64,000 nucleotides of DNA from Narcine bancroftii (GCF_036971445.1 NC_091473.1:206274001-206338000), one strand, 5' to 3'. Positions 1 to 64,000 are shown, numbered from the stretch's first letter. Notes: a model not told the origin generated them from the letters alone. Translations and numbers: made by a program.

Positions 1-1939
1 GTTGACCAATCAATTCCAGATCAGAGGTGTGCCTTTGAAAAATGAGACAGAACTCTCGCTTTGCATCCCTCCTTTACTCATCCAAGGTTATTCTCTGGTT
101 CCGAGCCCTTGACAATAGGAAGAACTTTCCCTATAAATTTATACCATTACTGTATTGGTAAATTACGACTCAGAATTTTGAAAATCCATTATACCCTGCT
201 TGCCCTATTTTAGAAGTTATTAGCCTTTCAAATTAACATACCGATTTCACATATTTTAACTTAATATTCCTGATTTGTATGAACTTTTCTGTGATAACAC
301 AATATCCGTGCAAGGTACAAGAGTTGTAGCCAAGACTTGCAGTGCAAGATACCTCAAACACAGGTGATGTGTGGTTGGTTGCAATGGTACTGGAAGAACG
401 TGCATATGAATCAACACCACCTACTGGTTTGATGAATGGAGGAGACGGGAAACAATTTTTTCAGGTGACAGTTTTAGACATTTTAGATATACATTTAGCA
501 TCGTATTTTAACAGGCGTTGGCAAATCTTTCTCATTGTCCATGCTGTTATATTATGTGCGCTCATTTCTTTTGGTAGAAAAAAGCAGTATTCATTTGATA
601 GGAGGAGAATTATTGATCTAAACTGTCTAAATTCTGAAACGTATTTCTGCAGTTTCTGTTCATGCTGTTCCGTCTCTCACAGTCTGCAGAAATGACCACG
701 TCGACACCTACCTCTGCTTCGGGGAAGATGCCAACATCCGTAAAGACGCAACCCAAACAGGTCACACTCTTTCAACACCCCCTGTTTGACAGAATATTGA
801 AAGTTGGAATACGCCATTCAGCTTTTCTGGTCAGATATTTGAATGTACCTCTTATCAGGTCAGTGTCAGTGACTTTCTCTGTTTCAACTGAGTTATCTCC
901 TTAGCCTGAAACTTCTATTTTTAATGCATCCATCTTTTCAGTTTGAAGAAAGTGTGACACTTGTCCGCAGCACTTCAGTTTTATTGTTGCATCATACGTA
1001 CTACATAGTGGATGTTAATGTACCTGTACTTCAGAAAAGACAATGCTATTTATTACATATCGACAGAAAGGGAAACGAAATACTCTATGTCATTTTCTGA
1101 CTTAATTTATGTTATCAGCCATTTAAGTGGCAGGAGGATAATATAAATAAAAATGCACCAGAAATCACGCTTGAACTCCTTTTGAATATGTGGCAATCTA
1201 ATTTGAAATTAGTCTGGCATAATATTATAAGAATCAGTTTAATTTCAAGAGATGTTTCAGAAACATCCATCTATTTAAACTCTCTGGAGCGACAAATTAT
1301 CCTTCAGTGAAAATCAAGTATGTTGGAAAAAGGTATTTAATTTAATTTGGCTTCCTACTCCGTGCTATTTTATGTGCTACGTTCTCGAATGCACAGTGCT
1401 TAAATCCGAACAGTGAAGAATCCAAGTATCAAGCGAATAAACACACCATTAAATGGTCGATAGCGTGATTCACTGGTAAGCTTACATTATTAACATGATC
1501 CTAGCATTATATCATGAACATTATTAGAGACACGATCAAGCCCGGTGAAAATAAATTGGCCATATTTGATTTAACGAGCATGTTCGCCAATCATAAGGAG
1601 TGAAATAATAAATCTCATGAGGCCAGTTCGGCTGAATATAAGGGCAACGTCATTTGTAAAATCAATAACAAAAATTAGAATAAACCGAAAAATAAAGGCT
1701 GAAAGCATGACAAGGATATTTAAATCGATTAACGGAGCTGCTGTTTCTAAATGGAAAACTTCCATCGAAAGAGTGAAAAATGTGTTTGCAGCGGAACATG
1801 ATATATGGACTATCCACTTAAAAAGCGCCAGTGTGAGATGAATAATGACCGGGCCAACTATTCTAAGGTCTATTTAGTAATAAACGGCGGATTAACGTAA
1901 ATAATGCGAAACGTGCAAAAATAAAGGATGAGCCATTGG

Positions 1940-2715
1940 CATGCTATTCCATATAGTTATGCTGGTCACATCTGCCATGTTTTCAACCACAGGGCCTCAG
2001 TGGGGAAAGAGAACAGCGAGCGAGAGGCCTGAGTGTGTTTGGGGATGAGTATGATAAAAGTGCGCCTTCAGATAAATTGTGCGAAGAGATTCTTAGCATC
2101 TTTGCTACTTAGACCAACATGCATCTTGGTGACATGTTAACTTTTGCATATTACTATCGGCCTTATTACGCCTATTATAGGGATAAGTGAACAGCTTGAT
2201 GCAAAAGAGAACATGAAACGAAAACATTTATTTTCAGGTTCATGTGTTGGTCAATTATATGCCATTCCCGTACAGTACCATTTCCCCGTTCTTCGTGGCA
2301 ATTATTAGGTTTTTATATTATTACAGTTATTGAAGAAAAGCACACAATATATTTCCTCAATGCGATTCAAAGTTCATGTATCGCGTGCTGAAATACTGAA
2401 GAGTTCAGAGGATGAGAACTGAGCCCTTACCATCTCGATGTTTTAGCACAACATTGAAAGGTGGGAGTGAACCAAAGTTTGCATTTGTTTATGCTGCTGT
2501 CAGTTGAATGGCACGCCGGATGATGGGCTTCGGTAGGTCTTTACAATCGCAAGAGAGAAACGACTTCTACGGTTATGACTTATTTTTGATGATATTTTAT
2601 TTAGATTATTTAAAGCCAAACATGCAATTAACAGGAAAAAAAACATAATATCTCAAATACAGAAAAGAGCGAATTATCTTAATACATAATTACTATAATC
2701 CCTCATCCTACACTG
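1940..2715 (+). repeat. Segmental duplicate of 23320-24096; part of the family A downstream flank
   Basis: Long near-identical blocks (for example CATGCTATTCCATATAGTTA and CTTAGCATCTTTGCTACTTAGAC), including the same L1 3' junction. Confidence 0.88.
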
Positions 2716-4510
2716 CCCCACTCTCACCAAGAAAGGGAAAGAGAGAAGTAGTAAAGAAATAAGAAATTTCGCTTAAAAATAAAGAAAATAAAAGTAAAAT
2801 AAAGATAAAGAAGTAAGAAATTAAAGAAAGCATAATTGTCGGGAATCTGTAGTTTACTCCACAGACTTCAAATTTTCAAGACTTACCTAGGTCTCTAGGG
2901 GACATGAACGCAGGTCATGTGGGCGATCGAGGATGGGGACGGCCGAGGGGTGAGCACAGCTAAAGATTGACACCCATCATTTGTATATATGGCTGTCACA
3001 CATTTAAAAAAATACAACCCATATTATTTCGTAGGTTATAGGCAATATTCTCAAGGAAAGGACAACTGTGCATTTCCGTATTATAACGAATGATACCTCC
3101 ATGGGCATCAAACTTCGAAGTTACCACTATATATTTCCTGGCCACTGGCAAAGCATCTTGACAAATTGTATTTGATATTGGAACAGCCTCATTTTACGTC
3201 TTACTCCCACAATTTTCTCAATTAAAACAGTTCTGGATATTGTGAAATTTGAACCCCAATAATTTTCTCTTGGAAACTCCCTTGACCCACCCAGAATGGT
3301 CTCACCTTGGGGCATGACCAGATTGAATGTAAAAGGGTTCCTATCTCCTCGCCTCATCTCAAAATTTGGTCCAAAAAATCTGATTGTAATTTATTTAATT
3401 GATTTCGGCGTAAGATATAACTGGTGCAAAAAAAAATATTTTGCAGCCGTCTGAATATTACATAATGACCGATATAAATCGGACCATTTTTATTCACGAA
3501 TTCTTATATTTAAATCTAAACTTATGTATACCCCCCACCCCCACCCCCACCCCCACGTTAAGGAGTTCCTATTTGACGTAAGAGATACATTGCTGAGGTA
3601 AATTTATGTTTTCCTTTTGGATCAGAAAACTCTCATCACTGTACCTTGGTAGAATCAATGTTGGGCCCAATTTGTGGATTAGAATATTTGGTTAACGTCA
3701 TTGTTGATTATTATAACAATTAAATATACGACGCAGATGGCCAGTGGTCACATATTTACTTATTTGAAACTATGTTTACTAATCAAAATCAGAAAAGGTG
3801 TGTATATTTCTCATCCTTCATTTGGTTCCAAGTGTAACAACAATGTAAATTTTGCCTTTGTTATTCACTCACTGGACACAGACACAAATTATTCCATTGC
3901 CAATTTGCCTGTTTGAATGAATGTAGGTACTTCCAGCTTCGGCCCAACTGAAAATCTGTGAAATGGGAAAGAAACACGCTTTGAGTGGATTGGTTAAATT
4001 GAGGAACAAATGAGACATACGTAGATTTGAAGAAATGCTTAACAAGAATAAATTGGGTTTGGTGTGGTTGGAGAGGTAGATAACTTTGTGCTGAGCGGAT
4101 TAGAAATTGTCAGGAATATTGTACACACCGGAATTTACAGCACATTTTGTACATTCGATTAAAGACTATTTTTGTATCAGGTCGATTTTCTCAAATTCAT
4201 CCTTGGCAACAGGCAAAACTATGTCTTCTTATTTGCTTTTTATATCAGTCACTTTTTACACTGGCATGTTCATAGCATTTCCAATACTGAACTTTTTTTG
4301 TCTGTTGCAGCGAAGGATATTTAAGAAGTGAATAACATGCATGAATGCAATATTTTAAACGGAAAGACATTGAAAAAATGATCGTGTATACAGCTCTTTT
4401 CCGAATGATGTTTGAAAGTCTGAGGGGCATACACAGGTTAATTTAGAACAGAATACTGTAATCAAGTGGGAATTGTATCACTCTATGATTGTCCATATCC
4501 TGTTGAACCC
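2580..4510 (-). mobile_element. Degraded L1/Tx1-clade LINE, 3' part of ORF2 plus 3' UTR
   Basis: The minus-strand translation resembles the L1 ORF2 C-terminus (…IEKIVGVRRKMRLFQYQIQFVK…). There is a T-rich 3' end near 2580. It abuts the intron of the V pseudogene at 4723. Confidence 0.75.
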
Positions 4511-4722
4511 TATAATCCAAAAGATGAAGAAGAAAAAGGTTCGATATTCATGGAAGGAATATTCATGAAATCGACTTTCCGATATTCTGCCACTTTACTT
4601 TTGAACGTCAATTAATTTCTTTTGTTTTTAATCTTAGATTAATGACAGGGATAGTGGCAGTTCTGACAAATGTGCGCTGTGGGGTGATATTTTTGATTCA
4701 TGTTTTCCTCGGAATATTTCAG

Positions 4723-5031
4723 GACATTGTCGATGGGACGCCATTGCTCAAACACTGCGACCACAGCGACTGAAGGAGACGATGCGAGGTTGAACTATAA
4801 CTATACAGTGACATGTGCAAGTGCTCCTGGATTAATATGGTACCGTTTGTATCCTCGATGATCACAGGGCCTTTTGCAGGTTAGAACTCAAAGTGATAGC
4901 GAGAGGAAGAAAATTCCCAAGGGAATGATTCCGCTAACCATATATAAAACGGAGCTGGGAGACGTGTCCATATTTTATTATGCTCTCAATCCCACATTGG
5001 GACGGAACTGAGTTGACACTATTCATAAACT
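4723..5031 (+). pseudogene. TCR V pseudogene, family A (paralog of the intact V), with 23-RSS and no leader
   Basis: It has the same TTTCAG|GACATTGTCGA start as 47075 and reads …TEGDDARLNYNYTVTCASAPGLIWYRLYPR*…KIP/KGMIPLTIYKTELGDVSIFYYALN. Lesions are a frameshift in FR1, a TGA stop, both Cys changed to Tyr and a 33-bp FR3 deletion. The RSS is CACATTG (4993-99)-23-TCATAAACT (5023-31), with 18/23 spacer identity to the intact gene. Confidence 0.9.
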
Positions 5032-6547
5032 AGCAGATCATCTCGTCGTGCATCAACGCATAAACGGCGCTTTTGAAAATTCTTTGCAGTTCCGTTCAAT
5101 GTGTCAGAAACCGAATGGATGAGAAAAAAAATCATCTTTATCAGATTACAGATGCTGTTTATTGCCAAGTCATAAAACAGAAATGGAATATCACTCGAAA
5201 TTGTCTTTAGTCTGCCATATGTTAAACAAAAATTAGGTCATTAGCAATGGCATTTCCCGGGCCCTGACAGTGAGTGCAAGGGATGTGAACGAAAGTCCCT
5301 TCCAAGGTCACCATAACTCCAGCCCAGTTGAAACCATAGGAAATGAGAGTACAGAACCAAACGTCCACCATGAAGAGGATGCCCTCAGAGCATTCGACGT
5401 TTTTGGATCTCTCCTTGCCCTCAGCGTCACCTTGAATCCTCGTTCAGGTACCAACTTTCCCCAAGTCCTTCTCCAGCAGCCGCCAGCCAGGTATGAGTCA
5501 TTTCACCCCAAGTCGCCAGTAGACCTCAGTTTGTGTGTATTCGTTGCCCGAATGTCTCCATCACGACATGCATGTGTTCTTCAGCTGAAGAGGGCATCAC
5601 TGATCTGTCAACCCTGCTTCTCAATCTGAAAAGGGATATCTTCCCTCTTATTTCTTCCCTGTGCCATTCCGATGCTCCCCGTTATCTGAAAACCTCGTGC
5701 CCGATGTCGACAACAGCCGTCGATTCCTTAGACCCCGACTACATGGTTGCAAGATTTAAAAATATAACACAATGAAAGCATTTATCAGGCTCTTTAAAGC
5801 CTTCATAGAAACGCCGCAGTCGATCTGGGTGGTATTACCCCGTGCGATTGCTGGGACTTCGTTCCACGCTGGTCTGCCCCAGTGGCAGCACTGTCATTAC
5901 ACAAACCCCGGAAGTGCCACATTAACTTCTAAATCCGCACCCATAGATATTTGAGGAGCTTATTCCAAATCTCAGAGGTGCGTTTGAATAATGGGAGTGA
6001 TCTCCATATTCGCCTCCCCCTTTTCTCATCCGAAGTTATATCCTGGTTCCTAGCCCTTGACATTTGGAATAATTTCGTTATAATTAAACCAATTATAGTA
6101 TTGGTAAAATACGGCTCAATAATTAGAAAAAAAATATCAATCTACCAGTCTTGGCCTATGTCATCAATTTTTTTGCCTTTGAAATTTACATCTCCCTTCA
6201 CCTGTTGAAATTACTGTAACTGCAACCTTATCGTGCAGTGAATGACACGGCAAACATCTGTGAAGAATGATTGGTTGTAATGGCACCAGAAGGATGTGCA
6301 TTTCACTCCTTATTATATCATCATTCGGTGCATATTGTGGACAGCGAGTGAATTTTTCAGGGTAGAGATTCGCTTCTCCTGTCAAAGTCGCAACAGTCCC
6401 ATCCCACTTTGAAAACCAAATCCTGTTCACAAACCGTGCACTCCTTACTCTCTGAAGTCCAGATCTCACTACCATGGGAAACAAAGATATGTTATGCAGT
6501 GTAAATAACAATTACTAATTGCGTTCAAAATATTGTGAAACATAAAA

Positions 6548-6930
6548 TGTTCACAATCACTACTATGGAGACGAAATCTTGGAGACCAGGTTCATCTTTA
6601 TTTCAAGCCTGCAAAGTCTGGTGACCCTGGTCTGGAGACACACCGGAGGTTCAGAATCATCACTCCTTTGTACAATCCCGCACTCTACATAACCACACCT
6701 TTATTTACTCTCTTCCAATCAGAATTTCAATACATTACAACCTTCTCCTTTTCCCTTCCATCACTGCAGATACCACACTGTCCCTCCCACATCATACATC
6801 TCATGTTATGCTAATTAGTCCATCCCCTCCTTTAGGGCATCTAAGTTCATATTCATGTCTTTATTGAGCAAGCGCTGTAGTGGCCATGGGTGCCTTAGGT
6901 CACCATGCCAGTCTGAACCAGATTCCTGCA
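6548..6930. mobile_element. LTR-like repeat, copy 1 of an inverted pair
   Basis: Begins TGTTCACAATCACTAC and is reverse-complement homologous to 11178-11548 over about 380 bp. Confidence 0.6.
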
Positions 6931-9564
6931 TCATTGAGATTTATGATAAGAAGGAACCCACTAGCTAGTACGATCTACTCTCAAGCTCTAATCCGCATAC
7001 TTTGCTTTCCATCACTTGTCATAGAATGGTGAAAGTTTAATCACTTTCAGCCATGTTTCACCATATCATGTATAGAAAATATATGAAAACATAAATATGC
7101 AACGGAAATACTGGGCCCATCTTACATGAGCAATTGAGTCACAGAATATTGCGTGTGTTAACAGATACACTGAATGTAATGTACACAGAAGTTGAACGGT
7201 GTTACAAAGCAATGACGACCTATTTAACAATTAGGCATGGATAGCGAAATGGTGTTTCAGTCAGTTAAGCCCACTTCTCTTGCGAACTTCCATGTAAACG
7301 TCCTCAAATATAAACACAAATGATTCGCAGTAATAGCGTAATTAACTCGAGATCCGTTTAGCCGTCATGCCACGATGTTTCACTTAATTCAGAATCGTCC
7401 TTTTTGATATTAAGCTATTATGTATTGGACCAGTTACGGTAAATTTAAATTAAGGGATTCTCAATTAACCCGCTCCATGATTCTCTTCATGTATCACGCA
7501 CTGTCGCATTGGCATATACCGCTAATATCTCCGTGAAGTTCTGTAGTCAGTACCCCTTTGAACGTTATTTATGTAATTTAACTAAATTCTGAATCCTCTT
7601 CTTGCCGTCTCATTCATGCTATGCCATATTTCACGGTCTTCACGGTCTTTACATTCGGCAAGTTCTACACCCACCTCTATTTCGGGGAAAGGGTAAACAT
7701 CTGTAAAGATCAATTCCCAACCTGCCACGCTCTTTCTTCCCCCCACCACCATGCAACAGAAGATAATCGAGATTGAAAACAGGAATACACTGCTCACCTT
7801 CGCTAGTCAGCTTCGTTTGTCTTCTCAGGCTCTCGAATAGACCTCTTCACTGGTCAACTACGATGGCTTGCTCTACGTTTTCTGCATTTGCCTCCAGTGT
7901 CTGCGACCTTTATTTGTAAAATCGCACTATTTGTATATTGAACAAAATGTCAAACTATATACAGCACTTACATTTTATTATTGCAGGACATTTAATACAC
8001 AATATTTTTGATTTGACTGGATCTAAGCCAAAGAAATCCATTCAACGTGCATCGGCATACATGGAAACGAAAAAAAAAACAGTCTTTTGTGTTCATTTCA
8101 TTTCTCAACTAATTGAATACTAGGAGGATAATATCCATACAATTGCACCTGGGAACCATGCTTGAACAGTATTGGTATTTGTGGCCATCTGATTTGAAAT
8201 GAGGCTGGGCCTAATTTCACAAGGAACCATTGAATTGCAATACCTGCCTCAGAATCTTATATTTATCCAATGCAGCAAACGTAGATACATGACTCATATG
8301 CTGAAAATATTTATTTATTTTAATTTGGCTATTCGTTGGTGGAGTCATCTTGGGCAGCAGTGTCTGATCTGACCCATGTTCTTTTCTGTGCAATGTTCTC
8401 CAATACACGATGCTTAAATCGGAACCATGTACGCCATATTTAATAGTCAACGGTGTCATTCATTGGTACAAATGTGTTATAAGTGTTATATCATTAACAA
8501 TATGCGACGCACGATAATCCCCGGTATAATCAAATTGGGCAAGTTTAATTTCATTACTTAATTTAATTTAATTATTCACCGATAATAACCCGTGATATGT
8601 GTTTTGCAATGAGGCGAGTGATATTGAATATAACATGAACATTGGAAACGTTAACGCTATGTGTAAAGCGTATAATTTAAATTCAAAAGCTGAATAATTA
8701 CTGGAAATAGCAGGAAAATAAAGGCTGAAATTACTGACCAGGAGATTAAATACTACAAATGTGAGTGGAATTTCTGGTCGACAATCCTTCTTCAAAAGAC
8801 TGAAGTATTAGGTATTTTATATGCATTGAATCCATCTAGCATAAAAGCGCCAGTGTAAGGTAAGGCGTTACGGAGACAAATATTAAAAGATCTGTTTAAT
8901 AATAAACGGCGGATTAACCGAAATAATGTACAATGTACGAAATAATTAGAGACTAATCGATGAGCCATCGGATTGGTGATCAATATCTTTGATATGCTAC
9001 TTTCTCTGACTTCTGGACAGTAGGGCATCGGCGGACAATGGAGCAGATTAAGAAAAAGTTGAGTGTGCTTGCGGATGAACATGCGACTGCATCAGCCACT
9101 TGCGATATATTATGCAAGCCCACTCTCATCATCTTTGCTGCTTAAACTCTCGATCATCGTCGTGACACTATGTAATATGCCTGGGCCTATCACGACAGTT
9201 TTAATCACAAATGAATAACTTGACCCAACAGTGGTCACGAATGGAACCATTGATATTCTGTTTTATAATGGTTGGTCAATTATATACCATTTAAAAGAGT
9301 TATATATATTTTTTAAAATTTCACCCATTGAATGTCAATTCAGTATATCGACCCAGTGATTTTCCTTTTATATTCTTACAGTTATTGAATTAAAACACGC
9401 AAAAACCTTCTAAATATGACTCATAATTCACAATCACTGATTATTAATCTATTGCCATATTATTTCCTTAATGATACGTTTCCACCTTTTGAAATACTGA
9501 AGAGTTCAGAGAATGTGAGTTGAAATCTTGTCTTCACGTTTCTTTTCCAGATCACCGAATGATT

Positions 9565-9730
9565 ACCATATATATAACCATATATAACCACTTACAGCAC
9601 AGAACAGGCCAGTTCGGCCCTACTACTCCATGTCATAACAAATCCCCACCTTCCTAGTCCCACTGACCACCACCCGGTCCATACCCCTCCAGTCCTCTCC
9701 TCTCTATGTAAATATCCAGTCCTTCCTTGC
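9565..9730 (-). mobile_element. Short 3' end of a CR1-like LINE
   Basis: Has a TAACCATA-type tail followed by ACAGCACAGAACAGGCCAG, matching 29636-29810. Confidence 0.75.
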
Positions 9731-11177
9731 TGAGACGATTTAAAGCCTGGACTCTTAAATGCCTGTTTCTATGAAAAACTGTCCTTTTTTAAAGATTTTC
9801 TGTTACTTATCAATGTTCGTTTTTGATTGATGTTTTGTTCTATCCTGGGTTCGTTTCTCGATCATGGTACTAATCATTTCTCCAAGTGCTACACCTATCT
9901 TCTTGTCACCGGCTTGTTTCCGAATAAATCACTCACCACTATGTTTCCCCCAACACTGTCCTGTCTAACTTCTACTATCTGATCTACTGTTACTCCACTG
10001 ATCTCATCTTCTTTGCTTATACTCCTGGTGCTTGTAACTACTATTATTTTTTAGATTTGTATGTATGACCGTCATGTTTTCTCTCTGGACTTATGTTTTA
10101 AAGTTAGCTGTTTTGTGCAACCTTGGGGATGAAATTATTTTCACTCTTTGTGTTTTAAAGTTAGCAGGCTTAGGAGTCAGCAAATTCTACTCATACTATA
10201 ATCAGCCAACCTTTCTACATTCTGTGTCTGATACCTAATTACATTCATATTTTTCATATATAGTGCAGTTAAAGCATACAATAAATTGTTACATAGTAAT
10301 TGATTTCATACTAATGGATTAATGAAAACAATAAATGTTTTCATTATGTTGTACATAATAGTACATTGGTATATTCTCCCTATCTCTCACCCCCTTTCAT
10401 TTTTCCATTCTCTCCTTTCACAGAGCCAAAATCAATTCTCACCTTTACTCTTATCAAATCCCATTTTCATATTTTCTTTTTTTTTGTCTGTACTCTTCTT
10501 CCTCCCCTCCCATCTTCGTCATTACTTTCCCCAACTTATAATTTCGCATGTGGTTTTCCCTTATACCGTGAGGAAGTGCTCAGGCCCAGAACGTCGTAAA
10601 TATATTTTACCTCATTTGGCCGTTGCTAGACCTGCTGCGTTCCATCGAATTTCTGTGTTATGGAAAAGGTGATGATGCACAGGAATGCCACATTCGTCAT
10701 GTGGTCCCATTCTGATAACGACACACAACAAGAAAAGTCACTCCAACTTCACAGATGCGTCTTGGATACAATAGCTACGCATGAGCACAACGAAGAAATT
10801 TATATACCAATTATGGGTTTTCTCAAAATCCATTAATACCGTTTATTCATAATTTACAAGATACAAGAGTTAAGAAGTTTCCGGGAAATCACTTGAATGC
10901 CAATTTGTTGCAGTTCCTCGCAAAAATCTCAGTAAAGGATTACAGGAACTTTGCTTTGTCATTATAGGGCGACACGATAAGGGCTGGAGGGGGAGGGCGA
11001 TGTAGTTTAATCAGAAACACATAGTCAAGAAAAAAAGGGAGGATTGTGAAATATGGATGAAAATAATTAAACTCGCACCATTCTGTGAAAAGTAATGGAA
11101 TTAAAAGTATGCAGATAAACGCTTGAGTGTAGATAGTACTTGCTAGTGGGCCACTTCTTATCAGAAGCACTAAGAAG

Positions 11178-11548
11178 GCAAGGATCTGGTTCAGGCTGGT
11201 ACAGTGACATAAGATAGTTTATTGCTAGTACTGCATTTGCCTAATAGTGACATGAATATTAACTTAGACGCCCCTAAGGAGGGAATGAAATAATTAAAAT
11301 AACATGCGATGTATGAAGAGGGAGGAACTGAGTGATACCTTGATTGATGGAAGGGAGAAGGGTAATGTTATAATGTATTGGGATTCTGAATGGAAGAAGG
11401 TGGGGTGATGTGAGCGCGGGTATGTACAAAACAGTGATGATTCTGAACCTCCGGTGTGTCTCCAGACCAGAGGCACCAAATCTGCAGACTCGAAATAAAG
11501 CTGAACCTGTTCTCCAAGTCATTGTCTCCAGAGTAGTGATTGTGAACA
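11178..11548. mobile_element. LTR-like repeat, copy 2 (opposite orientation)
   Basis: Ends GTAGTGATTGTGAACA and contains AATAAA at about 11493. It shares blocks such as GGTCTGGAGACACACCGGAGGTTCAGAATCATCACT with 6548-6930. Confidence 0.6.
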
Positions 11549-11549
11549 C

Positions 11550-14500
11550 TTTATATTTCACACGAGACACCAATGTGATAGAGAAGTTGAAATTTAAATG
11601 NNNNNNNNNNNNNNNNNNNNNNNNNNNNNNNNNNNNNNNNNNNNNNNNNNNNNNNNNNNNNNNNNNNNNNNNNNNNNNNNNNNNNNNNNNNNNNNNNNNN
11701 NNNNNNNNNNNNNNNNNNNNNNNNNNNNNNNNNNNNNNNNNNNNNNNNNNNNNNNNNNNNNNNNNNNNNACCATTAAATTCGAAGGCACGTGGAGTAGGA
11801 ATATTAATTAAAAAAACATTACTGATAAAAATTGTAAATACTATAATGGATTCTGGAGGAAGAAATATTTTGATAAATTGTCAAATTTATTTTGACATGT
11901 GGACACATAGTATTTTGCACCAAATGTGAATTATGAAGAATTTATAAAGGATACGTTTATTATTTTCGGCTCAAGCACAGGAAAATGTGATTTTTCCTTG
12001 TGGACCTGTTCAATTATTGGATAAATCAATTAAAACAATAAGGAGAGCTAAAGCGGCTAAGGCTAATAGATGTTTAATGAAGCAATTAAATTTAGTTGAA
12101 ATATTGCGAAAGATGAATCCTAAAGAGGGAGATTATGCTTATTTATGTCATAGCCATAATTGTATTCGATAATAGTATTTTTTAATATTAGAACAGTTGC
12201 GAGAATGAAGTAATAATGTTGAATATAAGGCTAGATTATTGTCTGATCTGTCTCCACTTTTATTGACGTTCAATTCTTGAGGTAACAGGTGTGCTGTATA
12301 GATAATTGTTTAATATTGCATTATTAAAATGAGTGCATTTTTGTTATTTTATAAGAAAATAAATTCAATTATTTTTTGAAATGAATTCTAATTCAGTAAA
12401 CAATAAATGTATTATTTAGCATGCATCGAAAGCATTGTTCAGATGACAAATAATGCTATTCGAATAAAATTAAAAAGGAACATATAAAAGAACCAAATCA
12501 ATTAAAACAACAGAGAGGTAAATTAGAAAATAAATGTACAAAATAATTCTTATGAAGTAAAGAAAAAATAATTAATAAATATAAAATTTCCAATATTATT
12601 CCTACATACAGAAGTGGAATATTATTTCTTAGCACCGAACAGAGAAATTACGAATTATGTTAAAGGGTTCATAAACGTTAAACATTGCAATAGAAAGCAG
12701 AACAGACATCTAGAGTGATTAATGCAGTTAAGAAAATTCGGGACTTATTACATGTAGACCACAAGAAATACATTATGTATTGAAGGAGTTTGATTCTGAA
12801 TTATAACAATCGGGATAATTGCATAATGAAAATAATATTAATGGCTTTTTAGAAGAAATAACGTTGCCTCGTTTAAATAATCAAGAACAAAATGATTTGA
12901 CTTTAGTATTGTGTTCATTACAAAATAATTAATCGTTCGTTGAAGATGGATCTGCTGTGGAATTTTACAAAAAAATTATGGATCTTCTAATGAGTCAATT
13001 TAAGAAGGTGGTAACTGAAGCAATATAGGTACATTCTCTACCAGAATCCTTTTAAACTGAAATTATTACAGTAACTCCAAAGAAAGATAGAGATTTAATG
13101 AGATTAATTTCATTATTAAATATTTATTATAAAATAATAGATAAAATGTTAGGAAATAAATTTGCAAAATATTTATCGAAGTTAAGACGCATAGATCAAA
13201 ATTGATTTCATGATCAGAAATTTGTACATAATTTGTTTGATTATTTTAATAACAAAGATTGATTTGTTTAATACATTTAGTTGAAATGATAGGAAATCTG
13301 AGTGTGGCAGTGCTTTAAATGCTGGGAATGAATTTGATAAATTAGAATGATATTTTCTCTTTAAAGGTTTGGAGAAATGTTAATTAGAATAAATGTCTAT
13401 AAATTAGGCTAAAATGCTATATAAGTAACCTAGTGCGAAGGTAGTGACTAATGGTCAGATTTTAACATATTTTCATTTAATTAGATCAAGTCGGGAAGGT
13501 TGTCCACTGTCACCAGCTTTATTTGTTTTAGCAATAGAATATTAGGCTGAATTAATAAGTCAGGATTCTAAGATTGTGGGTATTAATATAGATCAGGAAT
13601 AACTTTAAAATAAATTTATTTTCAAATGATGTTTTGATTTATTGAACAGATCCTTTCAATTCTTTACAACAACCTCAATTCAGAATAAAATAAAAGAGAG
13701 AAATATCTGGTGATAAAGTTAATCGGGATAAAAGTGGAATTATGCCTTTAGAGTTTGGGACTGTGCAAAATGAAACACACTAATTGAATTTAGATGGACA
13801 GATGTTGGAATAGAATATTTAGGTATTCGTGCACAACCAGATTTAACAAAGTTACTTAATTTGTATTATCTGTCCTTATTAAGTAAAATTAATGAGGATT
13901 TGATTACATGGAATATGTTATTTATCACTTAAAAAGTTAGAGTAAATTGTGTTAATATTAATGTTTTTCCCTCGAATATATTATTTATTTCAATCAATTC
14001 CAATTGAAATACCTCAAAACAAATGTAAGGAATTAATCGTCTGTTTAATAATGTTTCCACGGAAGAGAAAAATAGCAACAGTTCCTTTGTTAAATGTAAC
14101 GTGGAAATATGATTTAGCAGGTTTACAGTTCCCCAGTTTTATGAATTATTATAAATCTTCCCAATTGATATTTATTAATGTAATGTATGATTTCAATAAA
14201 ATTCCAGCATGGGTGAATATAGAAATGAATTACATTGGGGAAACAAATCCTCAAGAATTCATTTATAAATGGAATGCAAGATTCTTAATAGCGAATAGAG
14301 AAACGTCATACTGAAACATTTAATTAAGCTTTGGAATAAAGTTGATGAGGAGATTGGAGGAGAATACTTAATTTCACAAAGAGCACCGGCATTTCATAAT
14401 AAATGTACTCCACTCACTATGGGAAATCAATTTTCAAAGATTTGGAAATTATGGCTTTGAGAAAATTGAAGGTTGTTTTGAAGCTGGGATATTTATTACT

Positions 14501-14620
14501 TTTAGTAGAGTGAATGAAAATTTAAGGAAATTGAAAATACTCGATTTTGTGATTATCCAATTAAAAGATCTGAAAGTCTTGCTCTAGATTCTGTATTACC
14601 AGCAGAAAGAAGGGCAGAAT
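11550..14620 (+). mobile_element. Degraded L1-clade LINE ORF2 (endonuclease-RT)
   Basis: RT motifs include RSSREGCPLSPALFVLAIE (about 13483-13540), a KINLF(A)DD-like segment and FFPRIYYLFQSIPIEIP, with many stops and frameshifts. Confidence 0.85.
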
Positions 14621-14869
14621 CTTTGTTATTTAAAGTATTATAATTCTCTCTTACATCTATTCCTACACTTTGTTTCCCACCTTCGTATCTAGTTTCAATG
14701 CACCTGTGCCTCTTTGGCAAACCATCTTGCAAGAATATTTGTGTCCCGCCAGTTCAGATTTAATGTGTCCCGTAGGAACATGTCCCACTTTCCCTGGAAA
14801 ACAGCCCTATTATAAATTTATAAGAAACGCTGTATTCTGCAGCTTAGCTTACCTTTAGTGCTATTCTTA

Positions 14870-15410
14870 AACGCAGATGCACGTGGCACTGGTAGCAATC
14901 CTAAGATTGCTATCCTATAGGTCCTGTCCTTTAACCTAGCTCCTAATGACCTAACACACCTTTCAGAACCTCCTCATCCTTCCTGTCCGCACATGGGCCA
15001 CGACATCCTTCCCTCCTGAGTATCAGGAGAATACGATACGATGCAGGACAATGTGCATATAGCCTCGTGACGAGCATATTTTCCAATGCGAATGTGCACT
15101 GTACCTTTATTCCTCGGTATTGGAATACATCTCCGATTCTGTTACTTGACTGTGTAGTTCTGGATTACGTGCCACCTCCCAAATATACATCTCACATTCT
15201 GAATTAAACTCCATCTACTATTAAACTGCCCACCAGCCCAACCGTTCAAGATTAAATATTTGGAAAAAGGTCTTCACAATCTAAAATTACAGACAGCTCA
15301 GATTCATTCGGAAATTTGATAATCCCGCCACATACAGATTCATTTACATGATTGACGTTGATGATAAACAGAAATGGTCCTTGCACATAAGCAAATATCC
15401 AAATTACGTC
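14870..15410 (-). mobile_element. Old CR1 fragments (ORF1-like piece about 14880-15050 and RT piece about 15100-15400) upstream of the family C V
   Basis: Shares TTCTGAATTAAACTCCATC and GAAATTTGATAATCC blocks with the other cassette CR1 fragments. Confidence 0.55.
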
Positions 15411-15624
15411 ACCTCTGAACTATTATCAGGGTCATATCAGGGACTGGAACATATTACAGAGAATCACTTCTCTCCCATTTGGTCCGCCGGTAAGCACAGT
15501 ATTGAGACAATAATCCTTACTAATAATTTTAAGACTCCACAGTGGTTTTCTCCAGAAATGCCTCCTGTGAGAATCTAAGTTTTGTTTCACTTCCGGATAT
15601 GGAAATTTCTGTGCTTTGTTGCAC

Positions 15625-15925
15625 AATAGTACGGTGATAATTCATTGTCACAGATTCGATTGAGCTGACTCTAGAAGAATAATGAAATGTTAGAATGAAC
15701 TGCAGTTACCCATCAGCATTTATTGACGACACTGTTATTTGGTACATTTGATGAACTGATGAATAGTCAAAATATATTCTTGAGGAATTGAGTAATTGAT
15801 TTGAAGAGCGATCACGATTCTCTAGTCCGGAGTTATGCTGGTTATAATAAGAGTTTCAGTTTATTCCTTAAACTATCTCTGTGATCCTTGTATTGGATGC
15901 CAAATTGTTTGTGTGTGTGCCATGA
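15625..15925 (+). pseudogene. TCR V pseudogene, family C
   Basis: Manual translation across frameshifts gives YGDNSLSQ…ELTLEE**NVRMNCSYPSAFIDDTVIWYI**TDE*SKYIL…IP*TISVILVLDAKLF…CAM. It is collinear with 57454-57726. The heptamer is deleted and a decayed leader lies near 15500-15545. Confidence 0.8.
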
Positions 15926-16340
15926 TGCGGGGAAGCAGCGGATCTGAACATTGACCAATACCCGGTAGTTCAAGTGAGCAGTCACCAAAAGTGACACTCC
16001 CTGGGCTCAAGACTAGTGATCAGATACAGAATAATTTTCTTCAGTTTATACATGAATGAACATGGCATTTAATCGTTTTTCATGTCCAATTGGTTTCAAA
16101 ATCAGGAGAAGATATTTTTTGATTCAACCAATCGCATTCTGTAGCCGGCAAATGATTGACAATGCAAGAGATATTTTGGAGTATGATGGATATTGTACAT
16201 ATTGTGCATCACGGAGGAGGTGTTAGTGCTGGGTGCGTGAGCTGACAGGAATGAAGAAAAGTTAAAAGTGGAGTGAATGTCCCATTGCGATCTAAATGCG
16301 ACTGATTAAATCCTGAGATTTTTTTTTCAGGTTAGATAGA

Positions 16341-16386
16341 ATGCTTTTCCTCCTGTCCATTTGGATTATAATGCACGTTTTACGTG
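16341..16386 (+). other. Orphan V-gene leader exon (family D), ATG and GT donor intact; no V exon found
   Basis: ATG…MLFLLSIWIIMHVLR-G|GTGAAT is 46 nt, phase 1 and hydrophobic, the same length and phase as the family B leaders. An L1 begins about 160 bp downstream. Confidence 0.65.
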
Positions 16387-16544
16387 GTGAATTCATGTTT
16401 CGATGGCGTTGCTTTTATTATCTTCCTGAGTGCTCAGAGTTTAAGAATAATTATTATACGTTTATTGTACAATATACAAATGTGCAAATAGAAATACATA
16501 TGTTCATATTTGCTGTAACCAAACGCCTAGGTGCTGAGTAAACA

Positions 16545-19500
16545 ACAGTATGCGTTAAACCGATTGTAAATATATAATAAATATGAAAGATATGTGTATA
16601 ATAAAACCTAACAAATTAAAAATCATAAACTCAAATTTCGTTAACTTAGGAATTTTCATTTCTCTTTCAAAATTATCGTTCACTAACGCTCTAATTTGAT
16701 AATAAACAATCAAAGAATTCACTGAAATTCCAAATTTATCTCTACGTTGATTAAATAATAAAAGTTTACCCTCATCAAAACAATCCTGCAACGACTTAGT
16801 CTGCCATTCTCTTAGAAATCTATTCTTCAATGAAAAAGGAATCAATTTACTTTGATATATTTGGGCTTCAACCGATATCTTACATTTGATTTTGATTCAA
16901 ATCTCTAACAAATGTTTCAAAATAGGTACATTATATCTCTGTAATAATTCCACAAATACAAATTTATGTGAAAATGTTCAGATATACCAGCCATTCCTAC
17001 ACTGGCCCAACTAGGGTGGCATGAAACATCCAGCCTGCGATTAATAAATCTTAATTGAGTTGCTTCATAATAATTTTGAAAATGAGGTAATTGTAAACCT
17101 CCCAAAGCATATTTACAAATCAATAAATGTATCGCTACTCTGGCTAATTTTCCCTTCCATAAAAATTCTCGAACTACTTTATTTAAATCCTGAAAAAAAG
17201 ATTTCGAAAGTAAATACAGAATCGACTGGAAAAGTTACTGAATTCACGGAAAGATATTCATCTTAAAACAAATTACTCGATCTATTGTTCTCGATCGACA
17301 AAGCTAAATCCTTCCATTTAATCAAATCCACGTTAATCTTTTTTTCATTAATGGTACATAGTTTAAATTATACAATGATTGAATATATACATTAATCATT
17401 ATCACTAAATATTTAGTTTTGTCAATGCAAATGAGTTTTATAACTCGTCTACATTGCTCATAATTTCCCTCAGAATTTGGTAATATTTCACTTTTATCCC
17501 AATTCACTTTATATCTTGATAGTTTACCATATTGTTCTAAATATTCTTGAAAGTAAATTAAAGATCGTTCCTGATTAGTTACATATATCAAATCGTCATC
17601 AGAAAATTAATTAATTAATCATCTGTTACCCTTATTCTCATTCTGACTAATAGCTGGAGCTAACGGTTCGATGACCAACGCAAATAGAGCTGGTGACAGA
17701 GTACCCTCAACCTTGACAAGTTGAATGCGATAATTTAAAGAAGGAAGTGGTTTGACCATTTTTCGACACTCTAGCAACGGGATTATTATATAATGCAGTC
17801 ACTTAACCAATAAAAAGAATCCCAAATTATATTTCTCCAAAACTTTAAATAGACAATTCCATTCGACCCTATCAAAAGCTTTTTCAGCACCTAGAGCAAC
17901 TACCATTGGTAGGTTAGGTTGCTGACGTGAAACGTTGATCAGCAAAATCACTCTAAGTATATTGTCAGAGGCACACCTATCTTTAATTAAACCAACCTAA
18001 TCAGCATCTAGCAATTGTGTTAAATACTTAGCTAGACTATTCACCAAAAAATTCACTCTTATTTTGTAATCTTCTTTTAAGAAAGAGATTGGCCGATATG
18101 AAGCTACATTCAAAAGATTTCTATCATTGTTGGTATTACCGTTATTATTGCACTGAGATACGAGTCTCATAAAGCATGCTCTTGCATTACCCGATCAAGA
18201 AAATCCATAAATAAAGAAGACAAATCATCATAAAAATGTATAAAATGCAACAGTGAACCCATCATCTCCTGGAGACTTCCCGTTAGGAATTTGTTGAATA
18301 ATATCCTTTATTCTAAATCTGTAAAAGTATAATCCAGTTTCCAAAACATAATCTTCCCCTAATATTGGCAGATTTAATTCTGACAAAAAGGATTCAATGG
18401 AAGCATCATCTCGAACTCACTCAGAATCATATATTGAATAGTAAAATTATAAAAATTGGTCACTGATTTCCTGAGGTTTAAAGGTAACTGAGCTATCCTT
18501 CCACACAGCGTTAATAGTTCTCGATTCTATTGTTCTGTTTTCAATTGCAAGGCTAAAACCTTATGGCCTCTGTCCCCTAACTAATAATAACGTTGTTTAG
18601 ATCTTTGAATCAAACTTGTAAATTGATATGTTTGTACACTATTATATTGTATCTTCAATGTCGTCAAAGCTGCCTTATTCTTTTTTTCCAAATCAATTAT
18701 CTGTTTTTCCAGTGACAAGTGTGTTCATCAAAAATTTCCTATTTTCCTCGGATGCATAGAAAATAGTTTGAACACGTAAAACCCCCTTCAAAGCATCCCA
18801 TAAAGTTAAATTACTCTGAACTGTATTCAAATCTAGAAAAGAAAAAAATTGATCCTTAATGAATTTTACAAATTCTGTTTTGATTAAACAACATTGCATT
18901 AAACCTCCACCGAAAAACTGATTGAATTACTTCCGGCCCAAGAAATAAATAACAATTATTGTTCAGAAATATATTCTACTCTTATATTCAGCTTGAATAA
19001 AATGAGATTGCAAATATGCTGATGCCGAAAATAAGACAACCCTTGAAAATGAATCATGACTCGAAGAATAAAATGAAAAATATTTTCAGTAGGATTTAAC
19101 CTTCTCCAAACCTCTATCAAATATGTTTTTAATCAAAGAAACCACTTGGACCGCTGCTATTGATTTTCCCAAGATTCAATAATGTATCTAATGCACAATT
19201 GAAATCTCCCCCAATCAAAATATTTTCTTTAACGTCAGACACAACTTATTCATCATCAACATTACGTGCATACACATTCAACAAGGATGATAACTCAGAA
19301 AAAAATTACAATTACTCATTAAGATTTGGCCAACTGATTTCACCAAAGATTCAAGTTCAAATGGTATTTTCTTGTGAATCAAAATCCAAACTCCTTTAGC
19401 TTTCGAATTGAAGGAAAATGAAATTACATGACCAACCCAGTCGCTCTTCGATTTTAAATGTTATTTTTCAGTTAAATTAGTTTCCTCCAAAAACAGCAAT

Positions 19501-20509
19501 ATTGACTTTCTTTTTTTTATATAGACTAAAACACGTTTATGCTTAATAGGGTTATTTAAACCCTGCACATTAAATGTTGCAAAATTCAAACTGGACTTTG
19601 TTGTCAGAATAAAATAAAAAACCCTCCTTCTATTACTTCAATCCAAAAAAAATATCCTATCTTTAATAAGATAAATTAAAGCTCCCGTTGCTAAATAGCC
19701 CCAATATCAAACAGCCACTAAACAACCCCCCCCCCCCAAAAATAAGGCTTACACAATGAAAGGTATTTTTTGAAGAAATGTAGAACCTACAAAAATAATA
19801 ACACCCCACTTAACTGGGTGTGGAAAGAAATAAAATACCCTCGCAGGTGCTGAATAACTTCCAAAAGCTTCAGTGACATCCAGCCCCCCTCCCCAACCGG
19901 ACTTACAAAATTATATCTAAGTCTGCTCACGACCCCAATGTATTCAATCCCAAGGCTTTTTCTGGATCATCAACTCTTTGACATATCTGCTTTCCCATTC
20001 CCATTTCCATTATTTGTATCAGGTGTCACCCTCATAGGTAAAGAATACCTTTCAGTAGCCCTGCCTGGCAAATAATTAGCACAAATGAAAGCATCGTGAT
20101 CACTCTCAAAAAAACTGTGATTGGAAATTACATAAAAGTCTTCATAACTGCAGGTTTAGTGTATCTAAAAAAAACATTTATCTCCCTTCATTCAAAGCAC
20201 ATCTTTAGCAGAGTTAAATTCTTTACACCTTTTAATAATTTACATATTTAAATCCGGGTAAGAGAAAACCTAATTTCCCTGTACCATTAACGGAGACTGA
20301 TATTGTTGTGCATTTTGGTCTGCGACTCTCAAAATAGTTTCTCTATCCTGATATCATAAACAACGAATCAAAATAGCTCATGGAGATTGACCCGGATATG
20401 GTTTGCTTCCTAAAGCGCTGTGTGCCCTATCTAATTCCAAACCACCTGGAAAAAAATTCAATCCCAATACATCAGGGATCCATTAAAAACAATATATATA
20501 CAATGTATC

Positions 20510-20540
<31 letters not shown>

Positions 20541-21715
20541 TACAATGTATCAATTCCTTCCAGGATTCCCACTATTTTGACAGTAGTCCGTCGGCTTTGG
20601 TTTTCCAAAGTGTCTATCTTCTTCAATGTCCTTCGTCTGAATTTTCTATACACAAAGGAATCTTCCACTTTTTCTGTTTTTTTCTTTATTATGTTTCACC
20701 TGCTCTATACAGAGTTGAAATGCATCTTCTATTTTCTTAAAATTGTCTTGAACTGCATCCACCACATTCAAGCATCTTAACAATAGAAACTTCTTCACAA
20801 ATATTATTCATTATTCCAGTCATAAATCCATGATCAATCTGACAAGACATTTGTGTTGACTTATTTCCCATTTGATGAGCTATAGATTCCAAAATTTTTA
20901 AAACAGCATCAAATATAGTGTGACTCGTCTCTCCCTGAGGCCTACCTTCTTTCACTTCAGTTACAATCAATGATTATTCTTCCATTGCTTCAGTTTGAAA
21001 GTAAGTTTTCTCTCGTTGTTCCTTTAATTCTATAAACGATTTTGGCACTTTGCTTCTCGCCTTCATGCCTACAGATCCAGTCCCAACGTGATCAGCCCAT
21101 TGCCGACCAACTTCGCTGACAGCCCAAACCCTATCAAAATATCACGGATCTGGGACGCACCATGAATGCCCAACAGCCTCGGGACCCGTGAATGCGCGTC
21201 TTCCAACATGCTTTCTCAGGCCTCTGTGCCTTGGGGACCCACAGCGGTGTCACACACCGGGCCCAACACTGTAGACTCCCACTTCCATGTACAGTGCACG
21301 TGACATCGCGAGTCCGCTAATCAAGATATGAAGAAAACATTGGAAGTATTGGAGTAATACTTGAGCAAGCTGGAGTGGGTTGCTGCTTTGCTGGCTGTCC
21401 AATCGATTACTTGGATTCCACTTGGTAAGTAGGCCTCATTTCTTCTCTACTCTTAAAAGGAAGTTTCTTCTGAATCTCTGCTTTTGATTTATTTGTATGA
21501 TCAGCCATTATATTCTTTTAACATTAAGACAACTTCAAAGCAAACTTTCAGTACTTTTTTTAGTACTTTAATTTGGATATTTATTAGTCCAACTGGGGAA
21601 GACGGAATTCCACTTCTTCTTCCTTCGCTATCAGGCCATGCCCCGCGTTTGTTTGTCTTTAGCTCCACATGCGACAGCGAAGCAACAGGTCTGATCAAAA
21701 AAAATACAGATTTTC
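16545..21715 (-). mobile_element. Large degraded L1 (5' UTR, ORF1, endonuclease, RT; 3'-truncated)
   Basis: On the minus strand, the ORF1 motif IDTLENQSRRTTVKIVG is at 20483-20668 and the EN start FATFNVQGLNNPIK is near 19590. Also LWDALKGVLR, DAEKAFDRVEW-like sequence near 17880, and LGGLQLPHFQNYY. Confidence 0.9.
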
Positions 21716-22639
21716 CACCGAATGACTAGTGGGCCCAGCCAGGTAAACAGAGGTGAATCAAAGGTACCCAAACATAACAACACCGAAATCACTGTAACAG
21801 TTAGGCATTTGAACAAGTCATCCATTAAATGACCACCCAATGGAAACAATGTATATTACCTCTCGACAAGTAAGCTCTGCATTATCATAACCAGAAGCAC
21901 CAGCGTTCAGAGCAAAGTTAACATTGCATCAAATTAACTCAACAAAATAAGGAATTAAGCACAAAGAACAGCAAAAAGAAACAGAGATGAGAGTTACAGG
22001 CTTCTGTTTAATTTCAGTTTGGTTTCAGCACACAAGGCCAGTCAAGACAATACTTGGAAGCAAATATCTCTGCTGTGGACGTCAAGACCGATGAAACACA
22101 AAGATCGGCTTCCCTTCCTCGCATCTTTCAAGCCAATATACAGTCTTTAAAAAATAAAATAAATCAGAGGAATTGAGAGAACAGAGGTACAGGAAGAATC
22201 ACACATATATAAGGATGCGGCGATTTCTGCTTCATGATTCATGCCTCCAGTTTGAATGTGGCGATCCTCTTCAGGGGAGCTACCTTTCTTGGAAAACAGA
22301 GTTGAAGTGCTTACCTTTTATCTACGTCGGTTTTTGTTGCCATTTGAGATGGTAGTGAGAATGCTGAATGACGAAATGAACTGCTCGCACTTACCATCCG
22401 AGACTCTCAGTTTAATGAAACAATATTTATTGTTTGTCTGTATGTATGTGTGTTATGTGTGGTTGTATGTGAGCGTATTCTTACAATGAGGATCGGGGCT
22501 GTTTCACAGCGTTAGACTTGAACAATCAAATGAAAATAACCTAACTTGAATTGATTTGGCTTTACTAACCGCACTTGATTTCCGTCTTCAGGCAGACATT
22601 GAGTCTACATTGGAAGATCTAAAAATATTATACAGCTTA

Positions 22640-23010
22640 TCATGATGTCGTCTGCTTCGCCACTGTGACATCAACTCGGCCAACCTAAAGATGACAAATA
22701 GGAACTACCATTATTACATCTAGTGCGACACCAGTGGATCGAAACTTTTCGACTACTGCCATCAAAGATGCATGCCAATCCCTTAACGGTCGCTCTTTGA
22801 ATCGTCAGGACACGTGGCTGAGTGTCACGTTACTGAATATAGGAAGAAACAGAAGAGCATGGAAAATGCAATATAAATGACGCAGAGATGGTCTGGTGTG
22901 GAATCAGACCGGCTTCGGGCCGGACAGGAGCCGGTGGACTCTGAAATGATCATGGACGTGGACTAATCTGAAGGAATATGCCACAGTTGTTACGGCCTTT
23001 ATCAGGAATT
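22640..23010 (+). mobile_element. Rex1/Babar-like LINE fragment
   Basis: Degenerate matches to the …TAIKDA…, QRWS… and EYATVVTAFIR linker motifs of this clade, recognised by eye. Confidence 0.5.
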
Positions 23011-24886
23011 CATCCAGAAATGGTAATTCCGCTGCAGAGCACTACCCGCAGAATTTAGCCAGAGGGGGAGTTAATCGGTATGTAAACACGTGAACCCCCG
23101 AAAGAATGAATAACCTGCTCTTTTAGCGGGTATGCCAGCAACTATAGGAATAGAGAGGATTTCTCACTTGATTCCGTATATTATGTTGGTCAAGTGCAAT
23201 ATAAGTGCATGAAGCTAATTTTCTTGAATTTTAACTATGGTCAGATTACAAGAAGAACAACGAACTGTAAAACTGTTTGAAAAATAGGTAACATTAGAAA
23301 TAGTTCGCAGGTTTCTGATTCAGCCGCCAGCATGCTATTCCATATAGTTACTGGTCTCATCTGCCATATCTTCGAACACAGGGCCTCAGTGGGGCAAGAG
23401 AGCAACGAGCGAGAGGGTGTTTGGGGATGAGTATGACAAAAGTGCAACTTCAGATAAATTGTTCGAAGAAACTCTTAGCATCTTTGCTACTTAGACGCAC
23501 ATGCATCTTGGTGACATCAGTTAACTTTTGCATATTTCTCTTAGCCTTATCACGCCTATTGTAGGGATACGTGAACAGCTTGATCCTAAAGAGATCATGA
23601 TTCAAAAACATTTATTTTCAGATTTATTTGTTGGTCAATGATATGCCATTGCCGGACAGTACCCAAACGCATGCGTCGATGGAATGCCATTTCCTCGTTC
23701 TTCGAGCCATTGATTAGGCTTTTATATTATTACAGTTATTCAAGTAAAGCACACAATATATTTCCTCAACGTGATTCGAATTTCACGTATCCGCGAGCTG
23801 AAATACTGAAGAGCTCAGAGGATTTGAACTGAGCCCTTCCCATCGCGCAGTTTTCTCACAACATTGAAACGTGTGACTGAATCAAATGTTGCATTTGTTT
23901 ATGCTGCTGCCAGTTGAACGGCACGAGAGAAACGATTCCGACGGTTATGACTCATTTTTTGTTGATATTATAATTAGATTATTTAAAGCCAAATATGCAA
24001 TTAACAGGACAAAACATAATATCTCAAATACAGAAACGAGCGAGTTATCCATGATACATAATGATTATAATCCCTCATCCTACCCAGCCAAGAGAGNNNN
24101 NNNNNNNNNNNNNNNNNNNNNNNNNNNNNNNNNNNNNNNNNNNNNNNNNNNNNNNNNNNNNNNNNNNNNNNNNNNNNNNNNNNNNNNNNNNNNNNNNNNN
24201 NNNNNNNNNNNNNNNNNNNNNNNNNNNNNNNNNNNNNNNNNNNNNNNNNNNNNNNNNNNNATATAGCGATATTTGTGTGGGTGAAGGGGAAGCTGATGGA
24301 AACCCGAGAAGTCAATGTGAATGCCATCTGGATAGATGATTCCCAGAGCGATTATGACGTTTTTCCCTCCAATGTCCGTGTGATCTCAGTCTGACAGTTT
24401 TCCAGAACATGCCAGCCATTTGCATAAGGGAATCGGACATGAATAGAAATGTTCAGTTCCTGGGATATCCTGCTATGGCGACACTCAAAGTTGAGATACT
24501 GAATGATGCGATCAACCAGTCTGACATCGAAGCCAACACTCAGGGACGGAGGAAGGGAGAAGGGAAGGGAGGAAGGGAGCAAAAAGAGCGAAAGAGTGGA
24601 ATTGAGGTGGGTAAAGAGGGAGAAAATGTTAAGGAATTCCAGAAAGAAGGCACGTATTCAAATTGCGGTCGAAGGTAGTCTGAATGCATCAGGATCGACC
24701 TCTTGCAATCACCCATCAATGCAGAGCACTGACTGAGAAATCAAAATTTAGGGGAAATGCCCGCTTGATATATCGAAATAGAAACATGCCCCTGATCCGC
24801 ATTTCATCACATCTCTCTGATCCAGAGTCCAAGCACTACAGATTAAATAAAGAGGGCATGTTTCCCCCACCCCCACACCAAACAGA

Positions 24887-24932
24887 ACGCCGTTCCTCTG
24901 GTCATTATGGATTCTCATGTACGTTTTACCAG
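24887..24932 (+). pseudogene. Second family D orphan leader exon (ATG>ACG, donor GT>AT)
   Basis: ACG CCG TTC CTC TGG TCA TTA TGG ATT CTC ATG TAC GTT TTA CCA G|ATGAGT is homologous to 16341-16386. Intron 25010-25080 matches 16441-16530, and an L1 follows at about 25100. Confidence 0.6.
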
Positions 24933-25099
24933 ATGAGTTCATGTTTCCATAGAATTTGTGCGACACACTGTACTTTTTTTCTATTCTTGGCTGCTGCTTT
25001 ATATTAATTATAATGTTTATTATCGTTTTAATTGAACAATATACAGATGCGCAGACATTCGTACTTGCTGTAGCCCAGCATACATTTGATAAATAAATA

Positions 25100-28000
25100 A
25101 GGGGACTTCCTTCTGGACGATGCTGGAGTAGCAGCTTTTTGAAGTTGCTCGAGCTTATCTTGTCATTTTCAAATTTTTTGTCCTTATTCTTAAACTACAT
25201 TGCGCATCAAATTGATTAGATTAACGTCAGTAATTGTCTTCAATATGGATAGAAGGAGATAAGAGGATCCTCCTGCGTCTTGGGAATCTCTTATGGAATT
25301 GATTCGACAACATACGAAAGAATTATCTGATGAGAAAGAAATTCGTAAAGGAATTTAATGGGATGAATGCTAAATTGGATTATTTTCAAGAAATGTAAAA
25401 CGATCATGATAGACGTATTCATGATAATGAAGCAATCTCTACTGTTTTCGATGGAAGACTGAATGATATTTCAAGTGTTATGTAAAAAACTATAAAATAC
25501 TAATTAAGAATTAAGGCAGAGGACCATTAACCTAGAAAACAAAAGCAGAAGAAATAACTTACAAATTCTGGGCCTGAAAGAGTCAATTGAGGTGATTAAC
25601 CTACTAAATCCTTTGAAAGTTTTTTTGTTAGAAATATGTTGTCCTGGAGTCTGCCGACTCTCTCTGTCAGTTCCAGTCAGATAACTCAATGGGTTGTTGT
25701 GTGTGTTAGGTCTGCTTTGTTCATGAATGAGTGAGACAAACACCAGGCTGAGTCGAAATCAGGGTTCTTTGTTCTTTATTACCGGATTGTAACACTTGCG
25801 ACTAACAAAGTTAGTCGGAGAATGCATTCTGCCGTTATCAGCAAAATGGTGATTTTTTATACCCTTGGATACATGCTTAGAACATCATCATATCATTACT
25901 TGTCCAATGACTAAAACTGTTGCTATCCTTTCCCTGCTAGCTTCCTGCCTCTCAATCCATCAATGTCTCTCTTATCTTGTAAGTACAAGGATGCATTCTG
26001 TTACTCCTTAGTACTGGGTGACTCCTACTCCGGTCCCATCTCATGATGTTTTACCTAACAGTACAAGGACACCTCCCCTTCTTGTTACTGCCCTGTACAG
26101 GGTAACTCCCTACACATTCCCATCTCATGATGTTTTACCTTACATGTGTCTTCATGAAATTCAAACTAAGAAGTTTTTAAACACGTGAATATCATCGAAG
26201 AGGAATGATGGACTATGAAGGTTAGAAGATTCATCTCATTGAAGATTATACTCCCGATGTTACAAATAAGAGTGTTAGATATAAGAAGATATAAGAAGAT
26301 ATAAGACTAGGCCTTCATTCATTTTTCTAATGCACCTTCGAATTACACTGAAGAACAAATCTAAGCAGTAGTTTTGTTCCAATTGAGATGCCCACGAGTT
26401 TTTGGATGAATATTTGCCATCTATTTACTCTCCATCAGTGTAATGCTTTCTCTAATTCACTGTAGATGATTAAATTTTCGAATCTTTTAATTAATAGAAT
26501 AAGGTCTTAATACTTTAATGTTTTAAGTGTTTATAAATTTTGATTTGAGTGTTTTGACACTTATCTAAACACGTAGATTATAATATTAAGCTTCCTGAAT
26601 CTGATTTAACTATTTAAATTATTCTTTTACTGCAGAGGTATCTACTCGTTTCGATAAATGCATCAATGGAGATGCTTCATTAATTCATGTTTATGAAGGG
26701 ACTGTGGAAAGATGGCACGTGTAATCTGACCTCTCTGGCCAACTTTTAAGTACCAGTTTTTTAACCCTTTGTTTCCAAGTTTAAACTTTTAAAATTTCAG
26801 TTTAAAGTATTAGGGAACAATTATGGTCATTAACGGTAAAAAGGATTAAACCTCAAGTGCAGAAGAAGTGACATTTTCGATGTGCTGAAGATTGGGGGCC
26901 TAAACTACTTGATACAGCCTCAGGTTTAATTTCTTCAGTGTCTAAACCTCAAACATCGCCTGTGGAAATGCATCAGGAAGTATTTCAACCTGAAGAAATC
27001 GTTAACCTCCGTGATTTCATTTAAAAAAACGAGATGTGGGGTAGACCAACGGCAACTCCCTGAGGAAGTCGGAGTGCCGTCACTGGAAGTCCAGACCCGC
27101 AGTAAAACTTTCAAAATGGCTTCTGTTGAGTTGCAGCAGGGGCTGCAGTTACCTCGTTCTGCCACGAAGTCAGAGAGAGTAGGACTGAGCTTTTCTGATC
27201 TACAGTGTATGCCTCTAAATGCAGTTATTCAGCCTCTAATGAATGAGATGATTCAAATGATTGCTAGTATAAGTTTAGAATTGAATACAGTTAAAGCATG
27301 TGTGGATGCATCTCATGATGAATTTTGTTTTAAATTCAGACTGCTTTTTCGGACAAGTGGCTTTTAACACAGAAAAAGTGTTGAAGGTTGAAAAATCAAT
27401 CATAGAATTGGGAGAATGCGAGAAGGAGCTAGAGAGGAAAATAGACTACTTGGGAGAATCAAAGCAGAAGGAATAATGTGGAAATTGTTGGTTTGCCTGA
27501 AGGTATAGAAGGACAAGATCCTCTTCGTTTCTTTAAAGACTGGATCCCGCAAGTATTAGGGCAATATTTTTTTTTTCTGGAATGGAAAGAGTCCAACTTC
27601 TTCTGAATTAGGCTCTTCGAGATTGGAATCCCTTGGATGAAAATAACAATTTTCTTTTTCTTACTCTTTTTTTTGTTATTATGATATTTTGATGTTATTC
27701 ATTGTTTGTCTGGGGAGAGAGAGATTTGCTCTAAGTTCTTTACAAGTCATCAGCCACTGGTGGATGACCCACACCCAATTTCTGCTTAGGGGATTACTAC
27801 CTTTTGGTTGTTGTTTATTTTGGGGGGGGGATTTTTTCTTTTCTTTTTTTAGATTAATTGAATATTGCAATACTTACAGCTGGTGTTCAAAAGCGGTTGT
27901 TTCAACCCATTTCGTTTGAGGAAATTTCCGAGGTTGTCAACATTCGTGGAAGTCACCAAGCCATTATGGATTTTCTGGTGAATTCTATAATGCTTTTTTT

Positions 28001-29630
28001 TCTCGTCCGTGCTCTTTTCCCCCTGATTCTTTTAAGTTGGGGAATTGCCACAGACGGTTTAATAAAGCTTAAATTTTGATTATTCTTGAAAAAAGAATAA
28101 ATAATAAAAATGAATAAAAACCAATTCGACTGGTCGTCATACAGGCACATTTATTTTTGTAAAGTTGACACACAAAAAAATCCAAAGCTTGGCCAAATAT
28201 TTTCCCACTTATTATATCTGACGATCAGACTGATTTATTAAAATAGATATTCCAATTTCAATATACGGCCTTTAGGAATGTATTCATGGACAAGGCGTTT
28301 GATAGGTTAGAATGGAAATACTCATTGAAGACTTAAGAGAAATTAAAGTTTGTGCCTGAATTTATTCAAAATTACTACATTTATCCCCCTCTGCATGCAT
28401 TATTATTGACTTTCAAAATTATAAATCATTTATTCTGCAGCATGGAACTACACAAGAATGCTCTGTAAATCCATTGGTTTTTTGATTTGGCTTTAGAATC
28501 CTTAGCTGTCGCTTTCGAAGAATACAATGATATCATTAGAATTTTTAGGAAGTAGATTACCTACAAGGTTTTGCTTCGTGATAATGAGGATGTTTTATTG
28601 CTTTTTATTTATCATATTGAGACCTTCTATGCTTTTTTATTACTTTGTAATTGTAAACACTTCTCTGGCTATTAGTTGAATTTACGTTAAAATGAACACT
28701 TCCCTTTGAATAATTTGACAAAGGTAAATATTAAATTTCCTTTTAAGATTGTAAGAAATCAGTTTTCTAATTTAGGCGTAATATTATTAAGAATTTTAAA
28801 TGTTTATTTAAAGTATTTTTTTCTCAATTTAGTAAAAGACGTGAGAGGGGCGTTATCAAATTGGTTGTCCCGTTTCTTTTAATCGTTGGTTGCTCGAATC
28901 AACTCTTAAAAATAATATCCGAACCTAAATGTACATACTTTTACAGGCTTTGTCTGTATTTATTCTTGTTTTTTTTTATACACTCATATCATTTCATATA
29001 TGGAATGAAAAAACACTCGTCTAAATAAATTTCATTTTCAAATATCTAACGAAAAATGTAGGTTTGGCTCTACCAATCTTGAGGTTCTATTACTAAGCAG
29101 TGAACATACGAAATATTTCGTTTTGCTCATATTATAATAACCATAAAGTATGTCCAATATGGGTTTCCTTGTAATCCAATTTTGATACAAAGTTTTGTAT
29201 TATCTATCTTTTTGGATCTTCTCTTGCTGTATCTTTAAATAAATCAAATGAAGTTGCGGTAGTAAACATACTTTGAGGATCTGGATACATTTTAGAAAAC
29301 AGTTACGTTTATTGCTCTTTTCCCTTTCTTTTCCATTTTTTAAAACTATTTTTTAGACCTTCAATTATTGACGTAGTTTTTAAAGGATAGTATAGATTAG
29401 GTATTAAATGTTTCGAAGATATATTTGTTGAGGGCTATCTCTCTTCTTTCAGCTAAATATAGTTCACTAAGTACACGTTGTCATTTCCTATAGATCAGAG
29501 ATTGTTTGGTGATTCCAATTGCATACATTTCCTAATAGCTTTAATAAGAATTTAAAATATATACGTTTTAAGTTTAAACCATTATATAATCATTCAACAT
29601 CTAACATTTGTGGTATGCTGTTGGGAACAA
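25100..29630 (+). mobile_element. Nested degraded L1 fragments (older element interrupted by a solo LTR and by the 5'/ORF1 part of a younger L1 at about 26700-27900)
   Basis: ORF1 motifs LENKSRRNNLQILGL (about 25531) and ENQSRRNNVEIVGLPEGIEG (about 27456). RT remnants include DKAFDRLEWKY at about 28290. Confidence 0.75.
25704..26144. mobile_element. Solo LTR (441 bp) with 4-bp target-site duplication
   Basis: The termini are TGTTAGG…CCTTACA, flanked by TGTG on both sides (25700-03 and 26145-48). It interrupts L1 ORF1. Confidence 0.85.
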
Positions 29631-29635
29631 GAGTG

Positions 29636-30500
29636 GTTATAACCATATAACCATATAACCATATAACCATACACAGCACAGAACAGGCCAGGTTGGCCCT
29701 ACTAGTCCATGCCAGAGCAAATCCCCACCCTCCTTGTCGGACTGACCAGCACCTGGTCCATACCCCTCCAATCCTCTACCTTCTATGTAATTATCCAGTC
29801 TTTCCTTAAATATAAATAACGTCAACCACCTCTGCCGGAAGCTTATTCCACATCCCAACCACCCTTTGCATGAAGAAATTTCCCCTGATATTGTCCTTAT
29901 AATTTCCCCCTGCAATCTCAAACCCTGGCCTCTGGTTTGAATATCTCCCATTCTTAATGGAAAAAGCCTATCCACGTTGACTCTCTCTGTCCCTTTTAAA
30001 ATCTTGAACACCTCCATCAAATCCCCCCTCAATCTTCTACGCTCCAGAGAAAAAAAACCCAGGCTGCTCAACCTTTCTCTGCAACTCAAACCCTGACATC
30101 CTGTCAACATTCTTGTGAACCATCTGTGCACTCTCTCCATTTTGTTTATATCCTTCGTATAATTCGTTGACCAAAACTGCACACAGTATTCCAAACTTGG
30201 CTTCACCAATGCTTTGTACAATTTAATCATAACATCCCAACTCTTGAATTGAATACTCCGATTTATGAAGGCCAACATTCCAAATGCCTTCCTCACCACT
30301 CTACCTTCCTGAGTATCAACTTTGAAAGTACTATTTACCATAACTCCTAAATCTGCACTCCTCAATTGTCTACCATTCAATATGACCTATTTAGATTTGC
30401 CTTTCCAAAATGCAACACTTCACACTTATCCGTATTAAATTTCATCAGCCATTTCTAACTCCACTCCTCTAGCTTTCCTATATCTCTTTTTAATCTGCTC
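29636..30500 (-). mobile_element. Young 5'-truncated CR1-like LINE (RT C-terminal region open for 247 codons)
   Basis: ORF 29637-30380 contains DLGVMV…LYKALVKPSLEYCVQFWS…ERRRLRGDLMEVFKIL, with a (TAACCATA)n tail at about 29640-29671. Confidence 0.92.
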
Positions 30501-30569
30501 TGGTAGAGGTTGATCCACAGATTTACATTCACTGCCTGGTCCAACACCATTCTTCGTTTGGCGTCATGT

Positions 30570-32960
30570 TCTTTTTTTAAACTTTATTTATTCGTTCAAA
30601 ATACAGATAGTAAATAACATATACAACAATAAACGAAAAACATGAACGTTATATTTTTATAGAAAAAATTAAAAGAGAAAGAAAAAAAGAATTCCTCCCT
30701 CTCCATCTTCAGCCAGCTCTCCTAAGGAGAATCATAAAGAAAGGAAAAAATATTAAGGAAAAATTAAACATACATATTAAAATCTAATCAACTTAAATCG
30801 AAATGTAAATATTCTGAATATAACAACCACTTACTAACAAAAAAGCTATAGTTATCACGCAAAACATATGTAACTTTTTCCATTATTAAACAGTATGTCA
30901 TCTCATTATGCCATCTATTAATATCAAACATATTTGTATATTTCCACATACTAACAACATATTTTGTCTCTACAAATAATGCTAAATATACAAAAGCAAA
31001 TTGAAATTTATCTAATCCCAAACCTTACAGAGGTTGCAAACTGCCCAATAAAGAAACTATCAAATCTAAAAGTATTTTAATCGTATACAGATTTGGATTT
31101 ATCCCAACACTTTTTATCCATACCATCCTACAATATTTAATATATGAATGAAATATAAACCTTCTCTGGTACATTCATAAGAAAAGCCTCAAATTTAATC
31201 ATTTCAGATAAAATCATATCGCTACCAAACACACATGTACCAAATACCAAATTTAAAAATAAAGAAACAAAGAATTCTTATCAATACTAGAGCTGTTCCT
31301 CATCATTACGCTTAATCGAACCGTTTAAACCTCGAACATTAAAATTAGCAAACCTCAACTTTAACGTATCTACTAATATTACTAAAGACCAATAATATCT
31401 TTATATAAAATCTCAAATAATCCTATATAGGCCCTCTAATAGGAGAAAAAAATCATAAAGTAAAAGCTAGATAAAATAAAAACTAAAAAAAAATAATTAA
31501 CAACACCCCCCTCCAAAAAAGAACTACCAAAAGCCACCAGTGGCTGATGACTAATAGAACCTAGAATAAATCTCTTCCTCCCCAGCTGAACCAAAAAATC
31601 TCAAAATATCATAATAACATAAAAAGTAAAATAAGAATAAGAAGATTCTGCTATTTATCCAAAAGGTTCCAAACTCCAAGATCCCATTTCAAAAGAAGTT
31701 TGACTCTTTCCATTTCCGTTTTTCCATTTCTATCATTTCTTCCATTTCCAGAACAACCAGAATTTTCTTTAACAGACAATGGTGGACTACGTCTTTGTCC
31801 TCTTATATTAGGCAATGAATCAGCAAAAATCATTGCTTCATGATCATCCTCAGAAAACCGAGATTTATATTCTCCATGAAACACTGCCAGATAGCGAAAA
31901 GCAGACTTATAAATTTTACAATGATGGAGTTTTTCCATTTTCTCGCATTTTGCACCACCAGTCAAAATATTGCTTCTCTATCCAAAAAATCAAACATCGA
32001 ATTATTACAGGTTTCGGTGGCTGCCCAGCTAAAGGTGATCTCCTTTAAGTTCTGTGAGCTCTTTCCAATACCAAGTTTTCAGAAAAAAAAATTCTTGCCC
32101 TCGTACTTGTGGGATCCAATCTGTAAAAAAACGAAAGGATTTCATCCTTCCATACCTTCTGCCAAACCGACAATTTTCACATTATTCCTTCTACTTTGAT
32201 TCTTCAAATAGTCTATTTTCCTCTCCAACTCCTTCTCACGTTCTCGCAATTGTATAACAGATTTTTCAACCTTCAACACTTTTTCTGTATGAGAACCCAC
32301 TTGTTGTTGACATTCCAAAAAAGCAGATTAAATTTTAAAAAAATCTTCACAAGATGCTTCTACACGTGTTTTAACTGTATTCAATTCTGAACATCCTTTG
32401 AGCCAACTCATTCATTATAGGCTGAATGACAGCATTTAACTGGTTACATTGTAATTCAGAAAAGCTCAGCCCTGCTTTCTCTAACGTAGAGGCAGAACCA
32501 GGTAACTGCAGCTCCTGCTGCAACTCAACAAAAGGCATTTTTACAGTCTTACTACGGGTCTGTACTCCCAGCGACGGCACCCCGACTTCCTCAGGGGGTT
32601 GACGCAGGTCTCCCCCGCAGCTCTTTTATTTCCAAAAAATCACGGAAGAGATCGAAATTTTCAGGTTGGAACATTGCCAGAAACGTTTTAGACAATGGAG
32701 TCCTCTTCCTGCGTGCTCCCTGCGTTAAAATCGGCAGGCTGCCAGAATCAAGATCCACTACATGGGAACACGCACCTTTCTCCAAAGAACGGGTAATTCC
32801 AGCTCTATCCTTCATTTGGTGAGTAGTAGACATTTTGTTTCCAGCTCACACAGGCAGGCTTTGTAGTTTAGGCATTGTAGAAATTAAGCCTGAGGCAGGA
32901 GCAAGTGTTTAGGCCCCATATCTTCAGTACTTCGAAAATGTAACTTCTTCTGCACTTGAG
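30570..32960 (-). mobile_element. Internally deleted L1 (5'/ORF1 and start of EN joined to ORF2 3' end)
   Basis: The ORF1 part (MPSLGVQTRSKTVKMPFVELQQELQLP) matches 27011-27367 inverted. The 3' part (GLDKFQFAFVYLAL) matches 36750-37050, and the T-rich tail is at about 30572. Confidence 0.85.
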
Positions 32961-33019
32961 ACAGATGAACAGAAGGAGCCGTAAAAATAGTCAACGGACA
33001 TAAAAGAAGAAAACATATA

Positions 33020-33910
33020 GACACGAATAGCATGGAAACATTCCATACCTCTTAACTTAACCATCCCAATCAAAGTGCCCCACCCACACAAACCCACTTT
33101 GCAATCCTATGTACAATTAACTCATTCGGCATCCTGTTCTACACCTCCACCACACTCTACACTTTCTTACCATTCACTAACCTGTTAAAAACCTCTTACT
33201 TCAACCTGAGGGTGTGGTTCCCAATTTCCTTACTCTGAAGAGAAGACTGCATTTCCCCTGATGTATTTCTCTCCTGATGACGTATATAACTGACAAACAT
33301 CGATGACTGTCCTGGGGTCCAATTAATAAAGTCATAGCCTCCTCAACCTCTCCATATAGCTCAGACATCCGAGTCCTGGAACCATCCTGATAAATATTCT
33401 TTTCAACCTCTCCATTTTGACAACTTCTTTTCGATTACATGGTAACAACATCAGAGCACAACAATCCAAAGAATACTGCATTAACAACTCATAAAGCTGC
33501 AAATTTACCTTCAAACATCTCTACTCATTATTGGAACCAATGCAGGCAAATCGGCGGAGAGCCTTATGACGAGCATATCTACCAGAATAGTGATACACTT
33601 TATCTTTACACCTCTGTCCGGCCATATTGATCAGATTCCTGCCATTCACTCTATAGGTTATGACTACGTTCGATCTCCGACACATAACAGCTCACTTTTC
33701 TCAATTAAATTCTAACTACTATTCAGTTTCCCACCAGACCAATCTTAGAAAATTCCACGCAAATATTTTCAAGCTTCTTCACAACCAAAATGCCATACAC
33801 CTCGCTTTCATACGAAAATTTGATAATCCTGCCACGAACATTGAAATCAATTCATTGGTATAGATGACAAATTGGAATAGTTCCAGTACGAAAGCCAACA
33901 TACGAATTAC
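33020..33910 (-). mobile_element. Old CR1 RT fragment (cassette component)
   Basis: ORF 33332-33514 reads LQLYELL…KMERLKRIFIRMVPGLGCLSYMERLRRL. Confidence 0.75.
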
Positions 33911-33944
33911 ATCACCTATGAGTAGTTACAAACTGTTATATCTA

Positions 33945-36900
33945 ACAGTCAATTTCATACTGGAAATCCAAGTGGCTTAATCCAAGAGGTTTACTACAAT
34001 GTTGTTAAAAAATATGGAATTTATTGATTTTTTGAAAAAAACAAATTAATTATTTAAAGAAAATTCTAATTCTGTTCAAAGTAAGTTATCATTATGGGAT
34101 GCTATGAAAGCCTATTTGAGAGGACAAATAATTAGTTATACTTCTAAAATAAAGAAGAATCGATTAAATCAGAGTTTTGAATTAGAGAAACAGATTGAGG
34201 AGTTAGAAAAAGAATTTCAGTAAGATGCTACAGAAGATCAGAAAATAGAATTATCTAGGTTGAAATTGGAATATAATACTTTGCAATCTTATCAATTTGA
34301 ATGTGTGATTAATAGGTCTAAGCAAAGGTATTATGAATGGAGAGAGAAAACACATAAGTTACTGGCGTGGCAATTAAAGAAAGAACAGGTTTCGAGGACT
34401 ATTATTGCTGCTAGATGGAATTCCATTATTACATAAACCTCATGAGATTAATGATGAATTTTACTCATTTTACAAAAAGTTATGTACATCTGAAGGAAAA
34501 CAAAAAACTGAATCGATTGATCTTGTTTTAATCACAGTTGAATTTACCGATATTAGAGGATGCAGATATACAGGAGTTAGAAGAACCATTTACTGATTTG
34601 GAAATTAAAATGGCTTTGCTGGAAATGTCGAACGGTAAATCGCCTGGTGATGATGGATTTTCGGCTGAATTTTATAAAATATTTTATGATGATTCGTCTA
34701 CAGTGTTTGGGGATGTATTACGTCAAGTTGGAGAACAATGAATTACCTGAGTCTTGTTCTAGTGCTTTACTTACAGTAATTCCAAAAAAAGATAGAGATC
34801 CTTTGAATGTATCTTCATATAGACCAATTTCGATGTTAAATGTAGATTATAAAATAATAGCTAAACTATTCGCGAATAGGTAGGCTAAAGTTTTCCTTAA
34901 GTTGATTCATATGTATCAAACAGGTTTTATAAAGAATATATAAGCTTCAGATAACGTTTTTCGCGTGATTAGTTTGATTAATAGATTTAGACAATCTTCA
35001 GATCACCTGATGGTGATATCCCTAGATGCAGAAAAAGCATTTGATAGCGTTGAATTGAACATTTTGTTCAAAGTTTTGGAGAAATTCAAGTTTGTTCTTT
35101 TTTATTGGTTGGATTAGGGCTCTATATAGTAAACCTGTAGCTAGAGTATTGACGAATGATTTGATTTCTGAACCATTTAAGCTATCTCAATCAATTCGTC
35201 AAGGTTGTCCTTTATCATTGGCTTTGTTTGCGTTGGTGATTTAACCTTTAGCCCAATTGATAAGACAAAATAAATAGATACAAGGTATGAAAGTTTTAGA
35301 TGACGAGTATAAAAATAATTTATTGATGATGATGTAATGGCATATTTAGTAAACCCAGCTCAGTCATTTTTGCACTTGAAGGCGTATTTAATACAATATG
35401 GATGTCTTTCTGTATATAACGTTAATTTGGAAAAAAATGAAATATTGCTGGTAAGTGAAGGATATTATTCAGTTTATAAGAATATTATTAATTTGAAATG
35501 GACTGATCGAATTAAATATTTGGGTATAATTTTGAATGTTAATTATCAATATTAATATAAATTAAATTATGTTCCATTAATGAAAAAAATTAAAAGTGAA
35601 TTGATCAAATGGAAAGATTTACCTATTAATTTAATGGGTAGGATAAATACAATTAAGATGAATATCTTTCCGCATGTGCAATATTTTTTTCCAATCTATT
35701 CTGTATTTACTTGATAATTTTTTTTGAGATTTGAATAAAATGGTTACGGAGTTTTTATGGAGAAATATATTTTTGAATAAATTAACTTGGAAATATGAGT
35801 TAGGGGGATTACATTTACCGCATTTTCAATATCATTATGAAGCAGCTCGACTTAAATTTACTAGTTAATTGATGGATTTGGTAAGGCCTCCTCGTTGGGC
35901 CAAAATTGAGATGGCAAATATTTTTGAATTTGAAATACATCAAGTTTTGTTTAGATGGAATATAAATTTGTTACAACAATATAATGTGCCTATATTAAAA
36001 TATTTAATGAAGTTATGGATAAGGAAAAAAATAAAATGACAGGCTCTAGGGGTAAATTATCGGCTTTAACTCCATTGTATAATTATCAACATTCCTTTTT
36101 CAATACATAATCGAAGTTTATTGCATTGGAGATATAAATGTGTGAACAATTTGGGAGATTGTTATAAAGAGGGAACATTTTAATCTTTTAATCAGATGAG
36201 GGAAGGTTTTGGTATTGATAAGAATTATTTGTTTTTACATTGTTAAATTTGATCTTTGATAAGATGTATGTTTGGTAGAGATATGATTTTACCTGAAATG
36301 ACTAAATTTGAGACTTTTCTTATGAAGGTACCAGAGAAGGGTTATATTTCATCTGTGTATCAAGTATTACAGGGTGGTATGGATAAAAAGCGTTGGGATA
36401 GATCTAAAAGTAAATGGGAAGCAGATACTGGTTTTATTTTTTCCCAAAATGATTGGTTATATATTTGTTATGATAGTGTAACTAGATTGATAAATGCCCG
36501 TTATGTAATTGTTTTACATCAATTATATTTAACACCTGAAAATATTTTTAAAGTGTATGGTTTCAATGAATCAGACTTGTGTTTTAGATGTGGTGATACA
36601 GTTCAAACTTTTTTTCATGTCGTTTGGTCATGTATACATATACAATCGTTTTGGAAGAAAATTGAATCGTGTTTGGAATATCTGTATAAGATTAAAATAG
36701 TTTTAGATCCAACAGTATTTTTATTGGGTAGTTTGCAACCTTTGAAAGGATTGGCCTTAGATACATTCCAGCTTGCTTTTGTATATTTTGATTTATCTGT
36801 AGCAAAACAAATGTATTGCTAGTACGCGTAAAGATATAAATATGATTGATAATAATAGATGGCATAAGGAAATGAAAAGTTGTTTAATAATGGAAAAATT

Positions 36901-37100
36901 ATGTCAGTTTCGCGTGCAAATTATAATTTTTATTAATAATTTGTCATTATATTCAGAATATTTACATTTCAATTTACATCCTAATATATATATTTCATAT
37001 TTCTTTAATATTATTTTCTTTTTTCTTTCTTTATGGCTCTCCTTAGGAGAGTTGGCTGAAGGGGGGGGGGGGTTTGAACAAATAAATAAAGTTAAAAAAA
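33945..37100 (+). mobile_element. 5'-truncated L1 ORF2 with 3' UTR and A-rich tail
   Basis: Motifs LWDAMKAYLRGQII, KSPGDDGF, SSYRPISMLNVDYKII, DAEKAFD, RQGCPLS and the CFRC…HVVWSC zinc knuckle. AATAAATAAAGTTAAAAAAA is at about 37081. Confidence 0.93.
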
Positions 37101-37735
37101 GAGACCACGGATAGTTCAATCAGGATCTCATCAAAGGGGGCACTTTTTCGTTAAACGGGTGTTCATATGCTAATCATTTTCATAGGCATTAGCATAAAAA
37201 AGTTGTAAACGTTTTTATATTCAAAGCGTTCAATATTCCTCACAAGCTAAATACCCGGTCCAAATGAACACCCCCCCCCCCCCCCCGCTTCCATTCTGAC
37301 CACCAGAGTGATCATGGGGAGAAACACGAAAGTTTGTAGGCACTGTGACTGTGGTAAATACACACTGCTTATTTTGATTATTCCTTTGAATAAGGGCTTG
37401 CAAATATATCTTTGTTTATTTATGAACGCTGGGAAGCTCGGCTGAGTTCCTAGAGAATATTGATGTATTTATGTATTTTTACCAGAAGAATCAACAATGT
37501 TCATCGGGCGTCTATACTTGGAAGATGATTGAATGACATCATTCTACTGATCGAATTTATTTCTCAATCATGTGAAGAGTTCATGATTCCACAATACTCT
37601 CCTTTAACAGATATTCGATTCATAATGCATCGGATATTTTGGGGTACAACGTATCTTTTACTTGTTGTGAATCTCTGAGTACGGGTAATGCGGAAATTGA
37701 GAGACAATGGCATATATTACACAAACTTACATACC

Positions 37736-37773
37736 ACACACACACACACAAACAAATATTTGCGCACAATGTC

Positions 37774-37820
<47 letters not shown>
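37736..37820. repeat. (CA)n and (GA)n microsatellites upstream of a family B V
   Basis: Seen directly in the sequence; equivalent tracts are at 39711-39915, 54287-54370 and next to the gap at about 58090. Confidence 0.9.
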
Positions 37821-37822
<2 letters not shown>

Positions 37823-38077
37823 GTACATGACAGAAAAAATGTGTGGTCAGGGAGAGAGAATGGTGAACACAGCACACGAAAAATAGATGCGTCTATCTCC
37901 AGAAATTGCATACGTTGTAAGAGACCGATAGATAATGAAGCTCTGAACCACCCCATATTCTCCCATGAAGAAAAGAACTTGCACCCGACCAATATTGCAT
38001 TGTGCAAAACCAAAGTTGTTGCATAAAAGATGTGAAACATTTCTGATCAACCCTCTTTGTTTTGTTAGTACCCGACA

Positions 38078-38440
38078 ATCACCCTGTCTGGTTCACATTG
38101 ATTATAATATCCGTGTTTCCCCTTGAGTCTCTTATTAAATGAATTATTTGCGTCCCGTAGCTATGGTTCACTTTTGAGCTGATCACAGTTTCCGTGTTTT
38201 TTTTTGGCTGGGGCCTTTGGCGACGATTCTATCTCCCAATATCCATCTGAGGTCTCGGTGGAAGAAGGACGAACTTCAACGCGGAAGCATTCGATGGCTA
38301 TGCTGCCTTCTTGTATATGCAGTATCCTGAACAGGCGCTGAGATTTGTACTGAAAGAACTAAGCACTGATTTTAAGGATAGGTCTTCGAATTTCCGAGAC
38401 CAGTTTTCTTCTGTTAATCAGAAAGGAAGTCACGAGATAG
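38078..38440 (+). pseudogene. TCR V pseudogene, family B (decayed leader about 38078-38122, V exon from 38211), 3'-truncated
   Basis: Reads GAFGDDSISQYPSEVSVEEGRTST…AFDGYAAFLYMQYPEQALRFVLKELSTDFKDRSSNFRDQFSSVNQK. The acceptor is AG>TG, the first Cys is deleted, and a CR1 fragment cuts it at about 38447. Confidence 0.85.
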
Positions 38441-38446
38441 CAGCAA

Positions 38447-39010
38447 ACTGTCCTGGGGTCCAATTAATCAAGTCATAGCCTTGGCAACTTCTCTATCCAG
38501 ATCAGGTCTCTGATTCCTGGCAACATCATGATAAATATTCTCTTGAACAATCCCAGATTGACATCTTCCGTTCTATTGCACGTTTATCAAATCAAAGCAA
38601 CAATAATGCAAATGTAGTCGCATCAGCGTTTCATACAACTGCAAAATTACTTTCAAACTTTTGTACAGAAATCTCTAACTGATGCAGGCCCATTTGCAGA
38701 GAACATCGGAACAAACATATCTACCACTTTACAGATAATCTATGCCTGTAGATTCCTGCCATTCACGATGTAGGTCATAATGACGTTTTCCCGCCCAGAC
38801 ACTACACCGTACATTTCTGAATGCAATTTGAACAACAATTCCACTACCAAACTGTTCAAGATTTTGCTGGAACCTTTGGCAAATATCTTCACAATCTAAA
38901 ATACCAAACACTTTAGAATCGTCCAGATATTTTATAATACTCACATCTATATTTTCATTTAAATTATTCGTACGGATTCCGAACAGCAATGGTGTCAGCA
39001 CCAAAGCCAT
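38447..39010 (-). mobile_element. Old CR1 RT fragment (cassette component)
   Basis: ORF 38729-39010 reads VLTPLLFGIRTNNLNENI…KYLDDSKV, a degenerate PLLF…FADDTK motif. Confidence 0.75.
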
Positions 39011-39304
39011 TGTACGAATGACATCACCAGCGATTGATCAGCCAAACACCTACTAAAGGAATACCAATTCGCAGAAAGCGAATATTTCCTATTTTCTGCA
39101 TTTCCGCATACTTATGTGCTAAGTCGCTTGCACACAGAACGAATATTCGACTCTACTCTGTTTGGTCCCGAGATAAACACAGTTACGAGCCTATTGCCCT
39201 ATTGATAATTTCAAGGATCCCCGTGAGCTTCTCCTTGAATAGTTCTTTGGGGACTGTGGCTTGTTTTCACTCCCATCTATTGAAAATTCCACGATATGTT
39301 GCAG

Positions 39305-39648
39305 AAGCTTGGGAGATACTTCAACGTCCTAGAATCGTCTGAAATGACGCTATAAAAATAACGAGCTCTACCACTGAATTACAGTTACTCGATAGCATTC
39401 AGTGATGATACTGTCATTTGATACCGGCGTTGATCCGAATAATATGCGAAATATCTTCTGAGGACATTCAGGACTTAATCGGCAGGGAGATCTCTAGATT
39501 TCCCAGACAAGTTTTCTGTTCTTGATCATAAGAAAAATTGGCTTGGTACTTCATCTATCTCTTTGATTCTATTCTATGTCGCTGGGGTGATTCTGTCTGC
39601 CACGAGAAGCACACTGCGGTAGAGAATCATCAAATTCGGAAAAAGACA
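39305..39648 (+). pseudogene. TCR V pseudogene, family C, with degenerate 23-RSS
   Basis: It keeps a GCAG| acceptor and reads …DTSTS*NR…LPLNYSYSIAFSDDTVI*YRR*SE*YAKYLLR…SLDFPDKFSVLDHK…AGVILSATR with many stops. The RSS is CACACTG (39610-16)-23-AAAAAGACA. A leader remnant lies at about 39182-39225. Confidence 0.8.
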
Positions 39649-39709
39649 AAAAGCTGATAGTTCTAGTGTGTCTGAACAAAGGGGAAACTTACTCTGTTCA
39701 AAGGGTCTG

Positions 39710-39741
<32 letters not shown>

Positions 39742-39837
39742 GCACGCACGCACGCATGCGCACTCACACATACATACGCAAACACAAATGCGTGTACTCA
39801 GTAAATGCGAGCGAGGGAGAGAGAGAGAGTGAGTGAG

Positions 39838-39880
<43 letters not shown>

Positions 39881-40151
39881 GTGCGTGAGAGAGAATGAGG
39901 GGGAGAGAGAGAGACTCTACCCGAGAGAAATATGTGTCATCAGGCACACGCAATGGATAAAAGCATGCCCAGAAAAGTCCTTAAATGCAAGTGCCCTGCA
40001 AATAATAACGCAGGAACCGTCCCATGTTCTCGCGTCAAGCAAAGAAGCTGCACTTAAGCAGCTTTGATATCAGAAATATCAAATTAATGGTATAAACAAG
40101 CTTTTCTCTCTTCCCTATTTGACTTCCCTTTTTGTTTTGGAGGCACCCACC

Positions 40152-40378
40152 TTATCTACTGTATGGTTCACGCTGATTATAATACCTGTGTTTCCTGGTG
40201 AGTCACTGCTTAAAGAGATGCTTTGCGTCTCGTAGCTATGGTTCAAGGTCTGTCTGACCACATTTAGGTTCTCTTTTGCTGTGTCCTTTGGTGACAATTC
40301 GATCTTCCAGTATCCATTTGAAGTGTCAGTGGAATAACTAGCAGGCTGAACTGCAGTTACCCAGCAGAATACGACGCT
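40152..40378 (+). pseudogene. TCR V pseudogene fragment, family B (leader 40152-40197, 5' part of V exon from 40282)
   Basis: The leader (L)STVWFTLIIIPVFP-G|GTGAGT has lost its ATG. The exon reads SFGDNSIFQYPFEVSVE*…RLNCSYPAEYDA and is then truncated by a CR1 fragment. Confidence 0.82.
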
Positions 40379-40389
40379 CACCTGACGCT

Positions 40390-41000
40390 CTCATAATTAT
40401 ATGTACAACTGCAGGATCACTTTTAACAGGCCTGCGGTCCAATGAAAAATACCATAACCTCCTCAAACTCTCCATCTGGATCAGGCCTCCGAGTCCTACC
40501 ATCATGCTGATAAATGTTCTCGTCAACTTACCAAGATTGTTAATTTATTTTCTATTGCACAGTGACCAAATCATCGTAGAATAATCCAAACACGGCCGCA
40601 TAAACGAATCATGCATCTTCAAGAACACTTTCAAACGTCTGTACTCAACACTGTGATGCTGGTCAAGGTGCGGAGAGACTCGTAGCGAGAATATATACCA
40701 GTATAAAGATACCCTGTACCTCCCCCCGGTCTACAATAAATCAGTTTTTAAAACCATTGACTGTGTAAATCCTGCCAAAGACAGACCTCCCAAATACAAC
40801 GTTTCTGAATTAAGTTCCACACATCATTCAACTGTCCACAAGGCCAACCTTTCAAGATTACGCTACAATCTTTAGCAAACACCTTTAAAATCTGAAATAC
40901 CAAGACACTTCTTTACCATCCGAAAACGTGTTAATCTTTGATGTGATTCGTTATAGATGACAAACAGCAAATGTTCAGGGCTTGAGTTTGGTGTACACAG
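40390..41000 (-). mobile_element. Old CR1 RT fragment (cassette component)
   Basis: ORF 40338-40526 reads MTRTFISMMVGLGGLIQMESLRRL and is homologous to 33300-33900. Confidence 0.7.
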
Positions 41001-41019
41001 TAAAATCTCTGCCCTCCAA

Positions 41020-42690
41020 ACGATAGTGGAACTATTGAACAGACAAATAACTGGCCAAAAGCTCCTTATCAGAAGCACTGTATATCTTTTCTTCTTCACG
41101 AAGATGGCGGCTAAAGAATGGTAACGATTTCCGTTGCCAGTTTACATATTGATGAAGTGTGCATCCTATGGCCAAACTGGAAGCATCTTTAGAAAGACAG
41201 TGGCTACATTTAAAACTGGGCAACTGAGCATAGTGAATCGAATCAGCAAATAGTTTGTCTTCAAAAGTCATTTTTTCCCTGTTCGGTCCAATGCATGATC
41301 CTGGTGTATCCGGACAGGAAATTGCAAATGGTGTCATGATATGAGATGCTCCTGGAAGAAATAATCAGTAAAAATTTAACATTCCCAAGATTTTTTGCAT
41401 GGATTTAACAGTAGCTAGTCTTGAGTATTTGGTAATGGTATCAACTTTGGATGGCAGCTTGCTCACGCCCTCGTGAGTAATCCTATGCTCCAATAAAAAA
41501 TCGTTTCGTGTCTAAAACGCATATATCTGGATTGATGGTCAGTCCAAATTCTTGAAAAGCATAAAAAGTGTACCAAGATTTTCAAAATGTTGTTCCTTAG
41601 TCGCCCTGGTCACAGATATATTGTCGAGGGAAATGAAGACATTGGTCATAGCACGTTCTGAGGCATGCATCAGCCGTTGAAATGATTGATCAGCATTCTC
41701 GAATCTGTATGGTATTTGTCACAATACAAACAACGCAAATCGGGCAATTATTGTTGTTTTTGGAATGTCTTCTGGCTCAACCGGTACTTAGTGATAGCCA
41801 CACACCAAGTCTATTTTCGAGAATAACTTTCCTCCATGCAAATTAACCGAGAAATCCTGAATATGAGGCAGTAGATATCGATCGAGAATGGTGGGGTCCC
41901 TAAATTGCCTGCAGTCTCTACGTGGCCGATAAATTCCATTGTGCTTCCGTGCCAAATGTAGTGGAGATGCACAGGGACTGTCGGACCTACGAATTATACT
42001 TAGTTTCTCCATCTTGGAAAACTTCCTTAGCTAAATGTAGCTTCACTGGAGGCCGGTCATGCACTTTAACATCGACAGGGGGCCCTTAGTGCAAATGCAG
42101 TGAGTAACAGCGTTCTTTGCAGTGGAGGTAGAAAATTGTTGAGTAGTAATCTCAGGGAAAATTTCCAACTTGAAATTTGATGGTGCAGAAAAAGGGTAGA
42201 GGCGTGTGCCAGCTGAATTACTCTGAAAATTAGTTCCATCTATTAGCCAACGCCCTTTTATGTTGACAACGAATGAATGAACCAGAAGAAAAGCTGCACC
42301 AAGCTAAGGTCGGGATCCCGGTGCTATAATAAATGGTTACGTGTAGAGATTATCTTCAGTCTGACATTGATCCTTCTCCAGCCAAATGTGGGAATTTTAG
42401 TTTCTGCTGCATGTTAGTTTTGCTCCTATGGCAAAACCAATGGGTGGAAATGTACTAACTTCTCAACCTGTGTCCACCAGAAACTTTCGGTGGGACAACT
42501 GGTCCCATGCATAGAATAGGCTTGCATTTTCACATCAAACGCAACAACATTACTGGTGGTTGGCCTCGGTGTTTCCCACAAACTCGCATGGAATAATACG
42601 AAGACCAGGTGTCCAAAGACTGCTTTGCTTTGTTTGTGGCCTTGACTGATGGTAGGGAAGGATGTGCTAAGAGCACTAGAGTGTGACACG
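41020..42690 (-). mobile_element. Degraded Gypsy/Ty3 LTR-retrotransposon gag-pol fragment
   Basis: RT segment MEKLSIIRRSDSPCASPLHL…DRYLLPHIQDF…FSKIDLVCGYH and RNase H segment DASSLAIG…LPFFSRHL…YSASDKELLA. Confidence 0.9.
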
Positions 42691-42999
42691 GGGCCAATAT
42701 CGAAATTTTAAACGAATCACGAACATACCCTTCCTTAATATTATAGATCTCTATAAATATTTATGCTTAAAAATTCCAGTTGTGGTTTTATTGACACTAT
42801 TCTTTTACCCTTATTTTACATTTAGTTTGTAGGGGTTTGGGGAGGGGTGGGAGGATTCATATGAAGTTTTTTTTTTCTCTTCAGCATTGCTTTAATCGCC
42901 TTTGTACTGTTAGAATTTGCCACCCGTATTTGGATTTAGTTTGAAATATTGTGATATTTTTGCAAAGTTGTTTTATTTTAAATTAAGGATATAAAACAA

Positions 43000-44200
43000 C
43001 GAGGAGTGTTTGAATGGCTGGTGATGAAGCATATCAGCGGTGACATTGATTCATTTCCGTTCGCCTATTTCAGCAACATGTATATGGCAGAAGGCATATC
43101 ACTGCCCCCACATGAAGCCATGGAACACCTGAACAGCAAAGTTGCATATACTAGGGTGCCTTTTATCGATCGAATGTTGGCATTCAAGAACACCATGTCC
43201 TAAAAACAGATCGGCAAACTCCAAGACTTGGTAGCTAACACCACATTGCCTAATTGGAACATGGATTTCTTTACCTCCATACAACAATCAGTGAAGATTG
43301 GTAAGAACGTCACCTCCACAATCTCCAATGGTACCAGAGCACCACAGGGATGTGTTGTCATTCCCCTGCTCTATTCACAAAGCTCCTATGAATGAGTAGT
43401 TGGGTATGACACTAACACAGTCTACAAATATGCCGACGATAGTGGATTTATAAAGAAATGGAATGAGTCAGCATACAGGATGGATATTGAAAACTTGGCT
43501 GAATATGAAACTTGCACAGTGTAACCAAACATAGGAACTGATTGTTTATGTCAGGAATGGAGAAAAAACAGTGGTGTACAGTCTAGCGATCATTGCGAGA
43601 TTCAGACGTGGAATGGGTGAGCACATTTACTTTCCTGGGATTTAATATCTCGAAGGATCTTTCTTGGACCTAACACACCATTGGCATCTTGAAGAAATCA
43701 CGACAGTACTTCTAATTCCTCGGAAGTTTTTGGAGGCTTGGTATGACATCAGAAACACTGGTAAACCTCTAAAGATGTGTGGTGGAAAGTTTGATGAATG
43801 GCTGTATTATTTTCTGGTATGGGATCACCAACACCCCTGAGTGTAAAGCTTTCCAAAAGGTAGTGGCGACAGGCCAGGACATTACAGGCACAATGCCCCG
43901 CACTATTAAATCCATATGGAAGGAACTCTGTGCTCAGAATGCAGCAGCAATCATCAAAGACAATCGGCACGCAGCTCATGGTCTGCACTCGCTACTGCCA
44001 TCAGGAAAATGATATAGGTACCACTAACCCACACCACAAGGTTCACGAACGGCTGATACCCATCTACCGTCATAATCCTCAAAACCAAACTCAATTAGGG
44101 ACGAACCTAAGGACTCTTTCTTGGGTACTTTATTGATTTTCTTTGCTCTCCCTGTATTGCACATAAGTTTGTTTGCATTAGTTATCAGTTTACACATATT
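43000..44200 (+). mobile_element. Rex1/Babar-like LINE RT 3' fragment
   Basis: Motifs FEWLVMKHI…FAY…AFKN, GTRAPQGCV, KYADD and VESLMNGCIIFWYG. Confidence 0.75.
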
Positions 44201-46061
44201 TTGATTGTTTATATATTGACATCTTCGACCCCGGAGATGTGTCCGGTGACGGCTACGTGGGGTTTCAGATTCTTCGAGAGGAGTGGGTTGGTAAGGCGAA
44301 GAACATACCCATTGAGGTGGATCCTTGATCATCCGCTATTGCTTTAGAAGTTTGTTTGTTCCACTTCATGTGGTAAAAGGATCGATGGATTTACCGAATG
44401 TACCGATCTACTTAGATTCGCCATCAGTAGCAGCGGTCGCTCGTCTTAATGTTGACTCTATGGCCGCTCACATCAACGATCTTGCTATGTTCTTTCGCTT
44501 CAAAAGAGAATTCTATCAGATGTTTGCAGATATATTGACCATCCAATCTGCTGTTTGTCAGTTATTGGTGCAGAAGAGTAGTAGGGTGATTGATTGGCGT
44601 GTGCGTTGCTGCCTTTGGTTTACCAGATGTTATTTATACTCACTCATGAAGTACTATGTGGTGCAGATTTAAGATTATTCCACCTTTCATATTGCTATCT
44701 GCAAGCAGGAACAGTAGAATTGAAGTTATTATAAATATTAACATTGAAGATGAACATCTCTGCCATAGTGCTTTTGTGGAATGGGGCCGCCAGGACTGAA
44801 TGGACTTTGAAGTAACCAGAAAAGAAGCCTTTAGATGGAGTACAGTCGGTAGCAGCAATGGCGGGCGAAATGAGATAAATGTTTTTGGGAGTGCATACCT
44901 TCTCTGGCAGGCAGTAAGGTCAAAGATACAAGATATGAAGGTACTGATTACGTTATTATGGTTATGGAGGGGGGTTAAAGGCCTTGATCAGGCTGAAAAG
45001 CATTAAGATGCTGACAATATTTTTTTGCGTTGGATGTTCTGCGATGGGAATGTATCAAAAGCCTAGTAGGTGGGTACGAAATGCATAATTATAGCCATCA
45101 ATACAGTGGCATCATATAACGTTGAAGGCATGAGTTTAAGTTAGATGCTGCCGTGCATGAAGAATATGAAATGCTGTTCGTGGACGTAGGGCTACTTGAA
45201 ATTTGATTTTTAAACGATTAACTAGGAAGAGTATCATAAAATTGCCTTCCTGCAAAAATGATTTCAATGCATGAAATCAAAACGTGTTTCATTACATAGT
45301 GTCTGGTCTCCGCAATATTGATCAGTGAAGTAAACAACGAAAGTTAAGGAGAAATTTAAATATTTTATCGCCGAAGGGCAGTCATGTCAAGTATACCTGC
45401 GAGCAGAATGTTTCGTGGCATACTCAGACCAATTGGCAACCTCTGTGTTGTGTATTTCATATCTTCACATGCGAATTCAATCGAAACCCAAGTTTCATCT
45501 CAAACCGATTACATACTTCTTAAAGCCGAGTCATCAAGTCCAATGGGCTCATGCTGAATAAGGCGATGATCACTCATTTGGTTATCCATTTCATTGAGAG
45601 AACATGGAAAAGTTATCGGGATACGACGTGTCTGTACAAAATGAAATAATAAAAAGGGAGTTTCAACGAGGAACAAATAAACTACAGCCCCTGTTATTTT
45701 TTATAGTGCACAAAGAGAAATCGTAGTAACCCAGGGAGTCAGGCAGCATGCATGGACAGAAATAGTCACCAAACATATCAGATAATAACTCTTTGCACTG
45801 AATCGATTATTGGTTCGGATCAGTCATTTTCACTGCCCATTGTAATTTACTGATGTTGTCTAAACCGCTGAGTTCTTTCAGCTGTGTCCATTTACTCGAT
45901 AGTTCCCAGGACCGGCCAATAGAGTGCGATCGCTTTCTCGGAGATACAAGATAGACGCCAGGAGGCTTTGCATCTGCTCCGCTATTCCACATGTAATAGT
46001 TGATAACGGACTACATTTTAATATTCAAACTCGAATATTACGCCAGAGTCCACTACTTTAT

Positions 46062-46445
46062 TGACGTCATTCTTGACCATTATAGTCAGTAAAAAAACCG
46101 ATGCCAATGGACAGTGGTCCAAGTATTGGCAACTCTTCGGGCTGTCTCCAGATCGAATCGTTGGGTGTATTTCTCATCCACCACATGGTTCCAGGCTTAA
46201 CAACACGATATTAAATCCACTTAATCATTCACACAAGTGAGTATTGGAACGTTTCCCCACTTCACCACATTCTCCTTCATTGCCGGTTTGTAAGAAGTAA
46301 TGTACATCCTGTCTGACTCAACTGGAACACTAGGAAATGGCAAACAAACAAACGTTTAGTTAATTGGTGAAATGGAGGGACAAATGAGGAACAGGTGGGG
46401 GAGGGGGAGGAGAGCTTTCTACTGAACGTATGTCACACTGCCAAT
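46062..46445 (+). promoter_or_regulatory. Candidate promoter motifs upstream of the intact V: palindromic CRE and CCAAT box
   Basis: TGACGTCA at 46062-69 and CCAAT at 46441-45, 110 bp upstream of the ATG. CRE-like elements are established in TCR V promoters; function here is inference. Confidence 0.35.
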
Positions 46446-46550
46446 CACAAGAGAGAACAGATTTCACAACTCGTTTTTTCATGCATTCAATTTTTTAAAA
46501 TTCTGAAGCAGGTCGATTCAGGTCAAATTCACCCAAGACGCAACGGAGCT

Positions 46551-47381
46551 ATGTTATCTCTGTCTACTTATTGGCTTCTTACAGCAGTTGCTCTTTACAC
46601 TGGTAAGTTCATGGCATTTCCAATATCCCCCTTTATTCCACTATTTCAACGGATATTTAATTAGTGAATTTCATTCATAAACCGAAAGACTGCAAATATG
46701 GAGAAATACTCAGAATCGTGTATCCAGTTCTTTGTTGAGCAATGCCCGAGAGGTTAAGAGAATATTCATGTCAATTTAAGCAGACTTTCTGCTCTCCTTC
46801 GGGAATGGTAACACTTGGCAGCCTGGCAATTATCCTCCTGTTCCTAAGACTTAAGGTCAACGTGGAGATGATGAAGGAAATGGCTGGATATTATGGAAAG
46901 GAAGTTTAATTAATTTCCTCCATGCAGCTACCTGCTCTTCAAGCGTCATTTCATTTCTATTTATTCTTTTAAATCTCAGAGGAGTATTGGGGATTGTAGC
47001 AGTTCTGGAAAATGTGCGCAGTTAGATTATATTGGTGGTGTTGGTAGCTTCATGTTCTCCTCGGGATATTTCAGGACATTGTCGAGGCGACGCCGTGTCT
47101 CAGACACCAAGTACGATCACAGTGACTGAAGGAATGGACGCGAATTTGAACTGCAACTATACAGCGACAAGCACAAGCACCCCTGTATTAATATGGTACC
47201 GCATGTATCCAGGAAGATCACTCGACTTTTTGTTGATTAGAAGGCAATTTGACAGTGGGGGAAAACAAATTCCCGGTGAACGTTTCTCAGCGGAGCTCGA
47301 TCATTCTAAGGGAATGGTTCCTCTGAAAGTTACTGCAACGCAGCTGGGAGACGCCGCCATGTATTATTGTGCTCTGAGCCC
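46551..47381 (+). CDS. TRAV: Intact germline T-cell receptor alpha/delta-type V gene segment (family A); leader exon 46551-46602, intron 46603-47074, V exon 47075-47381
   Basis: The leader reads MLSLSTYWLLTAVALYT-G and ends at G|GTAAGT. The acceptor TTTCAG|GA CAT gives an in-frame phase-1 join (…YTGHCRG/DAVSQ). The V domain is DAVSQTPSTITVTEGMDANLNCNYTATSTSTPVLIWYRMYPGRSLDFLLIRRQFDSGGKQIPGERFSAELDHSKGMVPLKVTATQLGDAAMYYCALS. It has both canonical Cys, the WYR motif and DxAxYYC, with no stops, and a 23-RSS follows directly. Alpha versus delta cannot be settled from this window. Confidence 0.93.
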
Positions 47382-47420
47382 CACAGAGGTACGGAACTGG
47401 GCTGAGACTGTACAACAACT
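47382..47420 (+). other. 23-bp-spacer recombination signal sequence (RSS) of the intact V
   Basis: Heptamer CACAGAG (47382-88), 23-nt spacer, nonamer ACAACAACT (47412-20). The consensus is CACAGTG/ACAAAAACC. Confidence 0.92.
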
Positions 47421-49989
47421 AACAGATCATCTCGCCGCGTATCAACGTGTGAAAATAAAGCTTTGAAAAATTATTTGCTGCTCCGTCCATGCGCCATAAG
47501 TCAAATGAGTGACTTGTGGTGATTATCCAATTTTGTGCGACTGATAAAATTAGCTTAATCAAATAAAATATACAATTTACTGTGATGTAATAAAACAACA
47601 ATTGAATGTTAGACTGCCATAAGGTGGAGAAAGGTTTTCCATTAGCATTAGCATTGCTTGAAGTCCCTCCAGAACCAACGAAATTCCTTTCACTCCTGCA
47701 GCATCTGAAGCCGCACAATATTCTAGTTCAGTATGAACGATCAGCAAATGGTGTCCAAATTCAAATATCGATCCCCATGAGAAAGCCTAAACCCACAAGA
47801 ATCATTCTAGAGTCCTCATTATCTTTAGTATCTCCTTAAATCCTAATTCCAAAAACCGCTTCTCTTGTGGCAGCCTCAAGCAACATGCAGCTGGTGTGAG
47901 TCTTTTGGCCTAGAGTCTGTAGCAACCAGCAGCCTGTGTGTTTTTCACGCCTGTCAATCGCTAAAAGATCGCCACATGATTGTGTTGTAGAGGCCATCGC
48001 TGGCCCGTCACGATGGTCATCGTCCTTCTGTCGTCTCCTCTGATGCATTAGCCTCAACGGGTATGTTTTTCCCGTTACTGGTGCCCTGCGCAAGCCCACT
48101 CCACTCGAAGAGTCTCAAACCCCACGTAGCCGTCGCCGGACACATTGGCTCCAGACTCCGGGGTCGCAAATGTCAAAATAATCCCCTGTCGGTTCTTTTG
48201 TCAGGCCACTGTAAGCTTGTACAGAGCCGTGGCACAGAGACTGAGTGCTAGAAAACCACAGATCAGCAGGTGCGGCAGCACGGCCATTACAGCAGTCCCG
48301 ACAGGGTTGCCATTACTTCTGTTCTGCGCCAGATTAGAGGTATGGCTTTTAAAAAATGGACAGAACTCTCTCTTCGCCTCACACCTTTTCTCATCCGAGG
48401 TTATTCTCTAGTTCCGAACACTTGACAGTGGCAAGAAATTCTCTCTTTAAATTAAAGCCATTACTGTATTGGTATAACCCGACTCAACACTTTGAACATC
48501 CATTCGATCCAGTTTCAACTGTTTACACAACTTATGAGCCTATCAAAGGTGCATCTATATATCACTTTAATTTATTTAACATGCCGCTAGTTGATGAACC
48601 ACTCTGTGATGAGCATCAGCAGCGCAATTTACTGCAACTGCAACCTGACTTTGCAGAGCAATAGACCACAAACACAGGTGACGAGTGTTTGGCTGCAAAG
48701 AAGCGCAATGGCGTGAATATGCATGGTCACCACATCCTGATTCATTGCATAGAGGAAACGGATAGCAAATTTATCAGGGCGTAGTTTTAGACATGTTAGA
48801 CATATATATTACAACATATGGGCTATGTCAATAGATGTTGGCAAATCATTATCATTCTCCATGCTATGAGTCTTTGGGTGCTCATTTGATTTGTTAGGAA
48901 AATGCAGTACTCCTTTGATAGAAGTAGAATTATTTCTCTAAATGAACTGAATTCTGAAACCGCTTGGTCTTGTTCAGGCTTTGCCACCTCTTGCTGTCTC
49001 TATATTTAATCATGTAAATACCTACCTATGTTTCAGATAAGATGGCAATAATTGTAAATATGCATATAAAACCGGCCAAACTGGTACCTCGCCCGCCCNN
49101 NNNNNNNNNNNNNNNNNNNNNNNNNNNNNNNNNNNNNNNNNNNNNNNNNNNNNNNNNNNNNNNNNNNNNNNNNNNNNNNNNNNNNNNNNNNNNNNNNNNN
49201 NNNNNNNNNNNNNNNNNNNNNNNNNNNNNNNNNNNNNNNNNNNNNNNNNNNNNNNNNNNNNNNNNNNNNNNNNNNNNNNNNNNNNNNNNNNACACTCAAC
49301 CTCGCTGTTGAGCTCCTGGAATGGATCTCGTATCTCATCAGCGATTGCTCCTTTTTCTGTTTTGACTCGGTTATCCCCATAGCTTGCATTCTTATTTGTA
49401 AAATTACACACTGCTCATATTAAAGAAAATGTGACACTTACGCAGCACTTATGCTTTATTATTGAATTACCTGGTGAAAATTATTTGTGTTGGCTTGTCT
49501 GGAATGGAGGCAAAACAAAACCATTCACCCCATATCAGCTGAAATGCAATGAACAATTAAATGTCGTTTTTTTGCGTTAACTTCGGTTATCAGCCAATTG
49601 CATAAAGATAATGTAAATAAAGCTGGACCTGATATTATGCTTTAACACTATTTTAAGATGTGGCATTCTCATTTGAAATGAGGCTAGCTGAATGTTATAA
49701 GGATCAGTTTCACTGCAATAGATGCTTCAGAATCTTGCATCTATCGAAACGTCTCTTTGGATCGACACATTAAACTGAAGCGAAAGTAGACGTATGGTTC
49801 ATAAGCTGGGAAAATGTATTTACTTTAATTTAGCTTTCTGTTCCACGCCCATATATGTGTGGCTTAAATCCGAACAGCGTGGAGGGTGGAAACATTCCAA
49901 GCCCCCCAGCATTCAGACTCCGGTAAAAATGCCCCACTTACAGCAATCCCACCTGCCTGTTTCGCTGACATCCTTCGAATCGGGATAAC

Positions 49990-50810
49990 CTAGCCGTCTA
50001 CTCGTCTTAAGTTTTGCAAAAATATGTATCTGTAATACCGCCTTCTGCCGCCTGTTCCCCATACCCACCACACATTCCTACCCCCTCATTTCGTATTAAA
50101 TCTATCTTCCATCACTTGTAGTTCCAGAATCCTCTTCTCTGGGTAAAAGACCACATTAATCCGATATACTCCTCTCCCGATCATGTCTACTTCTATAAGA
50201 TCACCCTTAACCGTCCTGAAATCTAATGAAAAATATCATAACCTCCACAACCTCTGCATACAGATCAGACCTCGGAGTCCTGACAACATCCTGATAAATA
50301 TTGTCTTCATCATCTCCTGATTTACAACTTCTCTTTTTATTGCACAGTAATAAACTCAGAGCACAATAATATAAACAGGGCGGAATAAACGACTCATACA
50401 ACGACTAATTACCTTCAAATATCTGTAGACATTACTATAGCTAATGTAAACCAATCGGCGGAGGGAACCATGACGAAAATATCGATAAGTTTAGAGATAC
50501 TCTGTATCAGCAGGTCCCTGTTGTACAATACATCTCAGCTCATACCAATGACTGCATAGGTCCTGACCATTTTCGACCGCAGAAATACAACACCTCACGT
50601 TTCTGAATTAAATTCCAACAGGATTCAACAGCCCACCCAGCGCAACCTTTCAAGACTCAGCTGAAAACTGAAGCAAACGTCTTCACCATCTAAAATGCCA
50701 GATACTCCAGTGTCATCCGGAAATTCGATTATCCTGCCACATACATTTTCATTTACATCATTGGTTTTAATGGCAAATAGCAATGATCGAAACACCGAAG
50801 TCAATGTACG
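49990..50810 (-). mobile_element. Old CR1 RT fragment (cassette component)
   Basis: ORF 50625-50948 reads SVFRSLLFAIKTNDVNENVCGRIIEFPDDTGV. Confidence 0.72.
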
Positions 50811-51175
50811 AAAGAGAGCGAGTGTGCTGAATGACAATGAGTGGACAGTGACTGAGAAGACGAATAATAGGAACGAATGTCTAGCAATTTCCTCAGTTGT
50901 AAGCGCCAGAAAATCAACAATATTAGAACCGCCCCATTCTCCCTTCAAGCAAAATACCTGCGCCTGACTGGTGTAGCGTCAGAAATATCATAAACAGCGG
51001 GAAACATCTCCCTTATTCCAAGTTTGTTTTGGAAGCAGCAACCACGTACCCTCTGTGTTTCATGATAATTTTGTAATCTGTTGTTTCCCTATGACTCACT
51101 GATTAAATTGATCCTTTGTTGTCCGTGGTTAAGGTTCACCTTGAAGCGTATCATCCGTTCCGTGCTTTGTTGCCG

Positions 51176-51490
51176 GGGATTTTGGTGGCGATTCTACCTC
51201 ACAGAATGTATCTGAGGTATCGGTGGAAGAGGAACAAATTGAAAGGTTGACCTGCAATTACCCAGAAACATTCGTTGCTAATTCTGCCTTCTGGTACATC
51301 CTGAACATGCGCCGAGAAATGTACAAAAATATAATTCATTGGGTTCGAAAGACCATTCTTCGGATTTCTTTCGTTGATCAGAAAACAAGTCGGACGGTTC
51401 CTTTAATTGCCTCCGGCGTCCTTTTCTTTGACTTAGCCGTGCGTTTCACACACATTGCAGTAGAAAAGCAGTAAATCGGTATATATGATC
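51176..51490 (+). pseudogene. TCR V pseudogene, family B, stop-free but lacking YYC; degenerate RSS
   Basis: Reads DFGGDSTSQNVSEVSVEEEQIERLTCNYPETFVANSAFWYI…VDQKTSRTVPLIASGVLFFDLAV (ORF 51223-51474). The acceptor is CAG>CCG. The heptamer is CACATTG at 51451-57, and a decayed leader lies at about 51046-51092. Confidence 0.85.
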
Positions 51491-52339
51491 CCGTAACACA
51501 CAAACAAAAACGAAATAAACCCCTGAAACAATTTAAATGGCCAGGTAATTTCTGTGGATGTGCATTCTTTTGTCGTTTTGGGCCACGAACCGGCATCATC
51601 TCTTAGAATTTAGAGGGGAGAGGTCTATCAGATAGCACTTCTCTTCGAATGTGTTCCACACCCTTTTTCAGCACCGATGTGCTCAATGTATCTGAGTACT
51701 CCATAGCATCGACTGACTCTTCCTCAGTATCTACCTCACCCACCTCCATTCAAGCAATATTTTATGCGGTTGCCAGTCAGGTCATTTGTCTGGAATATCC
51801 ATTGAACTGCATATATCCACAAATGCCTTACCTATGGGATCCAGTCGAATTATGTGGATAATTATTGACGTCCGACATTGCATACATTACACCAGGATAA
51901 ATGCCTCCAATATTTGTTAAGATGTCGATTTGAACTCGTGTTGCCCTGAATTGTGAAGAAATTTAAAATCACAGAAATACTTCCTCGTTTTTCAACCAGG
52001 TAGCATTTGTGTTCTCTGCTGCTTGACCATGGCAGGGGGAGCGTGCGTTTTTACACGTTTGGGCACTGTACAAATTTGAATATCATAACACGGATCAACT
52101 CTTTGTATGAGAACTTCGAAAAAAGGAACTATTATCATTACCTTAACAACAGGCTTTGACAAGAAACGTTGTTTTTTTCCAGCGTCGTTGGAAGGTAAGG
52201 GGATGAGATTCGTTCGAGAAATAGTGGGATATTGAGAGAAACATCAAGAAACATAGAGGGTGAGAGATTGCGAGGGAGGGATAGAGGGATGGATACAGAT
52301 GGACAGAGAGAGATGGAAAAACAGTCCACGCACATAAAT

Positions 52340-53200
52340 AAAAAATGTTATGCATTCGTTGAGCGTGAAAACAGCCCATATCTCCCACCTTCACCATGCC
52401 GATCAAACTGTCCCTCCCACACAAGTCTCATCTTGCAATCGTATGTATCTCAATCACCTCATTCTGCAGCAGTTTCTGCATATACACCAGCTCCACACTC
52501 TCGTCCACCTCAATGACCTGTTAAATATATGTTCACTGACCTTAAGCCTATGGTTACTGATAGCCCTACTCTTAGCAAAAGACTGTGTTCACCCGATAAA
52601 TCACTCTGCTGATTATAAGTATACGACGAGATCACCGTAGCCGTCGCACGGTCCAATGTACGGTCATAGCCTTCACACAATTTCCATCCAGTTCAGGTTT
52701 CCGAATTGTAGCAACATCCCAATGAATATTTTCTTCAACCTTTCCAGTTTTACAACTTCGTTTCTATTGCACGGTGATAATGCTAGAAAAACAATAATCC
52801 AAAGGGGTCCACATCAACGACTCAAACAACTGAAAGATTACTTGCAAACCTTGTACTCCACACTGTGATTGATGCTAGTCTATGTTTCTTGATGTGATTG
52901 AGTTGAGCCCTGTGACGATCATATCTACCTGTTTAGAGATATCAGTACCCGAACATTTCTGTTCTTCAATGATTTTCAGATTCATTCCATTTACTCCGTG
53001 GATCATAACCACATTATAATTCCAAATGCAGAACCTCACATTTCTGAATTAATTTGCAACAGCCATTCAACTGCCCAACGGTTCAACATTCTGCTGCAAT
53101 CGTTGGAAAATATCTTAGCTAACTAAAACACCAGACACTTCTGTGTCATTTGGAAAAGTGAAAATCCTGCCAACTACATTTTTTATTCAAAATGTATGAA
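52340..53200 (-). mobile_element. Old CR1 RT fragment (cassette component)
   Basis: Collinear with 33020-33910 and 56320-57190 (for example CCTCACATTTCTGAATTAA and TTTCTATTGCACGG). Confidence 0.7.
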
Positions 53201-53362
53201 TTAAGTCACTTGTGAAAGATCAGCCAATCACATGCTGGAGGAGCACCATTCGCAGAAATACAAAATTGTCTCATTTATGAATTACCCCAGACATACGTGG
53301 TTAGTGGCTGGAACATAAAACAAATACTCAAGTCTAATCCGTTTGGTCGGGAGGTAAACACC

Positions 53363-53815
53363 GTTATCAGCTTGTTATCCTACTGATAATTAAAAGGCTC
53401 CCTGGTGAGTTTATCCTTAAATGGCTCCTGCCGAACCTTAGTTTGCTTTCACTTCCAGCTATTGAATATTCCATGCTTTGTTGCAGGGGCGTGGGGCGAA
53501 GGTTCAGTGTTCCAGAATCTCTGAGTTGACGCTGTGAGAAGAACAATCTGTAACAATGAATTATAGTTACCATTCAGCATTAAGTGACCACTCCTCTATT
53601 TGGTACTTCCGATCATCCGAAGAATCTCGATGATTCTTATCTCTGAGGCTGCTAAGGATAATTAGCTGATCTAAATAAAAATCAATACCTAGTATTCTAG
53701 TCTATTCTATAGTCAGCGTTTCTACTGCTCATCATTGGAATAATCATCTTATACTTTTATCTTACTCTGTGATCATTGCATCTGATGCAGAAGAGTTTTT
53801 GAATGCCTCGCAATG
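53363..53815 (+). pseudogene. TCR V pseudogene, family C (leader remnant 53363-53404, V exon from 53487)
   Basis: The donor CCTG|GTGAGT and acceptor TTGCAG| are retained. It reads AWGEGSVFQN…ELTL*EEQSVTMNYSYHSALSDHSSIWYFRSSEESR*…SVIIASDAEEFLNA, with both Cys lost and several stops. Confidence 0.75.
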
Positions 53816-54301
53816 CATACCAGGGTGAAGAAGCGGCGAATCGCAAAAAAATCCAACACTGATTGTTCCAACCAGCTCTCAGCAAAGGGGGCACTTGTTC
53901 CGCTGAACAGAAGTGATCAGATGCCGATCAGCTTCCAAGTGAATAGCAAATACGTTCCAAACATTCGTCATTTCCAGGAGTCAAACAGCAATTTTTTTAA
54001 ATTTTTCAAACAAGCGAGACGTCCACCCGAGTGACTATGACCTCGCTTCCATACCTTGTACAAAATGATCAAAACATTTCCTGGATATACAAGATCTTTC
54101 ATCTTTCTGTGTGTCCAATTGCTTTTACTATCAGGGGAAGAGGCTCCTTCATTCTTCTAATCCCATTGTCTTGCTAATAATCGAATCACAATGTAACATT
54201 TATTTTGGGGTAATTCATACTTTGTGCTTGTTTTGAACTGCTACAGAAAAGGGATGCAGAAATTGAAACACGATGACATACGATTTACACACACACACTC
54301 A

Positions 54302-54335
<34 letters not shown>

Positions 54336-54850
54336 GATATTGGCGCACAGTCACATCGAGAGAGAGAGAGATTGATTGATGGAAGATAANNNNNNNNNNN
54401 NNNNNNNNNNNNNNNNNNNNNNNNNNNNNNNNNNNNNNNNNNNNNNNNNNNNNNNNNNNNNNNNNNNNNNNNNNNNNNNNNNNNNNNNNNNNNNNNNNNN
54501 NNNNNNNNNNNNNNNNNNNNNNNNNNNNNNNNNNNNNNNNNNNNNNNNNNNNNNNNNNNNNNNNNNNNNNNNNNNNNNNNNNNNNNNNNNNNNNNNNNNN
54601 NNNNNNNNNNNNNNNNNNNNNNNNNNNNNNNGTAGATTGGCTGGGATCGAGAATGATTGACTTAGCACAGGAAGATTGAGCAACATATGTCGGGAAATTG
54701 AATAAGTTTTAAGGGATCAATACATCATGAATCTCGGAAACATCCCATAATATACTTTCAAGCAAAGGACCAGCACCTAACTAATGATGTATCAGGCATA
54801 GACATGCTGTAATATACACGCTCTCCCCTGCTTGTTGAGTAAGCCTCACC

Positions 54851-55246
54851 GTGATCTTTCACAGGTTCACGCTGATTTTAACTTCCTTGATTCCCGGTGA
54901 ATTTGTTTAAATGGATCTTTGCCTCCCGTGCCTATGATTAACTTTTAACGTAATCACAGTTTCCGTAGTTTTTTCGCAGGGTTTTTTGGCCACGATTCTA
55001 TCTCCCAATATCCAAATGAGGTGTCGGTGGAAGAAGTATAAACTGCAATGCTGAACTGAGGTTACTCAGCCACGTATGTTGCCGATACTGCTTTCTGGTA
55101 CAGCCAGTAACCAGAATATTTGACGCTATATGTACTAAAGGTTAAGGCAATGGACTCGAATACAGGTCTTCGGGTTTCCGTGACCGGTTTTATGCTGTTT
55201 ATCAGAAAATTGTCCGATGGTTCCTTTAACTATCTCCCGTATTGAC
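54851..55246 (+). pseudogene. TCR V pseudogene, family B (leader 54851-54896, intron 83 bp, V exon from 54980), 3'-truncated
   Basis: The leader is (GTG)IFHRFTLILTSLIP-G|GTGAAT and the acceptor is CGCAG|. The exon reads FFGHDSISQYPNEVSVEEV*TAMLN*GYSATYVADTAFWYSQ*PEYLTLYVLK…RSSGFRDRFYAVYQK…MVPLTISRI. Confidence 0.87.
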
Positions 55247-55682
55247 GACAATTTGATTCTTCTCTTTCTCGGTATCTTTCTATTCCAAATCCTACCGAAT
55301 AAAATAATGTGCAGTTATCAGGAGGGCCATTCCTTTTGAATACCTGTGAGATGCATGTTTGTATAAGCGCCGCACCCTTCGGGGCAGCGAAGACTCCATA
55401 TAATTATTTCAGGCCGACCATGCAGTCGAGTAACAAAGTTCAAATGCGTTTAATATTCATTACATCACTTTGAGATACTGTTTCCCCAATTGTGAAGAAA
55501 TTTAAAATCACGGTACACATCCCTCTTATTGGACCAGTATGACTTGAGGGAATTTGTGCTTTCTGCCCCTTGTCCATGTCCGAGGGCAACGGGTGCCTTT
55601 GGTACATTGATACACTGCACATAATTACGGATCTTTGGAAGGAATTGAAAATATAAGAAAAATAAGACATTGCACGATTGCC

Positions 55683-55810
55683 TTGATGAAGGGTTTCGGG
55701 CCGCCACGTTCGTCATGTACCGTTGCCTCAGATGGAGTCTGAGTGACCTGCTGTGTTTATTCAGCATTTTATTTGTATATTACACAATCACAGCGTCCGC
55801 AGTCCTTCCT
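55683..55810. repeat. Short interspersed repeat resembling Penelope-type element ends; related copy near 10570-10660
   Basis: The pattern GATGAAGGGTTTCGGGCCG…GACCTGCTG…CAGCATTT is shared with 10570-10660. The family assignment is from memory only. Confidence 0.4.
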
Positions 55811-56319
55811 GTCAAAATTGAAGTCATCTATAATTTTAAATACATGTCCTTCGTATGACAGCGCAGAGGAATGACGTGAATGCCGGAAGAATAAGGGTGG
55901 AGAAGAACCTGAAAGAAGAAAGTAGGAGCTACTAAAATGGAAGAATAATTAAGAGATGAACACTGAAATAGGAAAACGAGAGAGAGTGAGTGACAGAGTG
56001 AGAAAGTGTGTCTGTGTGCGAGAGCGAGAGAAAGAAAATGAGAAAGAGAGAGAGAAAAAAATGTATAATGAATATATAGGCATTAAAATTGGTGGGTGAA
56101 GAGAGTTCTATTTCTGATGAACAATTTTGTTACAATCCTGCGAGAGTCGGGGCATGAGGTTGCTTTCAAGAAACGGTGGGATAATGAGAGAAACCAATCA
56201 GTCATCAAAGCCAACGAACGTGTGTGGGTTTTCGAATGTGTCCAGAGGCATGGAGACAGATGGGCACATAAAGCAGTCAACGTACATAAATAAAGAAAAA
56301 AATATGGATCAGTAGAGCA

Positions 56320-57190
56320 TGGAAATAGTCCATAGTTCTCACATTCCCCAGGCAGATCAAACTGTCCTAACTATACACGTCCCTATTTCCAGTGTTTATC
56401 TGAGGTCCTTCTAATCCTATCCATTTACCCGTCAATTCTTCTTCAATATTGCTATCGCATGAAACCCAACCACATTCATTCAGCAACTGTTTTATACCCC
56501 CATGACCCTTCTATAACCTCGTAAATGAGCCTTACATCACCTTAAACACTTGTTAAAGATAATCCTACACTGAACAGAAGACTGCGTTCACATGATTTAT
56601 TCCTCTGTTGATTAATTGTAGCACTGGAAGAGCACGACTTATTGTCTTGTGGAACTATCAGTAAATTCATAGCCTTTCGAAACTATCCATTCATCTCAGG
56701 AGTCAGATCTGGAAACATCTTGATAAATATTGTCAACATGTCCAGATTGACAACTTAATTTCTATTACACGGCCACAAATCAAAACACAATAATCCACAT
56801 CAAAAACCCAGAAAACTGAATCACCACTTTAAAACGTCCGTAATCAACAATGAAACTGATGCAGGCTAAAGTGAAGAGAGGCTTGTGACCAGCGTATCTA
56901 CCAATATAAAGATACTCTGTACCTTTACGCTTCTTTTCTACAATGCAGTTCATATTCCTAACATTGAACAAGTCGTTCCTGACCACGCTACACCTCCCAT
57001 ATATCATACCTCACATTTCTGAGTTAAACTCCATCAACCATGCAGCTTCCTACCAGACCAATGGTTCAATGGTTTGCAACAATCTTTAGCAAACGCCGTC
57101 ACAATCTTAAATATCAGACCCATGTACATTTTAATTTAAACGATTAATATAGGTGAGAAACAGCAATGGTCCCTGCACAAAAGCCAATGG
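56320..57190 (-). mobile_element. Old CR1 RT fragment (cassette component)
   Basis: Collinear with the other cassette CR1 copies and ends AAACAGCAATGGTCCCTGCAC. Confidence 0.7.
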
Positions 57191-57327
57191 ACATACTTCG
57201 TCACCTGTGAGTGATTAACTAATGATATACTGGGGAAACACCATTTCCACAGTCATATATTATCAAGGACTGACTGGAACATGTTACATATATTCAGGGC
57301 TATTCTTTTAGGTCCGGCATAAACACC

Positions 57328-57733
57328 ATGCTGGGACTATGGTCCTCAGTGATAATTTCAGGGATCCCTGTTAATTTTCTCCTTTCTTGGTTCTTTTGGG
57401 AATCTTAGTTTTGTTTCACTTCCAGATATGGAAATTACTTAGCTTTCCTGAACCGGTGTACGGCGATCATTCAATGTATCACAATAGTTTGAGTTTTCGC
57501 GAGAAGAAAATGATCTATAAGAGGGAATTGCAGTAATGACGCTGTCATTTGGTACATTTGGTGAACTGGAGAATAATCAAAATATCTTCTTCAGATATTG
57601 AATATTGGATCCGAAAAACGATCCCGATTCTCTAGCCACGGGTTCAGCTGTTATGATATCGCTATTCCTTTAGCTTTCTCCGTGATCCTTGAGTTAGAAG
57701 CCGAAGTGTTTCTGTGTGCCATGAGACACACTC
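57328..57733 (+). pseudogene. TCR V pseudogene, family C (leader 57328-57370, V exon from about 57454)
   Basis: The leader MLGLWSSVIISGIP-G has donor GT>TT. The exon reads VYGDHSMYHN…NCS/NDAVIWYIW*TGE*SKYLLQ…IPLAFSVILELEAEVFLCAMR and is followed by heptamer-like CACACTC. The CAMR end is typical of TRAV. Confidence 0.82.
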
Positions 57734-58275
57734 GACGGCGGAGAAACAGCGGACAGGAACACTGGACCTGGTAGTTTCAGCAAGCTTTTTCTCACTAAAA
57801 GTAACACATCCTCGGCTAAAGTGTAGTGATCAGACACAGAATAATTTTCCGCTGTTTATACCTGGACGAGCATCTAATATTTTTACATGTCCAGTTGGTT
57901 TCACATTCAGAAGAAGATAATCATTGATTTAACGAATCGTATTCATTAGCCCATGATTGAATCACAATGCAAGATATATCTTGGAGTACAATGGACATTA
58001 TAGCTGTTGTGAAGTACGGATGATGTGTGATGAAGAGATGCGAGACAGTAACATACATTATACACACATCCACACACGCACGTAAACACNNNNNNNNNNN
58101 NNNNNNNNNNNNNNNNNNNNNNNNNNNNNNNNNNNNNNNNNNNNNNNNNNNNNNNNNNNNNNNNNNNNNNNNNNNNNNNNNNNNNNNNNNNNNNNNNNNN
58201 NNNNNNNNNNNNNNNNNNNNNNNNNNNNNNNNNNGAAATCGAGCGAGCAAGAGAGCACTTTCAATTTTGTTGCGG

Positions 58276-58612
58276 GCGCCTTTGGCGATGATTCCACCTT
58301 CCAGTGTCAATCTGAGATGTCGGAGGAAGAAGGACGAATGTAACGCTGAACTGCAATTACACAGCTACATACCGTGCCAATATAGCCATCTGGCACATCC
58401 TGCATCTTGGGCATGCGCCACGATATGTATTGAAAATATGAAGCACTGGGCTGGAATGAAAGTCGTCTGATTTCTGAAACCGATTTTCAGCTGTTTATCA
58501 GAAAACAAATCGGCTGGTTCTTTTAACAATATATAGCGTCCTTGTCTTCGACTACAACATAGCCATGTGGTCGACACGTTGCGACAGATAATTAGAAATC
58601 CGTGCAATAATC
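58276..58612 (+). pseudogene. TCR V pseudogene, family B, with degenerate RSS; leader probably in the N gap
   Basis: Reads AFGDDSTFQCQSEMSEEEGR…VTLNCNYTATYRANIAIWHILHLGHAPRYVLKI*STGLE*KSSDF*NRFSAVYQKTNRLVLLTIYSVLVFD. The RSS is CACGTTG (58575-81)-22-GCAATAATC, with a spacer homologous to that after 51451. Confidence 0.85.
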
Positions 58613-59149
58613 CTTCCCAGTTGTGATATCTAGCTGTCACCAGCCGGCGCTGTTTTCTCCTCGAACAAAGCAGGGGTGGATGCTGATACAAAGCAAATTA
58701 TGTCCTGGTACAACTCTGACAGACCGATTACTCTCATGGAGTATGTTCATCACCTTGTATGAAGATCCTGCATCAACTCGCCGAATGGAGACACGAGACT
58801 GCCTGAATAAAGAGGCGTAACGATAGCGTGGGACAGATAAATGCTGTTTATTGTACGAATCAGGTCATGGCAATATGGGGATCACAGGTCACAGCGAAAT
58901 TTGCGTACCTTATTTTTAAACCAATTTGTCACAACAGCCCTTGCGTCTCTACAATGTTAACATCCTATTCCTCAATACATTCATCGTCCAATTCCAACCA
59001 AACAGAAATGTGTCCAGTTGTCAGCAGAGTAATTCCTCGTGAATCATAGTTTAACTGTACAGTTCGAAAAGTGACATGTCGCTAATTCATTGTATCCAAT
59101 CTTGCAGTCAAGTAAATTTTAAAATATCAATTAAAAAAATTAATTTTAG

Positions 59150-59388
59150 GCATACAGTACGATAACAGGGATTTGTAGCCCAAAAGTGTATGTCGGCCAA
59201 TTACATCGATTGACCCACAATCTCCGGGACTTTCAATCGGTGGGAGGAAACAAGGCCTGCGGGAAAAATTCATGTAGTTAGGGGAAAAGGTACGAACTCC
59301 GACAGACAGATCGGGATTCGAACCCATGTCCTGATGGCTGGTGCCATAACAACGTGGTGCTAACCGCTACGATAACCCTGCCGCCCCG
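59150..59388 (-). mobile_element. tRNA-derived SINE
   Basis: The minus strand has A-box-like TAGCGGTTAGC and B-box GGGTTCGAATCC, followed by a SINE body. It is not a full cloverleaf. Confidence 0.8.
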
Positions 59389-59915
59389 ACTCCAGATGCG
59401 TCCTATAATTATTACAACATCGCCTTGCGAATCAGTGTATAGATGGAGCAGTTCTGTGAGAATTTTTGGAAAACGGAAATCATTTGAATTTTTGAAGACC
59501 TGCTTTATATGCAATCACAGAATAGTACCTTGAAAGGAGGAAGCAGAAAGGTGGTGCAGAACTTGAAAGAAAGTTTGAGTCATCATGAATTCTATAATAT
59601 CAAAGAGATATATACTAAGACGGGAAATTGNNNNNNNNNNNNNNNNNNNNNNNNNNNNNNNNNNNNNNNNNNNNNNNNNNNNNNNNNNNNNNNNNNNNNN
59701 NNNNNNNNNNNNNNNNNNNNNNNNNNNNNNNNNNNNNNNNNNNNNNNNNNNNNNNNNNNNNNNNNNNNNNNNNNNNNNNNNNNNGGTAATCCTCCTCCTT
59801 AATGAGACATGAAGAAAGGAAACTGCCTCATTTCTGTACTTTTTCAAATTCAACGATCTGCTGCATAAACACTGAAACTATTCTGTTGTTTATTTTGGAT
59901 TTGGAACCACCGAAC

Positions 59916-60519
59916 ATGTCTTTTCTCTTGTTCACCTCGTTCATACTCTTCATATTTCCCAGTGAAAGTTTGTTTGAATGTTGGTTTCAGTCCCTGGGTC
60001 GACTCTCGTGCAGACTAATAACGTTCAAAATGCTTTCTTTCGTGAGTTAATTCAATTTCTGTTCCCCAATATCTGTCGGAGATAATGGTGAAAATCTGAA
60101 GAGCTGCACATCCGAACAGCTAATATCCTGCTGTCCTGCAACATGCGATGATTACGAAGCCCGCTGGAACATCCGCTGTTTCGGAACACTCCCCGAACAG
60201 GCCATTTCGGCCCAAGAGTCCATGTCTCCCAATTTGCACCCCATTAATTGACACCATCAGTACGAATTTTGAACGCTGGTAGAAATCCGGATCCCCCGGT
60301 GAAAACCCACACAGATATGGGGAGAATGTATAAACTCCCGACAGATTGCGCGGGACTCGAACCTCGCCCGGTTTCGATCGCTGTCGCTGTAAAGGCGTTG
60401 CACTAACAGCAATTCAGCAGTGCCGCGATTCGCATAAAACATTTGGTAGGGTTCGCTCACTATTTCTGGAATTCGCCGACCATCCCAATCGTGTACCACG
60501 ACGCTCAGTTTCCGCATTG
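59916..60519 (+). pseudogene. Highly decayed family B-like TCR V pseudogene split by a SINE (leader 59916-59961)
   Basis: The leader MSFLLFTSFILFIFP-A|GTGAAA is 46 nt. The exon from about 60042 reads SVPQYLSEIMVKI*RAAHPNS*YPA…DDYEARWNIR. After the SINE it reads HKTFGRV…VYHDAQF, followed by heptamer-like CGCATTG at 60513-19. Confidence 0.62.
60195..60410 (-). mobile_element. tRNA-derived SINE inserted into a V pseudogene
   Basis: The B-box GGTTCGAGTCCC is on the minus strand, and the body is homologous to 59150-59388. Confidence 0.78.
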
Positions 60520-61415
60520 CTGCAGATGCACCCCAAAATACGTTGTGCTTCTGAACCAGTGAGAGCTGTATCCTGTTGGAAATGAACAGAGAAAATCGAA
60601 ATAACAAGGCACTATAGATGCTATTCTACACAGGAAGAAAGAACATTTAGAGAAAGATAAGGAGAAAACGAAAGATAAATAGATTAGTAGGTGGATAGAT
60701 GGAGTAAGAGAGATCGAAGGAGAAAGTGGAATGGTTGTGGACGGAAACGTTTTACAGACGAGGGCACGTTGAAATCTGCGACAGGGATAGCGGGCGAGAT
60801 AAACGCACAAAGGAAAATGATCATGTCCAAGGAGGAGCGGAATCAAACAGGCAAGGGGTAACATGTAATTTGATCACGTCCGGTGAGTAGGAGTGGAACA
60901 GACAAGGTTTCTTATACTGAAATCACCAAAACTTTGCCTAGTTCTAGACGGAATGTTCTCTTGCAACGAGTAAAGGGTTATAATTTATTATTTTTCTACC
61001 TTGGTTGTAGTCGATTCACAATACGACATATTTTCTAGCGACAGCTTTGCTTCTTTGCTTTCTCAATTCCCGAAGGAGGGTGAGCATCGCGGTACTTCAA
61101 TCAACTTGGGGCATATTGGAATAAGTCTTCGACCTTTTGAACTCTGTCCAAATTATCCCATCAATACGCATGTATCCACGGATTGCAGTACAACAAGTAT
61201 AGAAATTATGAAACTAGCAACAGATGTTGAGGGTCTTCCCTCTTTCGCATGTAGGTTTGATCGTTCTTCCCGTTGTCACATATATTTAGTTCCCAAAGAT
61301 GCAATAGATGTGAGGGGTTATATTGTTCAGCAAATGACACATAAGCAGAGGAAGATTGGGAAATATGGAGTCGGAAACTACACAGAGTGGTGGAGTGGGG
61401 AGTGGGTGAGAGCAA

Positions 61416-61421
61416 GAGAGA

Positions 61422-61494
<73 letters not shown>
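61416..61494. repeat. (GA)n microsatellite
   Basis: About 78 bp of nearly pure GA repeat. Confidence 0.95.
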
Positions 61495-61498
<4 letters not shown>

Positions 61499-61529
61499 GA
61501 TTAGATGTTTTTCTTCCTTGACACGTTAT

Positions 61530-64000
61530 GTGGCATGTGGCATATTGAGGCAGCACCCATTCTGTGAAGGGATGTAGTGCTATGGTCTATTTACTCAGCA
61601 CACTTTGAGTGGGAGTTTTTTTTATATTTTTATAAATTATTAATTATTTTCTTTTAAAAAATCTTTTTTCAATGAAACAGAGACGAACAGGAACTGGTTA
61701 GAATTGATGAAGGAGACCTCGTAGTAGGGCATTGGAAGCGAATTCAATCTAAGACAATGGATGATAAGAATATACAAAATGTTCCTAGTTTAATGTTAAT
61801 GGGTGAATAATACAATTTAAAGGAAAATAATATGAAATCGTATGAAAAATACGAAGTAGATATTGGATTGTTACGTGAAAGCAATTTGATAGAGAAGTTG
61901 AAAATTTTAAAAAAAGATATCGTAGACCAATTGGTAGCTTTATTGTTTAATGCGAAGGCAAGAGGAGTAACAAAATTAAATTTAAAACCTTACTGATAAA
62001 AATTGTAGAAACTATATTGGATCCTGGAGGAAGAATTGTTTTGAAAATTTATCAAATTTATTTTGAAATGTGGACACTTATAAATATTTTGCACCAAATG
62101 TGTTTGATGGAGAATTTATAAGGCATACTTTTTAAAAAAATTTCGGCTCAAGCTCAGGAAAAGTTTTTAAAATGAGGTGATTTTTCATTGTTGACTTGTT
62201 GAAGTTTTGGATAAATCTGTGAAAACAATAAGCAGAGCTAAAGCGGCTAAGACTAATTTAAGTTTAATGAAGCAAATACATTTAGTTGATATATGACGAA
62301 AGATGGAGATTGTTCTTATTATTCCCATAGACATAATTACATTCGATAATAGTATTATTAATATTAGATCTGTTGCGATAATGAATTAATAATGTTGAAT
62401 ATAAAGCTAGAATATTATCTGATCTGTCTCCACTGTTATTGACATTTTCAACTTTTGAGGGAAAAGGTGTGTTGTATAGATAAAGGTTAAATATCACATT
62501 ATTAAAAAGAGGTCATTTTAGTTATTTTATAAGAAAATAAATTCAATTATTTTTAGAAATGTATCCTAATTCAGTAAACAATAAATGTATTATTTGGCAA
62601 GCATCCAAAGCGTATTTAACAGGTCAAATAATGTTATTTGAATAAAATTAAAAAAGAATATTTTAAGGAACCAAATCAATTAGAACAACATAGAGGTAAA
62701 TTTGAAAATAAATGTACAAAATAATCCTTCTTAAGTAAAGAAATAATAATTAATAAATATAAAATTTCCAATATAATATCATTCATACATACAGAAATGG
62801 ACGTTTAGTCAAAAGCACCAAACAGAGTTATTAAGAATTAGGTTAAAGGGTTCATAAACTTTAAACATTGCAATACAAAGCAGAACAGACATCTAGAGTG
62901 ATTAATACAGTTAGAAAATTCGGGACTTTTTATATGTAGACAACAAGAAATACTTTACGTAGTTAAGGAGATTGATTCTGAATTATATCAGTCAGAATAA
63001 TTGCATGATGAAAATAGGATGTATAAGTTAGAAAATAACGTAACCTACTTTAAATAATCAAGAAAAAAATAATTTGACTTAGGTATTGAGTTCATTACAA
63101 AATAATGAATCGTCAGGAGAAGGTTGATCTCCTGTCGAGTTTTATAAGAAATTTATGGATGTTTAATGAATTTATTCATGAACGTGCTAAATGAACCAAA
63201 ATAGGTACATTCTCTACCGGAATTCATTTCATCTGAAATTATTATAGTAGCACCAAAGAAAGATTGAGATTTAATGAAACCAATTTCATCATTAAATATG
63301 TATTATAAAATAATAGATCAAATGTTAGCAAATAGATTGGCAAAGTATTTATCGAAATTAGTACACATACATCAAAATTGATTTGTTAAGGATCAGAAAA
63401 CTACAGATAATTTGTTTTCTTATTTTAATAACAAAGTTTGATTTCTTTAATACATTTAGTTCAAATGATGGGAAATCTGAGTGTTGCAGTGCTTTTATAT
63501 GCTGAGAATGAATTTGATAAATTAGAATGAGATTTGCTTTTTGAAGGTTGGAGAAATGTTAATTAGGATCAATGTCTATAGATGAGGCTAAAATATTATC
63601 TAAGAAACCTAATGCGAAGGTAATGACTAATTGTCAGATTTCAACATCTCTTGATTTAACTAGATCAAGTAGGGAAGGTTATCCAATGTTACCAGCTTCA
63701 TCTATTTAGCAATAGGATATTATGCTGAATTAATAAGTCAGGATTCTAAGATTGTGAGTATTAATTTAGATCAAGAAGAACTTTAAAATTAATTTATTTT
63801 GAAATGATGTTTTGATTTATTTAACAGATCCTTTAAATTCCTTACAATAACCTAAATTCAGAGTAAAATAGAAGCGAGATCTCGTAATGAGATTAATTGG
63901 GATAAAAGTGGAATTAAGCCTTTAGTTAATGGGATTGTGCAAAATGTAACAAACTAATTGAATTGTGATGGACAGATGTTGGAATAGTATATTTAGGTAT
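61530..64000 (+). mobile_element. Degraded L1 ORF2, duplicate of 11550-14620, running off the window end
   Basis: Collinear with 11560-13825 throughout. Confidence 0.87.

Follow-up and report, generated by a model that had tools for sequence, protein, structure and literature searches.

Dead V genes of a ray TCR alpha/delta locus probably multiplied as passengers of a repeatedly duplicated cassette

How does a single working TCR V gene come to stand among some eleven dead ones? The window, by which we mean the whole 64,000-nucleotide stretch of Narcine bancroftii DNA under analysis (C11:206,274,001-206,338,000), was described in an earlier note as one intact V among about eleven pseudogenes, all in the same orientation, and was taken there for an extreme case of many separate births and deaths. 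Its count and orientation held: there are ten clear dead elements and one weak remnant, all on the + strand. A search of the animal's own genome placed the window within a dense run of V matches from ~205.15 to 206.91 Mb, and we analysed ~2.0 Mb around it.

The window sits in a canonical TRA/TRD locus with a V array, 3 D, 1 J, C, 39 J and C. Right of the V array we found:

C11:206,935,580, 206,973,405 and 206,974,906, + strand: D segments with 12/23 RSS
C11:206,993,791, + strand: single J of the D-proximal block
C11 ~207,004,700, + strand: first C exon, C1-set (E 5e-8)
C11:207,053,735-207,125,155, + strand: 39 J with 12-RSS and FGxG motif
C11 ~207,130,400, + strand: second C-like exon, its translation read by eye only

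Such nesting, with a D-J-C unit set ahead of a J array and another C, is the TRA/TRD plan. The first D lies ~598 kb past the window end and the D-J-C-J-C block 0.6-0.8 Mb rightward; the three D segments, all on the same strand, each carry a 5' 12-RSS and a 3' 23-RSS. These 3 D, 1 J and 39 J are the 12-RSS segments that had been expected to the right. Given that the D and J all lie rightward, V genes on the + strand are predicted under the 12/23 rule to join them by deletion, and the intact V would reach a D or a J in this way. Among all V-derived elements of the locus 346 of 350 are on the + strand, and 3 of the 47 open Vs are inverted. Because the best PDB matches of the first C exon were Ig lambda and IgA constant domains, we call it C-delta from its position only. 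Multi-domain, IgH-like C1 clusters follow on the same contig at 207.5-208.2 Mb, 0.4-1.1 Mb further right, as expected given the IgH linkage to TRA/TRD reported in elasmobranchs (PMC12227049). The translocon form has been described for TRA/TRD of cartilaginous fish (PMC6795676).

The locus plan together with the V-set and PDB matches supports the identity of the window Vs as TCR alpha/delta V genes. Single-domain PDB matches of the V exons were mammalian TCR alpha and delta; protein database searches returned no homologue at E≤0.001 and no chondrichthyan TCR protein among the results, which is not evidence of novelty. An inverted, broken copy of the first C exon with stops inside lies among the proximal Vs ~150 kb before the D segments (C11:206,786,550-206,786,780, - strand). 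Separately, an inverted, intact and divergent V with a 23-RSS lies 25 kb before the first D (C11:206,910,273-206,910,624, - strand); its identity to the remaining families is 35-41%. Its PDB matches are antibody-type fragments, and none of the best 60 is a TCR chain; we regard it as a candidate IgH-like V inside a TCR locus.

The one intact gene of the window consists of the following parts:

46551..46602, + strand: leader exon (17 codons + 1 nt, GTAAGT donor)
47075..47381, + strand: intact V exon, family A, TCR alpha/delta (Pfam V-set E 9.7e-16)
47382..47420, + strand: 23-spacer RSS, CACAGAG / ACAACAACT (consensus scan; 9.4 bits with a nonamer matrix trained on the locus)

Its long V-set frame runs from 47026 to 47466, the leader is separated from the V exon by a phase-1 intron of 472 nt, and the exon, with the V-set match given above, carries Cys23, Trp41 and Cys104. 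Single-domain PDB matches were TCR alpha chains. All 10 copies of its family A lineage are intact, with exon identity of 0.966 vs 0.89 in the flanks. The V exon is covered by contigs from four runs, all belonging to one study, which we guess to be RNA; several show no differences, and one (run X4) passes from the leader into the V exon across the splice as predicted, with a single base substituted. These contigs could derive from any of ten close paralogues, and none displays a V-J junction. No run on record as RNA contains the intact V gene, and uncovered parts are not evidence of silence. Elsewhere in the locus, two tandem copies of the family A 3' end and RSS only lie behind an intact copy as orphan RSSs (C11:206,414,287 and 206,414,842).

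Searching with nucleotide profiles of the 47 intact Vs of the locus revealed 11 V elements in the window, all on the + strand and scoring 39.8-446 bits, at 4707, 15609, 38201, 39291, 40274, 47059 (the intact gene), 51161, 53471, 54969, 57456 and 58261; when the 2.06-Mb sequence was reversed, these profiles matched nothing in it. The allocation of single elements to family B or C was made in the present analysis and is absent from the earlier note. The dead elements, and one upstream block that has lost its gene, are:

4168..5037, + strand: family A pseudogene with leader and intron (profile match at 4707); 4-nt FR1 deletion, FR2 stop, 33-nt deletion, both Cys lost, decayed RSS
15609..15956, + strand: clade C pseudogene, lineage of 10
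32958..33965, + strand: orphan upstream block of a clade C gene, exon gone; 81-88% identity with DNA lying ~230 nt ahead of a V element, at 13 other places
38196..38431, + strand: family B pseudogene, lineage of 6; frameshift at Cys23, 3' end and RSS lost
39286..39654, + strand: clade C pseudogene, lineage of 8, heptamer retained
40267..40391, + strand: family B 5' half, lineage of 9
51160..51488, + strand: family B pseudogene, lineage of 9 with common 7-, 1- and 14-nt deletions
53467..53852, + strand: clade C pseudogene
54963..55267, + strand: family B pseudogene, several stops, decayed 3' end, no close copy elsewhere
57439..57767, + strand: clade C pseudogene, lineage of 7
58259..58611, + strand: family B pseudogene from a 9-copy lineage, 8 copies of which have the FR3 stop; Cys104 lost
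59844..60201, + strand: weak 5' V remnant with leader, intron and FR1 to Trp41, cut by a repeat

Ten of the eleven V positions named before lie within ~20 nt of profile matches; the eleventh, at ~60042, is only the weak 5' remnant, for which a second round of profile searching gave 18.8 bits (E 1e-5) and alignment a score of 124.5 vs a null maximum of 87 in 293 trials. The partial V noted at 51223 corresponds to the frame 51145-51474, which departs from the V frame after Trp41. Stops or frameshifts occur in every dead element, and the ten clear ones are 61-73% identical to the aligned intact reference genes. As for the statement that most keep leader, intron or 23-RSS remnants, leader or intron remnants indeed align in 10 of the 11 (the leader at 58261 is unreadable), whereas the RSS part is weaker: a heptamer or nonamer is recognisable at ~7 of the 11, with none at 38201, 40274, 54969 and 60 kb, and the only RSS of the window that passes the consensus scan is that of the intact gene. 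Profile matches at 33255, 50173, 52573, 56573 and 47623 were rejected as flanking DNA within the profiles, not V exons. Interspersed repeats (16627-19589, 25704-27850, 29642-32960 and 33986-37070) account for ~18% of the window and are concentrated in its left half, where V elements are few, and two pairs of long, AT-rich direct repeats with 80-83% identity are present (11774-13826 / 61946-64000 and 1939-2717 / 23330-24089).

Across the locus we counted 350 V-derived elements, of which 47 have both an open frame and an RSS and 303 are defective (87%), a figure that is approximate because fragments are counted, some being halves of one split gene, and at least 5 further elements were missed. 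If only those elements that span 70% or more of the profile are considered, 169 of 216 (78%) are defective, and ~nine elements classed as defective retain an open frame with a conserved residue missing. The 47 open Vs, found by motif scan, form 9 families at 75% nucleotide identity; a candidate leader was found for 43, and the RSS of all 47 scores better at a 22-23 spacer than at 12. Published pseudogene fractions for TRA/TRD are 138 of 371 Vs (37.2%) in cattle, with 83% in the worst subgroup, 19% in human and 16.5% in mouse (PMC4289303), a comparison that is not like for like because the present search counts fragments and relics and is more sensitive. Exactly one intact V, as in the window, was found in 11 of the 19 64-kb bins of the central array; therefore the window is average for its locus, not extreme as first described, and it is the locus itself that is unusual.

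The dead elements recur as copies. Grouped at 85% identity, the 350 elements make up 84 lineages, which recur in a fixed order and of which 12 include an intact member, and the block from 37.5 to 60 kb of the window is collinear with ~ten other places at 79-88% identity. Lesions are held in common by the copies: the 7-, 1- and 14-nt deletions of the 51161 lineage are present in 9 of 9, the stop of the 58261 lineage in 8 of 9, and the FR1 deletion and stop of the 4707 type in 5 of 5. Within lineages dS is ~0.1-0.2. Pooled dN/dS was 1.06 (0.89-1.29) for 8 dead lineages, which drift neutrally, and 0.57 (0.43-0.76) for the intact genes of 5 live lineages. Given the common lesions and the dN/dS of 1.06, the dead lineages were already dead when copied. 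We consider it highly probable that the window represents a single copy of a cassette that has undergone repeated duplication, and that most of its dead Vs died once, ahead of these duplications, and then multiplied as passengers. A few working Vs would sit in a multi-gene cassette alongside already dead ones, unequal crossing-over would duplicate the whole, and the dead Vs would be copied along, drifting neutrally; selection may act on the hosts of the working passengers, the wholly intact family A lineage being a possible case.

At the distal end of the array (C11:205,152,000-205,243,000) we observed ~nine tandem 10-kb units. Each holds at most two live and four dead elements of family 1, and the array is of more recent origin than the central cassettes.

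The reading offered originally, in which each pseudogene was once a working V that died separately, fits a minority of elements: 23 of 60 copies are broken in the five live lineages, which counts against a pure passenger model, and in the two lineages inspected the lesions of the broken copies are mostly private. Ordinary birth-and-death thus operates too, alongside the passengers. As an account of the window it is very improbable. Nine of the dead window elements belong to all-dead groups with copies elsewhere, and since the lesions were common to the copies wherever checked, separate deaths are largely refuted; the low identity of the ten clear elements to intact genes and a dN/dS of ~1 within and between dead lineages also speak against them.

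Two families, B and C, had been said to lack a functional member in the window. This is correct within it, but for B it does not extend beyond: the rest of the analysed locus yielded, besides the J and C segments, five intact B genes; for C it was an understatement, as no intact C gene is present anywhere in the ~2.0 Mb analysed. For a tree we chose 79 elements, limiting each lineage to two intact and two dead representatives and requiring at least 68% coverage of the dead ones; in it the family B elements group with the lineage that has the five intact genes. The intact relatives in family B and in a further family, fam4, match Pfam V-set at E 7.3e-17 and 9e-14. Both families have lost their intact slot from the window's cassette copy:

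33986..37070, no strand: LINE-like interspersed repeat of 3.1 kb, replacing ~6.0 kb that elsewhere carries an intact family B gene
9563..10999, no strand: junction lacking ~17.8 kb of cassette sequence and, with it, the intact fam4 V slot (collinear blastn, three cassette copies)

Window positions 33965 and 37097 map 6.0 kb apart in a neighbouring cassette copy by collinear blastn, indicating that the intact slot of family B was deleted here; the repeat itself gave a weak zf-RVT match (E 0.043), below the cut-off. A 12-spacer RSS for family B was considered and rejected. The mismatch scan had first preferred a 12-nt word, yet with a matrix trained on 58 locus nonamers this nonamer-like word scored 3.8 bits, below all 58, vs 6.6 for the 23-nt site. 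The five intact family B genes (including L082:1032-1070) thus have a 23-RSS whose 6.6-bit nonamer is among the weaker ones of the locus, and the 12-nt word was judged a chance occurrence.

Clade C (15609, 39291, 53471 and 57456 in the window) is monophyletic with 100/100 support and comprises 73 elements, 0 of them intact. A gap at the same FR1 column is present in 63 of the 63 clade C elements that cover FR1, compared with 3 of 47 dead B; it is absent from all 11 elements of a different dead clade and from all 10 intact genes of B and fam4. The fragments counted had been fitted to an alignment in which the gap was already present, though the controls did not acquire it. Most clade C elements also have a stop just after Trp41. 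Since all 63 copies are without the same base, clade C likely descends from one gene and one ancient inactivation by a 1-nt FR1 deletion. Between clade C lineages dN/dS is 0.97 (0.75-1.26) at a dS of 0.46, and when the whole genome was searched at the DNA level for the 15609 element, at least 32 matches appeared, every one inside the locus. Judging from divergence, the ancestor would have been inactivated ~four times further back than the cassette duplications; an old local amplification may then have produced the lineages, to be multiplied later by the cassette duplications. In two dead C lineages exon identity exceeds that of the flanks (0.90 vs 0.86/0.80; 0.94 vs 0.83/0.91), which counts against the passenger model.

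The best profile score had first pointed to clade C as dead fam4; this was dropped, as C forms its own clade in the tree. Tests of its sister group gave an AU p of 0.13 for C with fam4 and a support of 59/71 for C with B. The possibility, raised earlier, that B and C fall outside the V-set or belong to non-rearranging IgSF genes found no backing: B groups with intact V-set genes and C with the same superfamily of rearranging Vs, and the intact relatives, which share the tree with the dead copies, end in a 23-RSS.

Could the dead copies have been kept for a use? One may suppose that their promoter blocks or spacing help to make the locus accessible or favour the use of Vs. Each clade C copy is accompanied by ~0.9 kb of upstream DNA, and a 20-column window ~270 nt upstream of clade C is the best-conserved spot in six lineages, at a nominal p of 0.019 that is overstated because the null ignores the poorly aligned 5' part; its core we take to be CRE/E-box-like. 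On the other hand, the motif is decayed in several clade C lineages, the upstream DNA diverges as other flanks do (0.83-0.92), and whole cassette slots were freely deleted, leaving this explanation highly unlikely.

Chicken Ig V pseudogenes serve as gene-conversion donors, and the many co-oriented pseudogenes surrounding a few intact genes would suit a similar donor pool for the working Vs of the ray; furthermore, AID is active on shark TCR alpha (PMC5931798). That the pseudogenes are such a pool is nevertheless extremely unlikely, as would-be donors are frameshifted, share the low identity to the nearest intact genes given above and drift neutrally, and for germline conversion none of the 54 clusters of differences private to intact Vs has a perfectly matching dead-lineage donor. 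That the repeated cassettes are assembly artefacts is practically out of the question: the V exons of two units, near C11:205.64 and 205.66 Mb, are identical, but the window's cassette copies differ by 12-21% and by large indels, far past haplotype or read error. The pair itself (C11:205,638,950 and 205,659,227, 20 kb apart) is either a very recent duplication or an assembly duplicate.

Passenger multiplication of dead Vs within a cassette has a precedent. In the bovine TRA/TRD locus a 'collateral' expansion replicated multi-gene homology units, with later deletions; the units carry pseudogenes at equivalent positions with a common lesion, and dead subgroups ride with live ones (PMC4289303). 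The ray locus resembles this in its collinear duplicated blocks, recurring order, common lesions and neutral evolution of dead copies. It differs from cattle, as reported there, in that 78-87% of the array is defective and that at least 63 copies of one extinct clade trace to one lesion. The mechanism is thus already known from cattle, and what is notable is the unusually large scale and the extinct clade of probable single origin. Large tandem-duplicated V arrays with pseudogenes and remnants also occur in human IGHV, where 79 of 123 are pseudogenes (PMC2212390), and in catfish TRAD, with 12 pseudogenes among 140 V genes and 35 remnants (PMC8656973); the loads given in these reports are below that of the ray locus, though counted by stricter criteria. 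Like the TRA/TRD translocon of jawed vertebrates, the locus has V genes with split leader and 23-RSS, 12/23 D, 12-RSS J and a nested D-J-C, and unlike a typical one it has ~47 open Vs of 9 families among ~350 elements and an inverted broken C exon in the proximal V region. Among the main texts searched, from a literature with few subscription journals, no census of V genes and pseudogenes appeared for the TRA/TRD locus of any shark or ray; the supplements of PMC12227049 may bear on this. A stronger proposition, that this is the heaviest TRA/TRD pseudogene load, a fifth of it from one early-dead V copied more than 60 times and kept for a promoter or spacing effect on the working Vs, we regard as improbable.

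For cartilaginous fish the analysis provides a near-complete germline map of TRA/TRD, with ~47 open V, 3 D, 1+39 J and 2 C. In the nurse shark hypermutation was studied without an assembled locus, on germline genes deduced from clones (PMC5931798); with a germline map, mutation could therefore be scored directly. V counts obtained by homology search would overstate the usable repertoire of the ray ~sevenfold. Pseudogene counts, in turn, poorly measure death events, as the dead copies, hundreds in number, trace back to a few dozen lineages, and a whole clade probably to a single lesion.
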